Source: an uncultured Chloroflexia bacterium
GTDB lineage: Bacteria > Chloroflexota > Anaerolineae > JAAEKA01
Length of the DNA stretch: 64,000 nt
Reading direction: 5' to 3'
NCBI GenBank assembly: GCA_963709505.1
Contig: CAVPXC010000029.1
Span: 1,530 to 65,529, forward strand
Shown: one piece after another, positions 1-64,000 of the stretch
Numbering within the stretch: the stretch's first letter is position 1
Layout: each line of letters starts with the position of its first letter
Notes under the pieces: generated by a model
The model's input: only the letters and a program-made list of their open reading frames with translations
The model's database searches: none
Told to the model about the DNA's origin: nothing
Translations under genes and position numbers: made by a program

Positions 1-1137
1 ATTCTGTCCGATTTGGGCGTCAGCATCAACCCGAAGAGCCTGATGCTGGAGCTGAGCGTAGCCGAGCACCAGGTAATGGAGATTGCCCGAGCGCTGGTAG
101 CCGACGCGCGCGTGTTGATCTTCGACGAGCCGACTTCGGCGCTTTCGCCCGAGGAGGTGGATCACCTCTTTGCCCTGATCCGCCGATCTGCGCAACGAGG
201 GTGTGGCCATCGTCTACATCACGCACCGCTTGAACGAAGTACCTGAGATCGCCGACGAGGTGGTGGTGTTTCGGGACGGCAACCTGGTAGCCAGCGGTCC
301 TATCGCCGATTTCCCCCACGATCGAATTGTCGAGGCCATGACCGGAGAGGTCTATCAAGCGTTCGAGCACCACGACATCGCCAAGATCGAGGCCAGCGGC
401 CTCCGGCCGGCGCTCAAGGTGACGGCGGCTTCCATGCCACCTCTGTTCGAAGACGTCACCCTGGAGGTTTACAAGGGCGAAATCATCGGTCTGTTTGGCC
501 GTCTTGGCTGCGGCGCACTGGAGGTCGGCGAGGCCTTGTTTGGCTTGCGCCCCCTGACCGGCGGCACGATCACGATTATGGACCGGGACGGCCAGCCCAA
601 AGGGCCTGCACAGGCCAAAAAACGCGGGCTGGGGTTCGTGCCCGTGGACCGCAAGAAGCAGGGACTGTTGTCGACGCTGTCTGTATCGGAAAACCTGACG
701 GTTGCCTCGTGGAGCAGCCTGGCCTCCGCGGTCGGTTTTCTACGCCGCAGCGTGGTGGCTAAGCGTTACACTTCTGGAAGGACAAGCTGTCCATCCGTGC
801 GACCGGCGGCAGCAACCAGAATATCGACACGCTTTCCGGCGGCAATCAGCAGAAGGTGGTGTTGGGCCGTTGGCTCGAGAACAACAGCTCCGTGCTGGTG
901 CTGGCCGAGCCGACTCGCGGTGTGGACGTCGGTGCGCGCGCCGAGATCTACGAGGTGCTGGACAAGCTGGCCGACGAAGGCATCGCCATTTTGATTATCT
1001 CTACCGACGCCGAGGAGGTGCTGCGCATTTCCGACCGCATCGTCGTCATGTCGGACGGCCGGGTGACTGACGTCATTCCGCGGGAAGAGGCGTCGATGGC
1101 GCGGCTGACGGCATCGTCGGCTGCTGTTGCCGTTTAG
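1..1137 (+). CDS. Sugar ABC transporter ATP-binding protein (RbsA/MglA-type tandem ATPase); 5' part outside window, two apparent frameshifts
   Basis: ORFs 13-246, 203-994 and 856-1137 join into one protein: LSVAEHQVMEIARAL..LIFDEPTSALS, IVYITHRLNEV, GFVPVDRKKQGL, (T)LSGGNQQKVVLGRWL..LAEPTRGVDVGARAEIY. Confidence 0.9.
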
Positions 1138-1257
1138 AGCTGTTCAGGGATTGGAAATCCTCACTGACGGAAGTGGCCTCACCACTCGGAAGCGCCTTCC
1201 CTTCCGGACTGGTCGACTTTCCGCTCAGCGTGACTGCGAATTCTGGAGGTGATTGCC

Positions 1258-2313
1258 GTGAGCAATTCGATTATCGACGTCAGCCATGGGTTCTTCGACG
1301 AGCACGTCAAGCCGATTCTGGCCGCCGGCTTTCCCGAGGAGTTTGCTGCCATGGCCTTTGGAGTCTGGGGACTGGGCTCCGAAGCGCTGAAGATGGACGA
1401 CGAGTTTTCTCGCGACCATCACTGGGGGCTGCGGATCGACGCCATCATGCCGCTGGAACTGCTGCAAGCGCGTTGGCCGGCGATCCAGGAAGCCCTGGAG
1501 GCCAGGTTGCCGCATTCCTATCAGGGACATGCGCTCGGCGAGCGGGCGGTGGTCGGCGCCGGCATCACACCCGACTCGTTGCGCGGCCTGCTTTCCCGCA
1601 CGATCGGCATCGACCATCCGCCGCAGACCTTCGAGGAATGGCTGGCGATTCCCGAAGAGGATATCACCCACGTGATCAACGGCGAGGTGTGGCACGATCC
1701 ATCGGGACGCTTCAGCGCGGTGCGTGACACGCTCAAGGGGTACTACCCGGAGCCGGTGCGGCTGCGCCGGCTTGCCCATTGGTGCCGCTACTACTCCGGC
1801 ATGGGCACGTACGCGCTCAAACGCGCCAACCTGCGGCACAACCAATACTTCGCATCAGTTGCGTTCGGCCGGGCTATCCGCTTGGGAATGCAGATGGCTT
1901 TCATGCTGGACAAGCAGTACTACCCGTACGACAAGTGGACGATGGCCTATTTTCGGCATCTTCCAAGAATGTACGGCCGGCTTGGCTCGATCGTCGACGA
2001 AGCCGTCGACATCGCCACAGGCTGGGAACGCAAGCTGGACCTGCTCGACGCGCTTTCCGACGTTCTCGACCAGACAATGGTAGAGGACGGCATTATCCCG
2101 CCCCATCCCACGTTTGTCGGATCGCCCACATCCGGTTATCGCCTGATGGAGTTCGCCTATTGGGAGATCATCCGCAAGCTGCCGGCGGATCTTCTGGCGA
2201 TTATCCCGCAGTGGGAACAGGTCTATTTGGAGAAGTCTGTGGTGGCCTATGTGGCCACGCTGGATGGTCCGAGTTGGACTGCGGCGCTCAATTTGACGCC
2301 GGTGGATGAGTAG
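1258..2313 (+). CDS. DUF4037 domain protein (nucleotidyltransferase-like fold), paralog 1
   Basis: GLGSE..MDDEFSRDHHWG, EWLAIPEE..HVINGEVWHD, YYPEPVRLRRLA, YYPYDKW; GTG start chosen by alignment with the paralog (MSNSIIDVS vs MRESIIDVS), GGAGG RBS upstream. Confidence 0.8.
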   Translation: MSNSIIDVSHGFFDEHVKPILAAGFPEEFAAMAFGVWGLGSEALKMDDEFSRDHHWGLRIDAIMPLELLQARWPAIQEALEARLPHSYQGHALGERAVVGAGITPDSLRGLLSRTIGIDHPPQTFEEWLAIPEEDITHVINGEVWHDPSGRFSAVRDTLKGYYPEPVRLRRLAHWCRYYSGMGTYALKRANLRHNQYFASVAFGRAIRLGMQMAFMLDKQYYPYDKWTMAYFRHLPRMYGRLGSIVDEAVDIATGWERKLDLLDALSDVLDQTMVEDGIIPPHPTFVGSPTSGYRLMEFAYWEIIRKLPADLLAIIPQWEQVYLEKSVVAYVATLDGPSWTAALNLTPVDE

Positions 2314-2318
2314 ATAGA

Positions 2319-2351
2319 ATATCACAACGAATGCAGACAACGAATACCGGA
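2319..2351. repeat. Half copy of the ATATCACAACGAAT..GACAACGAAT..CGGA palindromic repeat family
   Basis: Matches the right arm of the palindrome at 40073-40147; lies just after a stop codon. Confidence 0.75.
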
Positions 2352-2468
2352 AGCGGACGTCGAAGCGGCTTTCTTGTGTGAGACCCTAGCGCTGCGAGTA
2401 CCGGGCTTCGAAGGCAAGGTAGCAAATCCCGAAGCTAGAAACTTGGCGTGACTTGAAATGGAACCATC

Positions 2469-3449
2469 ATGAATTCTAAAGAACGTGTTTTGGCTTGTAT
2501 CAATCGCCAGCCCATCGACCGGACGCCGCTCGACTGTTGGTTGTACCAGCGGCAATTCGTCGACAATCTCGAGGCCGAGTATGGACCGCGGGATAAGTTC
2601 CTTGACGAGTTCGGTATCGACATCTTCGTGGGCTGGACGCCGTACCCAAACCAGTTTGGGCGGAAATTCGATATCAAGGAATTAGCCGGGTTGACCTTGG
2701 AGGATGCGCGCGATCCGAAATGGATCGGGTACAGCGATTGGAACCCGGATTTTGCAGGCGCCAACGTCGTCGACGCCGTGGCGCAGCAAGGCGATCGGCG
2801 AGCGATTATCGCGCACATGTGGGGCCTGGTCGAAGGAACCAGCTCTTTCCTCGGCATCGAAAAATGCTGGGCCAACCTGCGGCGCAACCCCGACTTGATG
2901 CATGCCTGGTTTGACCGCTACGCCGATTGGCTGTGCAGCCTGGCCGACAGCTGCATCGACGCGGGCGCCGACATCGTGCAGATGTCCGACGACTGGGGCA
3001 GTAACCAGACCATGCTGTTCCGCCCCGAGATGTGGCGCGAGCTGATCCGGCCCTACGCCGAGCGTGTGATCAAGCATATCCGCAGCCGGGGCGTGCCGAT
3101 GAACCAGCACAGCGACGGCTATATCATGCCGATCATGGACGACCTGGTGGAGATGGGAATCAGCATGTTGCACCCGGTCCAGGAAAGCGCCGGCATGGAT
3201 CCGCAGCAGGTCAAGGCGCTGTACGGTGACAAGCTCGTGATCTATGGATCGCTGGACACGGTGGACGCTCTGCTGTTGGAGGATGAAGCGGCGTTGGCCG
3301 AGTACATCCGTGGCCGCTTCGAGGTGTACGCGCCCGGCGGCGGCTACATCTTCAACACCGGCCACTTCGTACAGCCTGACACGCCGCCGCAGCGGCTCAT
3401 TCGTGCGTATAAGTTGGCTTACGACTTGGCGGGCACATATGCCACATGA
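2469..3449 (+). CDS. Uroporphyrinogen decarboxylase / MtaA-CmuA methyltransferase family protein
   Basis: MNSKERV..DRTP start, SDDWGSNQTMLFRPEMWR, HSDG, LHPVQESAGMDP, PGGGYIFNTGH. Confidence 0.85.
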   Translation: MNSKERVLACINRQPIDRTPLDCWLYQRQFVDNLEAEYGPRDKFLDEFGIDIFVGWTPYPNQFGRKFDIKELAGLTLEDARDPKWIGYSDWNPDFAGANVVDAVAQQGDRRAIIAHMWGLVEGTSSFLGIEKCWANLRRNPDLMHAWFDRYADWLCSLADSCIDAGADIVQMSDDWGSNQTMLFRPEMWRELIRPYAERVIKHIRSRGVPMNQHSDGYIMPIMDDLVEMGISMLHPVQESAGMDPQQVKALYGDKLVIYGSLDTVDALLLEDEAALAEYIRGRFEVYAPGGGYIFNTGHFVQPDTPPQRLIRAYKLAYDLAGTYAT

Positions 3450-3510
3450 TCAGATTAGGCATTCATGCGCTGGTCTGCACAACCGTCAATGAAAAGTAGC
3501 GCAAATCCAC

Positions 3511-3594
3511 TTGCTCACGGATCTGCACGGATTCCGAACACTAGATTCCTGCGAAAGATGAAATCCGTGTTCATCCGTGCAAATCCGTGAGCAA
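3511..3594. repeat. Intergenic inverted repeat (CACGGAT / ATCCGTG units)
   Basis: TTGCTCACGGATCTGCACGGAT at 3511-3532 pairs with ATCCGTGCAAATCCGTGAGCAA at 3573-3594 (one mismatch). Confidence 0.75.
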
Positions 3595-3630
3595 TGAAGT
3601 GCGACTTACGTGATATCTTGGAGGCAACCG

Positions 3631-4917
3631 ATGAACTCGCGCGAACGATTTCTCGAGGTCATGAACTTCAACACCAATGTCCGCTCGATGAAGTGGGAAT
3701 TCGGCTTCTGGGGTGAAAATATCACCCAGTGGTATCAGGAAGGACTGCCCAAGAAGTACGGAACCAACATCCCCACCAATCTGACGACCGTCGCCGCGTC
3801 GCTGTATACCACCGCTTGGACCCACGAGTGGCGCAAACACCGCACCTATCTGGAGAAGTTCTACGGCGAGCCGGAGCAGGAGATCCCTCTGCCGCCCGGC
3901 ATCGCAATCTGGGGCGGCGCGCTTTATTGGCCCAGCCAGGGTTTTCCACTCGCGTTGGACGTGATGGATTATTTTGGTTTCGACAAGAGCACGGCGCTGG
4001 TCCGCGTTGAGCAGCTTTTCCAGCCCTATTTCGAGCCGCATATCCTGGACGAGGACGAGCGCTATTTGAACTACGTCGACATCGACGGGGTCAAGCGCAC
4101 GTTTCAGAAGGACGAAGGCGTCATCCCTAGCTCCCACGAATGGCCGATCAAGGATTGGGCCACCTGGCTGCAGATCAAAGAGGAGCGCCTGCGGCTCGAC
4201 ACCATCCGCGATCGCTTTCCCGCCAATTGGGACTGGTGGATCCAGGAGTACAAGAACCGGGACTACCCGCTGGCCGTCGGCGGCTATCCGTGCGGGTTCT
4301 TTGGGACGCTGGTGCACCTGATCGGCTACCAGAACGTCTTCTACAAATACTATGACGAGCCCGACCTGCTGAAGGACATCCTCGGGCACCTCACGACGCT
4401 GTGGATTTCGATCTGGGAGGAGATCCTTGCCGACGTCGAAATCGATTGCTGCCACATCTGGGAAGACATGTCCTCGACCATGGGCGTGATGATCTCGCCG
4501 GCGCACTTCGCCGAGTTTATGGCGCCGTGCTATCGCCGGATCAGCGATTTTCTCAAAGGCCATGGCGTCAACATCCTGCTGGTCGACACCGACGGCAACA
4601 TCGAGCAGTTGATCCCTCAATTCCTCGAAGCCGGCGTAACCGGGATGTATCCGATGGAGACGTCCGCCGGCATGGACGTGATGAAGCTGCGCAAGCAGTA
4701 TCCGCGCTTCCAGATGATGGGTGGCGTGCCAAAATACGATATGGCGCTGGGACCAGCACGCATCGAGGAGTTTTTGCAGCCGGTGAACGAGCTGCTCAAA
4801 TACGGCGGCTACGTGCCCACCGGCGATCACTGCATCTCGCCCGGCGTATCGTGGGAGAACTTCAAGTACTACCGCCGTCGCTTGAACGAGATCATCGACG
4901 CCAACGGAGCGATGTAA
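3631..4917 (+). CDS. URO-D / MtaA-CmuA family protein (WEDM / VDTDG subtype)
   Basis: MNSRERF, HIWEDMSSTMGVMISPAHFAEF, LVDTDGN, YPMETSAGMD, GGYVPTGDH; GGAGG RBS at 3620-3624. Confidence 0.85.
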   Translation: MNSRERFLEVMNFNTNVRSMKWEFGFWGENITQWYQEGLPKKYGTNIPTNLTTVAASLYTTAWTHEWRKHRTYLEKFYGEPEQEIPLPPGIAIWGGALYWPSQGFPLALDVMDYFGFDKSTALVRVEQLFQPYFEPHILDEDERYLNYVDIDGVKRTFQKDEGVIPSSHEWPIKDWATWLQIKEERLRLDTIRDRFPANWDWWIQEYKNRDYPLAVGGYPCGFFGTLVHLIGYQNVFYKYYDEPDLLKDILGHLTTLWISIWEEILADVEIDCCHIWEDMSSTMGVMISPAHFAEFMAPCYRRISDFLKGHGVNILLVDTDGNIEQLIPQFLEAGVTGMYPMETSAGMDVMKLRKQYPRFQMMGGVPKYDMALGPARIEEFLQPVNELLKYGGYVPTGDHCISPGVSWENFKYYRRRLNEIIDANGAM

Positions 4918-4918
4918 C

Positions 4919-5983
4919 ATGCGCGAGTCCATCATCGACGTCAGCCGGAGCTTCTTCTTCGAGGTCGTGAAGCCGATTCTGGAGCGCAGCTTCCCCGAGG
5001 AAACCGCTCAAACGACTTTCGGCGTGTTCGGCTATGGCTCCGAGGTGCTGCGGCTGGACGACGAGTACTCGGCCGACCACCACTGGGGGCTGCGCATCAA
5101 CGCGCTTATGCCGGAAGCGTTGTTTGAAGAGCGGTCCCCAGCTATCCTGCGCGTCGTCGAAGCGGAGATGCCCGATACGTATCGGGGCCACAACCTCCGC
5201 GAGGGGTTGTCAGGTGGCAAGGGTTTGTCGCTCACCAGCATGGAAGGCTATCTGCGCCGCACGATCGGGTTGACCAAGGTACCAAAGACCTACCGCGAGT
5301 GGCTCAGCGTTCCCGAGGAGGATATCACCCACGTCATCAACGGCGAGATCTGGCTGGACGAGACCGGCCAGTTCTCGGCGATTCGCGAGGCGTTTCTTGG
5401 GTACTACCCGGAGCCTGTGCGGCTGCGGCGCATGGCCCACTGGTGTCGCTACTATTCCGGCATGGGCAGCTATGCCCTCAAGCGTGCGCTGCTGCGCTAC
5501 AACGAGTGGTACGCCGCCGTCGCGTTTGCGCGGGCCATCCGTCTGGGCGTGCAACTGGCGTTTCTGTTGGACAAACAGTATTGCCCGTACGACAAGTGGA
5601 CCATGGCCTTTTTCGCCAAGCTGCCGCGCATGTATTTCCCGCTGGCGCCGATTGTCAATGAGGCGGTGAGCCTGGCAACGCCATGGTCGCGCAAACTGGA
5701 GCTGTTGAATGAAATGGCCGACGTGCTCGACCAGACCATGGTGGAAGACGGCCTGGTCCCGCCGCATCCGCCGTACACCCATTCGCCGACCTCCGGCTAC
5801 CGTCTGTTGGAGCACGACTACGCCGCAATTCTCAGAAGCCTGCCTCCGGAGATTCGGCCGATCGTTCCGGTCTGGGACCAACTCTACATGGAGGAGTTTC
5901 ATAGCGGCTACGTCGCATCGTTGGATTTGGACACCTGGGATAGCTTACTCAACCTGACACCCGAAAAAGAGGAAGGTTCATGA
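4919..5983 (+). CDS. DUF4037 domain protein, paralog 2
   Basis: GYGSE..LDDEYSADHHWG, YYPEPVRLRRMAHWCRYYSGMG; colinear with 1258-2313; starts 1 nt after the upstream stop and overlaps the next start (ATGA). Confidence 0.8.
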   Translation: MRESIIDVSRSFFFEVVKPILERSFPEETAQTTFGVFGYGSEVLRLDDEYSADHHWGLRINALMPEALFEERSPAILRVVEAEMPDTYRGHNLREGLSGGKGLSLTSMEGYLRRTIGLTKVPKTYREWLSVPEEDITHVINGEIWLDETGQFSAIREAFLGYYPEPVRLRRMAHWCRYYSGMGSYALKRALLRYNEWYAAVAFARAIRLGVQLAFLLDKQYCPYDKWTMAFFAKLPRMYFPLAPIVNEAVSLATPWSRKLELLNEMADVLDQTMVEDGLVPPHPPYTHSPTSGYRLLEHDYAAILRSLPPEIRPIVPVWDQLYMEEFHSGYVASLDLDTWDSLLNLTPEKEEGS

Positions 5984-6961
5984 ATTCAAAAGAGCGTGTA
6001 TTGGCGACCTGCCACCGAACGCCGGTGGATCGCACTCCCCTGGATTGTTGGCTATATCAACGGCAGTTCGTCGAAAAGCTGGAGGCGGAATACGGCAGCC
6101 GGGATCAGTTCCTGGACGAGTTTGGCATCGACATCTTTCTCGGCTGGACGCCCTATTCCAACCAGTTTGGGCAGAAATTCGACATCAAGGAGCTGGCTGG
6201 TTTAGCTCTGGAAGACCCGCGAAGTCGCAAGTGGATCGCCTATGATGCCTGGAACCCTGACTTTGCCGGCTTGGGCGTTGCCCAGGCCGTGGAGCAGCAA
6301 GGCGACCGCCGGGCGATCATTGCCCACTTCTGGGGGATCGTCGAAGGCACCAGCACCTTTCTGGGCATCGAGAAGTGCTGGGCCAACCTGCGCCGCAACC
6401 CTGACCTGATGCGAGCCTGGTTCGATCGCTTCGCCGACTGGCTGTGCGGTCTGTCTGATAGCTGCATCGACGCCGGCGCCGACATCATGCAGATGTCCGA
6501 CGACTGGGGCAGCAACCAGACCATGCTCTTCCGGCCGGAGATGTGGCGCGACCTGATCAAGCCCTACGCCGGCCGGGTGATCAGCCATATCCGCAGCCGG
6601 GGTGTGCCGGTCAGCCTGCACAGCGACGGCTATATCATGCCGATCCTCGACGACCTGGTGGAGATGGGCGTCAGCATGCTGCATCCGGTTCAGGAGAGTG
6701 CGGGCATGGATCCTCAGGCAATCAAAGCGGGCTATGGCGACAAACTCGTCGTCTACGGCTCGCTGGACACGGTGGATGCCTTGCTGCTGCAGGAGGACGC
6801 AGCCCTGGCCGACTACATCGCCGGCCGTTTCGCCACCTACGCGCCAGGCGGCGGAATTCATCTTTAATACCGGCCACATGGTGCAGCCCGATACGCCGCC
6901 GCAACGGCTGGTCGGCGCTTATCGGCTGGCTAGCGAACTGGCGAGAACGTACGGAACATGA
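5980..6961 (+). CDS. URO-D / MtaA-CmuA family protein, close paralog of 2469-3449; frameshift near 6850
   Basis: Very similar to 2469-3449 over its length; the C-terminus FIFNTGHMVQPDTPPQRL continues in ORF 6602-6961. Confidence 0.85.
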
Positions 6962-9314
6962 GTCAATCCGCCCTCCGGAAATTGTCAATTGACAATCCCT
7001 CCGGGACGGTCCCATTGTCAATTGACAATTGTCAATTCAGGGGCTGTCTGGATCGGCAGCAGCCATCCCTTCGACCTGCACGAAGCGTATCTGTGCTTCC
7101 GCTCGCCCAGCAGTTGGCAATTGAGGGAACTCCCGCATCGAGCTGAGCTATTGATCACGGCGGACAGCCGCTACAGGCTCTGGGCCAACGGCCAGCCGGT
7201 GGCGCGCGGCCCGGCGCGCTGTTATCCCCACGCCCAAAGCGTCGACCGGCTGGACCTGACACCGTATCTGCAGGCTGGAGCCAACGTCTTGGCCGTTCAA
7301 GTCTATCAGCCTGGTTATTCGCACTTCGCCTACGTTCACCGGGCTAATGCCGGCCTGCTGGCGTATCTCGAATGCGATGGCGAGCCGGCGTTGGTGACGG
7401 ACGTAGACTGGCGTATGCGCCGCGATTTGTCTTACAATGAATTAGTGCCGCGCATGTCGATCTATCAGGCCGGCGTCGAGGACCGAGACATGAGCGTGGT
7501 CGATAGTTGGAGCATGCCGGGCTATGACGATAGTGGCTGGATGGCTGCACGCATCGTTGCGGCGGTCGGCGATGCACCGTGGACCGGGCTGATCGAGCGG
7601 CGGTTGCCGCTGGTTATCGAGCGCGAGCTGCCGATGAAGCTGCTTTGGGTACGGCAGGGGCCGTATCCGGCAATTCAATCGAACGACGCCCATAGGGGGC
7701 TGCGCGCGAGCTGGGCGGAGGGGAGTGGAAATATCACAACGAATTGGGGACAACGAATTCGGAGGAAGAGGGGCGGAGGCGGAGACTGCGCAGCGAATTG
7801 CGGACAGCGAATTCCGAGGAAGAGAAGTAGTGGCTGAGGTTGGTGAAGAGGGATTGTATGGCGTCTCGCTTGAGAGGGGCGAGACAGCGACATGGGTGTT
7901 TGATTTGGGACGCGGCTACACCTGTCTGGGCTGGGCGGAGGTCGAGGGAGCAGCAGGCGGCGAGCAGCTAATCATCAGCTACAGCGAAAAGTTGGCCGGT
8001 GACGAGCCGTATCTCTCCGACCCTGAAACTTACTGCCGGGTGCGCATGACCGACCGGTATCATCTGGCTCCAGGCGATCAGCAGGTCGAGCCTTTCTGGA
8101 TGCGCGGCGGCAGAATTCTGATTTTTCAGGTCGTAGGCCCAACCGGCCCTGATTTCCGCGTCCGCCTTGGCGCCCGAGCCGCCGAGTACCCTTTGACGGT
8201 TACACGTCCGCTCAGCAGTGACGATCCGTTGCTGAATGGGGTCATCCGCTTATGCGAGAACACGTTGCGGTCCTGTTTGCACGAGACCTTCGTGGACAAC
8301 CCGTGGCGCGAGAATGCGCAATGGATTGGCGACCCCACAGTGAATGCCTTGGTGATGTCGGCGATTTCCGACGACACCCGTCCGCTACGCACTATCGTCG
8401 AAATGGCTGCGCAAGGCGTCTATCCGGACGGCGTGCTGCCAGGCGTGGTGCCTGGCGAGGCGCATGCCTACACGGTTGTCGACTTTAACTTTCAATGGGT
8501 CGAGCTGCTGCACACTTACTGGCGTCTGACAGGCGACACAAGCTTTGTGAACAGCATGTGGCCGACGTTGACGAGAATGCTCGATCGTTTTGCGCAGGAT
8601 GTGACAGACGACGGGCTAATCCACAGCCAGTTGGGCCGGCGGCTGTTTTTGGACTGGGCGCCGATCTCCAAGAACGAACCCAACGCGATCTACAACCTAC
8701 ATTACGTGTTGGCGCTGCAATTGGCTGTGGATCTTGGCAGTCAGGTGTCGGGTGTCACGGGTCAGGTGTCACGAAGTCTCGGAGCGCTGCCGAGCGGAGG
8801 CAGTGCAGAAAGTGAGGCGATGGAAGGCGAAGGAGGCGGGCCGGCGGAAGTGGGAGCGTGGCATGCGCAGGCAATGACAGTGCAGAACGCAAGCAGGCGG
8901 GCGTTTTGGCATGATGGCCGCTGGTATGATGATTTGCAGCGCAGTACGTCCTCGCAACTGGCGACCGCCCTTGCGATTTTGACCAAGACGGCGGAGCCAG
9001 TCGAAGAGCCGGTCCTGCTCGACGCATTAGCGGCTCGCTCGTTGAACCCGAGCGATGATCCGATCCCCGGCGATCTGGTGTTGGCCAGCCCGTACATGCA
9101 CCACCGTGTTTTTGAGGCGTTGCGGCGCTCGGGCCGGAAGCAGGAGATGGTTGACATCATTCGCCTGCGCTGGGGTCGGTGGGTGGAGGCCGGTTATCCA
9201 ACCGCCTGGGAAAACTGGAACGTGGATTTTCCGGATGGCTCGCAGTGTCACGGCTATGCCGCCCATCCGCTGTATCACCTGGCGGAGATCGCTCGCTCGG
9301 CGGGACGACTCTAG
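6958..9314 (+). CDS. Alpha-L-rhamnosidase-like glycoside hydrolase (GH78); frameshifts near 7040 and 7725
   Basis: ITADSRYRLWANG..GPAR, WVFDLGR, FVDNPWRENAQWIGD, FLDWA, ASPYMH, TAWENW..SQCHGYAAHP across ORFs 6958-7146, 6989-7837 and 7725-9314. Confidence 0.8.
6981..7037. repeat. ATTGACA/ATTGTCA heptamer repeats at the 5' end of the rhamnosidase gene
   Basis: ATTGTCAATTGACAAT..ATTGTCAATTGACAATTGTCAATT; same unit as 25934-25975. Confidence 0.7.
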
Positions 9315-9368
9315 ACCAGGTGAGCGAGATCACGCAAGACTGAGCAACTTCGCTCAGTCTGTGTTGAA

Positions 9369-9400
9369 ATTGTGCAAAATCATGCATTTTGTGGCACAAT
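9369..9400 (+). promoter_or_regulatory. Palindromic operator-like site overlapping a possible extended -10 box
   Basis: ATTGTGCAAAAT-CATGC-ATTTTG(TG)GCACAAT; TGnCACAAT at the 3' end; follows hairpin AGACTGAGC..GCTCAGTCT (9337-9360). Confidence 0.4.
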
Positions 9401-9442
9401 GGTTGGCGGCGAACCAAAGAGACAAGTGCTGAGTAAGCCGCA

Positions 9443-9596
9443 GGTCCGACTGCCTCGACTCAAGTCGAGGAGTCCGGCGTAGCCATCGGACTCCTGAACT
9501 TGTTCAGGGGCCGACCGGTCCGACTGCCTCGACAAGTCGAGGAGTCCGATGTAGCCACGACTGCAACTCGTTAAGAACTCCTGAACTCGTTCAAGT
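9443..9596. repeat. Alternating REP-like hairpin units (A-B-A-B)
   Basis: GGTCCGACTGCCTCGAC..GTCGAGGAGTCCG..GTAGCCA at 9443 and 9517; ACTCCTGAACT(T/C)GTTCA near 9490 and 9577. Confidence 0.7.
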
Positions 9597-9610
9597 CAAA
9601 TGGAGGTTCA

Positions 9611-10945
9611 ATGAACTCGCGAGAACGTGTGCTAGCCGCAATCAACCACGAAGAAGCAGATCGCGTGCCGATCGACTTGGGCAGCACGTGTGTCACCAGC
9701 ATCAACCTGCGAGCCTATGGTAGTCTCAAGCGCTTTCTCGGTATCACCGAGGGACGGGCGCGTGTATACCACACATGGGTACAGGTTCCCGAGCTTGAGC
9801 CGGCCATTCGCGACCGTCTTCACATCGACACGGTCACGCTACCGCGCTACAAGATGTCGCTCGGTGTACCGAACAGTGAATTCAAGCCATGGACCTACGT
9901 GGATGGCAACGAGTATCTCGCGCCGGTTGGCTTCACCCCGACCATTAACGCCGCGGGCGACATTGAATGGTGGGAGAATGGGATTAAAATCGCAGAGATG
10001 CCGGGCGAGGGCACTCAGGGTTTTGCCCTGCAATACCACCCGCTCAAACACGCGCAGACACCCAGCGAGATTGACGCCTGGTTTGATAGCTACGAAGGCA
10101 ATTTTACAGGACGCATTCGCGTGACCGACGAGGAGATCGAATGGGCCCGGGCTTACGGCAAGCGTCTGCGCGAAACCACGGACAAAGCGATCGTGTCCGA
10201 TTACGTTTTCGGTATTCTCCACATCGTCGAGGGGATGGTGGGGACCGAAACAATCTACATGAACCTGATCAACAAGCCTGACCTGGCGCATTACCTGTTT
10301 GAGCGGCTAGTGCACGAATACATCACCAATCTGCGGCGCTATCTCGACGGTGTGGGCGAGTACATCGACGTGATTTTGGGCGCCGACGACGTGGGCCACC
10401 AGCGCGGGCCTATGATCAAGGTCGACATGTTCCGCAACTTTTTGCTGCCCGGCCACAAGTTGTTCTGCGATACGGTGCACACGCATAGCAAGGCCAAGGT
10501 CCTATTTCACACCGACGGATCGGTCATGCCCTTCTTGCAGGATCTGATCGACATCGGCGTGGACTGTTTCAACACCGTGCAAACTGACGCCGCCAAGATG
10601 GATGCGTTCGAGCTGAAGAAGCGTTTTGGCAAAAACCTGACCTTTTGGGGTGGTGGCGTGGATACCCACGGCGTGCTGCCCTTTGGCACGCCGGAGCAGG
10701 TACGTGAGGACGTGCGCCGGCGGATCGCCATCTTCGGCCCCGGCGGCGGTTACGTGTTTTCGTCCATCCACAATATCCTGGGCGAAGTGCCGCCCGAGAA
10801 CATTCTGGCGGCCTTCGATGCAGCCTACGAATTCGGCGTTTATCCGATCCAGGCCGGGCCGGAAAGCCAGGAAGAGCTTGGCAGCCGGCTGACTGCGATC
10901 AATTATTGGATGAAGCCGCTGCAGGCGCTGGAACGCGGTAGCTAA
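9611..10945 (+). CDS. URO-D / MtaA-CmuA family protein
   Basis: MNSRERVLAAINHEEADRVPIDLG, ADDVGHQRGPMI, FHTDGS, NTVQT, FWGGGVDT..LPFGTPEQV, GGGYVFSSIHNI. Confidence 0.9.
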   Translation: MNSRERVLAAINHEEADRVPIDLGSTCVTSINLRAYGSLKRFLGITEGRARVYHTWVQVPELEPAIRDRLHIDTVTLPRYKMSLGVPNSEFKPWTYVDGNEYLAPVGFTPTINAAGDIEWWENGIKIAEMPGEGTQGFALQYHPLKHAQTPSEIDAWFDSYEGNFTGRIRVTDEEIEWARAYGKRLRETTDKAIVSDYVFGILHIVEGMVGTETIYMNLINKPDLAHYLFERLVHEYITNLRRYLDGVGEYIDVILGADDVGHQRGPMIKVDMFRNFLLPGHKLFCDTVHTHSKAKVLFHTDGSVMPFLQDLIDIGVDCFNTVQTDAAKMDAFELKKRFGKNLTFWGGGVDTHGVLPFGTPEQVREDVRRRIAIFGPGGGYVFSSIHNILGEVPPENILAAFDAAYEFGVYPIQAGPESQEELGSRLTAINYWMKPLQALERGS

Positions 10946-10965
10946 GTCCCAAAACGGAGAATCGC

Positions 10966-12069
10966 ATGAAACCTCGAGACCGTGTCTTAACCGCCCTCAA
11001 ACGAACCGGCGTCCCGGATCGCGTTCCTCTTCAGTTTGATTTGTGCAGACAATTGACCGATGCATTCGGCGAGAAATACAATATCCCAGTGCATTACACC
11101 ACGTCCTACTTTGAGGATGTTACCTATCGCATCTCCGCCAATGAGCTGCGCACTGCGATGGGCAGCGATTGCGTCGTGGTTGGCGCAGGCCTGCCGCGCG
11201 GTTATAGCCACCCCAAAACCGACGATGGCTGCATCATCAATGAATTTGGTATGAAGATGCGCCAGGGACCCTTGTACATGGAAGTGGTCGACACGCCGCT
11301 GCGCAATGTGTCCACGGTCGAGCAGGTTCAGTCCCAGCGCTTTCCTGATCCTCTTGCGCCTGGCCGTTTTGACGATGCCGAAAAGATCATCAAACAATAT
11401 AAGGACGAGTACTTCGTCATCGGCGACCTCGAACTCACGATGTTCGAAATGTCCTGGCACATGGTCGGCCTGGAGAAGTTCATGGTCGACATGGCCATGG
11501 GCGAGGAGTACATCGAGGTGTTGCTCGACCGGGTGCGCGAGTTTAGCACGGGCATCGGCAAGCGATTGGTGGAGCTTGGCGTCGATGGTATCTGGTTCGG
11601 CGATGACTTCGGCGCCCAGAATGGCATGCTGATCTCTCCAAAGATGTGGCGCAGAATCTTCAAACCGCGCTATGCCGCGCTGTTTCAGGAGTTCAAGGCC
11701 ATCAACCCCGACCTCCTGATTATGTACCACACCGATGGCGCAGTGGCGTCGATCCTGCCTGACCTGATCGAAATCGGCCTCGACGTGTTCAACCCGGTTC
11801 AGCCCAACGTGCCCGGCCACGATCCGCAGGAACTGAAGGACAAGTTCGGCGACCGGCTTTCGTTCTGGGGCGCAATCGACCAGCAAAACCTGCTGCCGAA
11901 CGGCACCCCTGCCGAGATCGAAGCCGACGTAGCCGAGAAGATCCGCATTCTGGGTGCCGGCGGCGGTTACATGGTTGCACCCGCCCACATTATTCAGTCC
12001 GACGTTTCGATGGAGAACGTCGAAGCCTTTATCGCCGCCGCCAAGAAGCACGGCGCCGATGCCAGGTAA
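10966..12069 (+). CDS. URO-D / MtaA-CmuA family protein
   Basis: PDRVPLQFD, GDDFGAQNGMLISPKMWR, YHTDG, FNPVQP, FWGAIDQQ..LPNGTP, GGGYMVAPAHIIQ. Confidence 0.9.
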   Translation: MKPRDRVLTALKRTGVPDRVPLQFDLCRQLTDAFGEKYNIPVHYTTSYFEDVTYRISANELRTAMGSDCVVVGAGLPRGYSHPKTDDGCIINEFGMKMRQGPLYMEVVDTPLRNVSTVEQVQSQRFPDPLAPGRFDDAEKIIKQYKDEYFVIGDLELTMFEMSWHMVGLEKFMVDMAMGEEYIEVLLDRVREFSTGIGKRLVELGVDGIWFGDDFGAQNGMLISPKMWRRIFKPRYAALFQEFKAINPDLLIMYHTDGAVASILPDLIEIGLDVFNPVQPNVPGHDPQELKDKFGDRLSFWGAIDQQNLLPNGTPAEIEADVAEKIRILGAGGGYMVAPAHIIQSDVSMENVEAFIAAAKKHGADAR

Positions 12070-12299
12070 GTTGACCGAATTTGACCGGGCATTGCCACTG
12101 TCGCCGCGGAAATCGTCGAAACCCTTAGTTTTGTTGTGAAATCGAGGATCTCGAGGTCAAATTTCCTGACCGAATTTGACCAGATGTAGCCAAAGTCACC
12201 GCAAAGAAGTGTCGAGCGCACGAAGATAGAGAGACGCATCGAGTTCAGATGCGCCGCTTTCGCCGGATCTTCGTTCGGCTAAAGGTATCTTCTCAATTT

Positions 12300-12364
12300 G
12301 TAGGGGCGACCCTTGCGGTCGCCCTGCGTCGCCCCGGTGGGCAGGCGCAAGGCCGTGCCCCTAC
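12300..12364. repeat. GTAG-type REP doublet
   Basis: GTAGGGGCGACCCTTGCGGTCGCCC..GGGCAGGCGCAAGGCCGTGCCCCTAC. Confidence 0.75.
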
Positions 12365-12395
12365 CCCGGATTATCAAGAGTTGTAACGACAAATC

Positions 12396-12734
12396 ATGCC
12401 AACCTATCAAATATTGTACTGGTACGACATTCCAACGCAGGTTCGTGTCCGAGAGGGCCGCGAGCGAGTGAGTAAGCCGCTGTCACCGCGTTTCATGGAG
12501 GCGGTGGACGCGGCTGCCATGCGCGCGCGCCTGACCAGCGCCGACGACTATCCCAAGGGCTTCAAGTGGAGCGAAGGCCAGCAGCGCGACGGTTCACCCG
12601 AGGCAGTGGTCAATTCGGTCGTGGCAGAGCTCGAAGCCCACTACGAGACGATCGAGTGGCGCCAACTGGCCGACCGGCTGCGAGCCGAGAAACGCCAAAC
12701 CCTCCCGGACACCCCGCAGGAAGGAGCCGAGTAG
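12396..12734 (+). CDS. Small Virulence_fact (PF13769)-like protein
   Basis: YWYDIPTQV..LSPRFMEAVDAAAM..DDY..W pattern; 1 nt from the RACo start. Confidence 0.7.
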   Translation: MPTYQILYWYDIPTQVRVREGRERVSKPLSPRFMEAVDAAAMRARLTSADDYPKGFKWSEGQQRDGSPEAVVNSVVAELEAHYETIEWRQLADRLRAEKRQTLPDTPQEGAE

Positions 12735-12735
12735 C

Positions 12736-14820
12736 ATGCAGAGCAACGGCTCCAAGGAGGCGGTCCAGCCGCTGGTGATCTTCATGCCCGCCGGGCGACG
12801 CGCGCACGTCGATCCCGGCACATCTCTGCTCGACGCTGCCCGCCAGATGGGTGTCGGCATCGAGAGCATTTGCGGTGGCCGCTTAACCTGCGCCAAGTGC
12901 AAGGTGCGCGTCGAGGAAGGCGCGTTTCAGAAGCACGGCATCGAGTCGGGCGCTACCCACCTCTCCGCCCCGTCGACCGACGAGCAGGCGCTGATCGAGG
13001 AGGATGGCGATCTCGACTGCCGCATGTCTTGTTCGGCGCGCGTCTATGGCGATGTATTGGTCTTCGTCCCCGAGGAGAGCCGGGCGCAAAAGCAGGTCGT
13101 GCGCAAATCGGCCACCGAGCGCTTAATCGACGTCGCCCCGGCCGTACGCGAGGTCTACGTCGAGGTCGACGAAGCACAACTCGGCGAGCACCGCGGCGAC
13201 TGGGGCCGGCTTCAGGATGCGCTGGCACAGCAATGGGATTTGACCCAACTTGGTATCGATCTGAGCGCACTGCAGAAACTCCAGCCAACGTTGCGCAAGG
13301 GACACTGGAAGGTCACGGCCACCGTCTGGCAAGGAGATGACCGGGCAGAGGTGCTCGACGTCCACCCTGGCTACCACGATGGCGTTTACGGAATGGCCGT
13401 GGACATCGGCAGCACGACCGTGGCCGCGTATCTGTGTAACCTCCGCACAGGCGAATTGCTGGCCACAGAATCGGCCATGAACCCGCAGGTCGTTTACGGC
13501 GAAGATCTGATGAGCCGCATCTCGTACGCCATGGTCCACAAAGATGGGCTCGAACGGATGCACACGGCCATCATCGACACGCTGAACAAGCTCGCTGCCA
13601 AGGCGACGCGCAGCGTCGGCCTGCGGCCGCGCGACATCCACGAGGCGGTGTTCGTCGGGAACACGACGATGATCCACATTCTGCTGGGCATCGACCCACT
13701 CGAGCTCGGCGGCGCGCCCTTTGCCCTGGCCAATCGCGACAGCATGGACCTCAAAGCGCGCGATCTCGGCCTGCGCCTGCATCCGGCAGCCAACGTCCAC
13801 ATCATGCCGGCCGAGGCCGGCCACGTGGGCGCGGATAACGTCGGCGTGCTGCTGGCCGAGCCGCCGTATTTGCATGACGAGATCACGCTGACGGTGGACG
13901 TGGGCACCAATGCCGAGATCGTGCTTGGCAACCGGGAGTGGATGTACAGCGCCTCCAGCCCGACCGGACCTGCCTTCGAGGGCGCACAGATTACCTACGG
14001 CATGCGTGCAGCCCCAGGCGCGATCGAGCGCGTGCGCATCGATCCGATCACGCTGGCCGCGCGCTTCAAGGTCATCGCCGAGGAGCGATGGTCTGACGAA
14101 TGGCAAAGCGGGCCGGGTGTGCCACTGGACGACCAGCCGAAGCAGCTCGCGACCGGCATCTGCGGCTCCGGCATCATCGAGGTGATTGCAGAGATGTTGC
14201 TGCAGGGCGTGATCCTGCCCGATGGCCGCTTCAACCCGGATCTGACGAGCGATCGCGTTTATCAAAGTGACGGCTCGGGTTCGTCCAAAACAGGCAGCAA
14301 GGGCGCCTATCTATTGGCCACCGGCGAGCAGACCAGCACCGGCGAGCCGATTCTGGTGACATTGGAGGACATCCGCAACATTCAGCTTGCGAAGGCCGCG
14401 CTGTACGCGGGCGCTAAGCTGCTCATGAACCGCGCAGGCGTCAAGACGGTCGACCGCGTTCTATTGGCCGGTGCGTTCGGCAGCTACATCGACCCCGTGT
14501 ACGCCATGGTGCTTGGGCTGGTTCCCGACTGTGATTTGAGCAAGGTGGCAGCGGTTGGCAACGCCGCAGGCGACGGCGCGCGCATCGCCCTGCTGAACCG
14601 GCAGAAGCGCGCCGAGGCCCAGCAGATCGCACACCAGGTTCGCTACGTCGAGACCGCGGTCGACCCGGATTTCCAGGTCGAGTACGTTGCCGCCATCCGC
14701 ATGCCGCACGCCAGCGACCCCTTCCCGCACCTCGACGGCTTGTTACCGGACCGCGAGACCGCTGCGCCGGCCCCCAAGCCCGTCATCCGCAGCCGCCCGC
14801 GGCGGATGGTGGAGGCGTAG
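12736..14820 (+). CDS. Reductive activator of corrinoid proteins (RACo/RamA-like; ASKHA ATPase with N-terminal 2Fe-2S ferredoxin)
   Basis: ICGGRLTCAKC..C, AVDIGSTT, NPQVVYGEDLMSRI, DVGTNAEIV, TGPAFEGAQI, GICGSG, LAGAFGSY, VGNAAGDGA. Confidence 0.93.
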   Translation: MQSNGSKEAVQPLVIFMPAGRRAHVDPGTSLLDAARQMGVGIESICGGRLTCAKCKVRVEEGAFQKHGIESGATHLSAPSTDEQALIEEDGDLDCRMSCSARVYGDVLVFVPEESRAQKQVVRKSATERLIDVAPAVREVYVEVDEAQLGEHRGDWGRLQDALAQQWDLTQLGIDLSALQKLQPTLRKGHWKVTATVWQGDDRAEVLDVHPGYHDGVYGMAVDIGSTTVAAYLCNLRTGELLATESAMNPQVVYGEDLMSRISYAMVHKDGLERMHTAIIDTLNKLAAKATRSVGLRPRDIHEAVFVGNTTMIHILLGIDPLELGGAPFALANRDSMDLKARDLGLRLHPAANVHIMPAEAGHVGADNVGVLLAEPPYLHDEITLTVDVGTNAEIVLGNREWMYSASSPTGPAFEGAQITYGMRAAPGAIERVRIDPITLAARFKVIAEERWSDEWQSGPGVPLDDQPKQLATGICGSGIIEVIAEMLLQGVILPDGRFNPDLTSDRVYQSDGSGSSKTGSKGAYLLATGEQTSTGEPILVTLEDIRNIQLAKAALYAGAKLLMNRAGVKTVDRVLLAGAFGSYIDPVYAMVLGLVPDCDLSKVAAVGNAAGDGARIALLNRQKRAEAQQIAHQVRYVETAVDPDFQVEYVAAIRMPHASDPFPHLDGLLPDRETAAPAPKPVIRSRPRRMVEA

Positions 14821-14941
14821 GGGCGGGCCTTGCGCCCGCCCGCATGACGTACCATCGTAGGGGCGGGCCTTGCGTCCGCCCGCTTGCGTCCGCCCCGGAC
14901 GACGTGCGAAACCAGAGGGCGGACGCAAGGCCCGCCCCTAC
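14817..14941. repeat. GTAG-type REP cluster (two direct copies, one inverted); supplies the RACo stop codon
   Basis: GTAGGGGCGGGCCTTGCG(C/T)CCGCCC twice, then GGGCGGACGCAAGGCCCGCCCCTAC. Confidence 0.8.
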
Positions 14942-14980
14942 GACAGTTTGGCGTTATATGAAACGGAATGGTAGAACGAT

Positions 14981-15493
14981 ATGAGCATTGGAACGTGGTT
15001 GCGTGATCGTCCCGCCCTCCTCGAAATAGTGTACGATGCCACGCACACACTGTTTACGGCGATGGATCCGCTGATCCAACGCATCGGCTACGAGCGCACC
15101 GATCAGCTGATTCGCGGGCCGGAGGAGTTCGGCAAGAAGGTGGTGTTTGATTGTCGCATGTGCGGCCAGTGCATCCTCCACTCGACGGGCATGACGTGTC
15201 CGATGAGCTGTCCCAAGAACCTGCGCAATGGCCCCTGCGGCGGCGTGCGCGCCAACGGGCACTGCGAGGTGAAACCGGAAATGCGCTGCGTTTGGGTCGA
15301 GGCCTACGAGCGTTCCCAGCGTATGCCGATGTTCGGCAACGAGATTCTGTGGATCGAGCCACCGGTAAACCGCCAGCTCGAAGGCACCTCGGCCTGGGTG
15401 AACATGCTCACCGGCGTGGACACCGAGGTTCCGAAGGCGTGGCAGGGTATCAATACAGTGCCGAATGTGCCGGGCGCGCCGGAAAAGAAGTAG
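14981..15493 (+). CDS. metV: Methylene-THF reductase C-terminal-domain protein (MetV-like, Cys-rich)
   Basis: FDCRMCGQC..GMTCPMSCPKNLRNGPCGG..GHCEV..CVW. Confidence 0.85.
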   Translation: MSIGTWLRDRPALLEIVYDATHTLFTAMDPLIQRIGYERTDQLIRGPEEFGKKVVFDCRMCGQCILHSTGMTCPMSCPKNLRNGPCGGVRANGHCEVKPEMRCVWVEAYERSQRMPMFGNEILWIEPPVNRQLEGTSAWVNMLTGVDTEVPKAWQGINTVPNVPGAPEKK

Positions 15494-15577
15494 ATATCAC
15501 AACGAATGGCGGAGGGCGGACGGCAGACGGTGGTCAGCAGTCAGCCGTCAGAAGTCAGCGGTCAGCGAATAGGAACT

Positions 15578-16633
15578 ATGGAAACAACCAACACATCACT
15601 GGAGTTTTCAGCAGGTAGCCGGCTGGAGCGGGTATTGCGCTCGGGTCGATTTGCGGTTACGGCCGAGCTCAACCCACCCGACAGCGCCAACCCGCAGGAT
15701 GTGTACGATGCGGCTTTGGTGTTGTCGGAGGTATGTGACGCCATCAATGCCACCGATGCCTCCGGCGCGCACTGCCATATGTCGAGCGTAGCGATTTGCG
15801 CTTTGTTGACGCGCGCCGGCTATGAGCCGGTGTACCAGATTTCGTGCCGCGACCGCAACCGCATTGCGATCCAGGGCGACCTGCTGGGCGCGGCGGCGAT
15901 GGGCGTCAAGAACGTGCTGTGTCTGACGGGCGACGACGTAACTGCCGGCGACCAGCCGCAGGCTAAGCGTGTGTTTGATCTGGACTCGACACAGCTGCTG
16001 TTTACGGCTAAGATCATGCGCGACCACGGCATGTTTTTGAGCGGCCGCAAGCTCACGACTCCTCCCCGCGTGTTCCTGGGCGCAGCCGAGAACCCCTTCG
16101 TGCCGCCGTTCGACTGGCGTCCGCTGCGCCTGGCCAAGAAGATAGAAGCCGGCGCACAGTTCATCCAAACTCAATATTGCTTTGATGTGCCCAGGTTTCA
16201 GCAATTCATGGCGCGTGTACGGGACCTGGGGCTGGACGAGCGGGTCTACATCCTGGTCGGCGTTGGGCCGCTGCGCTCGGACAAGGCGGCCGAATACATG
16301 CGCAAGAACGTGCCGGGTGTCCACATCCCGGACGAAATCGTTGAGCGGCTGCGCCAAACGCCCAAGGAAAAGAAGCTGGCCGAGGGCAAGCGCATCTGTG
16401 TCGAAATCATCCAGCAAGTCAAGGAAATCGCGGGCGTGGCCGGCGTACACGTTATGGCCTATCGGCAAGAAGAGTTGGTGGCGGAGATCATCGAAGAGTC
16501 CGGGCTGCTGCCTCGACCCCTGCAGCCATCTTCAGCCGCCCGAGAAGCTTATTTGCGCGCACGGCGCCACGCCCATGACCATACCCCATCCGATGGGTCG
16601 CAACCCCAAAACCCGTGGAGAATCCAACCATGA
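15578..16633 (+). CDS. metF: 5,10-methylenetetrahydrofolate reductase
   Basis: TAELNPP, NATD, QISCRDRNRIAIQGDLLGA, LTGD, KKIEAGAQFIQTQYCFD. Confidence 0.92.
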   Translation: METTNTSLEFSAGSRLERVLRSGRFAVTAELNPPDSANPQDVYDAALVLSEVCDAINATDASGAHCHMSSVAICALLTRAGYEPVYQISCRDRNRIAIQGDLLGAAAMGVKNVLCLTGDDVTAGDQPQAKRVFDLDSTQLLFTAKIMRDHGMFLSGRKLTTPPRVFLGAAENPFVPPFDWRPLRLAKKIEAGAQFIQTQYCFDVPRFQQFMARVRDLGLDERVYILVGVGPLRSDKAAEYMRKNVPGVHIPDEIVERLRQTPKEKKLAEGKRICVEIIQQVKEIAGVAGVHVMAYRQEELVAEIIEESGLLPRPLQPSSAAREAYLRARRHAHDHTPSDGSQPQNPWRIQP

Positions 16634-17598
16634 CACTAGAAACGATCGTCTCATCCCCGTCGAAAACCGTTGTGATCGGCCCAGGCAGGCCGTTTGTCAT
16701 CATCGGCGAGCGGATCAATCCGACCGGCCGCAAGAAGCTGGCCGCCGAAATGCAGGCGGGTGACTTTAGCCGCGTTCGCGCTGACGCCATCGCCCAAGTT
16801 GCCGCCGGCGCGCACATTCTCGACGTCAACGCCGGCCTCGGCGTAGCCAACCCCCACGAGGTTGAGCCGGAAGTTCTGACCGAGGCCATCCGCATCGTGC
16901 AGGAAGTGGTCGACGTGCCGATCTCGATCAATTCGTCGGTCGTTCCGGCCCTCAAGGCCGGCCTGAAGGCCGCTTGGGGCAAGCCTATTGTCAACTCGGT
17001 GACCGGCGAGGAGGAGCGGATGGAGGTGGTGTTCCCGCTCGTGGCCGAGCGCGGGGCGGTGGTTATCGCCATCTCCAACGACGAGAGCGGTATCTCCTAC
17101 GATCCAAGGGTGCGTTTCGAGGTCGCTAAACGAATCGTCAAGCGCGCGGCCACCTACGGCATTCCACCCGAGAATATCCTGATCGATCCGCTGGCGATGC
17201 CCGCCGGCGCGGTACCCGGAGCCGGCAAGCAGATCTTTGACATCGTGCGCTGGATCCGCGAGGAACTGGGCTGCAATTGCACCTGTGGCGCGTCCAATAT
17301 CTCCTTTGGCCTGCCCAACCGGGCGGCGGTCAACGCCAGCTTTGTCGCCATGGCCATCGCCGCGGGCATGACCTGCGCGATTACCAACCCGCTGGAGCAG
17401 GAGATCATGACCGGCATCCGCGCGGCGGACCTGCTGATGGGCCAGGACGAGAACTGTACGGCCTGGATCATGATGCAGCGCCAGCTGCAAAAGGCTGCCG
17501 CACAAGCGGCGGCCTTGGCCGCTGGCGAGACGGCTACGCCGGCCGAGACGGGCGAGCGCCGCTCGCGCCGGGATCGGGTTTCGTCTGGTGGGGCTTAA
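16630..17598 (+). CDS. Methyl-THF:corrinoid methyltransferase (AcsE-like pterin-binding domain)
   Basis: IIGERINPTGRKKL, AGAHILDVNAG, IVNSVTGE, LIDPL, GASNISFGLPNR; ATGA overlap with metF. Confidence 0.88.
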   Translation: MTLETIVSSPSKTVVIGPGRPFVIIGERINPTGRKKLAAEMQAGDFSRVRADAIAQVAAGAHILDVNAGLGVANPHEVEPEVLTEAIRIVQEVVDVPISINSSVVPALKAGLKAAWGKPIVNSVTGEEERMEVVFPLVAERGAVVIAISNDESGISYDPRVRFEVAKRIVKRAATYGIPPENILIDPLAMPAGAVPGAGKQIFDIVRWIREELGCNCTCGASNISFGLPNRAAVNASFVAMAIAAGMTCAITNPLEQEIMTGIRAADLLMGQDENCTAWIMMQRQLQKAAAQAAALAAGETATPAETGERRSRRDRVSSGGA

Positions 17599-17604
17599 TA
17601 GTGG

Positions 17605-17704
17605 AGACCCTTTGGGTTTCTCTACGCTGGATTCGTTGTCCTGGCACCAACGATTATCGGCCCAGTGACGAAACCTGATTTGTAGCGAGAAACCCAAAGG
17701 GTCT
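17605..17704. repeat. Intergenic element with 18-bp terminal inverted repeats
   Basis: AGACCCTTTGGGTTTCTC (17605-17622) and GAGAAACCCAAAGGGTCT (17687-17704). Confidence 0.8.
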
Positions 17705-17717
17705 GGTAGGAGCATCC

Positions 17718-19002
17718 ATGCGATTTCACCTGCTTCATCCTCGCGACCAGCTCGTCGCGATCATGAATCGCATTTACAACAACGGCATGACCACCCTGTC
17801 GGGCGGCAACTTGTCGATTCTCGACGCTAACGGCGACATCTGGATCACGCCCGCCGGCGTCGACAAGGGCAAGCTGACGCCGCAGGACATCGTGTGCGTA
17901 CACGCCGATGGCACGGTCGACGGCCTGCACCGGCCGTCGTCTGAGCTCCCCTTCCATCGAGCGATCTACCGCTGCCGGCCGGATCTGCGGGCCATTGTGC
18001 ACGCACATGCGCCCGCGTTGGTGTCGTTTAGCATCGTTCGTCAGGATTCCGAATGCATATATCATTCCGCAGGCGCAGCGCGTTTGCGGGCTGGTGGGCT
18101 ATGCCCCCTATGCCTTACCCGGCAGTGAGCAGCTTGGCGAAGCCATCGCCGATACTTTCGCCGACGGCTACAACGTCGTGCTGCTGGAGAACCACGGCAT
18201 TGCTGCGGGGGCAGGCGATCTGCTGACCGCGTTTCAGCGGCTGGAGACTCTGGACTTCTGTGCGCGCACGGAGCTGAAGGCGCACGCGCTTGGGCCGATC
18301 AATACGCTTACCGAGGCGCAGCTGTTGCCCTTCGATGCCCAACACAACCTGCTGCCCGAGTTCGCGTCGGGTTGGCATTCCAGCCGCGAGCGGGAGCTGA
18401 GGCAGGAAATGGTGGAGATCGTTCGGCGGGCCTGCGAGCGCTATCTGATGATCAGCACAGAGGGCGTCGTTTCCGCGCGCCTCGACGAGCACAGCTTTTT
18501 GATCACGCCTACGGGACTGGATCGAGGCAATCTGGAGATCGAGGACATTGTCTTAATCCAGGATGGCCAACGCGAGCGTGACAAACTACCCAGCCGTTCC
18601 GTGCGGCTGCACGCTGCGATCTACGAGATGCATCCGGACGTCAACTGCGTGATAACAGCCCAGTCGCCCAATATCTTAGCCTACGCGATCACGCATGGCC
18701 GCTTTGACACGCGCACGATCCCGGAGAGCTACATTTTGCTGCGCGATGTGCCGATGATACCGTATGGCGCGCAGTTCAAAGAGCCGCAACGCGTAGCCGA
18801 AGCGCTTTGCGATCGCTCGCCCGTGCTGTTGATCCAAAACGACGCCGTGCTGACGACCGGGCGCACCATCCTGCAGGCTTTCGACCGTCTCGAAGTAGTC
18901 GAGTTCAGCGCCCGTGCGCTGATCGACACCGCACTGCTAGGCCCGCATGTTCCGATCGGCGATGTGCAGCTGGCCAATTTGATCGAGGCGTTCTTGTCCT
19001 GA
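17718..19002 (+). CDS. Class II aldolase/adducin family protein with two tandem domains; frameshift near 18045
   Basis: [27 protein letters not shown] in domain 1; [21 protein letters not shown] in the degenerate domain 2. Confidence 0.85.
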
Positions 19003-19050
19003 GACCCGCCATACCGCGGGGCGGTATTGGCGAATTCAGAAACCCGATCG

Positions 19051-19136
19051 TGTCACTGGCGCTGCGCCGTGAGGTCCGCCGAAGCATCCCCCGTTTACAT
19101 CCATGCCGAGATGCTTCGGCGGACTTCAGCATGACA
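19051..19136. repeat. TGTCA..TGACA-bounded palindromic repeat
   Basis: TGAGGTCCGCCGAAGCATC (19070-19088) pairs with GATGCTTCGGCGGACTTCA (19110-19128). Confidence 0.7.
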
Positions 19137-19238
19137 TAACTGAGCAAGTTTCTGAGTAGAACCGCGGACTGGCGGAGGCGCGGACTAGAGCGGAGACGGA
19201 GCCGAACTGCTCGAGTCTTCAGATGTTTGGAGAAACCC

Positions 19239-20522
19239 ATGGTCAACCAATCAACACCCACGGAAAAACAAATCGAAAGCACTTACGAACTGGCGCGTGA
19301 GCATTATGCCCTTCTAGGCGTGGACACCGACAAGGCTTTGGAGCGCTTGTCAAGCATCGCCATCAGCCTGCATTGCTGGCAGGGCGACGACGTGGGCGGC
19401 TTCGAGGCCCCTGGCGGCGAGCTAGGCGGCGGCCTGGCCGCCACCGGCAACTACCCGGGCAAGGCCCGCACCGCCGATGAGCTGCGCCAGGACCTCGACA
19501 CCACTTACGGCCTGATCCCCGGCAAGCATCGCCTGAATCTGCATGCTATCTACGCTGAAACCGGCGGCAAGCCGGTCGAGCGCACCCAGCTACGGCCGGA
19601 GCACTTCAGCCGCTGGGTGGACTGGGCCAAGGCTAACGGCCACGGCCTCGACTTCAACCCGACCTGCTTCTCGCATCCACTGGCCGCCAGCGGCTTTACG
19701 CTGGCAAGCTACGACCAGGGCATCCGTCATTTCTGGATCGAACACTGCATCGCCAGCCGTAAGATCGGCGAGAGCTTTGGGCGGGCGCTCGGCACGCCGT
19801 GCGTGACTAACGTCTGGATCCCGGACGGGCTCAAGGATACTCCGGTGGACCGCAAGACGCCGCGCGAGCTGCTGAAGCGGTCGCTGGATGCGGTTTTCGC
19901 CGAGAAAATCGACCCGCGCGCAAATCTGGACGCGGTGGAGGGCAAGCTCTTCGGGTTGGGCTCCGAGGCCTACGTGGTGGGCTCGCACGAGTTCTACCTG
20001 GGCTATGCCATCACACATGACGTGCTACTGACGCTGGATAGCGGCCATTTTCACCCCACGGAGACGATCGCCGATAAGCTGTCGGCGGTGTTGATGTACG
20101 TCGACGAAGTGCTGCTGCACGTCAGCCGCGGTGTGCGCTGGGACAGCGACCACGTCGTGATCCTGTCCGACGAGTTGCAGTCGATCATGCAGGAGCTCGT
20201 GCGCGGGGATTACCTGGGCCGCGTGCACATTGGACTGGACTATTTTGATGCCAGCATCAACCGTGTGGCCGCCTGGGCCGTGGGCACGCGCAACGCGCTG
20301 CGGGCTCTACTCATCGCGCTGTTGGAGCCGATCGACTCGATGCGGGCGCTCGAGGTCGCGGGCGACTATACCTCGCGCCTGGCCCTGCTTGAGGAGCTCA
20401 AAGGCCTGCCCTTCGGTGCGGTGTGGGACTATCACTGCCTGAAGCAGCATGTGCCGATCGGAATGGCTTTTATGAACGAAATCAAGGCTTATGAGGCGGC
20501 TGTGCTTTCAAAGCGCGGTTAG
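19239..20522 (+). CDS. rhaA: L-rhamnose isomerase
   Basis: [90 protein letters not shown]. Confidence 0.96.
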
Positions 20523-20527
20523 TGAGG

Positions 20528-20593
20528 CAGACAGTGAACAGCGTACAGTCAACAGCAGACAAATCAAACTCGTTGCCATTCACTGTGCACTGT
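20528..20593. repeat. Degenerate ACAGTGA / CACTGT heptamer inverted cluster
   Basis: GACAGTGAACAG..ACAGTCAACAG then CACTGTGCACTGTC; same family as 25043-25130. Confidence 0.55.
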
Positions 20594-20613
20594 CTTAGCC
20601 ACTAAAAACCTTG

Positions 20614-20853
20614 GTGAGCGTGGGTCGAGTAGGTCCTGGCGGCGCACTATCGAAATGTTCAGTATTCAAAGCAGACTCACATCAGCCGAGACTCGCCGCC
20701 AGGACCGTACTCGAGACCCCTTGAATATGCTATCGCGTCGAGGATCACGGGTCTCGATACGGGTCTGGCGGCAGTTGTCGATAGCTGGAAGCAGTGGGTG
20801 CTCAAGTTGATCTTCGGTAAGACGCCGCCAGACCCTACTCGACCCACGATCAC
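20614..20853. repeat. Inverted doublet of the GGTCGAGTAG..CGTATCGAGACCC element with long internal stems
   Basis: Unit 1 GGGTCGAGTAG-GTCCTGGCGGCG..CGCCGCCAGGAC-CGTACTCGAGACCC; unit 2 inverted GGGTCTCGATACG-GGTCTGGCGGC..GCCGCCAGACC-CTACTCGACCC. Confidence 0.8.
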
Positions 20854-20882
20854 GAGACACCGCACCACTGGAGATTTATCCT

Positions 20883-21648
20883 ATGAACAACAATGACGCC
20901 CTATCGCAACTCGTCGCCCTTTCCCGTTCCCTGGGCGAGCCTGCGAGAGACTATGTGATTCTCGGCGAGGGCAACACCTCGGCCCGAGCCGACGAGACGA
21001 CCTTCTGGGTGAAGGCCAGCGGCACCGAGTTGCGTACGATCGGTGCAGAAGGCTTTGTGCGGGTCGCTTTCGACCGCGTGCAAGCAATGCTCGACGGGCC
21101 GGATCTCGGCGACGAGGAGACCCGACAGGCACTGCAAGCTGCTAAAGTCGATCCTGAAACGCCGGGCCATCCGTCGGTAGAGACCGTGCTGCACGCACTG
21201 TGCCTGCAGCTGCCGGGCATCCATTTCGTCGGTCACACGCACCCGACTGCCATCAACATGATCACTTGCTCGCAGGCGTTGGAGACGGCGGTCAACGGTA
21301 GGTTGTTTCCTGACGAGATCGTGGTGTGCGGACCGGCGACGGTCGTCGTCCCCTACACCGATCCGGGCTTGCCGCTGGCGCGCGAGGTACAGCGGCGCAT
21401 TGCCGACTACATTGAGATCCACGACGAGATCCCGAAGACGATCTTGATGCAAAACCATGGGTTTATCGCCCTCGGCGCGTCGTCGCGCCAGGTCGAGAAC
21501 ATCACTGCCATGGCGGTCAAGGCGGCGACGGATCCTCGTCGGGGCCTACGCGCTTGGCGGCCCTCGTTTTATGACCCCCCAGGCGGTGGCGCGCATCCAT
21601 ACTCGCCCCGACGAGCACTATCGCCAGCGGGCGCTGGGCCAGAGGTAA
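20883..21648 (+). CDS. Class II aldolase/adducin family protein (RhaD-like); frameshift near 21530
   Basis: [32 protein letters not shown]; true end [23 protein letters not shown] is in ORF 21457-21648. Confidence 0.82.
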
Positions 21649-21656
21649 TCGAACTC

Positions 21657-23012
21657 ATGGAAAATTCCCTGATCGAGGCGTTGGAAGCTAGGTTGAACGA
21701 ATTCGATCCCGCCACGCGTGCGGCCGCGCTGAACGAATTGGCGATACTGGCTGATGCAGGCGAGATTCAGTGTTCGGCTCCGGCCGATGTGGCCAACATG
21801 CATTGCCACACGTTCTTCTCCTACAATGCCTACGGCTATTCACCCAGCGGTCTGGCTTGGCTCGGCCGTCGCAACGGCACCAGGTTGATGGGGATCGTCG
21901 ACTTCGATGTGCTCGACGGAGTCGACGAGTTTCTAACCGCCTGTGACTTGGTAGGCGTGCGCGGCAGTGCCGGCGTCGAAACTCGAGCCTATGTGCCGGA
22001 ATTTGCCACGCGTGAGATCAACTCGCCGGGCGAGCCGGGCATCACTTATCACATGGGCATTGGCTTCACCTCCAGCGCCATCCCCGCCGAGGTTGCCGGT
22101 ATCGCTGCGAGCCTGCGCAAACGGGCCCGCGAACGCAACCTTGGCGTGATGGCGCGCGTCAACGCCTATCTCGACCCGGTGGTCATCGACTATGAAGCCG
22201 ACGTGCTCCCGCTGACCCCAGCCGGAACCGCCACCGAGCGTCATATGGTCCTGGCCTACGTACGCGCGGCGCAGCGAACCAACCATGACCCCGTGGGCTT
22301 TTGGGCCGAGAAGTTGGGCATGAGCCGTGACGACGTACAACGCATGATCGGCAAGACGGGCGAGGCGCCGGCCTTTCAGAACCTGGTACGCAGCAAGCTG
22401 ATGAAGCAGGGCGGAGTGGGGTACGTCCTACCCAGCCCAGAAAGCTTCCCCGGTATTGCGGAGTTTCACCGCTTGATCGCGGCTTGCGATGCCCTGCCCT
22501 GCATCACCTGGCTTGACGGCACATCGCCCGGCGAGCAGGCAATGGAAGAGCTGGCGGAGCTGCTGATCGGCGAGGGATGTGTGACCATGAATATCATACC
22601 GGATCGCAATTGGAACATCGTCGATCCGGCCGTGAAGCAGGACAAGCTTCAAAGGCTGATTGAGGTCGTCCAGTTGGCGCAGGCACTGGATTTGCCGATC
22701 AACGTCGGCACCGAGATGAACAGCTTCGGCAACAAGCGCATCGACGACTTCAACGCGCCGGAGCTGGCGCCGATGCGCAAACAGTTCATGGACGGCGCCT
22801 ATTTCATTTACGGCCACACCGTCATGCAACGAGCGGCCGGGCTGGGCTATCAGAGCATGTGGGCGAGAGTATACCTGCCAGGGCGCCGTGAACGCAATGC
22901 CTTCTATACACAGATGGGCGCTCTGGTCCCGCCCGGTCCACAGGGCCTGAGCCGGCTGGCCGCCCTATCTGTCGAGATGACACCCGTTGATATGCTGAGA
23001 CAACTGGCCTAG
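21657..23012 (+). CDS. PHP-like metal-dependent phosphoesterase domain protein
   Basis: NMHCHTFFSY (HxH), IVDFDVLDG, GVE, YHMG, TERH, GTE; own RBS (GAGGT) and ATG. Confidence 0.65.
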   Translation: MENSLIEALEARLNEFDPATRAAALNELAILADAGEIQCSAPADVANMHCHTFFSYNAYGYSPSGLAWLGRRNGTRLMGIVDFDVLDGVDEFLTACDLVGVRGSAGVETRAYVPEFATREINSPGEPGITYHMGIGFTSSAIPAEVAGIAASLRKRARERNLGVMARVNAYLDPVVIDYEADVLPLTPAGTATERHMVLAYVRAAQRTNHDPVGFWAEKLGMSRDDVQRMIGKTGEAPAFQNLVRSKLMKQGGVGYVLPSPESFPGIAEFHRLIAACDALPCITWLDGTSPGEQAMEELAELLIGEGCVTMNIIPDRNWNIVDPAVKQDKLQRLIEVVQLAQALDLPINVGTEMNSFGNKRIDDFNAPELAPMRKQFMDGAYFIYGHTVMQRAAGLGYQSMWARVYLPGRRERNAFYTQMGALVPPGPQGLSRLAALSVEMTPVDMLRQLA

Positions 23013-23027
23013 CACCGTACTACACAC

Positions 23028-23201
23028 AGTGTTTTGTTAAGCAAAAAGTTGTGAGTGTCATCTCTTTGTAACTCGTGACCCGTCATTCCTGCGAAAGCAG
23101 GAATCCATCCGGCTGGTGGTCAATACGAGCTTGCCAGATGGATTCCTGCTTTCGCAGGAATGACGGGTCGCAGCTACCAAACTTCAACCTAACAGAGCAC
23201 T
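23028..23201. mobile_element. MITE-like element: imperfect 14-bp outer inverted repeats around a CGTC-type REP doublet
   Basis: AGTGTTTTGTTAAG (23028-23041) / CCTAACAGAGCACT (23188-23201); inner 33-bp arms GACCCGTCATTCCTGCGAAAGCAGGAATCCATC at 23077-23109 and 23137-23169. Confidence 0.65.
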
Positions 23202-23244
23202 CAGGACGATACAGATCGATCTTAATCAAAAACAAGGAACCCTC

Positions 23245-25042
23245 ATGAACGACAAACTAACTGATTTCCGCCACGCCGAAGCGCCGCTGCCTGCAGAGAA
23301 CCACCTTTGGCCGCTGTACGGCGCCGGCTTCGAAAACCTGGGTCTGAACGGCCAACCGATCGATGTCCCGATGCCGGCCTACGGCCCCGACGAATTGCTC
23401 GTGCGGCATGATGCCTGCGGCTTGTGCTTCTCCGACATCAAGATCATCAAGCTGGGCGAAGAGCACCCGCGCATCTACCGCAAAATGGCTGAAAACCCGG
23501 TGGTGCTGGGCCACGAGATCGCCATGACCGTGGTCGGTGTGGGCGAGAATCTCAAGGACCAGTATCATATCGGCGACCGCTTCACTATCCAGGCGGACGT
23601 TTTCGTCGGCGGTATCGGCTACGCCTACGGCTATGAAATCCAAGGCGGCCTGTCGCAGTACAACGTCATCGACCAGCGGGTGCTCCACGGCGACGACGGC
23701 AACTATCTGCTCAAGGTCAAGCCCACCACCGGCTACGCCGAGAGCGCGTTAACCGAGCCTTGGGCCTGTGTCACCGCAGCCTACGGGTTGACCTATCGCA
23801 CCGGGCTGAAGGCGGGCGGGACGACGTGGGTCGTTGGAGTCCCCAACCCCTCCCCCGGCCCCTCCCCTAGGAGGAGAGGGGGGAGAGGGGGAGGAGAGGG
23901 GGAGGAGAAGGGAGCTATTCGATTAGTTCAGGGTTTGATGAGGAGTCGCATCCGGCTCGCCTGTTGCTGAGCGGCGTGCCGCAGCCGTTTGATGCGTGGC
24001 TGCGAGAGCGGGCGGCAGCGCTTGGCGTCGAGGTGATCGACGTCCCCGACGTGACTGCACCCCCGGTGCAGCTCGTCGACGACATCGTCTTGCTGAACCC
24101 CAACCCGGACCTGATCGAAACGGTCAGCCCGTGGCTGGACCAATTTGGCGTTGTGGCCTTGATCGGAAGCCAGCCATTGTCACGCAAGGCAAACGTTGAC
24201 ATCGGCCGCGTGCACTACAACAGGTGGGTATACGTCGGCGGGCAAAGCGCAGATATCGCGCGTGCGTACGGCGATTTACCCGTTCGATCCGCGTTGCGAC
24301 CTGGCGGGCGGGCCTGGTTCGTCGGCGCAGCCGGGCCGATGGGCCGCATGCACGTCCAACGGGCAATCCAGATGGCCGGCAGTCCGAGCGTGATCGTCTG
24401 CACCGACGTCAGCGACCTGCGGCTCGACGATCTGAAAGTGTCCTACGAGGCCGAGGCTGAGGCAAAAGGTATCGAGTTCATTTGTGTCAACCCGATGAAC
24501 AAAACAGCCTACACGAGCTCTTAGCTCGTTTCGCCCCTCCCCCTTCCGAGGGGGGAGGCCGGGAGGGGGGTGGTTTTGACGACATCGTCGTTCTCGCGCC
24601 CGTACCGGTAGTCATTGCCGAGGCTGCACCGTATTTGGCGGCCAAAGGTGTGATGAACGTCTTTGCCGGTGTGGCGCGCGGTACCGTGACCCAGCTCGAT
24701 CTGAGCGATGCCTACATGAAGGATGCGCGTGTCATCGGCCATTCGGCCTCTACCATCGACGACCTGCGCCTGATGCTGCACCAAGCCGAATCTGGCCAGC
24801 TCTCGCCCAATCGTTCGGTAGCCGCGATCGGCTCGCTCGACGCAGCGCGCGACGGCTTGGTCGCCGTGCGTGATACGGCGTTCCCCGGTAAGGTGGTCAT
24901 CTACCCGCAGATCAAGGAATTCCCACTGACCGCCCTGCCCGATCTGCACGAGAAGCTCCCCACCGTCTATGCCAAACTGATCGATGGCCGAGAGTGGACC
25001 AATGAGGCGGAGGAGGAGTTTCTTAGGTTGATGTTGGCGTAG
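23245..25042 (+). CDS. Extended zinc-dependent MDR dehydrogenase (SorE / sorbose-1-phosphate reductase-like); frameshifts near 23900 and 24515
   Basis: CGLCFSDIK, VLGHE, GGLSQY, LTEPWACV, FVGAAGPMG, GFDDIVVLAP, FPGKVVIYP across three ORFs. Confidence 0.78.
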
Positions 25043-25130
25043 TTCAGTGAACAGTGAAGAGTAAGCAGAAGGCAGTAGTGCAGAATCGCACTGTACTCAC
25101 TGTCCACTGTTCACTGTTCACTGACGACTG
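25043..25130. repeat. CAGTGAA / TTCACTG heptamer inverted cluster
   Basis: TCAGTGAACAGTGAAGAG..CACTGTCCACTGTTCACTGTTCACTGA. Confidence 0.65.
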
Positions 25131-25146
25131 ATAGGGAGTGGCAATC

Positions 25147-25938
25147 ATGCCAAGAACACTCGAAGACAAAATCGTTCTGGTAACCGGCGGCGCGCAGGGA
25201 TTGGGCGAGGCCATTTGCCATCGGCTGGCCGTCGAGGGCGCGCATGTGGTGGTGGCTGACCTCAACCTGGAGGGCGCGCAACAGGTGGCGGACGACATCG
25301 TCGCCCGAACGGATCGCCGCGCGGTCGCCGTCAAGGTCAACGTCTCGGTCGAGGCCGATGTGGAGGCTGCCGTGCAGCGCACGTTGGAGGAATTTGGCCG
25401 TATCGATATTGCCGTATCCAACGCCGGTATTCTCTTCGCCGATGCCGTGGACGAGTTCCCGGTGGAGAAGTGGCGGGCCGTGATTGAGGTCAACCTGGTG
25501 GGCTACTTCTTGCTGGCTAAGCACGTCACCCGCGTATTCAAACAGCAGCGCAGCGGCGTGCTGATCCAGATCAACTCCAAGTCGGGCAAGAAGGGCAGCT
25601 TCAAGAGTTCGGCCTACGCCGCCAGCAAATTCGGCGGCATCGGCCTGACCCAGAGCGTCGCGCTTGAATTGGCCGAGTACAACGCGCGCGCTAACGCCAT
25701 CTGCCCCGGCAATCTCTTGGATTCGCCGCTGTGGGTCAACTCGCTGTACAAGCAGTATGCAAAGAAATGGGACATCACCGAGGCGGAAGTGCGCCAACGC
25801 TACATCGACCAGGTGCCAATGAAACGCGGCTGCACCTACACCGACGTCACCAACGTCCTGATCTTTCTGGCCTCGGATCAGTCGAGCTACATGACTGGCC
25901 AGGCGATCAATGTGACGGGTGGGCAGCAGATGAATTGA
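25147..25938 (+). CDS. srlD: SDR oxidoreductase, sorbitol-6-phosphate 2-dehydrogenase-like
   Basis: TGGAQGLG, INSKSGKKGSFKSSAYAASKFGGIGLTQS, GNLLDSPLW..LYKQYA..YIDQVPMKRGC. Confidence 0.8.
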   Translation: MPRTLEDKIVLVTGGAQGLGEAICHRLAVEGAHVVVADLNLEGAQQVADDIVARTDRRAVAVKVNVSVEADVEAAVQRTLEEFGRIDIAVSNAGILFADAVDEFPVEKWRAVIEVNLVGYFLLAKHVTRVFKQQRSGVLIQINSKSGKKGSFKSSAYAASKFGGIGLTQSVALELAEYNARANAICPGNLLDSPLWVNSLYKQYAKKWDITEAEVRQRYIDQVPMKRGCTYTDVTNVLIFLASDQSSYMTGQAINVTGGQQMN

Positions 25939-25975
25939 CAATTGACAATTGACAATTGACAATTGACAATTGACA
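25934..25975. repeat. (ATTGACA)x6 perfect heptamer tandem repeat
   Basis: Read directly; the first unit contains the SDR stop codon. Confidence 0.95.
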
Positions 25976-25992
25976 ATTCGGAGGTGGTTGGA

Positions 25993-27791
25993 ATGCCGGA
26001 TAAGCTGGCGAAGTATCGAGGGCGGATGGACCGTTGCCGGAGCGGCAGAGCCTCTGGCCGTTGTACGGCGTTGGGTTCGAGAGCCTGGGACGCGACGGAC
26101 GGCCGGTCGAGGCGCCGATGCCGGCGTTTGGGCCGGACGAGCTACTGGTGCGGCACGACGCGTGCGGTATCTGCTACTCGGATGTCAAGGTCATTCGCGC
26201 GGGCGGCGAGCATCCGCGACTGTACGGGCGTGATCTCAGTAAAGAGCCGGTGGTGTTGGGCCACGAGGTCACGCTGACGGTGGTTGGCGTGGGCGAGGAG
26301 CTGCGCGATCAGTATGCGGTGGGGCAGCGTTATGCCGTCCAGGCCGAGATCTACTACCACGGGCGGAATTTGTCCTATGGCTACATGATCCAGGGCGGCA
26401 TGTCGCAATACAACGTGTTGGGCACCGAAGTGCTACGCGGCGACCATGGCTCGTATCTAATCCCCGTGCAGGCAAGTACGGGCTATGCCGAGGCCGCTCT
26501 GACCGAGCCCTGGGCCTGCGTCGAGGCGGCGTACAATATCCATTATCGGCAGGGGATGCGTCATCGAGGTATTGCCTGGTTTTTGGGGGGTACTATAGGA
26601 CAAATCCGCTCCGGGACTGACGTTGGCAATTTGTCCTACAGTCTTAGCCGCGGCTTCGATCGGCTGTCGCATCCCGATATCGTGCTGCTCACCGATGTCC
26701 CACAGCCGTTTGGCAATTGGCTCAAGGAACGATCTGCTGCGCTGGGCGTTGAGGTCATTGAGCGCAATGGGCTGACACCTGCCCAATACGGCACGGCCTG
26801 GGCGGATATCACCCCCTGCGGTACGGGTTCTGGCGAGGGAATTCGACGACGTGATCATATGCTTGGGCCGGCCAGCAGCCATGCCATCTCGGCGGCTTTC
26901 TGCACGCTTGCGCGCGGCGGCATCCTCAACCTGGTAAGCGATCTGCCCTTGCCGCAGCGAGTCGCAATTGACACCGGCTGGCTGCATTACGATCACATGA
27001 CCATCGTCGGCGGACGCGGGCCGGACATCGCCGCGTCGTATTTACCCGTACGCTCGATGCTGCGATCGGGCGGCCTGCTTTGGCTGATGGGCGCCGCCGG
27101 ACCCATGGGGCAGATGCACTTACAGCGGGCGCTTGAAGTAGGCCCGCGGCCGAGGCAAATCGTGGCTACCAACCGCAGCTCGAACCGAATCGAGGCCCTG
27201 CAGGAGCGCTTTGGCGCCGCAGCCCGCAAGCACGACGTCGAGCTGATCTGCCTGACCGAGGAGGCGCTGGGGCCGGAGGAGTTTCACCGCCGCCTGTGGG
27301 AGCTGACCGACGACGAGGGTTTTGACGACATCGTCATCCTTGCGCCCAGCATTCGGGCTATCGAGGACGGCATGGCCTTCCTGGCACCGGGTGGGGTCAT
27401 GAACGTTTTTGCCGGTCTGAAACGGGGCACCGATGCCCATCTGGACCTCAACCCGATTATCGATCAGCGCCAGGTGCGGTTGGTCGGCAGCAGCGGCTCG
27501 AGCCTCGCCGACATGCGGCGCATGCTGGAGCTAACCGAGCAGGGCTGGTTATCGACCAACAGCTCCGTGGCCGCGGTCGCGGGGCTGGATGGGTTCAAGG
27601 ACGGCCTAGAGGCCGTCGCCGAAGGCGCTTTCCCTGGCAAGGTCATCGTCTACCCGCACATTCGCGACCTGGGCTTGACGTCGCTCGCGGAGCTGAGGGA
27701 CCGGCTGCCCACCGTTTTTGCCCGGCTTGCCCAGGATGGCGTGTGGACGAAGGAAGCTGAGCAGGAGCTGTTGAGGATGATGGTGAAGTAG
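25993..27791 (+). CDS. Extended zinc-dependent MDR dehydrogenase, paralog of 23245-25042; frameshift near 26030
   Basis: MPDKLAKYR start after GGAGG; LWPLYG, CGICYSDVK, VLGHE, LTEPWACV, GAAGPMG, GFDDIV, FPGKVIVYP. Confidence 0.8.
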
Positions 27792-27916
27792 CGACCTCAT
27801 GGATGAAGTCAGCATTCGCAAGTTGCGCGAAACCGTCGCCAGCGGGCACACGCCAGTGGACGAGGTTCCGCAGACCCTAGGTGTTTTGTCGTACGACCGT
27901 CACAAAGAGGAAGTCA

Positions 27917-28885
27917 ATGTCTAACAAACTCATCACCTTGGCCGAGGCGGCCGCTCTCGTCCCAGACGGCGCCACTATCTCCTTTGGCGGGTTTACCGTC
28001 CAGCGTCACCCGATGGCTTTTGTCTACGAGTTGATCCGGCTGCGCCGCCGCAACCTCTACCTGTTCGGCCACTCCGGCGGCAGCGATTGGGACATCCTGA
28101 TCGGCGCCGGCTGTGTCAAACGGGTCGAGGCAGCCTATGTGGCCGACGAGGCCTTTGGCACGATCGGGCCGCGTTGGCGCCAGGCCGTCCAGCGCGGCGA
28201 CATCGAATGGGAGGACTACAGCAATTTCGCCATGGTCTCCCGCTTCACGGCCGGCGCGATGGGGCTGCCCTTTATGCCGACGCGCAGTCTGTTGGGCAGC
28301 GACGTGCTGGCGAAGGACTCGCTCTCGCCCGAGCAGCGCGCTGCGGATCCGCGTACGGCCTCAAAAAAAGCACACGTCATGGCGTCACCCTTCGACCCTG
28401 ACGACCAGGTGGTGTTGCTCCCCGCTATCCACACCGACTTCACCGTGCTACACGTGCAAAAGGCCACGCCCAGCGGGGTCATTCGAATTGAGGGACAGAC
28501 CTTCGCCGATTTCGAGCAGGCGCTCTGCGCCGACGTGTTGGTCGTCACCGCCGAGGAGATCGTTCCGGAAGAGACTCTTCGTCTCGAGGCGGAGCGAAAC
28601 CGGGTACCCTACTTTGCCGTGCGCCACGTGTGTCACGTGCCGTTCGGCGCACACCCGTTCGCGGTGTACCGTTACTATGACTACGATCCCTGGCAGCTCA
28701 AACGCTACCACGCGGCAGCCGCAAACGACGCAGCGTTCCAGGAATACCTTGATACGTATGTGTACAGCGTTCCGGATCATGCATCGTACCTGACGGCCAT
28801 TGGCGGCCCGGCGCGACTGAGCGCGCTGCAGGCCGATCCGATTCTGGGTTACAGCCCCACCATGCCCCGCAGGAGGCTCGACTGA
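27917..28885 (+). CDS. Family I CoA-transferase subunit A (glutaconate CoA-transferase-like)
   Basis: KLITLAEAA..GGF..RHPMAFVYELIR, RFTAGAMGLPFMPTRSLLGSD, PFGAHP..YYDYD. Confidence 0.85.
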   Translation: MSNKLITLAEAAALVPDGATISFGGFTVQRHPMAFVYELIRLRRRNLYLFGHSGGSDWDILIGAGCVKRVEAAYVADEAFGTIGPRWRQAVQRGDIEWEDYSNFAMVSRFTAGAMGLPFMPTRSLLGSDVLAKDSLSPEQRAADPRTASKKAHVMASPFDPDDQVVLLPAIHTDFTVLHVQKATPSGVIRIEGQTFADFEQALCADVLVVTAEEIVPEETLRLEAERNRVPYFAVRHVCHVPFGAHPFAVYRYYDYDPWQLKRYHAAAANDAAFQEYLDTYVYSVPDHASYLTAIGGPARLSALQADPILGYSPTMPRRRLD

Positions 28886-29650
28886 TGCCAGAATACACGT
28901 TGACGGAATTGATGGCCGTTGCCGCGGCGCGCGAGATTGGCGACCGCGAGATCGTGTTTGCAGGCACCGGCCTGCCGATGTTGGGCGCGATGCTGGCGCA
29001 ACAAACCCACGCGCCCAACTGCTGCATCATCTTTGAGGCAGGGGCCATGGCCAGCCAGCTCGAGCACCTGCCCATGTCGGTTGGCGACCCGCGCACGCTG
29101 CGCGGTGCAGCGACCGCCGCCGGGCTGAGTGAGATCTTTGCCTACACGTTGCAGTCCGGCCGGGTGGACGTCGGCTTTATCAGCGGCGCGCAGATCGACC
29201 GCTATGGCAATATCAACAGCACGTCCATTGGCGCCGACCACCGCCATCCCAAAGTACGCTTCCCCGGCAGCGGCGGCTCAGCCGACATCGCCTGTCTGGC
29301 GCATCGCACCGTAATCATCGCCCAGCATGAAAAGCGTCGTTTTCCCGAGCGAGTTCGACTACATCACCAGCCCCGGCTGGCTGGAGGGTGGCGACAGCCG
29401 GCGGCAGGCCGGCTTGCGCTGGGGCGGGCCGAGCGTCGTCGTGACCACCAAGGCCGTGTTGCGTTTCCGCCCCGCCAGCAAGGAAATGTATCTCGCTAGC
29501 TACCACCCCGGTCTAACACCTCAGGCCGTGCTCGACGACACTGGCTTCCCAGTGGATGCTGCTGATGCCGTCGAGACCATCCCGCCTTCGCCGGAGGAGT
29601 TGCGCATCCTGCGAGAGAAAGTCGACCCAGAACGCATCTTCTTGCGCTAG
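28885..29650 (+). CDS. CoA-transferase subunit B; frameshift near 29350
   Basis: ELMAVAAAREI..FAGTGLP, IFEAG, GAQIDRYGNINST, PGSGGSAD, DYITSPG..GGPSVVVT. Confidence 0.85.
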
Positions 29651-29677
29651 TAAAGGGTCCAACAGAGCATTCAATCC

Positions 29678-32488
29678 ATGACGAGCGCACCATCCGGCGA
29701 AGCGAAGACCCGAAAAGAGCTGATCGATCCGGCGCTTGAGAAGGCCGGCTGGGATCTCGGCAATCCCGACCAGGTCGGCATCGAAATCCCGGTCGATGGC
29801 TTCGATCCGGCTGCGTGGCACACGCTCGAACTTCAACTGCGAGAAGCCAGGGTCTCCTACACCGTGGACCTGCCGGCCGGCGTCACCGACTATTCGCTCT
29901 ACCGGCCCAACGGCGAGATTATCGCCGTGGTCGAGGCCAAACGCACCAGTATTGATCCCAGGTTGGCCCAGGCTCAAACCCTGTTCTACGTCACACAGCT
30001 CGAAAAGCGCCAGAGCTTCCGGCCGTTTGCCTTCATGACCAACGGCCAGGACATCTACTTCTGGGATGCCGGACGGGCCAATAAGCGCCTGGTGATGGGC
30101 TTTTTCTCGCCTGACGACCTGGAAAACCTCCTCTACCTGCGGCAAAACCAAACCCCGCTCACAGCCGCATTCGTCAACACGAAAATCACCAACCGGAGCT
30201 ATCAGCTTGAGGCGGTCCAACGCGTGGTTGAAGCGTATGAACAAGGCAAGCGCAAGGCTCTGCTCGTCATGGCCACCGGCACCGGCAAAACGCGCGTGGC
30301 GATGTCCCTGGCCGACGTTTTCCTGCGCAGCAACCAGGCCCGGCGCATTCTATTTGTTGCCGACCGGGACGCGCTGGTGTCGCAGGCGATCGGCGAGGGC
30401 TTCGAAGAGCACATCCCCGACGAACCCTGCACACGACTCTTTGCTTACGACATCGATAAAACGAAACGCCTGTACGCCGTCACGTTGCAGACACTGAGCA
30501 ATTGCCTCGGCCAGTTCACGCCCAGCTTTTTCGACTTGATTATCTTCGACGAGGTGCATCGATCGATCTTCAACAAGTGGAACGAGGTGCTGCACTACTT
30601 CGACGGCCGGATGGTCGGTCTGACGGCCACGCCCGCGGCCTTTCTCGATCGCAACACTTTCCTGGAGTTCGAGTGCTACGACGCCAAGCCGACTTTCCTG
30701 TACGGCCATGAGGAGGCCGTGCGCGATGGCTACCTGATGGACTTCGACCTGTACGCCGCCCAGACCCGGTTTCAGCGCAAGGGCATCAAGGGCGTCGACC
30801 TGAGCGATGAGGAGCGCAACAGCCTGATCGAGCAGGGCCTCGACCCGGATGCGATCGACTACTCCGGCACCGATCTGGAGAAGCGGGTCAGCAACGCCGA
30901 CACGCTGCGCAAGCAGTGGCAGGAGATCATGGACGTATGCCGCAAGGACGAGTTGGGCCAGCTGCCGGGCAAGACGATCTTCTTTGCCATGACGCAGGAG
31001 CACGCCCTTCGCTTGGCGGCTGCGTTCGAAGAGATGTATCCGCAGTTTCCCGGCCTGGTGCAGGTGATCACCTACAAGTCGGAGTACAAGGGCACGCTGA
31101 TCGATACCTTCAAGAAGGAGAGCTTTCCGCGCATTGCCATCTCGGTGGACATGCTGGAGACCGGCGTCAACGTGCCCGAGGCGGTCAATTTGGTCTTCAT
31201 GCGTCCGGTGCAGTCGCGCATCAAGCTGGAGCAGATGATCGGGCGCGGCACGCGCAACAACGCGGCTTGCACTCACCCTGCCTGGCTGCCCAACGGCCGG
31301 AAGGAAGATTTCCTGGTCGTCGATTTCTGGGAGAACAACTTCGGCAAGACTGCGCAGGACGAGCCGCTCCAGAGCCTGCCCGTGCTGGTTGCGCTCTTCA
31401 ACACGCGCTTGAAGCTGCTGGAGAACTATCTGGGCGCTCAGTGGTCAGACGAAGCGATGCGGGTCAAGGCCGATTTGCGGGCCATGATCGAGCGGATTCC
31501 ACGCGATTCCTACTCGGTCAAGCTGGTGCTGCCGCAGATCGAGCAGGTCTGGGAGGAGTCTTTCTGGCAGTTCCTGACCGTTGTCAAGATCGACCTCCTG
31601 CGCCTCAAAGTGGGACCGCTGCTGCGCTATGCTCCCGACGTGGACGTGGCCAAGGAGACGTTTACACACAAGGTCGAGCGGCTCAGGATCCAGGTTCTGG
31701 CCGGACGCGACACGGCCGACCTGACCCAGTCGATTGCCGAGGACGCCAGCCGCTTGCCTGACTTCGTTCGGGAAGCGCCCGAGCGGGCCGCTGCCATCGC
31801 CTTTTGTCTCTCGCCGGCTTTGGGCTCAGCCTCCACCCACGAGCTCGATCAGGTGATCGACACCCTGGCCGGCCAGATGCGTTACCGCAAGGCGGCGGAC
31901 AGCGCCTTCCTGATGCTCGACCTGCCCGACTACATCGCTACCCGCGGCTACATCCTGTTGTTCGGCGGCGCTCAGGAGATGTACGTCGAAGCCTATCGCC
32001 GCCTGGTGGAGGAACGGGTGCTGGACTTGGCGGCCAACCATCCGACCGTGCGAGCGATCGAGCAGGGCCGCAAGGTCAGCGATCAGGAGTTGCTTGCTCT
32101 GGAGCGCACGCTGCGTCATGAGCTCGGCGTTCCCGGCGTCGAGCTGACCGAGGGCAACATCCGCAAGGCGTTCCTCAAGCGCGTCGGCAGCCTGATGGAG
32201 TTCGTGCGCGACATGCTGGAGCTCGACGGCATCCCCGACTACCAGGAAATCGTCCGGCGCCAGTTCGATGCGTACATGGGCGGGCACGCCGAGTTTAACG
32301 CCGACCAGCTGCGCTTTCTGCGGGCCGTGCAAAACGTCTTCTTGCAGAAGCGCCGGCTGACCCTGCCCGACCTCTACGATCCGCCGTTAACCGCCTTCGG
32401 TGCGGGCGCGGCCGATCGCTGGTTCACCGGGCAACAACTGAACGACGTGTTGGAGTTCTTCGAAACCCTCACCGTGACAGGAGACTGA
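29678..32488 (+). CDS. hsdR: Type I restriction endonuclease R subunit (EcoAI/EcoEI-like)
   Basis: TDYSL..VEAKR nuclease motif, MATGTGKT, DEVHRS, GLTATP, VDMLETGVN, QMIGRGTR, C-terminal LYDPPLT. Confidence 0.93.
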   Translation: MTSAPSGEAKTRKELIDPALEKAGWDLGNPDQVGIEIPVDGFDPAAWHTLELQLREARVSYTVDLPAGVTDYSLYRPNGEIIAVVEAKRTSIDPRLAQAQTLFYVTQLEKRQSFRPFAFMTNGQDIYFWDAGRANKRLVMGFFSPDDLENLLYLRQNQTPLTAAFVNTKITNRSYQLEAVQRVVEAYEQGKRKALLVMATGTGKTRVAMSLADVFLRSNQARRILFVADRDALVSQAIGEGFEEHIPDEPCTRLFAYDIDKTKRLYAVTLQTLSNCLGQFTPSFFDLIIFDEVHRSIFNKWNEVLHYFDGRMVGLTATPAAFLDRNTFLEFECYDAKPTFLYGHEEAVRDGYLMDFDLYAAQTRFQRKGIKGVDLSDEERNSLIEQGLDPDAIDYSGTDLEKRVSNADTLRKQWQEIMDVCRKDELGQLPGKTIFFAMTQEHALRLAAAFEEMYPQFPGLVQVITYKSEYKGTLIDTFKKESFPRIAISVDMLETGVNVPEAVNLVFMRPVQSRIKLEQMIGRGTRNNAACTHPAWLPNGRKEDFLVVDFWENNFGKTAQDEPLQSLPVLVALFNTRLKLLENYLGAQWSDEAMRVKADLRAMIERIPRDSYSVKLVLPQIEQVWEESFWQFLTVVKIDLLRLKVGPLLRYAPDVDVAKETFTHKVERLRIQVLAGRDTADLTQSIAEDASRLPDFVREAPERAAAIAFCLSPALGSASTHELDQVIDTLAGQMRYRKAADSAFLMLDLPDYIATRGYILLFGGAQEMYVEAYRRLVEERVLDLAANHPTVRAIEQGRKVSDQELLALERTLRHELGVPGVELTEGNIRKAFLKRVGSLMEFVRDMLELDGIPDYQEIVRRQFDAYMGGHAEFNADQLRFLRAVQNVFLQKRRLTLPDLYDPPLTAFGAGAADRWFTGQQLNDVLEFFETLTVTGD

Positions 32489-32489
32489 G

Positions 32490-34196
32490 TTGCTCACCGA
32501 CCCCAAGCTGCGCTCGCAGGTCGACCAACTGTGGAACAAGCTCTGGACAGGTGGACTGACCAACCCGATGGACGCCATCGAGCAGTTCTCCTATCTGCTC
32601 TTCCTCAAACGCATGGACGACGAGGAGAACAGCCGCGAGAAGCAGGCCATCCGCCGCGGCGAGGCCTTTGCGCCGCGCATCCCGCCCGAGATGCGCTGGT
32701 CGCAATGGTCGAAAATGGAGGCCGCGAAGGCGCTGAAGCACGTCCGGGAGGTCGTCTTTCCCTGGCTCAAGGAGTTGGGCGAGCAAGGCAGCTCCTTCGA
32801 GCGCTACATGGGCAACGCCGAGTTCAAGATCAACAAGCCCAACCTGCTGATCGAAGCCTGCAAATCTATCGACCAGATGCAGGTGTCGTCGCAGAACCAG
32901 GACGTGCAGGGCGATCTCTACGAATACCTGCTCAGCTACCTCACCACGGCGGGGCGCAACGGCCAGTTCCGCACGCCGCGCCACATCATCCGCATGATGG
33001 TGCAGATGATCGACCCCAAGCCGCGCGAGCGGGTGGGAGACCTGGCGGCCGGCACCTGCGGCTTCGGCGTCAACGCCTACCAGCACGTCCTCGAACAGCA
33101 CACCTCGGCCGGCATCCTGGAGTACGACGAGCAAGGCTGGCCCCACAACCTGGTGGGCGACCTGCTCACGCCTGAGCAGCGGGACTTCCTGCAAACAGGC
33201 TTCTTCCGGGGCTTTGACAACGACTCCGGCATGACCATGCTGCGCATCGGCTCGATGAACCTGATGCTGCACGGCATCGGCAACCCTCGCTTCTACTACA
33301 TGGACACCCTGTCCAAGGCCTTCGCCGAGGCGGCGGACTACGACGTGATCCTGATGAACCCGCCTTTCAAGGGCGCGGTGGACAAAGACGACGTCAATTC
33401 GACCCTGCCGGGCAACACCACCAAGTCGGAATTGCTCTTCCTGCACCTGATCCTGCGGGCGCTGGACATGGGCGGCCGCTGCGCGGTGATCGTGCCCGAC
33501 GGCGTGCTTTTTGGCTCCAGCACGGCGCACAAAGAGACGCGCAAAAAGCTCGTGGAGAGCAACCGGCTGGACGGCGTGATCTCGATGCCGGGCGGCGTGT
33601 TCAAGCCGTACGCGGGGGTGTCCACGGCCGTGTTGTTCTTCACCAAGGGCGCCAGCACCGAGCGCATCTGGTTCTACGACATGGCCCACGACGGCTTCTC
33701 GCTGGACGACAAGCGCCAGCCCGTAGCCGAAAACGACCTCCCCGACATCCTCGCCTGCTGGCGCAACCGAAAGAACCCTGAGTTCCTGACGCAACGCCAG
33801 ACCCGGCTGGAAACCCTGCAGGTCGAGGTAGCCCCGCTGAAGGCCGAGCGCCTGCGCCTGGCCGGCGAGATCAACCGGCTGACCTTCGAGAGCGTCATCG
33901 CAGCCAACGGGGACGAGCCGATCCATGCGGAGCTGGAGGCAGTCAAGCAAGAGCTGGCGAAGCTAGCAGCCAGGATCGCGCCGATCCAGCAGGAGATGAA
34001 CCAGCTGAGCCGGCAGTTCTGGGTCACGAAGGCCCAGGTCAAGGCCAATGGCTACGATTTGACGGCCAGCCGGTATCGACAGGTGGAGCAGGATGAGGCG
34101 TATTACGAGAAGCCGCAGGTGACGATGGAGCGGTTGCTTCGACTTGAGAGCATAATGCGCATCGAAATCGAAGATCTGGAGCGACGACTGGAATGA
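32490..34196 (+). CDS. hsdM: Type I R-M N6-adenine methyltransferase subunit
   Basis: GDLYEYLL, GQFRTPRHII, DLAAGTCGF, MNPPF, IVPDGVLF, GVFKPYAGVST, DGFSLDDKR. Confidence 0.93.
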   Translation: MLTDPKLRSQVDQLWNKLWTGGLTNPMDAIEQFSYLLFLKRMDDEENSREKQAIRRGEAFAPRIPPEMRWSQWSKMEAAKALKHVREVVFPWLKELGEQGSSFERYMGNAEFKINKPNLLIEACKSIDQMQVSSQNQDVQGDLYEYLLSYLTTAGRNGQFRTPRHIIRMMVQMIDPKPRERVGDLAAGTCGFGVNAYQHVLEQHTSAGILEYDEQGWPHNLVGDLLTPEQRDFLQTGFFRGFDNDSGMTMLRIGSMNLMLHGIGNPRFYYMDTLSKAFAEAADYDVILMNPPFKGAVDKDDVNSTLPGNTTKSELLFLHLILRALDMGGRCAVIVPDGVLFGSSTAHKETRKKLVESNRLDGVISMPGGVFKPYAGVSTAVLFFTKGASTERIWFYDMAHDGFSLDDKRQPVAENDLPDILACWRNRKNPEFLTQRQTRLETLQVEVAPLKAERLRLAGEINRLTFESVIAANGDEPIHAELEAVKQELAKLAARIAPIQQEMNQLSRQFWVTKAQVKANGYDLTASRYRQVEQDEAYYEKPQVTMERLLRLESIMRIEIEDLERRLE

Positions 34197-35359
34197 AGAT
34201 AGCTCCCATACGCTCGTTTGTAACGAAAACGAAGCAAATCGATCCAAAGGACCTTGGCCGTGCTCGTTTTGTCTACGTCGATATCTCCTCAATTGATCGG
34301 GAGACTAAACATATCGGCATCCCACAAGAGATCTCGGTGCTGGATGCTCCCAGCCGTGCTCGAAAGCTTATCAAGGCGGGTGATGTTCTGGTATCCACAG
34401 TTAGGCCTAATCTCAATGCGGTGGCACTTGTTAGCTCTGAATACGATGGTGAGGTAGCCTCAACAGGCATATGTGTACTCCGGCCAATCGAACGACAATT
34501 GGACGCCAAGTACCTCTTTTACTTTTGCCAAAGCGCCGGTTTCATTGAGCGTCTGACACGTCTGTCCATCGGTGCAGGTTATCCCGCCGTTTCAGATGAC
34601 AACATCCTTGATACCGAATTCCCTTGCCCTCCATTCCCCGAACAGCAGCGCATCGCCGGCATCCTCAGCCGGGCGGATCGCCTGCGCCGGCTGAGGCGGT
34701 ATGCGCTGGAGATGAGCGAGTCGTATTTGCAGGCGGTGTTTTTGGAATTGTTCGGTGACCCTGCAGGGAATCCAATGGGATGGGAAACCGGTCGATTACG
34801 AAAACTCTGCGCCAAAGTTGTTGATTGTCTACATTCAACTCCAAGCCATACTCGCGTAAAGACGCCGTATCCTTGTATTCGTAGCTCTGATATCCAGAAT
34901 GGACGCTTGGACTGGTCAACAACTCTGTATGTTGACAGCGAACAGTACGCGCTGCGCGTGGAACGTTTGGTACCACAGCCCGGTGATGTAGTATATTGCC
35001 GCGAGGGTGCTCGTCTGGGAAATGCAGCTATCATTCCAACGAGAACAACCCTCTGCTTAGGTCAACGAATGATGTTATTTCGTGCAAATCCCGAGGTAGC
35101 CACTCCTGAATTCATCTGGGCTATGCTCGATTCCCGGGCAATTCGCCAGCAAGTATCGGCTACAACTGGTGGTTCGGCTTCGCCCCACATCAATATCCAA
35201 GAGATAAATGCTTTTCAGGTGGTTGTTCCTCCTTTGACACGACAAAGGGAGTACTCAAGGGTAGTGCAAGACTTCGAACGGTTACGAATTCAGAAGCAAG
35301 AAGCTTTGCGCCAGGCCGAGCACCTGTTCCAGACGCTGCTTCATCAGGCGTTTCAGTAA
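34193..35359 (+). CDS. hsdS: Type I R-M specificity subunit
   Basis: Two TRDs (APSRAR..GDVLVSTVRPNL; PGDVVYCREG) each followed by a conserved helix (PPFPEQQRIA..LFGDP; PPLTRQREY..LLHQAF). Confidence 0.93.
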   Translation: MKIAPIRSFVTKTKQIDPKDLGRARFVYVDISSIDRETKHIGIPQEISVLDAPSRARKLIKAGDVLVSTVRPNLNAVALVSSEYDGEVASTGICVLRPIERQLDAKYLFYFCQSAGFIERLTRLSIGAGYPAVSDDNILDTEFPCPPFPEQQRIAGILSRADRLRRLRRYALEMSESYLQAVFLELFGDPAGNPMGWETGRLRKLCAKVVDCLHSTPSHTRVKTPYPCIRSSDIQNGRLDWSTTLYVDSEQYALRVERLVPQPGDVVYCREGARLGNAAIIPTRTTLCLGQRMMLFRANPEVATPEFIWAMLDSRAIRQQVSATTGGSASPHINIQEINAFQVVVPPLTRQREYSRVVQDFERLRIQKQEALRQAEHLFQTLLHQAFQ

Positions 35360-35593
35360 GTGACTTACCTGGAATAGCTTGAGCGAGGTCTGGACATGCT
35401 ACAATTGAGACAACCGTGGAGGCGTGAGATTGAATCAGAAGGTCACTGTTGGACGCTCTTGAGGATTTCGTCAATTTCGTCAGGAGTATTCACGTCGCTA
35501 CATTCTCTTAACAGGAATACTCTTCCAGCGCTGCACAAGATGCTTCGTAACAATCCGCATCAACACACCACTGCAAGGTAAGACTAGACGCCT

Positions 35594-36991
35594 ATGATTC
35601 CGTACAATCCCTTCAAGAAAGAAATCCAAGATCTGCAGGCAATCGATTTGGCAGTGCTGCGCGACGTAGCTGAAGGATGGTTTATCGAGTACAAGCAGGG
35701 TGAAGTCTCTTCTGCCAACATTGCGAAATCTCTTTCGGCATTTGCTAATCACTATGGTGGCTGGGTTTTCTACGGCATTGAGGAGGCGGCTGATGGAAGT
35801 CATCAGGCCGGCGCTTTTCCAGGCATAGAATCTTCGGCCGCTAATAAGATGGTCGACAGAATAGCGGTGGCGTCAAAGGACTCGGTTCATCCGTCAGTTT
35901 ACTATCAGCACAAGGTTCTTTCTGGTCCTTGTGAAGAAATTGGGCTTTCCGATGAAAGATCGATTGTCGTAGTATTGATACCGAGTGGGCAGGATGCGCC
36001 ATATGTACACTCTAGTGGCCGCATCTACCGTCGGATTGCGGATTCTTCTGATCCCAAAGCAGAGACAGATCGCAGCATTTTGGATCAGCTGTTGCAAAGG
36101 CGAAGTCAGGCTGAGTCGGCGCTCAGAGATTTTCTGACAACACGTCCTATTCTTTCGCAGGCTGAGGCTGGAATGAGCTACATGGACTTATTCCTGCTGC
36201 CAGATCCGTTACGAGCCGCAAACCAGTATACAACACTTGTCTTTGAGCAATTCGTTGATGTTATGAAGCGCCAGCCTCTATCCGGCTTCCATGCGCCTTT
36301 TGACAACTTCTTCACGATGGCTAGCGGCTTTGTCTGCAGACAGTTATCCAATAATGATCCGTACAACCTTTGTCTAACGTGGCGACACTTCGACAGGGGT
36401 TTTAGCCATGTTTCTATACCGTTGAGTGTCACATCACTGCTTGTTGCGGAGCGTGGCTCTCAACAAAACTACAGGTGGAGTGTGGACTTCTGCAAAGCAC
36501 TCCGTAAGGCACGCTTGCTGGAGACAACTGACATCGTTGATCTAAACCAAGTGGCAAAAGCAGTAATTGCCGTCGTTCATCAGCAGCGACAGCTTATGGC
36601 ATTGGGAGCCATCGAGGGACCGCTTTACGCAAAGGCGCGTATCCACAACGTTTGGCGACGGGTACCGTTTCTGGATGCGAAATCCTATCTGGATCTTATC
36701 GATGAACTGGGAATACCGATCATTCAGTATGACGAAGCATTTGTCCCTACCGGTGTGAACTTTGAGAGCTTAGCACTGTTGGCGACAGACCATCTAGATG
36801 CATATGATGATTTGGTCACTCGTCAAATCGTCGATGCGGCTCCGCTCTATGGTGGTCTACTTAACGCCTTTGGTCTTCACGGCGAAAAACTGCTCACTGA
36901 TCTTCTGCAACAGATGTTCGCATCGGGCGCTGAAGAATCTAGCCCAAATCACGAAATGCATATCGACAAGCAAAATCATCCATGTCAATAA
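35594..36991 (+). CDS. Schlafen/AlbA_2 domain protein with uncharacterised C-terminal region
   Basis: EGWFIEYK..IAKSLSAFANHYGGWVFYGIEE..PYVHSSGRIYRR. Confidence 0.8.
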   Translation: MIPYNPFKKEIQDLQAIDLAVLRDVAEGWFIEYKQGEVSSANIAKSLSAFANHYGGWVFYGIEEAADGSHQAGAFPGIESSAANKMVDRIAVASKDSVHPSVYYQHKVLSGPCEEIGLSDERSIVVVLIPSGQDAPYVHSSGRIYRRIADSSDPKAETDRSILDQLLQRRSQAESALRDFLTTRPILSQAEAGMSYMDLFLLPDPLRAANQYTTLVFEQFVDVMKRQPLSGFHAPFDNFFTMASGFVCRQLSNNDPYNLCLTWRHFDRGFSHVSIPLSVTSLLVAERGSQQNYRWSVDFCKALRKARLLETTDIVDLNQVAKAVIAVVHQQRQLMALGAIEGPLYAKARIHNVWRRVPFLDAKSYLDLIDELGIPIIQYDEAFVPTGVNFESLALLATDHLDAYDDLVTRQIVDAAPLYGGLLNAFGLHGEKLLTDLLQQMFASGAEESSPNHEMHIDKQNHPCQ

Positions 36992-37141
36992 TTACTTTGC
37001 CTGTATCGGTTTGCTTTCGTCATATTTCTGGACAGAGCAGTATCACCTGAAATCATACCACGAGAAACCGATACATGCCTGACGAACTACTTTACGCCGA
37101 ATCTACGCTCGCCCGAATTCTTCGTCGGCCACCGAGCGAAT

Positions 37142-38050
37142 ATGCAGTCTGAGTTTCACGAATTCGAGCAGCGTTTCCAGTATTTGCGTCATCACTGTTC
37201 GGCACAAGCACGCCGAATCGAGGACAAAACTGGCATCAGCCGGATTGTCGTCACGACTGGATACGGTGACGTTTGCCTTGGCAATGATCAGGACATTGCA
37301 AACTGGTTTCAAAAAACCCTAACCTCCGAAGAAGTGCGCTTCGTTGCCAGTCTGCGAGTTTTGAATCGCCGCCTTGGCAAGCAAAGTTTTGCCGAGTTAC
37401 TGGAAAGCAGTCTAGTCAAGGACGGTGTTTCTTTGCAGAGATACGTCACACTATTGGCGTGGCAACGAGCCAAAGGGAGACTGTGGGAATGGGTGATGCT
37501 GCTCGCTCTTATTTCGGGTCTACGTCGTGTCGTCCAGACGGAGAGTCACACCATCCGATTCAGCCCAGGTGCACTGCCGATTCCTATCTCGCTGCATGGA
37601 CACGACCTTTACCTTTGGTATCAACGTCAATTCCGCGCACATAGATCAGGATTAAGCGCCACTCCTGATCTTATGCTGACCCTGGATAGTGTGGAGCCGA
37701 ACGAACAAACAATTCATGCCATTATCGAATGTAAGCATACGCGCCGAATTGGATCGGACGCGATCCGATCGTTATGGGCTACCGCAGAGGATGTTCAGGC
37801 GGCCTTTGCCATATTGGCCTCCTTCGAATCGGTATCCTGGGGCATCCGAGATGGCGCAGAACGACTTGGCCTTAACATTCTCGAAAATCCGATAGCCGAT
37901 CTGAAGCGCATTCTTGGTCCGTCGCCTGCCGTCGATCTATTTGCAGAACTCACCGAACAACTCGAAGACATCGAATATCACAAACCTCTCGACAAATCAA
38001 GGTTTGCGCGGGAGAAACTAATGGATGAAAAACGCCGCCAGTGGTACTAA
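37142..38050 (+). CDS. Hypothetical protein with C-terminal PD-(D/E)xK nuclease-like motif; start may lie at 37075 via a frameshift
   Basis: ATPDLML..IIECKH; 302-aa ORF in the defence island. Confidence 0.55.
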   Translation: MQSEFHEFEQRFQYLRHHCSAQARRIEDKTGISRIVVTTGYGDVCLGNDQDIANWFQKTLTSEEVRFVASLRVLNRRLGKQSFAELLESSLVKDGVSLQRYVTLLAWQRAKGRLWEWVMLLALISGLRRVVQTESHTIRFSPGALPIPISLHGHDLYLWYQRQFRAHRSGLSATPDLMLTLDSVEPNEQTIHAIIECKHTRRIGSDAIRSLWATAEDVQAAFAILASFESVSWGIRDGAERLGLNILENPIADLKRILGPSPAVDLFAELTEQLEDIEYHKPLDKSRFAREKLMDEKRRQWY

Positions 38051-38074
38051 CGTTCTGGGAGCATCCGATTGGTT

Positions 38075-38177
38075 TGTCTTTCATGTACCACACAAGGCTG
38101 TGATGGAGATATATACCGATCTGTCGCTCGCCGAATGCCTGGCTGCGATGCGCGACGATCCGTGGTTTCATCCGTGA
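38075..38177 (+). pseudogene. 3' remnant of a paralog of the 39643-40056 gene
   Basis: Reads ..LSFMYHT..MEIYTDLSLAECLAAMRDDPWFHP* versus LSAMRHNGQWMVIFPDLSLEECLAALCDDPWFHP*. Confidence 0.75.
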
Positions 38178-38193
38178 TGGATATTCCCAGGTT

Positions 38194-38268
38194 TCTGGCA
38201 TTCGTTGTCCCGCATTCGCTGTTATATCCGGCGAACATCACAACGAATGCGGGACAACGAATGCCGGA
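38194..38268. repeat. Long palindrome (ACAACGAAT family), imperfect copy
   Basis: TCTGGCATTCGTTGTCCCGCATTCGCTGTTATAT..ACATCACAACGAATGCGGGACAACGAATGCCGGA. Confidence 0.85.
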
Positions 38269-38298
38269 GAAGTGCGATCTTCGGCGTCGAAATCAGCA

Positions 38299-38327
38299 TT
38301 GACAAACTGCGTCCGATCTGGTAAGAT
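38299..38327 (+). promoter_or_regulatory. Near-consensus sigma70 promoter
   Basis: TTGACA (38299-38304), 17 nt, TAAGAT (38322-38327), with extended -10 TG. Confidence 0.8.
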
Positions 38328-38334
38328 AGAGTCT

Positions 38335-38390
38335 GTAAAACCACCCACTCTGATTTCTTGCTTCGGCAAGAAACATGGTGGGTTTCTTTT
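38335..38390 (+). ncRNA. Candidate ~55-nt structured RNA / attenuator upstream of the NYN gene
   Basis: Inner stem TTTCTTGC-TTCG-GCAAGAAA (cUUCGg loop), outer stem ACCCAC/GTGGGT, then TTCTTTT; begins ~7 nt after the -10 box. Confidence 0.55.
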
Positions 38391-38434
38391 AGGTGCCCCT
38401 CAGTACGGTGCGATGGGCGGGAAGGATGGGTGGA

Positions 38435-38974
38435 ATGGACACGGTGGCCGTCTTCATCGATGGCAGCAACTTCTATTACAAGGTCAAAGACCTGGGTATT
38501 CGTCACCTTGCGAGCTTTGACTATCGTGGCTTGGCCGAGTGGCTTGCACATGGACGCGAGGTCGTGTATTGTGGTTACTACGTTGGCGTCGTCCGCGCCA
38601 AACCCGGTGACGCTAAGGCAGAAGCTATGAAAAATCAACAGGCCAATCTCTTCAATAATCTTCGATCGAAACGCCAGCGCATTACCGTTCATGGCGGTTT
38701 CATCATGGAAAACGCTGGCGTCTATCACGAGAAGGGCGTTGATGTCAAAATCGCCGTGGACTTGCTCACCGGCGCATACGAAGGGAGTTACGATACCGCC
38801 ATTCTATTGTCATCGGACACGGATCTGATACCGGTGATTCAGAAGGTGCGGACGCTGGGTAAGGCAGTTGAATACATCGGATTTGCTCATCGTCCGAGTT
38901 TAGGGCTTCAGAAACACGCTAGCCTGTCACGCTTGCTGATACGCGCCGAGATTGAGCCATTCGCTATGACATAG
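38435..38974 (+). CDS. NYN domain (PIN-fold, LabA/DUF88) ribonuclease
   Basis: VFIDGSNFY, EKGVDVKIAVD, ILLSSDTDLIP..GKAVE. Confidence 0.92.
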   Translation: MDTVAVFIDGSNFYYKVKDLGIRHLASFDYRGLAEWLAHGREVVYCGYYVGVVRAKPGDAKAEAMKNQQANLFNNLRSKRQRITVHGGFIMENAGVYHEKGVDVKIAVDLLTGAYEGSYDTAILLSSDTDLIPVIQKVRTLGKAVEYIGFAHRPSLGLQKHASLSRLLIRAEIEPFAMT

Positions 38975-39029
38975 GCACGAATCTACATTCAAGATTACCC
39001 CATTGCGGTATGCACGGCAGAGCCTCAGA

Positions 39030-39593
39030 ATGACAACCAAGATGGAAACCACATCAGATATAGAAGCGTTGCAGGCAGCAATCCGCGCTCAATGGCGTGC
39101 TGCACCGAGCGAGAAGGCCAAACGCTACGTGGGCCGGTTCTACGAAGCCACACGCATCGGATCGAAGATCGTCGCAAAGATCGAAGGCAACCACGGCACC
39201 TACGTCGTGTCCATCGAGTCCACAGCGGGTCGCGTGTCGTCTGGCTGTAGCTGCTATGTCGGCAAAGGCGGCTCGTGCCACCACTGCGAAGCGCTGGCAC
39301 ACACCTTTCTCCGAAATCCCAGCGCCTTCCATGAAGTCCAGCCAACCGCGCGCGAGGCAATCCAAAGTCTGGCCGATCTTCAAGCCTACCTGCAAGATGT
39401 GACACTGGAAACGTTGGTCGCCGAACTCAAGGCCAATGGCATCACCCAGTCTGCCTTTGCCGCTAGCATTGGCATGAACACGCGGCACCTGTCGGCCGTC
39501 AAGTCGAGCGAGTTGCGCAACCACTTCTTTCATGAGCTGGGCGCGACGAAGCTGGCGTGTCTATGGGTGTTGGAGCACATCAAGCCGAAGTGA
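39030..39593 (+). CDS. SWIM zinc-finger protein with C-terminal HTH-like segment
   Basis: GNHGTYVVSI..CSCYVGKGGSCHH (CxC..CxH); GITQSAFAASIGMNTRHLSAV. Confidence 0.7.
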   Translation: MTTKMETTSDIEALQAAIRAQWRAAPSEKAKRYVGRFYEATRIGSKIVAKIEGNHGTYVVSIESTAGRVSSGCSCYVGKGGSCHHCEALAHTFLRNPSAFHEVQPTAREAIQSLADLQAYLQDVTLETLVAELKANGITQSAFAASIGMNTRHLSAVKSSELRNHFFHELGATKLACLWVLEHIKPK

Positions 39594-39642
39594 ATCTGAA
39601 CCGGCGCCTGAGCGGCTGCCGGGCTCGAAAAGAGGACGTACC

Positions 39643-40056
39643 ATGCCAAACCCGAAAGGCCAGTGGGTTTATGACCCGAAGAAGTCGGTGTCGCCCAAGG
39701 TGTCGGATGCGCTCAAGCGAAAGGTGGAGATGGAGGCCAATGCTCTGATCGACACCGTGCTGAAGCCGCAGCATATCCAACCGCCACCAGAGGACCCGCA
39801 GTTCAACTACCTCGTGGATCTCTACGGCAAGTGGCGCGGCAGCTACTTCTATTTCTGTTCGCAGTATGCCTGTCCCGGTCCTAACGCCATCTCGCCATTC
39901 TTTGACGACAAGTTCGCACGCTTGGAATACATCGGCGGCGATCACTTCAGCCTGTCGGCCATGCGACACAACGGCCAGTGGATGGTGATCTTCCCCGATC
40001 TGTCGCTCGAAGAGTGTCTGGCTGCGCTGTGCGACGATCCGTGGTTCCACCCGTGA
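39643..40056 (+). CDS. Hypothetical protein (137 aa)
   Basis: AGAGGA RBS; FNYLVDLYGKWRGSYFYF..KFARLEY..MRHNGQW..DPWFHP; partial second copy at 38075-38177. Confidence 0.7.
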   Translation: MPNPKGQWVYDPKKSVSPKVSDALKRKVEMEANALIDTVLKPQHIQPPPEDPQFNYLVDLYGKWRGSYFYFCSQYACPGPNAISPFFDDKFARLEYIGGDHFSLSAMRHNGQWMVIFPDLSLEECLAALCDDPWFHP

Positions 40057-40072
40057 CGGATATTCCCAGGTT

Positions 40073-40147
40073 TCCGGCATTCGTTGTCCCGCATTCGTTG
40101 TGATATCTGACGAATATCACAACGAATGCGGGACAACGAATGCCGGA
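40073..40147. repeat. Perfect 34-bp-arm palindrome with 7-nt loop (ACAACGAAT family)
   Basis: 40073-40106 is the exact reverse complement of 40114-40147. Confidence 0.92.
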
Positions 40148-40171
40148 GAGGCGCAACCTTCGGGTTTCGCC

Positions 40172-40200
40172 TTGCATCTCTACTAAGCTAATGCTACAAT
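40172..40200 (+). promoter_or_regulatory. Sigma70-type promoter for the HNH gene pair
   Basis: TTGCAT, 17 nt, TACAAT with extended -10 TG. Confidence 0.7.
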
Positions 40201-40292
40201 CCTCACACCAAGAGATGGTTCCGGCTAATGATTTGGTTAACCTACCTGGACTAGAAATGCGCTGACCTCTGCGTGTAAGGAGATATGATTAT

Positions 40293-40721
40293 ATGAGCAC
40301 AGCAATGGTGTCGATTCAACTACCAGAAACCTTGTTTCAGAAGCTCAAGCGCGCGGCTGATCTTACGCATCGTCCGATCGAGGAAATCGCCGCGACGTCA
40401 TTGGAAGCTGTCTTGCCCACAACACCGGGTTTACCTGCTGACATCACCGCTGAGTTGGCTGCCATGCAATTGTTTAGCGATGCTGCCTTGCGGGCAGCGG
40501 TCGAACCATCGCTGTCACCAGCGGAGCAATGGCGGCTCCATCAACTCAATGCAACGGCGGGCGAGCGTGACCTAACCTTGCCTGAAAGAAGCGAGCAAGA
40601 GGCCCTCATCGCTGCCTACAACCGCTCTGTTCTACGTCGGGCTAAAGCTCTGGCCATTCTCGCACAGCGTGGTCATGACCTGAGTGGAATCCTCCGAGTC
40701 GCTGACTATGACGGGGAGTGA
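40293..40721 (+). CDS. Hypothetical protein with RHH-like N-terminus (putative antitoxin/regulator)
   Basis: VSIQLPETLFQKLKRAA..PIEEI N-terminus; overlaps the HNH gene. Confidence 0.6.
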   Translation: MSTAMVSIQLPETLFQKLKRAADLTHRPIEEIAATSLEAVLPTTPGLPADITAELAAMQLFSDAALRAAVEPSLSPAEQWRLHQLNATAGERDLTLPERSEQEALIAAYNRSVLRRAKALAILAQRGHDLSGILRVADYDGE

Positions 40722-41139
40722 AGTACCTCAGTCTTTACGCCGGCTAGTCAAGGCCAGGGCACAAGGTCGCTGCGAATATTGCCAGATGTCCGAAACAATA
40801 ACGGGGCTGCATTGCGAGATCGATCACATTATCCCCTTCAGTCGGCAAGGCGCTTCGACGGAAGACAATCTCTGTCTTGCTTGTGCGGCATGCAATGGTC
40901 ACAAACAGGCTCGCAGCCATACTGTCGATCCGGAGTCCGGTAAGTCGGTCCCGCTCTTCAATCCTCGGCAACAGGACTGGAAGCAGCATTTTGACTGGAG
41001 TCCTGATGGCGCAGAGATAATTGGGGTGACGCCAACTGGTAGAGCAACGGTTGCTGCGCTAGAGATGAACGATCCTCTGCTGGTCGGCGCTCGTTCGCTA
41101 TGGGTTAGTTTTGGGGTTCACCCGCCTAAAGACCAATAG
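40708..41139 (+). CDS. HNH endonuclease
   Basis: CEYC..EIDHIIP..NLCLACAACNGHK..LFNPR..HF..TPTGRATV. Confidence 0.9.
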   Translation: MTGSEVPQSLRRLVKARAQGRCEYCQMSETITGLHCEIDHIIPFSRQGASTEDNLCLACAACNGHKQARSHTVDPESGKSVPLFNPRQQDWKQHFDWSPDGAEIIGVTPTGRATVAALEMNDPLLVGARSLWVSFGVHPPKDQ

Positions 41140-41208
41140 CGACACGTTGTAACGGGTTCCCCCGAATTCCCATGGATTCCTTGCGTGAGCGTGCAACGCA
41201 CTTAATAG

Positions 41209-44200
41209 CTAAGCCGTCAATTTGGCCATCGCGCTGGCCACAAAGCTGTCCCGCAGAATCGGATCCCGAAATCGGCCTGCGATATCGTCGACGACTGCTT
41301 GCGCCGCCCGTCGTTTCTCATCCGCTTCTTCGCTGCGACCCATAGCCCCCAAAACCTGAGCCGCTCCTGCCTGTGCCTGCCAGACCGACGGCAGCATCTG
41401 CAGCCTGAGCGCCTCCGTCTTCGGCGCGCTCGTAATGACTCAGCGCCTGCTCACGCTCGCCGCGGCCGGTGTGGATGCGCGCCGCACTGAGCGCAATCAG
41501 CGGATTGAAATGCTGCATCTGGCGTTCGTCTGCATAGGCTTGTGCTTCCTGCACCAACTCGAGCGCTTCATCCGGACGGCCTCGGCTCAACGCGATGAGG
41601 CCCATTCCTGCCAGATGACGGGAGCGCTCCAGGCGGATGAACAAGGTCGGGACGTTTAGGCCCTTCCGGAACGACGCCTCCGCGGTGTCCAGGTCACCCA
41701 AAGCCAGGGCGCAGAAACCGAGGTCGGCCCAGGCGGTGCCGCCGCCGCTCATGCCGGCAGGAGTCTCCAACAGTCGCAGCGCGTGCAGATGGAATTGGGA
41801 AATTGCGTCGGTGAAGTGCTCACTGATCTCAAGATAGATCGATCCCAATGACCCCAATGGCTGCACGGTCATGAAGGGCATGTACGATTCCAGGGGCAAG
41901 GCGACCTCCAAGGAACGCTGTCCGTACATCAAGGCCTGCTCGTAGTCGCCCTGCCAACGCGCGATCTCGGCCAAGATATAATTGCCGTAAATCAGGGCGC
42001 TCGATGAATGGATCCGAGCCGCGATCTCAAGTCCCTCAGCCAGAGCGCTGCGAGCGGAGTCGAACTGGCCTTGGCGGAACAAGCAGACTGGAATGGTGGT
42101 GGACAGCAGCCATGCCTCATGCTCCCGGTCGCCGATCTCGCGGGCCAGTTGGAGGGCCTCCTGCGCCTTCAGCCAGGCTTCGTCGAAGCGGGTCAGGAAC
42201 ATCAGGCTGCTGGCTACGTGATCCAACCCCATGGCGCGGTGCTCCTTACTGCCCAGCCTCTCGCTGATTGCCACAACTTCCCCCATAAACGCGACCACTG
42301 AGTCAAAATCTGCCATGGCTGTGCACATTTGACAGCGGATGATCGCGCCTTCGGCCACGCCCGACCCCTCGTCGTTCTCGTGGGCCAGGCGCTCGGCACG
42401 GGCCAGATACTGCTCCGCTTCCTGGAACTGGCCCATGCGCAGTGCGATCACGCTGGCCAGTTTATTCAAAGCTGAGACCTGCATCCCAACATCGCCCTGG
42501 CTCTCGGCGAACGTCAGCATGGCGCGATACGTCTCCAGCGCTTGAGGGAACTGATTGGCGAAAGCCAGCGCGCCGCCCAGGCCTTCATAGGTTCGGCGGA
42601 CTAACTCTAACCCTTCCACTGCCGCTCGCAAATCCAGTGCTTTGGTGTAGAACTCGATCGCTTCGGTTGTCGCATACGAGCGAGCGGCTTGATCGCCGGC
42701 CTGCACCAGGTACGGCATGGCGCGGGCCGGCTGGCGGGCCTCCAGGAAATGACGGGCGATTTCGGCTACCTGGTCAGACGCCTGTCTCTTTGCCAGCGAT
42801 TCGGCCGCCCGACGGTGCATCTCCCGGCGCTTGCTCAACAAGGACGATTGATAAGCGGCCTCTTGGGTCAGGACGTGTTTGAACGAGTAGGTTCGCTGTG
42901 GAAAACGACTCTTCTCGCGCACCAAGTCACGGCGCTGGAGCTCCAACAGACCCTCTTCCAACAGCTGTGGCTCGCCAAACAGGTCGGCCAGAATCTCGTA
43001 GGAAAACTCGCGACCCAGGACGGCTGCCGCCTGGGCGATGTGGCGAGCCGTCTCGTCCAACCGGTCCAGGCGGGCCGTGATCACGCCGTTGAGCGTGTCG
43101 GGCACGGCGATGTTGACGATCTCACGGGTGGCGCGCCAGTGCCCGTTGTCGCGCACGACCAGCTGTGCGTCCAGCAGCGACCGAATAACCTCTTCGACAA
43201 AAAAGGGGTTGCCTTCCGCCTTCTCCATGATCAGGCGACGCACTTTTTCCGGCAGATCCTCGACGTGCAGCAGGTTCGCTACCAGCTCACGCGATTGGTC
43301 CAGGTCCAGAGGTCGTAGGGTCAAAGCGGTGTAGCGATGGCCGAACTCACGTTGGGCTGATTCGTGCAGACGCCAGGCAGGCTCTTGTTCGCGCGACCGG
43401 AAGGCTGCAATGATTAGGAGCGGCGCCCGGTCCGTCAACGGCAACAGAGACAGCAGCAGATCCAGTGAAGTCGGATCGATCCAGTGCACATCGTCGAAGA
43501 ACAGCACCAGGGGCTGCTCGGCGGTCAGCCGCTCAAAAAAGGCGGCGATGTGACTGAAAGTCATGGCCCGTAAGGTGGGCGGATCCAGATATTTCACTCG
43601 CTCGGCCTGGTCGTCGGGAAGGTGTATGCCTAGCATGGTAGCCAGGAAGGGCGCTACCTCGTTGCCACGGCCTGGGAATAGGTCCTCCAAGCGCGTGGAG
43701 ATTTGGCCGTATTTCTCGGTGTCAGCCGTGCCGCCGCGCTCGAGGCCGGCACGGCCCGCGGGTTCGATGGCCAGGCAAGCAGCCAGCATGCCAATAAACG
43801 GCGCATAGGGTGTGGATGTCTCATAGGACAAGGAACGGCCTTCGATCCACTGCATCGATACGTGCTGCGGAGCGCTGGCGAGAGAATCTCGCAATTCGGC
43901 CACCAGCCGGGACTTTCCCAGGCCCGCCTCGCCCATGATTGATACAATTCGACCCCGGCCGGCGCTCAATTCGCTCGTGGCCTCTAGCAGAGTCGTCAGC
44001 TCAAGGTCGCGCGCCACCAAGGGCGAGCGCAGACCGGCGATGCCGCGCAGGCTGCCAGGCCGTCCCGATACGGCGCGACTGCCTAGCACACGGTAGGCAG
44101 TGACCGGCTCGGAGCGGCCCTTGATCTCAATACCGTGAAGGGTTTCGAAATCAAACAGAGGCGCAACCAGCTTGTGCGTCGCCTCGGCGACCTGGACCGT

Positions 44201-44941
44201 GCCGGTTTGGGCGGTTTGCTCCATGCGTGCGGCCAGGTTGATGGCGTCACCCAGCGCAGTGTATTCCATGCGCAGGTCCGAGCCGACCGCACCGACCACC
44301 ACCAGCCCGGTGTTGATGCCGACGCGCACGTCCAGGTCAAAGCTCCATCGCTGTCGAATTTGGGTGCGGTAGCGCTTGATCGCCTCGACGATGCCTAGGC
44401 CGGCTAAAATGGCGCGTTGTGGATCGTCTTCGTGGGCAATCGGTGCGCCGAAAAACGCCAGCAGGCCGTCGCCCATCAAGCGCGCCACTGTACCCTCGTA
44501 CTGGTAGACCGGTTGGATCATGTGCTCGAACGCGCCGTTGATGATCTCGGCCCAGTCCTCGGGATCGAGCTGGCTGGCCGCGGCTGTGGAACCCTTGACG
44601 TCGCAGAAGAGCATGGTCACGACGCGTCGCTCACCTTCCATGCCGGAGCTTTGGGTTAACCGCAGCTTGGCCAGGAGTTCCTTTGGGATGAACTGGTCCA
44701 GACGCGACTCGGGTACGGCCGGTAGTTCCGTCGGTCGAGTAGCCGCCTCTGGGGGCGGCGTATCGAGACCCGCTCGGCCAGCCGTCGAGTCGCCGGCCTT
44801 GGTGCCGCAATTGGCGCAGAATTTGGCGCCGGCCGGCAGGGACGCGCCGCAATGGCTGCAGGTCAAGGCCAAGGCGACGCCGCAGTTGAAACAGAATTTG
44901 GCGCCGTCGGGATTGGCGGTCTGACAGGAAGGGCAGTTCAT
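41209..44941 (-). CDS. Class III adenylate/guanylate cyclase with double zinc ribbon, STAND-type AAA ATPase and TPR region; frameshift near 41400
   Basis: CPSC..FCFNCG..CSHC..FCANCG; MLFCDVKGST, MGDG, RVGINTG, GDAINLAARME; GEAGLGKSRL; DDVHWID; GNPFFVEE. Confidence 0.92.
44733..44771. repeat. 39-bp palindromic element in frame inside the cyclase gene
   Basis: GGTCGAGTAGCCGCCTCTGGGGGCGGCGTATCGAGACCC; 37/39 identical to 49088-49126. Confidence 0.85.
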
Positions 44942-44965
44942 GAATGGCCTCCAGGCGTGGAGCGT

Positions 44966-45184
44966 CTATCGAATCTGGCCGGCGGCCACGGGGTGCGTCA
45001 AAGCAACGAACCAGCGTGGGGCTTGCGTCAACAGGCGGCCACCGCTGTCACTGAGCGGGCGCCGCTGCTCCGCATCCAGGCTCAGCGTGGACACGACGAT
45101 CATACGGTGCTCGTGGCAATAGACGTTTTGGGTTGTGGCGGCGAAACAGGTCGGGCAGAGGTAGAACGTGTCAGATCGGGTCAT
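44966..45184 (-). CDS. Small Cys/His-containing hypothetical protein (possible zinc binder)
   Basis: FYLCPTCF..YCHEHRM; AAGGAG RBS; first gene of the cyclase operon. Confidence 0.55.
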   Translation of the reverse strand: MTRSDTFYLCPTCFAATTQNVYCHEHRMIVVSTLSLDAEQRRPLSDSGGRLLTQAPRWFVALTHPVAAGQIR

Positions 45185-45228
45185 GGGATTGGCTCCTTGG
45201 CTGAGGGATCATCAGGGTGTCTGATAGG

Positions 45229-45285
45229 AGTATACCTCTGGCCCGTGTTCGCATTCCAGATCGAAAACTGCTCACTTCCTGCTCA
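45229..45285 (-). promoter_or_regulatory. Promoter with three 11-bp-periodic heptamers upstream of a TATACT -10 box (copy 1)
   Basis: Plus strand: AGTATA 45229, CAGATCG 45257, CTGCTCA 45268, CTGCTCA 45279; same spacing as 50053-50109. Confidence 0.7.
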
Positions 45286-45344
45286 TATTCGTCGGGTTTG
45301 TCTCCGAAAAGGAACCGAGTTATCATCAATGGAACGAGGTGAAC

Positions 45345-45641
45345 ATGATGTACCAACCACGACGAACGATCGCAGTGCATCCCGGCGAAATCTTGCAGGA
45401 GATTCTCGACCAAAATCAGATCACCCAGTCCCAGGTAGCGCAGCGACTGACCATGGCGCAATCCAAGATCAATGAAATCTGTCGCGGCAAGCGTGGCGTG
45501 ACGCCCGACATGGCGATGCGGCTGGGTAAGCTATTTGGGCAGAACCCTCTCTTCTGGCTCAATCTGCAGAAAAACTGGGAACTGAGCCAATTGGACGAAT
45601 CGGTCTATGCCGGCATCGAGCCATTCCAGATGGCTTTATGA
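45345..45641 (+). CDS. higA: HigA-family antitoxin (Xre HTH)
   Basis: HPGEILQE..ITQSQVA..INEICRGKRGVTPDMAMRLGKLFG..FWLNLQ. Confidence 0.9.
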   Translation: MMYQPRRTIAVHPGEILQEILDQNQITQSQVAQRLTMAQSKINEICRGKRGVTPDMAMRLGKLFGQNPLFWLNLQKNWELSQLDESVYAGIEPFQMAL

Positions 45642-45665
45642 GCGGGAATAGCCGAATTCGCAGTG

Positions 45666-46310
45666 TTATGTGGGGGTAGAGAGAACCGCCAGGGCCCTAT
45701 AAGCTTCTCGCAGGTGCTCCTCGACACGCTGCCAGTCGCCGGCCACGTCGGTTGAATAGAACCCGGTGATGCGATCCACTACCTTGGCCGCCTGTGCCCG
45801 CCGTTCGGCGGAGCGGCGAATCGCCTCCGGGGGTGCGTCGAACAGCGCAGCATGCAGGCGAGCCAGCGATTCCACCATCGGCTCGATGTCGCCTGTGTGA
45901 TCGGGCGCTTCCCGGCGCTCAACAGCGAGTTTGCGGTGCACGACCCAGTAGTCCATTTCCAAAGCTGCCAGCTTTGCGGTATCCGCCTGAAGACCGGCGG
46001 AACGCCGGGCCTTTTCGTAGTAGCGTCGCAAGTGCTCAGTGGCCGCGGGCACGTCGTTGTCGACCGGTGCAAAAGCCAGGCTGGCGCGCACGACGTTGAC
46101 GGCTGCCGCGATGCCCGTGGGCAGCGACATACCGAATTGCTCGCGGTTGAGCTGCACCATCAGCCGCAAGACGCGCAGCCATTTGCGGTCGTAATAGGCT
46201 TGCCAGCCGGCTTTCTCAAAATAGGCGACGCGATCAGGGTCGGAAACAGATTGCCGGTCGTGTTCGACGCTATGAAAGGACGTGTTGTGGGTCGATGCGG
46301 CTTGTGTCAT
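45666..46310 (-). CDS. Hypothetical helical protein
   Basis: 214-aa ORF, last in a minus-strand operon; E..GWQAYY, ALEMDYWVVHR. Confidence 0.7.
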   Translation of the reverse strand: MTQAASTHNTSFHSVEHDRQSVSDPDRVAYFEKAGWQAYYDRKWLRVLRLMVQLNREQFGMSLPTGIAAAVNVVRASLAFAPVDNDVPAATEHLRRYYEKARRSAGLQADTAKLAALEMDYWVVHRKLAVERREAPDHTGDIEPMVESLARLHAALFDAPPEAIRRSAERRAQAAKVVDRITGFYSTDVAGDWQRVEEHLREAYRALAVLSTPT

Positions 46311-46329
46311 GGTTATCCTTTTCGCCCGA

Positions 46330-47208
46330 TTACTCGTTTCGCCACAGATAGCGGTTGATGCGAGTTCCTGTCAACCGAAAGCCGATGCGCTCGTAGACGG
46401 ACTGCGCCATCTCGGTCGAGAACAAGACGGCGTGCCGATAGCCGAGGTCGCGGGCTTCCAGCAGTGGCTTGAGCGTGATCGCGCCGCCGATGCCTTTACC
46501 CCGCGCCGCCGGCACAACGCCAACAGCATAGAGACTGGCGACACCTGCGCCATTGTATAGCATATTGGTCGCCACCGGAAAATCTTCGAGGTAGCCAACG
46601 AACATTCTCCAGGACGTTTTGCCGATGCCAATGGCCTGCGTAGCATCGACCCAGGCCTGCCCTGCCCAATCGGGGATCTCGTAGCTTTCGAGGAAAACGC
46701 GCTTGAAGTCGAGCAGGGCGGTCTCCGTGGTCACCTCCTCGATACGGAAGCCGGCCGGGACCGCAGTTAGAGCCGTTTCATCCATGTGTTGCAAGTCGGC
46801 TGCCATGCACGGTGCACCCAGCTCGGTCTGCTTGATCCCGGGCGCCAGTGCGGTCTGTTGCTCGGCCATGTCGAGCAGCCCGCGCGCCTGCAATCGTTCG
46901 CCTAGATCTGCAGGCGTTGTGTTCGCTCCTGTCCACCAGAAGAAAAACGGGGCATTGCGGGCCGCGAACCAGGCAATGGTCTCGTCGATTGCTTCGTCGA
47001 CCTGGTCAGGCGAAAGACGTGTGCGCCAAACGCCTTTGAACATTGGATTGCTCGGAAAGGAATGGTGGTAGGACAGCCCGGCGCCCTCAACTAAGTCCGC
47101 GCCGGAAAGGCCGCGTGCCATAGTTCGAAACAGCTCGTACAGGTTTTTCTGGACGGCGTTGCCCAGATCTGCCTCGGATGGGTTGGATAAAGGTGCATCG
47201 AGTAACAT
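46330..47208 (-). CDS. GNAT family N-acetyltransferase
   Basis: LYAVGVVPAARGKGIGGAI..YERIGF. Confidence 0.88.
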   Translation of the reverse strand: MLLDAPLSNPSEADLGNAVQKNLYELFRTMARGLSGADLVEGAGLSYHHSFPSNPMFKGVWRTRLSPDQVDEAIDETIAWFAARNAPFFFWWTGANTTPADLGERLQARGLLDMAEQQTALAPGIKQTELGAPCMAADLQHMDETALTAVPAGFRIEEVTTETALLDFKRVFLESYEIPDWAGQAWVDATQAIGIGKTSWRMFVGYLEDFPVATNMLYNGAGVASLYAVGVVPAARGKGIGGAITLKPLLEARDLGYRHAVLFSTEMAQSVYERIGFRLTGTRINRYLWRNE

Positions 47209-47335
47209 GTGGATTGACTTTCGGTTAAGATAGATTAGGAACGCCCTGCTTGCCAGAACTGCCAGGCCAGCCAGACGCCAAGCATGCCTGCGCGCAGACT
47301 GGAGGTTGGGGTGGCGTCATGCGGGAGGTTCATAG

Positions 47336-48158
47336 TCAGCGTGAAAGGAAATAGTTAGTACGTTGGTAGGCCAGGGCAAACCCGGTGCGCAGCATGTTGT
47401 GGTATGATGGGTTGGGCCGTTCGAGCAAGTCCTCTCCGGTTTCCGTTACCAGCCACTTGCAGCCAAAGGCCGCGCCGTCTTGTATGCGCCGGGCCATCAA
47501 TGCGCCTTGGCCGCCGCGGCGCCGGTGGGAGGGCAACGTGCTGCCCACGCCCAGCCAGCCCACGTTGCCTCGGACGTAAAGCGCGCCGGTCGCGACCGCC
47601 TCGTCGCCGTCGAAGGCGAGGTAATGCCGCCAGCCTGGACGGCCGATCGTGGCAACCAGCATCGCGCTTAAGGCCAAGGGCATGCCAAACGCAGTACAGG
47701 CAACCTGCGCAAAGGTCTCGGCGTGTTCCGGACCAATGGTCTCGATGCGCAGGTCGGTCGAAACCTCCGGCGGAGCTGTGGCCGGCCGGTAGACCTTGGC
47801 CCAATTGTCGCGAGCCAACAGGCCGCGGGCTTCGAGCCAGGCCGGTAGCTCGGCCGGTTGTGCCGTCGGGCTGACCTGGACGGCGAATTTTGTCACGCCC
47901 GCCTTGCGGTACAAAGCGACGAGATCATCCAGCATCGCCTCAGTAGCCGGCTCGCGCAGGCCCAGCCCGACGACGCGGTTGAATAGCATGATGGGGATCT
48001 GCGACGCCACCAGCGCAATCGCCGAACCGATGCGCTCGAACTCGGGTGCCGAGGGAGGCCGCCGCCGCCAGCTGCATATCGGCGCAGGCCTCGGCCTCGG
48101 CGAATTCCACCAGTTGAGCCAGTTCAAGGCTATTCGTTGTAAAACTTGTGTCGTTCAT
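47336..48158 (-). CDS. GNAT family N-acetyltransferase; frameshift near 48050
   Basis: FNRVVGLG; STLPSHRRRGGQGALM..NPSYHNMLRTGF; N-terminus MNDTSF in ORF 47940-48176. Confidence 0.82.
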
Positions 48159-48182
48159 ACTTGCCAGCGACCTCATAGATGC

Positions 48183-49459
48183 TCATTTGTTGCGTATTTT
48201 GCCGGTGGCAATATGTGCGGCAATGAATGCGGCGTCATCACCCACGCCCGCTAAAGGCCTGACTTCTGCGTATGCAGCCAGGGCATACCGACGAAGTACA
48301 GGCCGGGACAGGCCGTGACCCCGCGCTGCTGCACAGGAAACCCATCGCCGTCGGTCACGGGCAGCTTGACTAGGCCAAAGTCAAAGCGATAGCCGGCGGC
48401 CCAGATCACTGAACTAATGCCGGCGGCTTCGATATCCACCTCGGCGATCGGCTGTTGATCGTAGCCGTAGCGCAGCACGGGCCGATCTTCGTCAGGCGCG
48501 TCGATGCCGTTGCGGGCGATAGCGTCATCGATTAGGCCGAGCAGCTGAGCTTCGAATTGGTCGACCTTGGCCAGGCTGTCGTGCAAATCAAGCGCCAGGC
48601 CGATCCGCTCATCTGTCGCGCCCCGCAGGTGGCCTAGCAGCGTGATTCCATCGTGAGCGAATTGGTGCAGATTGAGATCATGCCCGCCGCCCGCGCCCGA
48701 GACGTGGGGATTGGCTGCGAACTTGGCCTTGGGTGAGGGCAGCGCGCTGGGCGGACGATCCAGAAAGCGGATCAGTTCCAGCCAATCGAAGATGTCCTTA
48801 CCCCGATACCGCCGTGGAGCTCGACCGCAGGTCCCCACGCTCAGAAACACCCTTCGTCCGCTCTTGCGCAGCTCCTCGGCGATCTGGCACCCGGACTGGC
48901 CGCTGCCCACGACGAGCACGGCGCCTGGCGGGAGGCCGGCAGGGTTACGATATTGCTCAGAAGACAGTTGCTGCACATCCGATGGCAGCCCGGCCGCAAA
49001 CGCCGGGATCTTGGCGTGCTGGAAGAGGCCGGTGGCCATGACCACGTTCTGCGCCTCGAACTCTGTTTCTTGTGTGCGGACGAGGTAGGTCGAGTAGCCG
49101 CCTCCGAGGGCGGCGTATCGAGACCCAGCAAGCCGCTCGACCGACGTGACATCTACGCCGAACGATATCGGCAAGGCGTTGCCGGCCACATAGCGTTCAA
49201 AGGTGGCCACGATCTCGTCGCGCGGCATGAATCCACCGGGATCAGCACCGCCGTACTCCGCGCCGGGCAGCCGGAACATCCAATTGGGCGTTACCAGGGT
49301 GAAGCTGTCCCAGCGCTGGCGCCAGGCGTGGCCGGGCCGGCCGGACTTTTCCAGAACGACGTGCTCCCGGCCATGCTGCTTGAGTAAATAGCTCGTCGCC
49401 AGCCCGGCCTGGCCGCCGCCGATGATGACGGTTTCTATCTGTTCAACGGCCATGGACAC
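48183..49459 (-). CDS. Flavin-containing monooxygenase / CzcO-like FAD-NAD(P)H oxidoreductase; frameshift near 48255
   Basis: IIGGGQAGLA, RWDSFTLVTPNW, VVGSGQSGCQIAEEL, IWAAGY, PGLYFVG; restored end GLLAGVGDDAAFIAAHI. Confidence 0.88.
49088..49126. repeat. 39-bp palindromic element in frame inside the FMO gene
   Basis: GGTCGAGTAGCCGCCTCCGAGGGCGGCGTATCGAGACCC. Confidence 0.85.
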
Positions 49460-49573
49460 ACTCCTTGATCCTTGTCGTCATTGCGTAGCTGCGTTATCTC
49501 TTGTTGAACGAAAGATCGACAAGAATCGTACTGGCGCGCCCTAATGACTTCAGCTCAAGATCGGTTGTCCGGT

Positions 49574-49997
49574 TTACATGAGTCCAAGCTGCCGCATCAA
49601 CGTCGCCGTATCCCAGTAGGCGCGCATGGTCTTGATCTTGCCATCGCGCATTTCGAACACCTCGGCGAAGCGCAGTTGCAGCGTCTTGCCCGTCGCCGGG
49701 ATGGTTCCCGCCGGTGTTTGCAAGGGGCCTGTATGCGTTCCGCCGCCGGTGTGCTCGGTGACGATCCGATCGCCTTGGACAGTGATCGAGTTCGACACGC
49801 GTCATGGCATCAGGCATTGAAACGGCCCAGGCTGCGAGCCACTCCCGCCAGCCCTCTTTGCCATGCCAGGACACGCCGAGCGCGACATCTTCCAGCTCGA
49901 AATCTTCGGTGACAAGGTCGAGCAGCCCGGTCCAATCCTGGGTGTTGAAACCGGAGTAGACGGCGAGGACAGTAGCTTGATTCTGTTCGGTGGGCAT
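49574..49997 (-). CDS. SnoaL-like ester cyclase (NTF2 fold); frameshift near 49795
   Basis: N-terminal half in ORF 49494-49997; GTHTGPL..IPATGK..DGKI..YWD..LMRQLG in ORF 49574-49798. Confidence 0.85.
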
Positions 49998-50052
49998 GGT
50001 TGGTGCTCCTTGGTTGATGACCGAAAAAGTGTCACTATCGATTGACAGCTTC

Positions 50053-50109
50053 AGTATACCGCAGCCACCTGGCCATTTTCCAGGTCAAAGGCTGCTCACT
50101 TTCTGCTCA
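50053..50109 (-). promoter_or_regulatory. Promoter with three 11-bp-periodic heptamers upstream of a TATACT -10 box (copy 2)
   Basis: Plus strand: AGTATA 50053, CAGGTCA 50081, CTGCTCA 50092, CTGCTCA 50103. Confidence 0.7.
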
Positions 50110-50217
50110 TTCGCGTCACCACGTGGAAGATCGGACGCCACCCAGCAACACGCCCGGTCGCATCATGCAACCGGGCGTGTTCGTCAGGCTCGACGGATGT
50201 TGGTTCTGCCTTGCACC

Positions 50218-51360
50218 TCATTTTCCCATGGACATGTCGGTAACTGGTATCATGATGTGTTCGATCGGTGTACCGTCGAACATGATGTACGGGTAGCCGG
50301 ACGTGTGGTCGGTGGTGAACTGGCCGGCGTCGAAGCCGCCCGGCGCCATGAACATGACGTGGGGCGGAGTGGTGATCCAGTCCTCGCCCGGTGCGGGAGC
50401 GGTAGCGTGCATGTCGAAGTTGCTCTCGTCGCTACCGCCTTGCAGCATATAGCCGAGGCCGGGTTTGGTGACCTTCGCGTCGTCCATGGCGGCGAACGTG
50501 GCATCCATCGCCGGGTTGTAGCACGAGGGATCGTTGCCCGGCGACACGGCTCGGTCGGGATAACAGGTCCAGCCGTTGGCGCCCTTTTGCAGCACTACCA
50601 TGTCGCCACCTTCCGTCGTGGGGTTGCCCATGACCGTGGCGTTGCTGGCGATGGCCAGCGGAGCGGAGCTCATCGCACTCTGCATCTCAGCGCTAGCGTC
50701 GCCCATGGTGTCTTGCGAGATCGGCACGACCGGCACCATGAGGTGTTCGTAAGGCGTGCCGTCCCACATGATGTAGGGCTCGTCCTGTTTGGGCGTGTTG
50801 GAGAAATCAGCCGAATCGAAGCCGCCCGGCGCCAGCAGCATGATGTGCGGCGGCGTGCTGATCCACTCCTCGCCTGCAGCCGGCTCCATGGCGAAGGGGT
50901 CGGTGTTGGAGGGGTCGCTGCCGCCGGCCAGCATGTAGGCGACGCCGGGCCGGTCGACGGTGAGTGGAGCAGCGGCGCCCAATGCGTCGTTCCATTTGGC
51001 GAACATAGAATCGACGCACATGGGGTCCTTGCCCGGCGAGACCGCCCAGTCGGTGATGCAGGTCCACCCGTTTGTGCCCTCGCGCAGCACGACCATGGGG
51101 CCGCCGGCCTCAGTTGGCCAATCGAGGATCGTGGCGTCCTTCCCGATGACGGTGGGAGCGGCGCTGGTGGCGTTAGCGATACGTGCCTCTGTGGACGGTG
51201 CGGACCCAGCGGGCGCAGCGGCTGCTGGGTCCGCGGTAGGTTCCTCCGCGGCCGGTGCAGATACGGCGGGTTGCGCCGGTTCCGCGGGCTGCGTCAAGAT
51301 GGGTTGGCACGCAGCGAGGACCAGTACGCAGAGTGCTGACAGGATACCAAAGCGTTTCAT
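50218..51360 (-). CDS. Lipoprotein with two tandem copies of an uncharacterised ~160-aa domain
   Basis: LAAC lipobox, Pro/Ala linker; duplicated SAAP/SSAP..G(T/A)NGWTC..YML.GGSD.SN..TPPH(I/V)M..PYIM.DGTP.EH.M.PV. Confidence 0.82.
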   Translation of the reverse strand: MKRFGILSALCVLVLAACQPILTQPAEPAQPAVSAPAAEEPTADPAAAAPAGSAPSTEARIANATSAAPTVIGKDATILDWPTEAGGPMVVLREGTNGWTCITDWAVSPGKDPMCVDSMFAKWNDALGAAAPLTVDRPGVAYMLAGGSDPSNTDPFAMEPAAGEEWISTPPHIMLLAPGGFDSADFSNTPKQDEPYIMWDGTPYEHLMVPVVPISQDTMGDASAEMQSAMSSAPLAIASNATVMGNPTTEGGDMVVLQKGANGWTCYPDRAVSPGNDPSCYNPAMDATFAAMDDAKVTKPGLGYMLQGGSDESNFDMHATAPAPGEDWITTPPHVMFMAPGGFDAGQFTTDHTSGYPYIMFDGTPIEHIMIPVTDMSMGK

Positions 51361-51469
51361 CTTCTTTTCTCCTTCAATTCGAGAGTGTAAAGTACGACAG
51401 AATGCTGGATTACAACATAGCGGGAGACGTTCGATCTTAGCCGCTGAGGCGGCTTCTTCGGTTTTGGCG

Positions 51470-51790
51470 TCAGCCGGCAGATTCTATCGGCTGGCTGACG
51501 TCAGCGCCCGGTGCGTCGAGCTTGTTGACGAGATAAGCCGCCAACGGCGACCACTCGCGGAAGTAGCGCGTTTCACCGGTCAGGATGTGTTTGGCCTGCA
51601 TGCGCACCTCCCATTGACCTGCGTCCACCGGCTCGTACCAGAGGCGCACGGTGAAGAGCTGCGAGCGGGTCCAGGGATCGTCGGGTGAGTTGGTGTCCAA
51701 GTTCGCCTCCTGACAGGGATGACCCAAATGATCGACACCTACGAGGATCGAGGCGCCGGTCGCGTCCGTTTCTTGTGCTGTAATATCCAA
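51470..51790 (-). CDS. Small hypothetical protein
   Basis: SQLFTVRLWYE..KHILTGETRYFREW..LAAYL core; start uncertain. Confidence 0.55.
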   Translation of the reverse strand: MDITAQETDATGASILVGVDHLGHPCQEANLDTNSPDDPWTRSQLFTVRLWYEPVDAGQWEVRMQAKHILTGETRYFREWSPLAAYLVNKLDAPGADVSQPIESAG

Positions 51791-51800
51791 GCGGACTGGT

Positions 51801-51830
51801 CACGGCCAGGCTGAAAGGGCTTGGCCGTGG
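51801..51830. terminator. GC-rich hairpin
   Basis: CACGGCCAGGC..GCTTGGCCGTG stem; no clear U-tract. Confidence 0.35.
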
Positions 51831-52039
51831 GTGGTTCTGCGCCCAGAGACACTAGTTCGACATGGTCGAAAGCTCGTCCGGCAGCTTGTCGAAGAACACT
51901 TGGGTGTCAGGTGCATTCGGCTCGCGCTGGCGAGATAGAGCGACCTGTTTGTTCATCTGGTCGGTCAGTTGCTTCAGCCCTTTTCATGCGAACATGATGT
52001 GGGGATAGCCAGACATGGGGCTGGCTGCGTCGGCATCAA

Positions 52040-53041
52040 CTAACGTCTGACCTGGGTCAGCCAGAACTCCGTCTCAGGCGTCTGCTCAACGTCCCATCGC
52101 GCATTGACCACGTAGAGCGCATCGCCATAGATCGCAGCCGTGGACGGGGCCTCCAGCTTGGGATCGGTGAGGGTTCGAACGAGTTTGCCTGACGTCCACT
52201 CTGGATTGAGTTCTACAACGTAGACCTTGTCGTTATAGTTGACGACATAGAGCGTGTCGCCTGCCAACACCAAGCCATCATGATAGATCTCCGTCTCACC
52301 ATCCAGCGCCAACTCCGTGGTCTCACCTGAGGCCGCATCGACCATATAGAGTTTGCCCAGATCAGTATGCGCAATGATCAGCTTCGTGCCGTCATCCGAA
52401 GCGACGATGCCGTTGCCATTGAGGCCTTCTGGCAGATATTCGAAATCGCCGGTCAGCGAAATGGTTTGGCTGGCCGACGGGTCGGGCAAGTGGCTCTCTG
52501 GCGCGAGAGGCAGTTGATAAACGTGCGGCAGATTGGAATCGGTAAAATAGACGACATCATTGGCCAGAGCGACATCGTTGACAAACCCCTTGGGATCGGT
52601 CGTGAATTGGACATTCGCCACCAGTTCGCCGGTCAGCCCATCATAGACCAGCCCATTGCCGGATTCGTGGCCTGCCACATAGAGCAGGTCGGTGCGCCGA
52701 TCATAGGCCAAGCCCACCGCCTTCTGTGTCTTTTGCGGCGCAACAAAGACGCTGCCTTCGCCCGTGTGTAGGTCGATCTTGTAGATGGCCCCCGATCCAA
52801 CGGAGCCGACAAAGGCGGTGTCACCTCTCCCAACGGTGATTCCTTCTGGTTGGAAACCGTTGGGCAACATCACGGTTACGGATATGTCCTCCGTGGCTTC
52901 GGGCGCCTCGGCCTTCATTGGTTCGATAGAAGCCTCCGGCTGTGGATTGGCACCCTGCGGCGGCGGCGCCTGGCAGCCGGCCAGGAGCAGGGAGAGCAGG
53001 GTGACAACGATCAATACTCTGCATACAGTTCGGCTTGACAT
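52040..53041 (-). CDS. SMP-30/gluconolactonase-like beta-propeller lipoprotein
   Basis: LAGC lipobox; FQPEGI, GFVNDVA..YFTDS, NGNGI, DGLVL, PSTAA..YVVNAR. Confidence 0.82.
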   Translation of the reverse strand: MSSRTVCRVLIVVTLLSLLLAGCQAPPPQGANPQPEASIEPMKAEAPEATEDISVTVMLPNGFQPEGITVGRGDTAFVGSVGSGAIYKIDLHTGEGSVFVAPQKTQKAVGLAYDRRTDLLYVAGHESGNGLVYDGLTGELVANVQFTTDPKGFVNDVALANDVVYFTDSNLPHVYQLPLAPESHLPDPSASQTISLTGDFEYLPEGLNGNGIVASDDGTKLIIAHTDLGKLYMVDAASGETTELALDGETEIYHDGLVLAGDTLYVVNYNDKVYVVELNPEWTSGKLVRTLTDPKLEAPSTAAIYGDALYVVNARWDVEQTPETEFWLTQVRR

Positions 53042-53212
53042 GGGATTCCTCCTTTAGGAAAGCGTGAGAATTCGATCGACCAACACATCGGAGAACGTTG
53101 TTAACGCAGGATTTTCGTGAGCCAGTACCTCGATAATGTTGGATAGCGTGATGGCATTATCCGGGAGCGGCGGCGCGCATTGGCTCCAGGTCAATCGCGT
53201 CGCGGCGACAGG

Positions 53213-56200
53213 TTATTGCGGCGTAGCACCCATCAACTCAGCATTAATCAGTTGCCTGAACTCATCAGGCGCATTCACATCCTGTCCCTTCCAGAAAGCC
53301 TGGCCGCCTTGCAGGTTGGCGGGCGAGATCCCCTCACAGCTATAGCCGAATCTTTGCACAGCGTCTCCCCTTAGATGGAAATGCAACCTGTAATGCACGT
53401 TACACGGCTTCCTGGGTATCCGGTCAAGCTTCTGGTCGAGCGCTTCCAGAACCTGGTGTACGGTGGATCTGTCGGATATGCTCGCAAGAAGCACACCCGT
53501 CTGGTCCAGGACGTCAATGCTCTCGGTGCCCAGTAGACCCGCCTCCGCAACTATGTTTACCTGCGACGGCTCCGGTGTGCCCGTTGGGGCAACGACCTGT
53601 GTCGGCATAGGCGTCGGCATAGGTGTCGGCATAGGTGTTGGCCGTGCGGAGTGGGAGTGTGAATTGACAAACGGGTCATCGGATTCATCCGCCTCATACC
53701 ACATTTGCACACGTTCCTGATTAGTGTCTAGCCAAGAACGGGTAACGTGAGTTCGTTCCAGTAAAGGAAGAGACACGCTGACATAGGCGCTGGGCAGCGT
53801 CGCAAAGGAATGGCCCGTCCATTGTAGGGTAGTGCTGTTGATGGTCTCATCGGTGTCACTCACAAGGATGCCCTTGATTTCTCCTGTGAACATCGGCTCG
53901 ACAGAAGCTGTCCGGAGCTGAATGTCCAGAGGTGGACGACAGATAGCCTCCATGCCCGATCCATCACTGATTCTCAATATGTTGGTTGTAACTGTGTGGT
54001 TCCCCAAATTGAAGGGCGGCATCACCGAGATGGTCGGTGCCTGGGAATGGGACTGGGGTACGGGATAACCTTGTAGCAGTTGCGACTCGTTGGCATTGGC
54101 GAAGTCAAGCAGGGGCACCGGCGTCTGCACGGTGATGTAGCTGAATCCGCTGTACTCGCTGCAGGAACTATCAACGCAGGGAAGCACGCCGATGGCCGTT
54201 ACATTATACTGGTGGCCGTCCACGAAGAGGCGCTTCAGATAACCAGGATCGCCAGGCGCCAGATCGTGCCGGCCAGCGCCGTCGTAGAGCGCAGAGTGGC
54301 TGGCCCCTAGGGCACGTCCGATGGCGACAGACACGGTCTCCTTTTGGGGATTTAGGTCGTGCACGAATACAAACCATGACCCATCCATCTGTCCCAAGTT
54401 GTTGCCACCCGGTGCAATCTGGGTTACTCTGACCTTGTTGCGGCCTACAATGCCCATAGATCTCGGCTCGAAAGCGAGCACAGGGCCGACCTTGTGAGGG
54501 ACGATCCTATATTTATCCAGGTCTGGGTCCAGCCCTCCGCCCGTGTGCCAGATCTGCAACAGCGCCTGCCCATCGGACGTCACATTGATGAGTTCAACCA
54601 TGTGGTCCAGAAACACTGCTCTGCTCGATGGCTGGTCTTGCCTCTGGCTGGTAAGGCTGAGTGTCACCTCCTCGATGACAAACACGACTAGCTCGTTTCC
54701 GTTCATGTCCAAGTCCTGATCCAGCACGTCGATCTGGCCATCCCCATCGAAGTCAGCTTCAATGCCGGTCAGGTTGGACAACGTGCGTTCACTGTGGATT
54801 TGGACGACGCTGTTGTTCCGGGTGTCGAGGTCGGCATCAAACGTGGTCAGGCCAAAGCCGAATGGATCGACCAGCTCCTTGTTGGTGGCAGCGACCGGGA
54901 AGGCAAACACACCCCAGCCTGGCACTGCCTGCGTGGGCTGGCCTTCGGTGTCCACCAACATGTAGGTATACTCCTGCATCAATGCCGGATAGCGATACTC
55001 AATGTTCATTCCCTTCTTGTTCGCCAGAACCTGATCGAGATGGTCCGGCTCATACCACATGCGGAAACTAACCTTCTCCTGGGCATCCTGGGCGTTGACC
55101 GCCAAGCGTGTGTAGAGCTCCTCCCGCAAGGGGTCAGCTTCACAACTCCAGAATTCGCTCATGAGCGCCGGGTTGAATGTGACGAAGTCAGAGCGCGGTG
55201 CCTGCTCGTGCTGCGGATCGTGTGGTGCGTTGAGATCTGTGTAAGGGGCGACCTCGACCGGATAGCCCGTCAAAGCAGCTGTCCCACTGTCGATTTTCAC
55301 TGTCTCCGTGACCACACTGGCGTCACCCGGTCCCATGGCGTCCTCCCCGTAGAGGCGCAGCCATTGCTGAGTGTTGTACAGTGAGCCGCTGCTGGCCGAA
55401 TCGAACCAGAACTTGACCGATGATCCCTCCATGGATGCGTTGGAGAATTGGCTGTTCACCAGATATAGATCATCGGCGCCCTGGACATCAGGCAGAACCA
55501 ACTCAAGGTAACTAGCCGCATGTGTATCCCAGGTGTGCTCTCTCCAGGCTGCTTTGCCTTCCTCGGTTGAAGCGTATACCTCCGCGATTCGGCCCTGATA
55601 CATGTCATTGATCTCTCGGCGCGTATACCGAAAACGCATCTCACGCATGTCGCGATAGTCGACGTCATGTTTCGGGTAGTATGCACCCCAGTAGCTATGC
55701 CCCGTTCCTTGGAGCAGGGGTGCTATGGGCCCAATGAGTTCGCCAATCACCTTGCCTGTGTGGTTGCGCTGGACGTCCTTCAGGAAGTAGTGTTCATGGC
55801 TGTAGGGTGGCAACGCGCCAAGCTGTACATCGGCATCGTAGTTCTGTAGCCGGATCGAATGCTGTTTGTTAGTCAGCGGCGCGCTCAGGAGAGGCAGCGG
55901 CGTACGGATCGTGATGAAACGGAAGCCGTCGCTGCCCTCTGTCCCAATGGCCACGACATTGTAGGCATGTCCATCGACGTAGAATCGCTTGAGCGCAGCC
56001 TGCGAGCCGCCATCAGCGATCCGGGCCATAGGTGCCCCCAGCGCACGTCCGATGCGGATCTGGGCCAGTTCGTTTCTGGCATCTACACTCATTACTTGAA
56101 CGTAAAACGGTCCCAGCTCTATGCCATCGTTGTTATTGGGCGAGATGCCAGGCATGCGGGTCCGATAGGTCCACAGGTCGCCGACCGCAATGGTCTGGGT

Positions 56201-57107
56201 GCCGGTGTCCACAGGTCTGAGATCTCCCATGTAGAAGACGCGCATCGTGACACCGTTTTGGCTGACCGACTCGACCTCGATCATATGATCCAAGAACTGC
56301 AGCCTTTGGCCGGTCCTTAGTAGTTTGGGGGCAACACTCAACACAAGCAACTCATCACCGCTGAGGAAATCCTCATCGCCATCCAATGTGTCAGCGTTCC
56401 CGTTGCTATTGAAGTCCAATCCCTCCAGACCGGTCTTTGCCTGGAGCGTGACCTCGCTGTCGATCTCAACGATGTCCGGGACGTTATCGAAGTCGGCGTC
56501 AAACGTTGTCAAGCCGAAGCCAAACGCATGTTCGAGCTCATTCTCTTTTGATTCCGACGGGAAAAACGAATTGCGTTGAGCCGGCCGGACCCGAGATCGG
56601 CTGAGGAGGCCAACTGTCGCCCACCGCGGCGAATTCGGGCGCCTCCATCAGAATGTAGGTGAACTCCTCCATGATGGCAGGATAGTCCGCTATTGGTCCC
56701 TCGTCAATCGTCAACGGAACATCTTGGTACACCGGCTCATACCACAGGCGAAACCAGACCTTCTCCGCCACGTTGATGTCATCCGAGAAGATCTGGTGAT
56801 ACAGACCCAGGCTCTGGTTTTCGTCCAGTGTTTCATTCTCATACATCCAAGCCGGATTCCAGGTCACAGAGTCCTGCCTGGGGGCCTGGGGTCCATCGGG
56901 ATCGAAGATAGAGTTCAAGCCGTCGATCCCTGTGTAAGGCGCATCTTCGGTGAGGACCTCGGCATCTCCGGCGCTGCTGTTCGCCTCTCCGTAGATGTGA
57001 AGGGTAGGGGGATCTTCACCGGCAAGCGCGACCTGGCTGGACGACAGTAGTCCGCCAACCAAAAGAGTGAAGAATAGAACTCGTTTGACACACGTGGAGA
57101 GATTCAT
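53213..57107 (-). CDS. Large secreted protein (~1300 aa) with two tandem ~540-aa repeats, PT linker and small C-terminal domain; frameshift near 56550
   Basis: Signal peptide ending VALA; ORFs 56538-57107 and 53213-56512 join as FVFPV..ELEHAFGFGLTTFDAD, matching repeat 2 FAFPV..ELVDPFGFGLTTFDAD. Confidence 0.78.
53599..53643. repeat. 12-bp tandem repeat encoding the PTPM linker
   Basis: GTCGGCATAGG(C/T) three times plus a partial unit. Confidence 0.8.
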
Positions 57108-57161
57108 GATGGCCTCCGTTATGATCTCAAGTGCTCTGGCGCTATCAGGTAGGTTTTCATC

Positions 57162-60100
57162 TTATGGAGTTTCCATACAGCGTGTTGGGGTGTGTTGATC
57201 AGTGCCCCGGCCACCCCGGATGATCTCGCTCAGACCAGGACCGTCCCAAAGCAGATCTTGACCGTCCCAGCCGTAGAGTTGGTCACTACCTAGATCACCC
57301 TCGATGCAGTCGTCCTCGTCGTTCCCGGCGAGGATGTCGTCACCCGCATTGCCGATGAGGCGGTCGCGTCCGTCATTGCCTTCTATGTAATCGTCGCCCG
57401 CATTGCCCCACAACAGATCGCTTCCCCAGTTGCCTTCCAGGTAGTCCTGGCCGCCGTTTCCGGCCATGTAGTCGTTGCCGCGGTTACCTTCCAAGTGATC
57501 GGGACCAAATGCGCCGCTGATGTCAAGCCTTGGCCAAGATACATTGCGCACGACGGTGTCGATCCGGCCGGTCACCAGGCGGATCCAACGTTCAACCAGG
57601 TCGATAGGGCGGGTGACCACGCCATTGTCGCCCAACATCACGTCGTCTTCGTCGCCACCGTTCATCCAATCCATCCCGTCGGCCAGTGAATTGGGCGCCA
57701 CGCCGCTGTCGATCACGCCGTCGCCTGCCGAACTGCCACCGATTAGGTCATCCTCGCCACCGTCACCAAACATCCAGTCGTTGCCCGCATTGCCCTGCAA
57801 ATGATCATCCCCAGCGCCGCCGCGCAACTCGTCATCGCTGCCCTGGCCGAACAGCCGGTCGTCATCGGCCTCACCCCACATGCGATCATCGCCTCGCAGG
57901 TAACGCGCGTACGGGGGCGCGTCTACGCCTTCTACATCCAACAGGCGTACCTGCCGGGCAAAGGCGCCGTTGGCGGCCGATACCTGCCACCGGCCGGTAT
58001 CGGCGCAGACCTTGACCAGTGGACGGGTAATGATGCCATTGTCGCCCAGCATGACGTTCTGATGCGCTGTTGGCACGCAGTTCGCTGGGGCTACCATGGC
58101 ACAGAACCGGAGTTCCTACGTCAAAAGCAGGACTAAGGTCCGTCCCGTCCTCGCCGTACAGTTCGTCAGCGCCATCCAGCCGGCCGTTTCGACCGATTGG
58201 CGGGTCGTCGTTCACCTGACCAGTACCGCCGATCATGTCATCCTGGCCGCCATTGCCAAACAGGATATCGTCGCCCGCGTTGCCCTCCAGGTAGTCGTGG
58301 CCGTCGCCGCCATGTAGCTCATCCGCACGACCCTGAGCGTATATCACATCGTCGTCCTCGTCGCCATACATGGTGTCGTTTCCACTTACTACGGCCAGGT
58401 CGTCGGAATCGATGTCGAGCAGGAAGATACGCTCGTGCTGGATCCCATCGTTGTAGGTGTTCGTTACCCATCGACCCTCCACCAGCCTGCGCCTGATCAG
58501 GGCATTGTCTCCCGCCATTACATCGAAAAAGGCGCCTCCGGCCATGATGTCGTCCCCATCCGTTCGTCCGGGTTCGCCGGTCTTGGGGTCGTTGTTGATG
58601 CGCCCTGTGCCGCCCACCATGTCGTCGTGGCCCGCGTCACCGGACAACCCATCGTGGCCCGCATTGCCCTCCATATGGTCGTCCCCGGCGCCGCCGCTAA
58701 GCTTATCGTCCCCGCCTTGTCCGTACAGACGGTCATCGCTGGCTTCGCCGAACAGGGTATCGTCGCCCCCTGTGCCATCGGCTGCTGCCGCATCGACCAT
58801 GGCGACGTCGTACAACCAAAAGCTGCGGGTTATGCCGGCGTTGAAGGTGTTGATCTGCCAGCGGCCATCTTGATCTCGCAGGCGGTCTATGGTCGCATTA
58901 TCGCCCAAGACCAGGTCGTAGTCATCGTTGATTGGGCCATCGACGCGGTCGTCGATGCAGAGTTCGCTGCATTCCAGGAGTTCCCCTGCGTTGCTGCCGG
59001 GGAAGCCGCTGGCGCCGAACAGGTGGTCGTCGTCGTCCAGCCGGCCGTCCACCGCCGTCTCGGGTTCATTGCTGATGATGCGTCCCGTGCCGCCGATCAG
59101 GTCGTCTTGACCGGCATCGCCGTACATGGTGTCACCGCCATCGTTGCCCTCCAGGTAGTCGTCGCCATCGTCACCGTGGACCTCGTCGCCGCCGCCCTGG
59201 CCATACAGGATGTCAAACCCGCTTTCGCCGTGCATCCTGTCGCCGCCGCTGGCGCCGACGGCTGGGCTAGAAGATGTTGTCGTTGCCACATCGAACAGCG
59301 TCACGGTGCGCTGGACAACGTTTCGGACCTCATCAGAGAATGTGTCGGTAATCCACTTGCCGGCCTCGAGCGGTCGTGTGATCGTGGCATTGTCACCCGC
59401 CATCACGTCCTGATGGGCGTTGCCGAACATGAAGTCGCCATCGTCGGGCTGTTCGGCCTCTGCGGATCCGCCGATCATGTCATCCTGACCGGCGTCACCG
59501 TACATCGTGTCGGTGTCGGCGTTGCCTTCCATATAGTCGTCGCCGAGGCCGCCGCGCATGGTGTCGTCGTTCAGGTCGCCGTACATACGATCATTGCCGG
59601 AGTTGCCGTACATCTCGTCGTTGTCGGTGTCGCCATGCATGGTGTCGTTGTCCGCACCACCGCGCATATAATCCTGGCCGGCATTTCCATGCATGGTATC
59701 ATTTTCGCCGCCACCATACATATCGTCGTTACCACCATCACCATCCATTGTATCCATGCCAGCAATCGTGGAATCCCCACTGGCGGTGTTGAGATCGTGT
59801 AAGATCACGGTGCGAGTGATGGTGTCATCCGTTTGAATGCCGCCAGGTCGTGAGATGGACGCATTATCGCCTGCCATGACATCCTGGTCGTCACCACCGT
59901 GCATGACATCGCCTTCGTCAGCCCCTCCGTCCACCGCCGAACCGCCGATCATGTCATCCTGTCCGGCATCGCCGTTCATCGTGTCGACGCCAGCGTTGCC
60001 CTCCATGTAGTCGTGATCGGCGCCGCCAGACATTTCGTCGTTACCGCCGCGACCGTACATGATGTCGTTCCCCGGGCCGCCCCAGAGGCCATCCGCAAAG

Positions 60101-63100
60101 GTTCCTTCGTTGTAGTCCGCTACGTCGTAGGCTGGATCTTCGTCGTCGCCGTCCAGCGTGTCCACGCCCGCGTTGCCGCACAGCTTGTCGTTGTCGACGT
60201 AGGGCCACAGCTCCTTGACGTGCCCGCCGTTGCCAGTCAGGCGGTCGTCCCCATAGCCGCCGACGAGCGTATCGTTGCCCGGCCCACCCAGGATCGTGTC
60301 TTTCCCGCCGGTCATCCCGGGAGCCTCGCAGCCCAGGCCGTCTAGGTCGCCCCACAGTAGGTCGTTATCCGGCCCGCCATCAATGAAGTCGTCGCCGAGG
60401 CCGCCGGTGATTTTATCGATGCCGTCCTGGCCTTCCAGGTACGGCTTCGGCGTATCCGGCGCGCCGGGACTCCACGGGCCGCCGAACAGCGAATCGTCAT
60501 CGTCGCCACCGCCAATCGTATCTCCTCCGGGACCACCCGTCACAGTGTCGTTGCCGGGACCACCATCGATGCGGTCCGCACCCAAGTCGCCGCTCAGAGT
60601 GTCATCTCCCTCTTCGCCGTAGATTTTGTCCTTGTCGCCGCGGCCATTGATCTTGTCGTTGCCGAGGCCACCATAGAGCATATCCACGCCATCGCCACCG
60701 GTAAGCTGATCGTTGTCATCGCCGCCATGTAAGGTACTGGGCGCAATGAATGGAATAACCGAATCGACCTGATAGCTATCGCCGTCATCCCAGGCGTTTT
60801 CTTTGCCGCCTGTTAATATACAGGTGAGTATTGTCTCGGTAATTGCAGTGACAAGACAGCGTGACCCATCGGTCAAGTTTCTTAGCGTAGCTCTGACCGT
60901 TATGCTGCTGCTTACAAATGTGGCATCAGGATCGTTGAGTGTCGCTGAGTCATTGCTACCCCTGTGGAGGCCAGTTTTGCGCACGGCACCTGACTCCAGG
61001 CTAATGATGTCATCACCAATAAATGCATCCTCAGCTAGGATTGAAAATACACTTGGTTTCTTTCCTGGCTCAGGATACTCTTGTGTAATGCCAAAGGCCG
61101 TTACTGAATAGCGTGCGGGCAGCCCAATCGTCAATTGGCGCACGATGAATTTCTCATCCGGCTCACTTTCTTGAATGTTGCGTTCACCAGCCTTGATTCC
61201 AATGTACAAGATCAAATCACCGTTACTATCGACATGTGCCAATTGCGGCGATTCTGGATCACACTGGCCGGAGAAATCTAAAAGCGCTATATTGGCGATC
61301 TCGACACGGAAGGTCTTGCTGAGGAAAGCGAATCCAACGTGTACATAAGCAGCCAGGAATGCTTCTAACTTCCCCGTGACCTTAAAGAGACAAATTGGAT
61401 TTTGGAGTTTGTCGGCGATCTCTTCAGCCCTTAGTTTTCCATCCGGATTCGGTTGATCATCTAGATCCAGGTTGACACTCAATCGGATGCCGCCTTCTAC
61501 GCCTGCGGAGACGATGACGAGTTCGATGCTGGCTGAAGCCGCTACCGTGCCGATGAGCTGGATTTCGGGGACATCGTCGCCGTTGATATCCAAATCGTCG
61601 ATATAGATGCCATCCAACAGATTAGCCCCCGTTCCGTCCTCTTGCAGCGCGCGCCGGATTCCATAGGTATCATAGCCCATGGCAAACCGCCCTTTGATAG
61701 TCCCTGAGCCGGAAAGTCCGATCATAATCGGGATCGGGCCAACCATGATCGGGCCGAAGTTGTATGAAATACCGGCAGTTGCTTTGGCTATGCCTGCGTC
61801 GTAGTGTACAAGTACCACATCCTGCCCCATGAGCAGCAGGAAAATGTTTCCAGCATCATCCATGAAGGGGAAGGTCAGCCCTGGCACACCAAAGGTTCCC
61901 TTATTGGGAGTTCCATCTTTGCGAGGAGACACAGGCGCATTGCTGCCATCAATCTTAGCCATCAGGTTTTTACCTGCGTTTTCTAGATTGATAAGGCTTT
62001 TCACCTGATCGGGCGCAACAGGGCCGGCCATCAGCGCCCTGAAGGTCTCCTTGTCGGCGAGGATACTGAATGATCCGCCGCTGATATCCGATGTCCCTAA
62101 GCTGATGAAACAATTCGTTGTACATTCTGGCAGCTTGTTTGCCAAATTAAGTAAAGCTATCAAGCTTTCCACCATAGAAAGATCAGATCCGCTTGCCGCC
62201 TCCATAAGTGAAATCAGCGTGATCGGATCTTCGCCCACTAATTCCGCCAGATCAGACAGCACTGGCAGCGGCGCTTGTAGGGTTTCTACAACCGGCTGCA
62301 ATGGCGAAGTGACCTGGCGCACACCGCCGACCACCGGGCCGAGGAACTGACCAACAAAGGAACCTGTGTCCATATAAGCATTATCAAACTTAATGGTCAG
62401 CTCCTGGGGATTTGTGCAATTGGCCCAATCCAAATGGAAGGCAGTCACAACACTAGGCAGGCTTGCCGAAGCACCAGTATCAGCGCCAGTACGAATTGCT
62501 AGATTTACCTTAGCCTCACATTTGACGGATGGCGTTATATCTAGGCTGCCGTTCGTTAACTGCCCTAAACTCAAGCGATCACTGCCGCCAAGATTTAACC
62601 CAGTCTCGAGACTAAGCAGAGTACGCGCTGCATCATCGACGCCATTACCATCGTGGATATTGACCTTTAGAAAGCCAAGCGTGCCTTCCAGACAGCGTTT
62701 ACTACCCGGGCCAATATCGAAATTATTGAACTGCGACGGCCATGTGTCAGGGTAACAAGGATCTAGCTTATCACTTGGGCCGTCTGACTTATCACCTAGG
62801 CCGACGGTGGCTTTTAGGACCAGTTCGGGATCGCCATCATCCAGTTCGGGATCGCCATCATTCTGAATCACTACGTACGGGCCGTCTGCACGACTTAAGC
62901 CGATGCCAATGCGTAATTTGTAGCTGGCTTCAGCCTTGAGGGTGCCGCTAGATTTCAGCGGGACGCCAGGGATCCCCAAATCAAACTTTGGTGTGGCCGA
63001 AATCACATCGGACAGCAAGAAGGATACTTGAAGATCCTCAATATCGCTTGCATTGACTGCGTTGCTGCACTCTGTACGACCACAGGTGACGTTGACGTCC

Positions 63101-64000
63101 GAAATATCGATGTCTTTGGCCGAAAGGGCATCGTGGATCTTCTTTTGGATGCCGGTGGCAAAGGTGTCAGCTGTTCCAGTGGCATCCAGCGTTTCCAGCG
63201 CGCTGCTGACTGGTTTAACAAATTCCTCATCCAGCTTGTCTACCAGTTCAGCACCGCCGTCCAGGGCATCGCCTACCAACGGTACGTTGATCGCATTGGC
63301 ACCGCCGTCCAAGGCCACCTCCAAGGTGTCAAGCAATTTGGGCAGTGCCTTGGCCAGCAGCGACCAATCCAGGACGGCATTCTGTATCTTGGTCTTTAGG
63401 TCTGGCGCAAAGACGAACCAGTCTTTACCTGTGGTACCGTCATAACCGAAATCGGGATCGAACGCGTTCAGGTCTTCAGCTCGGAAGCCCACTACACCAA
63501 GTGGGACGCCCGACAACGTCGCTTTTAGGCGCGCACACGCCTGCCCGGTCAACTCTTTGTCATCAACGTCGACCTTATCGCAGTCCTCGGTTTGTCCGGT
63601 CAACTGCGCGCCAACACCGCTCAAAAAATCTTTTAGGGAGAAGGTTTCGCCTGGAATGACGGTGTCCACGTTCTCTAGCGTGACTTGGGCGTTGAGAAAC
63701 GCCTTACCGTCCAAAACGATCTCGATGGGTCCCACATTGGCTTTCATTCCAACATTGGGCGCATTCACGCTGGCTGTGACCACCACATGAGATGTGTCAA
63801 CCACAAACAGATCATCGACTGCAGGCATGAGTTTGAGTGGTACGCCTACGTGTAACTGCGCGTCCAAGCCATAGGACAATCGGAAGTTGTTATTGCTGTC
63901 TAGACCCACCAGATCAGCCAGCCCACCGCCCAGATCCAGATTGAGCGTTTCACTGATAGTATCGCTGGTGTTATAGTCTAGGCGAATGATCAATTCCTTT
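57162..64000 (-). CDS. Giant RTX / hemolysin-type Ca-binding repeat protein (adhesin-like); 5' end outside window, frameshift near 58100
   Basis: Dozens of GGxGxDxLx nonapeptides, recurring D(V/L)(M/V)xGDN and DD(M/L)IGG blocks; ORF 57886-63993 continues in 57162-58097. Confidence 0.9.

Follow-up and report, generated by a model that had tools for sequence, protein, structure and literature searches.

A rhamnose gene cluster with MtaA-like methyltransferases and cobalamin recycling points to a candidate O2-independent demethylation of methylated sugars

What do MtaA-like methyltransferases and a cobalamin-recycling module do among genes for the use of rhamnose? This question is raised by a cluster in the 64,000-nucleotide stretch of DNA analyzed here (the window). 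Methyl ethers on sugars hinder glycosidases and catabolic enzymes, and the sole sugar O-demethylase found in our literature search is an O2-dependent P450 acting on 6-O-methyl-D-galactose, from which the methyl carbon leaves as formaldehyde. To our knowledge, no corrinoid enzyme acting on a carbohydrate methyl ether has been characterized, and the literature search found no precedent for corrinoid-dependent sugar O-demethylation. The sequence evidence described below points to a candidate O2-independent demethylation of methylated sugars.

The gene content of the cluster was confirmed by profile searches with Pfam and NCBIfam, with every gene on the + strand: a monosaccharide-type ABC importer, two DUF4037 genes, five URO-D/MtaA-like genes (U1 to U5), GH78, a PF13769 protein, RACo, MetV, MetF, a pterin-binding methyltransferase, aldolases, and RhaA. 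These results bear out the inventory of the first-pass annotation, which had listed ABC uptake genes, GH78, URO-D/MtaA, RACo, a THF methyltransferase, MetV/MetF, and rhaA on one strand. The window starts with the C-terminal pieces of an RbsA/XylG-type double ABC ATPase (1..1095; profile match 203-994), and the contig upstream contains a BPD_transp_2 permease and the missing half of the ATPase, indicating an importer of the ribose/xylose type (CUT2). The binding protein of the importer was not seen because the contig begins at the importer genes. A GH78 α-L-rhamnosidase gene was identified at 6989..9314 (PF08531 and PF17389; domains 6989-7837 and 7725-9314), followed downstream by a class II aldolase-family gene (17700..19002, profile match 17908-19002) and the gene for L-rhamnose isomerase, RhaA (19227..20522; PF06134, 679 bits), which scored above the cut-offs of both equivalog models (NF002203, 688 versus 572 bits; TIGR01748, 671 versus 585 bits). 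Co-oriented sugar genes extend past 20,522 to about 29.5 kb, including a RhaE-like class II aldolase (20883..21636), a conserved 450-aa protein without an assigned role that is possibly PHP-like and lies downstream of the aldolase in relatives (21657..23006), a long Zn-ADH-like gene (23245..25042), an SDR similar to the dehydrogenase half of RhaEW (25138..25938), and a second long ADH-like gene with CoA-transferase subunits A and B (26034..29499), where the co-oriented block ends. Neither RhaM nor a recognizable kinase was found in the window.

The two DUF4037 genes (PF13228) are located at 1249..2313 (copy a, 93 bits) and 4919..5983 (copy b), and their products are 60% identical in alignment. 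Copy b is a predicted nucleotidyltransferase with a helical domain, and its structure model (pLDDT 87) matched ANT(4') (Z 12.0) and LinB (Z 10.2). DUF4037 is a conserved partner of U1 and has no part in the route proposed below.

Comparison with intact orthologs revealed that at least six genes of the cluster are interrupted. At least four frame pieces make up the ABC ATPase, as determined by tblastn of the intact ortholog from locus L048, and the final 34 residues of U3 lie in a different frame near position 6856. Both the N-terminal and the six-hairpin catalytic domain of GH78 were found, but a frame change across a repeat-bearing insert (7714-7845) separates them when compared with the 707-aa ortholog of L068. 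Frameshifts were also located at about 18044 in the class II aldolase-family gene and at about 21520 in the RhaE-like aldolase, where the break fuses the aldolase and the downstream gene into a false 709-aa ORF, and the first long ADH gene has two breaks, giving three frame pieces, and a palindromic insert (23838-23916). A single base at 6852 is missing from related metagenome contigs, so the break in U3 is either an assembly error or true decay; with several sugar genes interrupted, this strain may be losing the pathway.

All five URO-D/MtaA-like genes matched PF01208. U1 (2469..3449; 105 bits) has an H-S-D-G...H motif and NCBIfam matches of the MtaA/CmuA type that fall under cut-off, and U3 (5980..6958, profile match 5980-6867) is its duplicate with 81% identity. 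N-terminal extensions occur in U2 (3610..4917; D-T-D-G...H) and U4 (9611..10945; H-T-D-G...H), and U5 (10966..12069) is the member conserved in rhamnose operons. Counting the recent duplicates U1 and U3 as one leaves four distinct URO-D types, so that the five position-specific demethylases envisaged in the first-pass annotation are too many. Against the HemE model TIGR01464 (cut-off 302.95 bits), U1 and U3 scored 55 and 26 bits, and U2, U4, and U5 gave no match at E ≤0.001. The NCBIfam matches of U5 were of the MtaA/CmuA type, with none to HemE, and remained under the equivalog cut-offs of MtaA and MtbA (48.4 versus 400 and 35.8 versus 600 bits). The family as a whole is very large, comprising 9429 clusters at 50% identity (E ≤0.001).

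The structure model of U5 (pLDDT 97.4) had MtaA as its top structural match (E 5.5e-16, TM 0.71/0.76, 22% identity), followed by UroD, and the only PDB entries matched by its sequence were those of MtaA (4AY7/4AY8). Residues H255, D257, and H341 of U5 align with the H-x-C...C ligands of MtaA, with Cys substituted at both positions. Orthologs of U5 were collected from 79 loci, of which the 56 with at least 57% identity were counted and the 23 weaker ones dropped; His-x-Asp...His is kept in 54 of the 56, and the remaining two are gapped there. Position 257 is occupied by Asp in 48 of 77 family representatives and by Cys in the other 29, an alternation that coincides with the MtaA ligand position. 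According to a preprint, UroD-superfamily O-methyltransferases carry carboxylates in place of Cys ligands (PMC10418091), and U5 follows the rule given there, namely retention of His and replacement of at least one Cys by a carboxylate or a non-coordinating residue. The predicted metal site of U5 thus fits O-methyl rather than S-methyl substrates. Additionally, conservation at the strand ends of U5 mostly involves charged or polar residues (D207, D213, D214, Q218, R229, K233, Q279, and Q307).

A one-carbon module follows U5. It begins with a small PF13769 protein (12396..12734), a partner that usually precedes this RACo and does so in four other loci (L049, L128, L129, and L130). The RACo-type corrinoid reductive activator (2Fe-2S and ASKHA; 12736..14820) has all four domains (PF14574 with 307 bits, PF17651, PF17650, and PF00111) and scored 433 bits against the AcsV model, under the cut-off of 800. 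The genes for a MetV-like small subunit (14981..15493; PF12225, 96.6 bits), the methylene-THF reductase MetF (15506..16633; PF02219, 122 bits), and a pterin-binding methyl-THF:corrinoid methyltransferase of the MT II/AcsE-like type (16615..17598; PF00809; NF005719, 340.9 bits versus a cut-off of 259) complete it. The window encodes three of the parts expected of a corrinoid-dependent O-demethylase system: an MT I of the URO-D/MtaA-CmuA fold, a pterin-binding MT II, and a RACo/RamA-type activator. This module is a second copy in the genome, a more distant set of RACo, methyltransferase (MeTr), and MetF being located on contig C22.

The fourth part, a corrinoid protein (B12-binding_2 and B12-binding domains, DxHxxG) encoded with MT I, was found neither in the window nor elsewhere on its 333-kb contig; Pfam gave no match to a B12-binding protein, and tblastn gave noise only (E ≥0.27). 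The host genome has four corrinoid proteins elsewhere, two of which are located in other sugar clusters alongside URO-D genes, so that the absence of such a protein from the genome, named by the first-pass annotation as grounds for rejecting its proposal, did not materialize. On contig C7 of the host, an in-frame fusion joins a corrinoid domain to the N-terminus of a URO-D protein. Among relatives, a canonical corrinoid protein (GDxHDIGKN motif) was identified in 8 of the 56 U5 loci, which are scattered over at least five U5 sublineages; it adjoins U5 in L051, L079, and L068 and lies within the operon in L056. It is also located directly upstream of U2 orthologs in three of five loci, and members of the U5, U2, and U4 clades directly adjoin canonical corrinoid proteins in relatives. 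No corrinoid protein was found in the fetched flanks of the other 48 U5 loci, nor in 24 of the 30 loci having at least 5 kb on both sides. All five further genomes with a U5 ortholog and no local corrinoid protein encode a small corrinoid protein and RACo elsewhere.

The orthologs of U5 are linked to rhamnose genes. RhaM was found in 37 of the 56 loci, in 29 of them no more than 400 nt from U5 and on its strand, and RhaA and a RhaE-like aldolase were found in 18 and 17 loci, respectively. Thirteen loci were read with Pfam, and their usual operon consists of a CUT2 ABC importer, RhaM, U5, an isomerase (RhaA or a xylose-isomerase-like one), a kinase, and a class II aldolase. As these operons already have mutarotase, isomerase, kinase, and aldolase, they leave no missing step for U5; in L056 and L074, where no glycosidase was found among the ORFs read (about 6.5 kb on each side of U5), the rhamnose pathway is complete without it. 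Other contexts are varied: L061 has a fucosidase and sulfatases, in P0392 U5 is joined to a sulfatase, and L079 has a GDSL esterase. Two loci (L068 and L105) share the U1/U2/U4/U5/GH78/RhaA set and add two corrinoid proteins and RACo. U5 orthologs occur in Chloroflexota and in MAGs labelled Planctomycetota, Bacteroidota, and Acidobacteriota, and in the host genome 15 of 19 URO-D matches are located in sugar clusters, other paralogs being accompanied by fucose isomerase and sugar kinases. These results indicate that the tie between URO-D paralogs and deoxy-sugar catabolism, first noted in the window, holds far outside it. The designation of the pathway as anaerobic was not borne out, as one holder is labelled Herpetosiphon.

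The link between sugar genes and the one-carbon module, which the first-pass annotation expected to be conserved, is rare in relatives. RACo was found in two of the 56 U5 loci by tblastn and in one more (L068) by Pfam; the THF methyltransferase was found in one, and no locus yielded MetV or MetF. Orthologs of the window RACo normally occur with PF13769 and a corrinoid protein, apart from sugar genes, and no sugar genes were found near ten of them. GH78 was found in 4 of the 56 U5 loci. Co-occurrence at the genome level is hardly informative: RACo is encoded by 121 of 151 genomes of the class, as well as by 24 of 151 from another phylum, in which U5 was found in the seed genome only.

From these observations on gene content, synteny, family, fold, and conserved residues, we infer a substrate, a series of chemical steps, and a choice of corrinoid protein. 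The sugar would be taken up by the ABC importer and released from glycosides by GH78. A URO-D protein would then bind the sugar and polarize the methyl ether at the His/Asp/His metal site, and the methyl group would be accepted by Co(I) of a corrinoid protein, presumably supplied in trans from among the four copies elsewhere in the genome, just as the one-carbon module would often act in trans in relatives. The pterin-binding methyltransferase (16615-17598) would transfer the methyl group to THF, MetVF would oxidize methyl-THF, and RACo with PF13769 would re-reduce inactivated corrinoid, while the freed rhamnose would pass through mutarotase, RhaA, kinase, and aldolase. We give about an even chance to the reading that U1 to U5 are the MT I of a corrinoid-dependent demethylase for O-methylated 6-deoxyhexoses, with O-methyl-L-rhamnose as the most likely substrate of U5. 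With a confidence just short of even, we extend it to U5-type proteins at large as widespread corrinoid-dependent demethylases of carbohydrate methyl ethers, which would share corrinoid proteins and convert O-methyl-rhamnose or related methylated deoxy-sugars to free sugar and methyl-THF, while U1, U2, and U4 with the nucleotidyltransferase-like DUF4037 would cover other positions or sugars.

Alternatively, the URO-D proteins could be ordinary O-demethylases of aryl methyl ethers: GH78 would free rhamnose from the rhamnosides of methoxylated flavonoids or lignans, the methoxy groups of the aglycone would be demethylated, and only rhamnose would reach RhaA. The characterized MT I of this fold named in the CdmB paper all use aromatic methyl ethers or methyl halides (PMC13222342), GH78 enzymes described in one report accept flavonoid rhamnosides (PMC8132073), and GH78 accompanies U1, U2, and U4 in L068 and L105, for which proteins this reading may hold. 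As a general explanation it is very doubtful, since U5 adjoins RhaM in 29 of 56 loci within operons with monosaccharide-type importers, GH78 is present in four loci and no glycosidase in the ORFs read at L056 and L074, other host paralogs accompany fucose isomerase and sugar kinases, and the strand-end residues of U5 are mostly charged or polar.

It is unlikely, too, that U5 and its paralogs work without corrinoid, using the URO-D barrel and the His/Asp/His site for another step of deoxy-sugar metabolism, with the one-carbon module adjacent by chance. The 48 loci without a corrinoid protein in their flanks, the usual separation of the RACo/MeTr module from sugar genes, a U5 fold that fits MtaA just slightly better than metal-free UroD, and NCBIfam scores that are all far under family cut-offs are consistent with that idea; the corrinoid proteins that adjoin orthologs of U5, U2, or U4 in several independent sublineages, the in-frame fusion to a family member, the operons that leave no step for U5, and the Asp/Cys alternation exactly at the MtaA ligand position argue against it. 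A corrinoid-dependent enzyme could also have a different donor, such as another small methylated compound imported or released with deoxy-sugars, or a methylated sugar acid or aminosugar derivative. The substrate cannot be read from sequence, and the differing contexts (L061, P0392, and L079) and the 9429 family clusters leave room for such donors, yet we regard this as quite unlikely, because the tight, recurrent order of RhaM, U5, and RhaA or RhaI argues for rhamnose or a close analogue as the product and the carboxylate at the ligand position speaks against S-methyl donors, going by the site descriptions of the preprint (PMC10418091).

If demethylation of O-methylated deoxy-sugars is the true function, it would be the first O2-independent sugar O-demethylation and would widen ether cleavage by Co(I) from aromatic to aliphatic sugar ethers. 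It would also explain the bacterial use of methylated deoxy-sugars derived from glycans of algae, plants, and bacteria in sediments, sludge, and other low-oxygen habitats, with the sugar methyl group feeding C1 metabolism. In addition, part of a huge family annotated only as "uroporphyrinogen decarboxylase family protein" would gain a function, and the enzymes could serve as new ether-cleaving biocatalysts.

The closest known systems are compared by fold and context. O-demethylases of acetogens and methoxydotrophic archaea (OdmB, VdmB, MtvB, and MtoB) likewise have an MT I of URO-D-like fold, a pterin-binding MT II, a RACo-type activator, and MetF, and relatives of the window share with them the DxHxxG corrinoid protein beside MT I, which the window cluster lacks. 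The partners here are sugar importers, RhaM, RhaA, and aldolases instead of aromatic-compound genes, and the proposed leaving group would be a sugar alkoxide rather than a phenolate. The methylcobamide:coenzyme M methyltransferases MtaA and MtbA (4AY7/4AY8) have the barrel and the metal-ligand positions in common with U5, whereas their His-x-Cys...Cys is His-x-Asp...His in U5, which occurs in a context without coenzyme M metabolism. The chloromethane dehalogenase CdmBCA of Acetobacterium dehalogenans includes, besides an MT I of URO-D fold, an MT II and a separate corrinoid protein, as proposed here; its CdmB cavity is described as hydrophobic and metal-free (PMC13222342), in contrast to the many charged residues and the His/Asp/His triad of U5, and its structure was not among the Foldseek matches of U5 (PDB to 8 April 2026). 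With the canonical phosphorylated L-rhamnose pathway (RhaM, RhaA/RhaI, kinase, and RhaD/RhaE), as outlined in a survey (PMC3870299), the window shares RhaA, a RhaE-like aldolase, and an SDR, and its relatives add RhaM and kinase; the words methyltransferase, decarboxylase, and corrinoid do not occur in that survey. The P450 of marine bacteria that demethylates 6-O-methyl-D-galactose would have the same role as proposed here, clearing a methyl ether that blocks sugar catabolism, although it is described as oxidative and O2-requiring (PMC6292453) and is unrelated in fold and chemistry, whereas the system proposed here would keep the methyl group as methyl-THF.

The window (G000:C29:1530-65529) belongs to a genome of 4.97 Mb in 35 contigs with 81% completeness. 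Its close homologs bear names that assign it to Chloroflexota, within Caldilineae or Anaerolineae. Every callable gene from the contig start to approximately position 29,500 of the window lies on the + strand. This block starts with a BPD_transp_2 permease and an RbsA/XylG-type double ATPase, followed by DUF4037a, U1, U2, DUF4037b, U3, GH78, U4, and U5 (10966-12069), where U1-U5 denote the URO-D/MtaA-like genes. Next to U5 are genes encoding PF13769, the corrinoid-protein reactivator RACo, MetV, MetF, and a pterin-binding methyltransferase (MeTr, 16615-17598), and then a class II aldolase, rhamnose isomerase (RhaA), a RhaE-like aldolase, and a 450-aa protein. The block ends with a long ADH, an SDR, a second long ADH, and CoA-transferase subunits A and B, before a type I restriction-modification system. 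Therefore, the genes named in the first-pass annotation for 1..20522 were correctly identified, although both DUF4037 genes, PF13769, and the sugar genes making up the block's downstream half were missing from that list. U1 and U3 shared 81% identity and DUF4037a and DUF4037b shared 60%, and these sequence similarities point to a tandem duplication of the DUF4037-U1 unit. No recognisable rhamnulokinase was found in the cluster of the window, and promoter and terminator scans of 9000-21000 yielded nothing above shuffled sequence, leaving the operon limits undefined by them.

Comparison with intact orthologs indicated that several genes of the block are broken. The ABC ATPase was divided into at least four frame pieces, the final 34 residues of U3 were shifted to a different frame near 6856, and GH78 switched frame over an insert at 7714-7845. 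Further breaks were found in two aldolase genes (at 18044 and, in the RhaE-like one, at 21520) and, twice, in a long ADH; a second RACo on another contig (C5) was likewise spread over three frames. The inserts were not homopolymer slips; one contained a short direct repeat and one a G/C-rich palindrome. Public sequencing runs contained relatives only, accounting for at most 0.22 of sampled words, and contigs of these relatives had one base fewer at 6852 and skipped or replaced 7718-7887. The breaks may reflect either assembly error or decay, the one-base difference at 6852 being the only frameshift on which these runs bear. The G/C-rich palindrome at 23838-23916 within the long ADH and the repeat-bearing insert at 7714-7845 within GH78 may be small mobile repeat elements. 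A 709-aa ORF at 20883-23012 was considered as a RhaEW-type fusion and rejected, being a frameshifted aldolase merged with the separate 450-aa gene.

Beyond the block, the restriction-modification system (29678-35359) was complete (HsdR, HsdM, and HsdS) and was followed by Schlafen/AlbA_2, NYN, DUF3024, and HNH domain genes with lower G+C (~0.50-0.55). On the - strand, a 1207-aa protein with zinc ribbon, adenylate cyclase, AAA, and TPR domains (41318-44941) and very large RTX-repeat (HemolysinCabind) proteins (53213-63999) were encoded, one of the latter exceeding 2037 aa and continuing past the window end.

Among NCBIfam models, U1-U5 were nearest to MtaA/CmuA-type models, all far below the cut-offs, and weak HemE hits came from U1 and U3 alone. 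MtaA was the sole hit of U5 in a PDB sequence search, and the AlphaFold model of U5 (77 sequences, pLDDT 97.4) matched MtaA best (E 5.5e-16), followed by UroD (E 2.8e-14). The H-I-C-G and P-G-C-G motifs of MtaA aligned to H255-T-D257-G and P-A-H341-I of U5, and the aligned H-x-C...C residues of MtaA are presumably zinc ligands. A preprint (PMC10418091) attributes a His-Cys-Cys zinc site to the S-methyltransferases of the UroD superfamily, and a carboxylate in place of one or both Cys to its O-methyltransferases, a statement on which our ligand assignment draws. H255, D257, and H341 were kept in 54 of the 56 U5 orthologs, the remaining two being shortened sequences. Across 77 family representatives, position 257 was Asp in 48 and Cys in 29, while H255 was kept in 76 and H341 in 70. 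The motif H-[ST]-D-G...H was common to U1, U3, and U4, and U2 had D-T-D-G...H. The predicted metal-site pattern described here fits the O-type. Other near-invariant residues of U5 (D207, D213, D214, Q218, R229, K233, Q279, and Q307) were placed by the model at or just past the C-terminal ends of the barrel strands, and this polar or charged set is as would be expected of a sugar-binding pocket. A URO-D paralog elsewhere in the genome (C2:13987-15000; L012 3949-5112), flanked by a FucI-like gene and a long ADH, retained an H-I-C-G...G-C pattern like that of MtaA and matched Pfam over its full length (220 bits); it is a possible member of the S-type or MT2-type group.

U5 belongs to a large family, with 4420 homologs at E ≤1e-5 among 8000 candidates scored (the best 120 at 70-99% identity) and 9429 clusters at E ≤0.001 in a 50%-identity library. 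When 150 other genomes of the class were sampled, 8 contained a U5 ortholog (≥63% identity). Scanning GTDB species genomes yielded 79 loci, of which 56 with at least 57% identity were counted and 23 weaker ones dropped; 30 of the 56 had at least 5 kb on both sides. Rhamnose mutarotase (RhaM) was found in 37 of the 56 loci (21 of the 30), RhaA in 18 (9), RhaE-like aldolase in 17 (9), corrinoid protein in 8 (6), DUF4037 and U1 in 7 (6) each, U2 in 5 (4), and U4 and GH78 in 4 (2) each. In 29 of the 56 loci, including L109 with an odd overlapping hit, RhaM and U5 shared a strand and were no more than 400 nt apart. The common operon, defined by Pfam in 13 loci, comprised an importer (Peripla_BP_4, two BPD_transp_2, and a double ABC_tran), RhaM, U5, RhaA or a xylose-isomerase-like isomerase, an FGGY/PfkB kinase, and a class II aldolase. 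One locus (L056) had the order ABC-RhaM-U5-isomerase-corrinoid protein-AOR-aldolase-FGGY; since mutarotase, isomerase, kinase, and aldolase were all there, U5 and the corrinoid protein are additional to the pathway rather than an absent step of it. The same theme continued among more distant homologs: a Pirellulales locus combined a U5-like gene with RhaM and GH106, and L061 (described below) also contained RhaM and U5. The conserved unit is RhaM-U5 in rhamnose operons, with recurrent corrinoid-protein neighbours.

Four proteins were returned by a fusion search among longer U5 homologs, and none of them was a B12 fusion; likewise, no corrinoid-U5 fusion (~580 aa expected) was present among the best 120 of the 'near' length class. 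One of the four candidates, P0393 (U5 and RhaA), was rejected as a true fusion and regarded as a read-through of broken genes, because only partial pieces of both aligned. Another protein, P0392, consisted of a full U5 joined to a sulfatase, and a locus labelled Gemmatimonadaceae (L061 3660-13767) contained a GH29 fucosidase, two URO-D genes, a corrinoid protein, a sulfatase, RhaM, U5, and a second sulfatase. These two cases hint that the substrates might come from fucans or rhamnans that are both methylated and sulfated.

None of the 19 PF02310 matches of the genome was on the contig of the window, and searching the window by tblastn with the corrinoid proteins of the genome gave noise only. 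The first-pass annotation had named the absence of a corrinoid protein from the genome as a refuting result; four canonical ORFs with the GDxHDIGKN motif were found, on contigs C1, C2, C5, and C7. The copies on C1 and C2 were located within two further sugar clusters where URO-D genes are numerous, one with an FGGY kinase, DUF4432, LacI, RhaM, and fucose isomerase, and the other with PfkB and FGGY kinases, a FucI-like gene, and an SDR. Fifteen of the 19 URO-D hits of the genome were inside sugar clusters, with the remaining 4 in mixed contexts. On C7 (92032-93679; L015 6033-7716), a corrinoid domain continued without a frame break into the N-terminal part of a URO-D paralog (114 residues at 50% identity to C2_43191, E 1e-34), with the remainder of the barrel in another frame. 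This fusion links the corrinoid-protein and URO-D families.

An HMM built from these four corrinoid proteins identified 13 ORFs in 11 of the scanned loci, 8 of which were U5-ortholog loci, and the DxHxxG, SxL, and GG motifs were kept in all 12 aligned ORFs. The corrinoid protein was located between RhaM and U5 in L051, directly after U5 in L079, and directly before RhaM-U5 in L068. It was also immediately upstream of U2 orthologs in 3 of 5 cases (L068, L105, and L079); of the other two, L069 ends at a contig edge and L059 has none. A FastTree phylogeny was constructed from 135 family members (17 of 19 own paralogs and 118 of 158 locus HMM hits), leaving out two own fragments of <290 aa, short locus hits, and loci before L048. 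Corrinoid-adjacent members were distributed over at least five sublineages of the 60-member U5 clade (support 100), as well as the U2 and U4 clades. L068 and L105 had essentially the gene set of the window, to which they added RhaM and two corrinoid proteins; relative to these loci, the window was without the corrinoid genes upstream of U2 and U5 and without RhaM. L105 additionally harbored a full block of URO-D, corrinoid protein, MeTr, and RACo, and L068 a RACo-type gene and DUF1638, the latter (12407-13171) encoded between RhaA and the RACo-type gene.

Conserved linkage between sugar genes and the C1 module (RACo, MetV, MetF, and MeTr), whose absence the first-pass annotation had named as a refuting result, was not seen among relatives, where the module rarely accompanied sugar genes. 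RACo was found in 2 of the 56 U5 loci (1 of the 30 with ≥5 kb on both sides), MeTr in 1 (1), and MetV and MetF in 0 (0). The flanks (~9 kb per side) were read for ten RACo orthologs sharing 56-73% identity with the window's copy. PF13769 was upstream in 3, a corrinoid protein adjoining or nearby in 7, MeTr nearby in 2, and URO-D genes in 1, and none had MetV, MetF, or sugar genes in that range. Based on these counts, the usual unit is PF13769-RACo-corrinoid protein(-MeTr), and in the window MetV-MetF occupies the usual place of the corrinoid protein beside RACo. Contig C22 carried a second, more distant RACo/MeTr/MetF set; thus, the C1 module of the window is an extra copy. The module accompanied sugar genes in the window, L049, and L105, which is not a general rule, and it is an occasional add-on to RhaM-U5 operons. 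All 8 genomes of the class with a U5 ortholog contained RACo, but so did 121 of 151 genomes of the class overall, making this co-occurrence uninformative. Five further U5 holders in which no corrinoid protein was encoded nearby (labelled Bacteroidota, Pirellulales, Acidobacteriota, Terriglobia, and Pelolinea) all had a 211-251-aa corrinoid ORF and RACo, often adjacent. In a second phylum, that of one of these holders, 24 of 151 genomes contained RACo, and the seed genome alone contained U5 (n=1). These genome-level checks in the five holders and the second phylum provide mild support at best for the corrinoid link.

DUF4037 was paired with U1 in 7 of the 7 loci having U1, the pairing being seen in the window (1249-2313 and 4919-5983) and in L048, L050, L068, L069, L070, L102, and L105. 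A PDB sequence search with DUF4037 gave nothing significant, and its model resembled aminoglycoside and lincosamide nucleotidyltransferases acting on sugar hydroxyls (ANT(4'), Z 12.0; LinB, Z 10.2), with an invariant G-x-G-S-E...D-D motif. The 450-aa protein (21657-23006) is conserved, coming next after the RhaE-like aldolase in numerous rhamnose clusters, L048 and L051 among them. It had no Pfam family and nothing significant in a PDB sequence search, where a phosphoesterase matched weakly (E 0.094), and its Atlas neighbours were partly PHP-domain clusters (12-25% of members). The Zn-ADH-like proteins (23245-25042 and 26034-27791 in the window; C2:11975-13675) were unusually long (~570-590 aa), with GroES-like and Rossmann domains separated by a large insert, and recurred in rhamnose and URO-D clusters.

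In the route that we propose, a methylated deoxyhexose would be imported or freed by GH78 and bound by a URO-D protein, where the ether oxygen would be polarised at the His/Asp/His metal site and the methyl group taken by the Co(I) of a trans-acting corrinoid protein. MeTr would then move the methyl group to THF for oxidation by MetVF, RACo with PF13769 would repair oxidised corrinoid, and the freed rhamnose would enter RhaA. Only the parts list, synteny, and conserved residues were observed, and each of these reactions is inferred from them. Zinc-assisted cleavage of an aliphatic C-O bond is already carried out by methanol:corrinoid methyltransferases; therefore, the proposed sugar-ether chemistry is plausible. 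The interpretation given in the first-pass annotation gains partial support in a sharpened form, centred on RhaM-U5 in rhamnose operons with recurrent corrinoid neighbours and with the C1 module as an occasional addition. Taken together, we consider the chances that the URO-D cluster encodes sugar demethylases to be about even.

A full-text literature search, with subscription journals and supplements outside its scope, returned no paper on corrinoid-dependent sugar demethylation, including URO-D genes with rhamnose genes. A P450 acting on 6-O-methyl-D-galactose (PMC6292453) was the only sugar demethylase found, and the main text of a 2013 survey of rhamnose regulons contained no mention of methyltransferases, decarboxylases, or corrinoids in a word search. 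The structure of CdmB (PMC13222342) was absent from the structural matches of the U5 model. As described there, CdmB has a hydrophobic cavity, whereas the corresponding pocket of U5 would be lined by polar or charged conserved residues.

Follow-up and report, generated by a model that had tools for sequence, protein, structure and literature searches.

The window, a stretch of 64,000 nucleotides whose positions supply all coordinates below, carries on its forward strand a compact unit in which a promoter, a short structured RNA and the gene of a NYN ribonuclease follow one another, as listed here together with a neighbouring repeat.

38102–38284, + strand: left copy of a 183-nt direct repeat (right copy 39981–40163, 87% identity), context lying outside the module
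38299–38327, + strand: small-RNA promoter, with −35 TTGACA (38299–38304), a 17-nt spacer, TG, and −10 TAAGAT (38322–38327)
38335–38391, + strand: small RNA of ~57 nt, comprising a tail, a two-tier hairpin, a UUCG loop and a U-tract
38392–38434, + strand: spacer with Shine-Dalgarno-like GGAAGGA (38420–38426) and no extended −10
38435–38974, + strand: NYN ribonuclease gene (LabA/COG1432-type), 179 aa, Pfam NYN at E = 2.6e-22

The promoter is the best sigma-70-like match between positions 37000 and 41000, agreeing at 10 of 12 positions and carrying a TG ahead of its −10 element, and transcription of the small RNA is predicted to start at about 38334–38336. The RNA opens with a single-stranded 5′ tail of 8 nt (GUAAAACC, 38335–38342), followed by an outer stem of 7 bp in which 38343–38349 (ACCCACU) pair with 38377–38383 (GGUGGGU), an internal loop of unpaired C38350 and U38376, and a 2+8-bp inner stem, in which the UG/CA pairs (38351–38352 with 38374–38375) are followed by bulged A38353 and by eight pairs (38354–38361 with 38366–38373) capped by the UUCG loop (38362–38365). 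An interrupted U-tract, UUUCUUUU (38384–38390), ends the structure, for which a minimum free energy of −22.9 kcal/mol was calculated over the 57-nt RNA and a folding z of −2.47 against shuffles over a 116-nt region. The hairpin has the GC-rich stem and U-tract of an intrinsic terminator and very probably terminates the small RNA itself; a simple terminator scan of the locus did not include 38335–38391 among its listed terminators. A gap of 44 nt leads to the ATG of the nuclease at 38435, 8 nt upstream of which lies GGAAGGA, the stop codon being at 38974. Since no extended −10 is present in 38392–38434, the NYN of the window is probably expressed by read-through of the weak terminator of the RNA. 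Tandem Repeats Finder detected no array in 38285–38434, its only row (38240–38268) falling inside a REP-like palindrome. All elements described in an earlier, sequence-only reading of this locus, namely TTGACA-17-TAAGAT, the two-tier hairpin with UUCG and U-tract, and an intact NYN gene, are thus present, and its 45-nt gap differs from ours by one nucleotide. Taken by itself the single locus offers modest evidence, since promoter-like sites are not rare in the stretch (5 found against 3.2 expected) and the terminator scan was silent; it is comparison with other loci that lifts the arrangement above chance.

Membership of the encoded protein in the NYN family follows from a profile match above the curated cut-off (PF01936, 80.4 bits against 24.2), conserved metal-binding acids, and a PIN-like NYN fold. 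Residues D9, D103, D109, D120 and D128 are invariant in 16 homologues, so that the acidic active-site residues are intact, and the AF2 model of the protein reaches a pLDDT of 89.8. A sequence search of the PDB returned nothing useful and a fold search was therefore needed, in which Foldseek gave as best PDB matches VPA0982 (2qip) and the NYN domain of MARF1 (5yaa, 6fdl), with E = 1.6e-8 to 5e-5, TM 0.58–0.74, and a sequence identity to the window NYN of 13–20%. These proteins share its fold and conserved acidic active-site residues, MARF1 differing in the extra RNA-binding domains that it uses, and we know of no partner RNA for either VPA0982 or the MARF1 NYN domain. PADLOC matches were confined to the HEC-09 and NYN models; the former (E = 1.4e-20) covers protein residues 1–146 and profile positions 1–150 only of 203, in a library without a curated cut-off. 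Stand-alone bacterial NYN proteins (LabA/COG1432) make up a very large family, whose function the accessible part of a 2017 classification of the PIN superfamily lists as unknown (PMC5499597). Of 1270 candidates from the protein search made here, 1182 reached E ≤ 1e-10.

A DNA search for the element in the genomes of 60 relatives gave no match beyond the genome of the window itself, so that protein-anchored loci were needed for comparison. Fifty loci were fetched via the NYN protein, and the RNA was sought in them with covariance models R1 and R2, by which the window RNA scores 69.4 and 55.3 bits, respectively. It adjoins NYN in 42 of the 50 (41 by R1, with L048 added by R2), lying upstream in tandem in 27 and downstream in convergent orientation in 15, although the convergent arrangement is essentially one clade and therefore counts as about one evolutionary event. 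A model-free scan for promoter, hairpin and T-run located such a unit next to the gene in 40 of the 57 distinct NYN loci scanned, or in 36 of 47 when only those with complete flanks are counted, at a density of 1.63 per kb beside NYN versus 0.071 per kb elsewhere in the same loci, a 23-fold enrichment. In homologues of 25–46% identity (L043, L044, L113–L122, L137, L138) the units have this architecture with different sequences in the stems. At the genome level, 8 of 10 other genomes with a fetched NYN locus hold a single strong copy of the RNA, adjoining NYN. Among 151 sampled genomes of a phylum with small genomes (Peregrinibacteria-type locus titles) the sole strong matches (57.7 and 49.6 bits) both lie beside NYN, and an adjacent unit accompanies NYN in each of the 11 genomes encoding it at E ≤ 1e-30 (R2 identified 2, the scan 5 and visual inspection 4). 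Exceptions are locus L051 of genome G216, where a 49% identical NYN has no RNA alongside (126 nt available) or elsewhere in a possibly incomplete genome, and the remote homologues L045, L123, L127, L134 and L139, for which the promoter–hairpin–T-run scan detected no unit. A hairpin downstream of NYN in L046, proposed by a generic scan, proved to be an unrelated terminator.

The sequence-only reading had proposed that regions upstream of NYN homologues be searched for a covarying structure, and such a structure was indeed found. In an alignment of 16 sequences (one from each of 15 distinct NYN-linked loci, plus the second copy in the window's genome) every member has a TTGACA/TTGACR −35 and a TAnnnT −10 at equal distance before the hairpin, and all 16 fold alike individually. 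Across a set of 22 distinct RNAs the fraction of cells that pair is 96.1%, against 39–51% in slid controls, compensatory changes on both sides occur in 7 of the 13 pairs, and the covariation score of 0.425 (shuffled, 0.193) was equalled in none of 500 shuffles; RNAalifold, applied to an unfitted MAFFT alignment, returned the same 13 pairs. The consensus is an RNA of ~45–60 nt with a short A-rich 5′ tail (YUAAMMMC), a kept helix base (CCC.../...GGG) with internal loop, a freely covarying upper stem and a terminal U-tract. The sequence of the single-stranded tail is kept across phyla, and promoter, tail and helix base are kept, with compensatory changes, in NYN homologues down to 48% identity. 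When 36000–41000 was scanned against Rfam 15 at E ≤ 10, every match was to a miRNA model and below threshold, located either in a palindrome or opposite the hairpin on the minus strand; within 38336–38388 there was a single such match, on the minus strand, with E = 0.2 and a score well short of the model's gathering value. The family (models R1 and R2, alignment A7) is absent from Rfam 15, and literature searches yielded no description of this RNA–NYN pair. The occurrence of a hairpin RNA paired with a small NYN RNase in many unrelated bacteria suggests an undescribed RNA–protein pair, and equips this NYN subfamily with a dedicated covarying small-RNA partner, under its own promoter, from which a concrete mechanism can be tested.

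Sequencing runs were consulted for transcripts: of 24 listed, 20 contained part of the stretch and none contained half of its sampled words, and four were examined as contigs. One RNA-library contig of depth 2.4 covers 38349–38389 and then 38510–38581, with 119 unlike letters between, and three RNA libraries have coverage of NYN from 38795 towards its 3′ end. These metatranscriptome contigs are too few and scattered for a discrete small RNA to be recognised, and their coverage does not demonstrate transcription either. In a DNA run, X2, the summed contig depth is greater over the hairpin (up to 50) than over NYN (4.8), a difference that carries no weight.

The setting of the module is that of an accessory element. 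In the window it comes after an hsdR-hsdM-hsdS type I restriction system and a Schlafen/AlbA_2 gene, and the two copies of the direct repeat, the left one made up of a DUF3024 gene's 3′ end and a ~90-nt REP-like palindrome, bracket a block of RNA, NYN, SWIM-like and DUF3024. A second, orphan copy of the RNA in the same genome (G000:C14) has no NYN, follows a DUF3024 remnant and lies upstream of an unrelated phd-vapC pair. The distribution of the pair is sporadic and mobile: NYN was found in 0 of 17 same-family genomes searched and, at E ≤ 1e-30, in 11 of the 151-genome sample. Flanks of NYN loci vary, with transposases in L046, L063 and L064, and upstream genes are variable and often divergently oriented. 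No third partner emerged, none of the window's 6 neighbouring proteins recurring in 86 other loci (75 with NYN at E ≤ 1e-3), and viral contigs yielded distant NYN relatives only (≤34% identity over the full-length match), with no close phage-borne copy.

In the window and in the 27 tandem loci the order of promoter, RNA, terminator and RNase is that of type III toxin–antitoxin loci (ToxIN, CptIN, TenpIN), an order from which the RNA should exceed the nuclease mRNA. Further likenesses are the small size, mobility and two-component make-up of the module, its occurrence in defence contexts and, by analogy, the direct neutralisation of protein by RNA proposed here. In contrast to those systems, the nuclease has an NYN/PIN-like metal-dependent fold rather than being a ToxN/CptN/TenpN-type endoribonuclease, the RNA is one hairpin with no tandem repeat array, one clade (15 loci) is convergent, and in AT-rich genomes the nuclease has a promoter of its own. 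To our knowledge every characterised type III antitoxin is a repeat RNA, unlike the single hairpin here. With another nuclease fold and an unrepeated RNA, the pair is not a type III system; of the features that define such systems the gene order is present, the repeats and the ToxN-type toxin are not, and the ‘type III-like’ of the sequence-only reading is to be read as ‘works like’, not ‘member of’. [quoted passage not shown] HEC-09, whose profile the window protein matches over part of its length, is similarly embedded among defence genes, being an NYN candidate within Hma systems that was cloned with its native promoter region and gave no protection against the phages tested; the available portion of that report describes one protein alone, with a weak HTH-like region at its N-terminus, and leaves an RNA partner unmentioned (bioRxiv 10.1101/2024.01.29.577857). 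Such a partner may explain why this single-gene candidate was without phenotype.

The explanation that best fits these data, to which we give a little less than even credence, is that the RNA is made in excess and binds and restrains the nuclease, working like a type III toxin–antitoxin system. The module would be self-contained, its two genes being the small RNA and the NYN ribonuclease, with the RNA transcribed from its near-consensus promoter and the nuclease made at a lower level, in the window via read-through of the imperfect terminator of the RNA and in AT-rich genomes from a weak promoter consisting only of an extended −10, as a near-leaderless mRNA. Through its tail–helix junction the RNA may bind NYN, as a pseudo-substrate or a processed substrate, and keep it inactive; a drop in RNA synthesis or degradation of the RNA (phage shut-off, loss of the element) would then free NYN to cut cellular or phage RNA. 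The data establish the layout of the locus, an RNA that is conserved, covarying and independently promoted, its exclusive association with NYN in either of two orientations, an intact nuclease active site and a sporadic, mobile distribution; RNA excess, binding, inhibition, toxicity and trigger are here what we infer, and the logic would be one of toxin–antitoxin or abortive infection with another nuclease fold and an unrepeated RNA. Weighing against this reading are the lack of phage protection by HEC-09, the repeat-free single hairpin, locus L051 and the remote homologues in which no unit was detected, the confinement of the convergent arrangement to essentially one clade, the sparse metatranscriptome contigs and the silence of the simple terminator scan. 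Should the RNA prove to be an antitoxin, it would define a new RNA-antitoxin system that combines a PIN-like metal nuclease with a single hairpin and is common in small genomes bearing Patescibacteria-type names.

Unlikely, yet deserving serious consideration, is that the RNA and NYN together constitute a functional ribonucleoprotein or an enzyme–substrate pair without toxin–antitoxin behaviour, in which the RNA would serve as cofactor, specificity subunit or scaffold, or as a regulatory sRNA matured by NYN, for example by a cut at the tail–helix junction. Linkage, covariation and single-copy occurrence also count in favour of such a pair, the conserved tail and helix base would suit a protein recognition site, earlier neighbourhood analyses tie NYN domains to RNA processing (PMC5499597, in its accessible part), tRNA genes lie within ~250 nt of the module in six loci (L053, L054, L114, L118, L122, L137), and HEC-09 showed no defence. 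However, a selfish or defence module fits better than a housekeeping particle, given the sporadic accessory distribution, the transposases flanking some loci, the defence-island setting of the window, and an RNA promoter that looks much stronger than the NYN expression signals; the RNA, moreover, has no variable single-stranded ‘guide’ part.

An improbable alternative is a purely cis-acting element, in which a strong promoter firing into a leader hairpin or terminator sets or autoregulates NYN transcription, by attenuation or by NYN cleaving its own leader, and the free sRNA has no role. RNase III and RNase E do autoregulate by cleaving their own leaders. The window and its 81–89% relatives have no recognisable second promoter for NYN, so that transcription of NYN would have to begin at the promoter of the RNA and continue past its terminator; the Shine-Dalgarno follows the U-tract, which is itself interrupted. 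In the convergent clade the RNA, with the same tail and outer stem, lies downstream of NYN on the other strand under its own promoter (TTGAT/TTGCT-17-TATATT/TACACT), and in AT-rich tandem loci a separate extended −10 (TGnTAnnnT), situated after the U-tract, ends 6–11 nt before the NYN ATG in 10 of 10 cases (background 1.33 per kb), as expected of a near-leaderless mRNA. These two observations identify the RNA as an independent small-RNA gene rather than only a leader or a neighbour’s terminator. Together with the persistence of the orphan copy they weaken simple attenuation, the alternative offered by the sequence-only reading, as a general explanation, while the lack of a second NYN promoter in the window still speaks for it there; nor would attenuation require a tail sequence kept across phyla.

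It is decidedly improbable that the RNA, instead of inhibiting NYN, is an obligate subunit of a minimal NYN ribonucleoprotein, in which its 45–60-nt helix with conserved tail would shape or aim the nuclease by serving as scaffold, as specificity factor or as a pre-tRNA-like minihelix for docking; this would constitute a new kind of small RNA-dependent nuclease, horizontally spread through Patescibacteria-type and other bacteria.

Very little probability attaches to a type I-like antisense regulation of the NYN mRNA. In the 15 convergent loci the RNA hairpin lies 8–36 nt past the NYN stop, so that an NYN transcript ending at the same bidirectional hairpin would be complementary to the RNA, but in these loci only the 3′ ends could overlap in this way, and in the window and the 27 tandem loci RNA and gene share a strand. 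Over 19 loci the tail pairs with the NYN mRNA no better than shuffled tails (mean z = +0.30, best −0.71, positions inconsistent), the antisense complementarity of a type I system being thus absent from them, and NYN is not a small membrane peptide.

Scarcely credible, finally, is a functionless intrinsic terminator of a neighbouring gene with a chance promoter match, which would account for the A-tract/GC stem/T-tract look of a bidirectional terminator, for the DUF3024 3′ remnant preceding both copies in the window's genome and for weak model matches elsewhere, but not for the conserved promoter and tail, the helix base with compensatory changes, the unrelated flanks with divergent upstream genes, or the enrichment beside NYN; the marks of a plain terminator (position at the 3′ end of a preceding gene, no promoter, conservation of the stem only) are not those of this RNA. 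A terminator or DUF3024-linked element had been suspected from the G000:C14 copy, and was overturned by the comparative data. The weak R2 matches in G108 and G133 (~32 bits) are plain terminators after open reading frames, with neither promoter nor tail.

The arrangement predicted from the sequence alone, in which a promoter is followed by a hairpin, a U-tract and an NYN gene, is borne out by the window's sequence, where the small-RNA gene and the ribonuclease gene are laid out as follows.

38299-38304, forward strand: -35 element TTGACA
38322-38327, forward strand: -10 element TAAGAT, preceded by TG and separated from the -35 element by a 17-nt spacer
38335-38391, forward strand: 57-nt small RNA, starting about 8 nt past the -10 element
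38343-49 with 38377-83: 7-bp outer stem of the RNA, ACCCACU/GGUGGGU
38420-26: GGAAGGA, preceding the NYN start codon
38435-38974, forward strand: NYN ORF of 179 aa, ATG at 38435 (Pfam, 2.6e-22)

The promoter (38299-38327) is the top sigma-70-like site within 37000-41000 (10 of 12 positions matched), a region in which five such sites are observed against 3.2 expected, so that they are not rare. From the 5' end, the RNA comprises a single-stranded tail (GUAAAACC), the outer stem, a middle part made up of a C/U mismatch, two pairs (UG/CA) and a bulged A, an 8-bp inner stem closed by a UUCG loop, and a U-tract (UUUCUUUU). Its predicted folding energy is -22.9 kcal/mol, and the surrounding 116-nt region scores z = -2.47 against shuffled sequences; the hairpin is missing from the list of a simple terminator scan, and no family in Rfam 15 matches the RNA. 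In DNA run X2 community contigs hold the hairpin (window 38313-38400) in flanks differing from the window's, and summed contig depth across this segment exceeds that across NYN, a pattern of contig-level data only that fits an RNA common to diverged loci. From the RNA libraries there are low-depth contigs only.

The accompanying gene had been read as an intact NYN with acidic catalytic residues, a description upheld by the Pfam match and by the invariance of D9, D103, D109, D120 and D128 across 16 homologues. Its structure model is confident (pLDDT 89.8), with VPA0982 (2qip) and the MARF1 NYN domain as the closest solved relatives, and the protein looks like an active nuclease. It matches the profile of HEC-09, a PADLOC candidate defence protein with an NYN domain, and has no second close copy in the window's genome.

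A protein search returned 1182 NYN homologues at E <= 1e-10 among 1270 candidates, many carrying Patescibacteria source names (taxa of relatives were taken from such names and from the titles of fetched loci), and 50 loci were fetched, 10 from genomes and 40 from metagenomes. Within 100 nt upstream of the NYN start codon one design recurs across loci: a promoter with a TTGACA-type -35 and a TAnnnT -10, a YUAAMMMC tail, an outer stem of CCCAC/GUGGG, CCCGC/GCGGG or CCCGU/ACGGG, a small internal loop of pyrimidines, and a T-run at the end. The upper stem is wholly locus-specific (UUUCUUGC, CCCC, UGGCC, UCCC, AUCC, UAGC), with a UUCG or GCAA loop. R1, a covariance model built on nine sequences, matches 43 of 55 sources, namely the window, an orphan copy elsewhere in its genome and 41 of the 50 fetched loci, to which the second model, R2, adds L048. 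Eight fetched loci have no model match: in L067, L079 and L093 NYN is truncated by the contig end, in L083 and L084 the contig stops just past the gene, L095 holds a distant homologue (34% identity), and L054 (NYN 42% identical) has a promoter-hairpin-T-run unit of different sequence; L051, with NYN and no RNA, is a genuine exception.

Genome-wide, R2 matches the window's genome twice, at the NYN-linked copy and at the orphan, and has a single strong match adjoining NYN in 8 of the 10 other genomes with a fetched NYN locus; G065 (source of L054) and G216 (source of L051) give no strong match. Among 151 sampled genomes from the phylum to which genome G064 belongs, R2 matches four at E <= 1e-3; in two (57.7 and 49.6 bits) the RNA adjoins NYN, and the two weak matches were rejected as plain terminators behind ORFs. 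NYN itself occurs at E <= 1e-30 in 11 of the 151, and all 11 have a promoter-hairpin-T-run unit beside it (two found by R2, five by a generic scan, four by eye). An NYN clade at 40-46% identity follows the same RNA design in other sequence (tail CUAAAUCC, then CCCCUG-UGAG-stem-GNRA-stem-UUUG-CAGGGG), and in remoter homologues (L043, L044, L122, L137, L138) the unit has a consensus promoter and either one or two hairpins. A scan that used no model, looking for TTGnnn-16..18-TAnnnT, a hairpin at least as stable as -12 kcal/mol and a T-run, placed a unit next to NYN in 40 of 57 distinct loci, or 36 of the 47 with full flanks, at a density of 1.63 per kb in NYN-adjacent zones versus 0.071 per kb across the rest of those loci; beside several remote homologues it found none. 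None of the window's six neighbour proteins recurs among 86 other loci searched (75 with NYN), and 76 flanking ORFs from 18 loci, including IS110, DDE and Mu-type transposases and, in small genomes, housekeeping genes, are mutually unrelated across clades. Since the RNA adjoins NYN, the neighbours do not recur and the flanks are unrelated, the conserved unit is the RNA and NYN alone.

A check for covarying structure upstream of NYN homologues, proposed with the sequence-only reading, proved positive. In 23 model-aligned RNAs (22 distinct), standard pairs fill 96.1% of cells, compared with 39-51% after shifting the partners by 1-3 columns, both sides change in 7 of 13 pairs, and the covariation score is 0.425 versus 0.193 for shuffled alignments, with 0 of 500 shuffles reaching the former value. 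Because this alignment was fitted to the model, additional checks were run: RNAalifold on the unfitted MAFFT alignment A4 returned the same 13 pairs, five with compensatory changes, and single-sequence folding gave the two-tier hairpin in 16 of 16 sequences, the outer stem of the orphan pairing in a shifted register. Three basal G-C pairs, tail positions U2, A3 and A4, and the U-tract are near-invariant, which points to a predicted sequence-specific recognition at the tail-helix junction.

Several observations establish the small RNA as an independent gene, more than a leader. A role as terminator of the upstream gene is ruled out, as upstream genes vary among loci and are often divergent. In 15 loci, named Peregrinibacteria/Peribacteria wherever a title is given, the RNA is placed convergently on the opposite strand, 8-36 nt beyond the stop codon of an NYN 47-53% identical to the window's. 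Here it has a promoter of its own (TTGAT/TTGCT-17-TATATT/TACACT), an unchanged tail (YUAAACCCA) and outer stem, and an upper stem that is short in some loci and bears a 20-30-nt insertion in others; the clade represents roughly one rearrangement event. A second convergent case, L119 (G146:C2), combines one NYN with two RNA units, one upstream (CUAACCCCUCCCAG...) and a convergent one that ends at the stop codon (GUUAAUCCCCCCUGUGAG...). All 10 of 10 AT-rich tandem loci lack a Shine-Dalgarno ahead of NYN and have an extended -10 (TGnTAnnnT; background 1.33 motifs per kb) whose end is 6-11 nt from the ATG of the gene, which fits a predicted NYN transcript that is separate and near-leaderless. In the window and the four distinct relatives nearest to it (81-89% identity) a Shine-Dalgarno is present instead, with no extended -10, and NYN is probably expressed there by read-through of the RNA's interrupted U-tract.

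The RNA would be made in excess of the nuclease, since its promoter is near-consensus and NYN relies on read-through or an extended -10 only. A direct RNA-protein partnership would be the simplest mechanism to suit both orientations, and an inhibitory one, in which the RNA would restrain NYN, is favoured. That the RNA acts as an antitoxin, working like those of type III systems (ToxIN, CptIN, TenpIN) and like the abiF-motif RNA RCd22 (PMC12373285), is proposed tentatively, as a nearly even prospect. According to bioRxiv 10.1101/2024.04.08.588522, a CRISPR-associated NYN uses Mn2+ to cleave single-stranded RNA with no sequence preference; such unspecific cutting would be consistent with a nuclease needing restraint, though it belongs to a different NYN protein. 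NYN.COG1432 is given as of unknown function in the 2017 PIN-superfamily classification (PMC5499597). Counting against the antitoxin reading, besides L051 and the remote homologues that have no unit, bioRxiv 10.1101/2024.01.29.577857 reports for HEC-09 no defence against the phages tested, from a cloned fragment that may or may not have included such an RNA. The main rival, a non-toxic ribonucleoprotein or an enzyme-substrate pair, is less likely. A purely cis-acting leader, improbable overall, could apply to the subgroup of the window itself but leaves the family as a whole unexplained. Antisense control of the NYN mRNA is unlikely save for the 3' overlap in the convergent clade, as the conserved tail shows no complementarity to that mRNA (mean z = +0.30, 19 loci). 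As to the antitoxin reading, the label 'type III-like' stands for the gene logic, which is shared, but not for the toxin fold or the repeated RNA that define type III systems, both absent here; the module is therefore filed as a variant among RNA-protein toxin-antitoxin-like modules. A full-text literature search found no description of NYN proteins with an RNA partner or an RNA antitoxin, and the RNA family is apparently undescribed.

The surroundings of the module in the window are these.

29678-32488: hsdR, type I restriction system, upstream of the module
32490-34196: hsdM, same system
34193-35359: hsdS, same system
35594-36991: Schlafen/AlbA_2 protein
Between the latter and the module: 302-aa ORF of no known family
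38025-38177: 50-aa ORF ending in LSLAECLAAMRDDPWFHP, a repeat of the DUF3024 protein's C-terminus
38102-38284 and 39981-40163: 183-nt direct repeat, 87% identity
38185-38277 and 40073-40147: REP-like palindromes
From 39003, downstream of NYN: 196-aa ORF with a SWIM-like Cys/His motif (CxC...CxH, read by eye)
39532-40056: DUF3024 protein, its ORF overlapping the SWIM-like ORF by 62 nt (region 39003-40056)
40293-41139 region: 142-aa ORF of no known family, overlapping the start of the HNH gene
40293-41139 region: HNH nuclease, 151 aa (PADLOC PtuB-like; NCBIfam IscB/Cas9-type HNH region)

The stretch 29678-36991 is a defence-island setting. The 50-aa ORF is probably a gene remnant, Pfam has no family for the SWIM-like ORF, and the 142-aa ORF and the HNH nuclease may form a two-gene unit. 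Copies of the 183-nt repeat, each joining the DUF3024 3' end to a REP-like palindrome of ACAACGAATGCGGGA-type units (on which matches to Rfam miRNA models are spurious), flank the RNA, NYN, SWIM-like and DUF3024 genes on both sides, an arrangement resembling what is left of a tandem duplication. Used as a query, the repeat matches the window's genome 96 times, nearly always through its palindrome portion. The orphan RNA (G000:C14:38674-38869 in the window's genome; about 1427-1610 of L002), 83% identical over promoter and hairpin, comes after a DUF3024 3' remnant and ahead of a phd/yefM-PIN (vapC-like) pair, with no NYN nearby; in the register of the family its outer stem is weaker, and it scores 39 bits with R2 versus 55.3 for the window's RNA. 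This copy suggested a hairpin linked to DUF3024 and not to NYN, a notion overturned by the comparative data.

The RNA-NYN pair is accessory, given that NYN is found in 0 of 17 same-family genomes and in 11 of 151 of the sampled phylum, and it frequently adjoins transposases or tRNA genes. The latter lie within about 250 nt of the module in L053, L054, L114, L118, L122 and L137, and the module has tRNA-Gly(ccc) on one side and tRNA-Thr(cgt) on the other in L054 and L114, a proximity that may stem from an integration hotspot or from a functional tie to tRNA.
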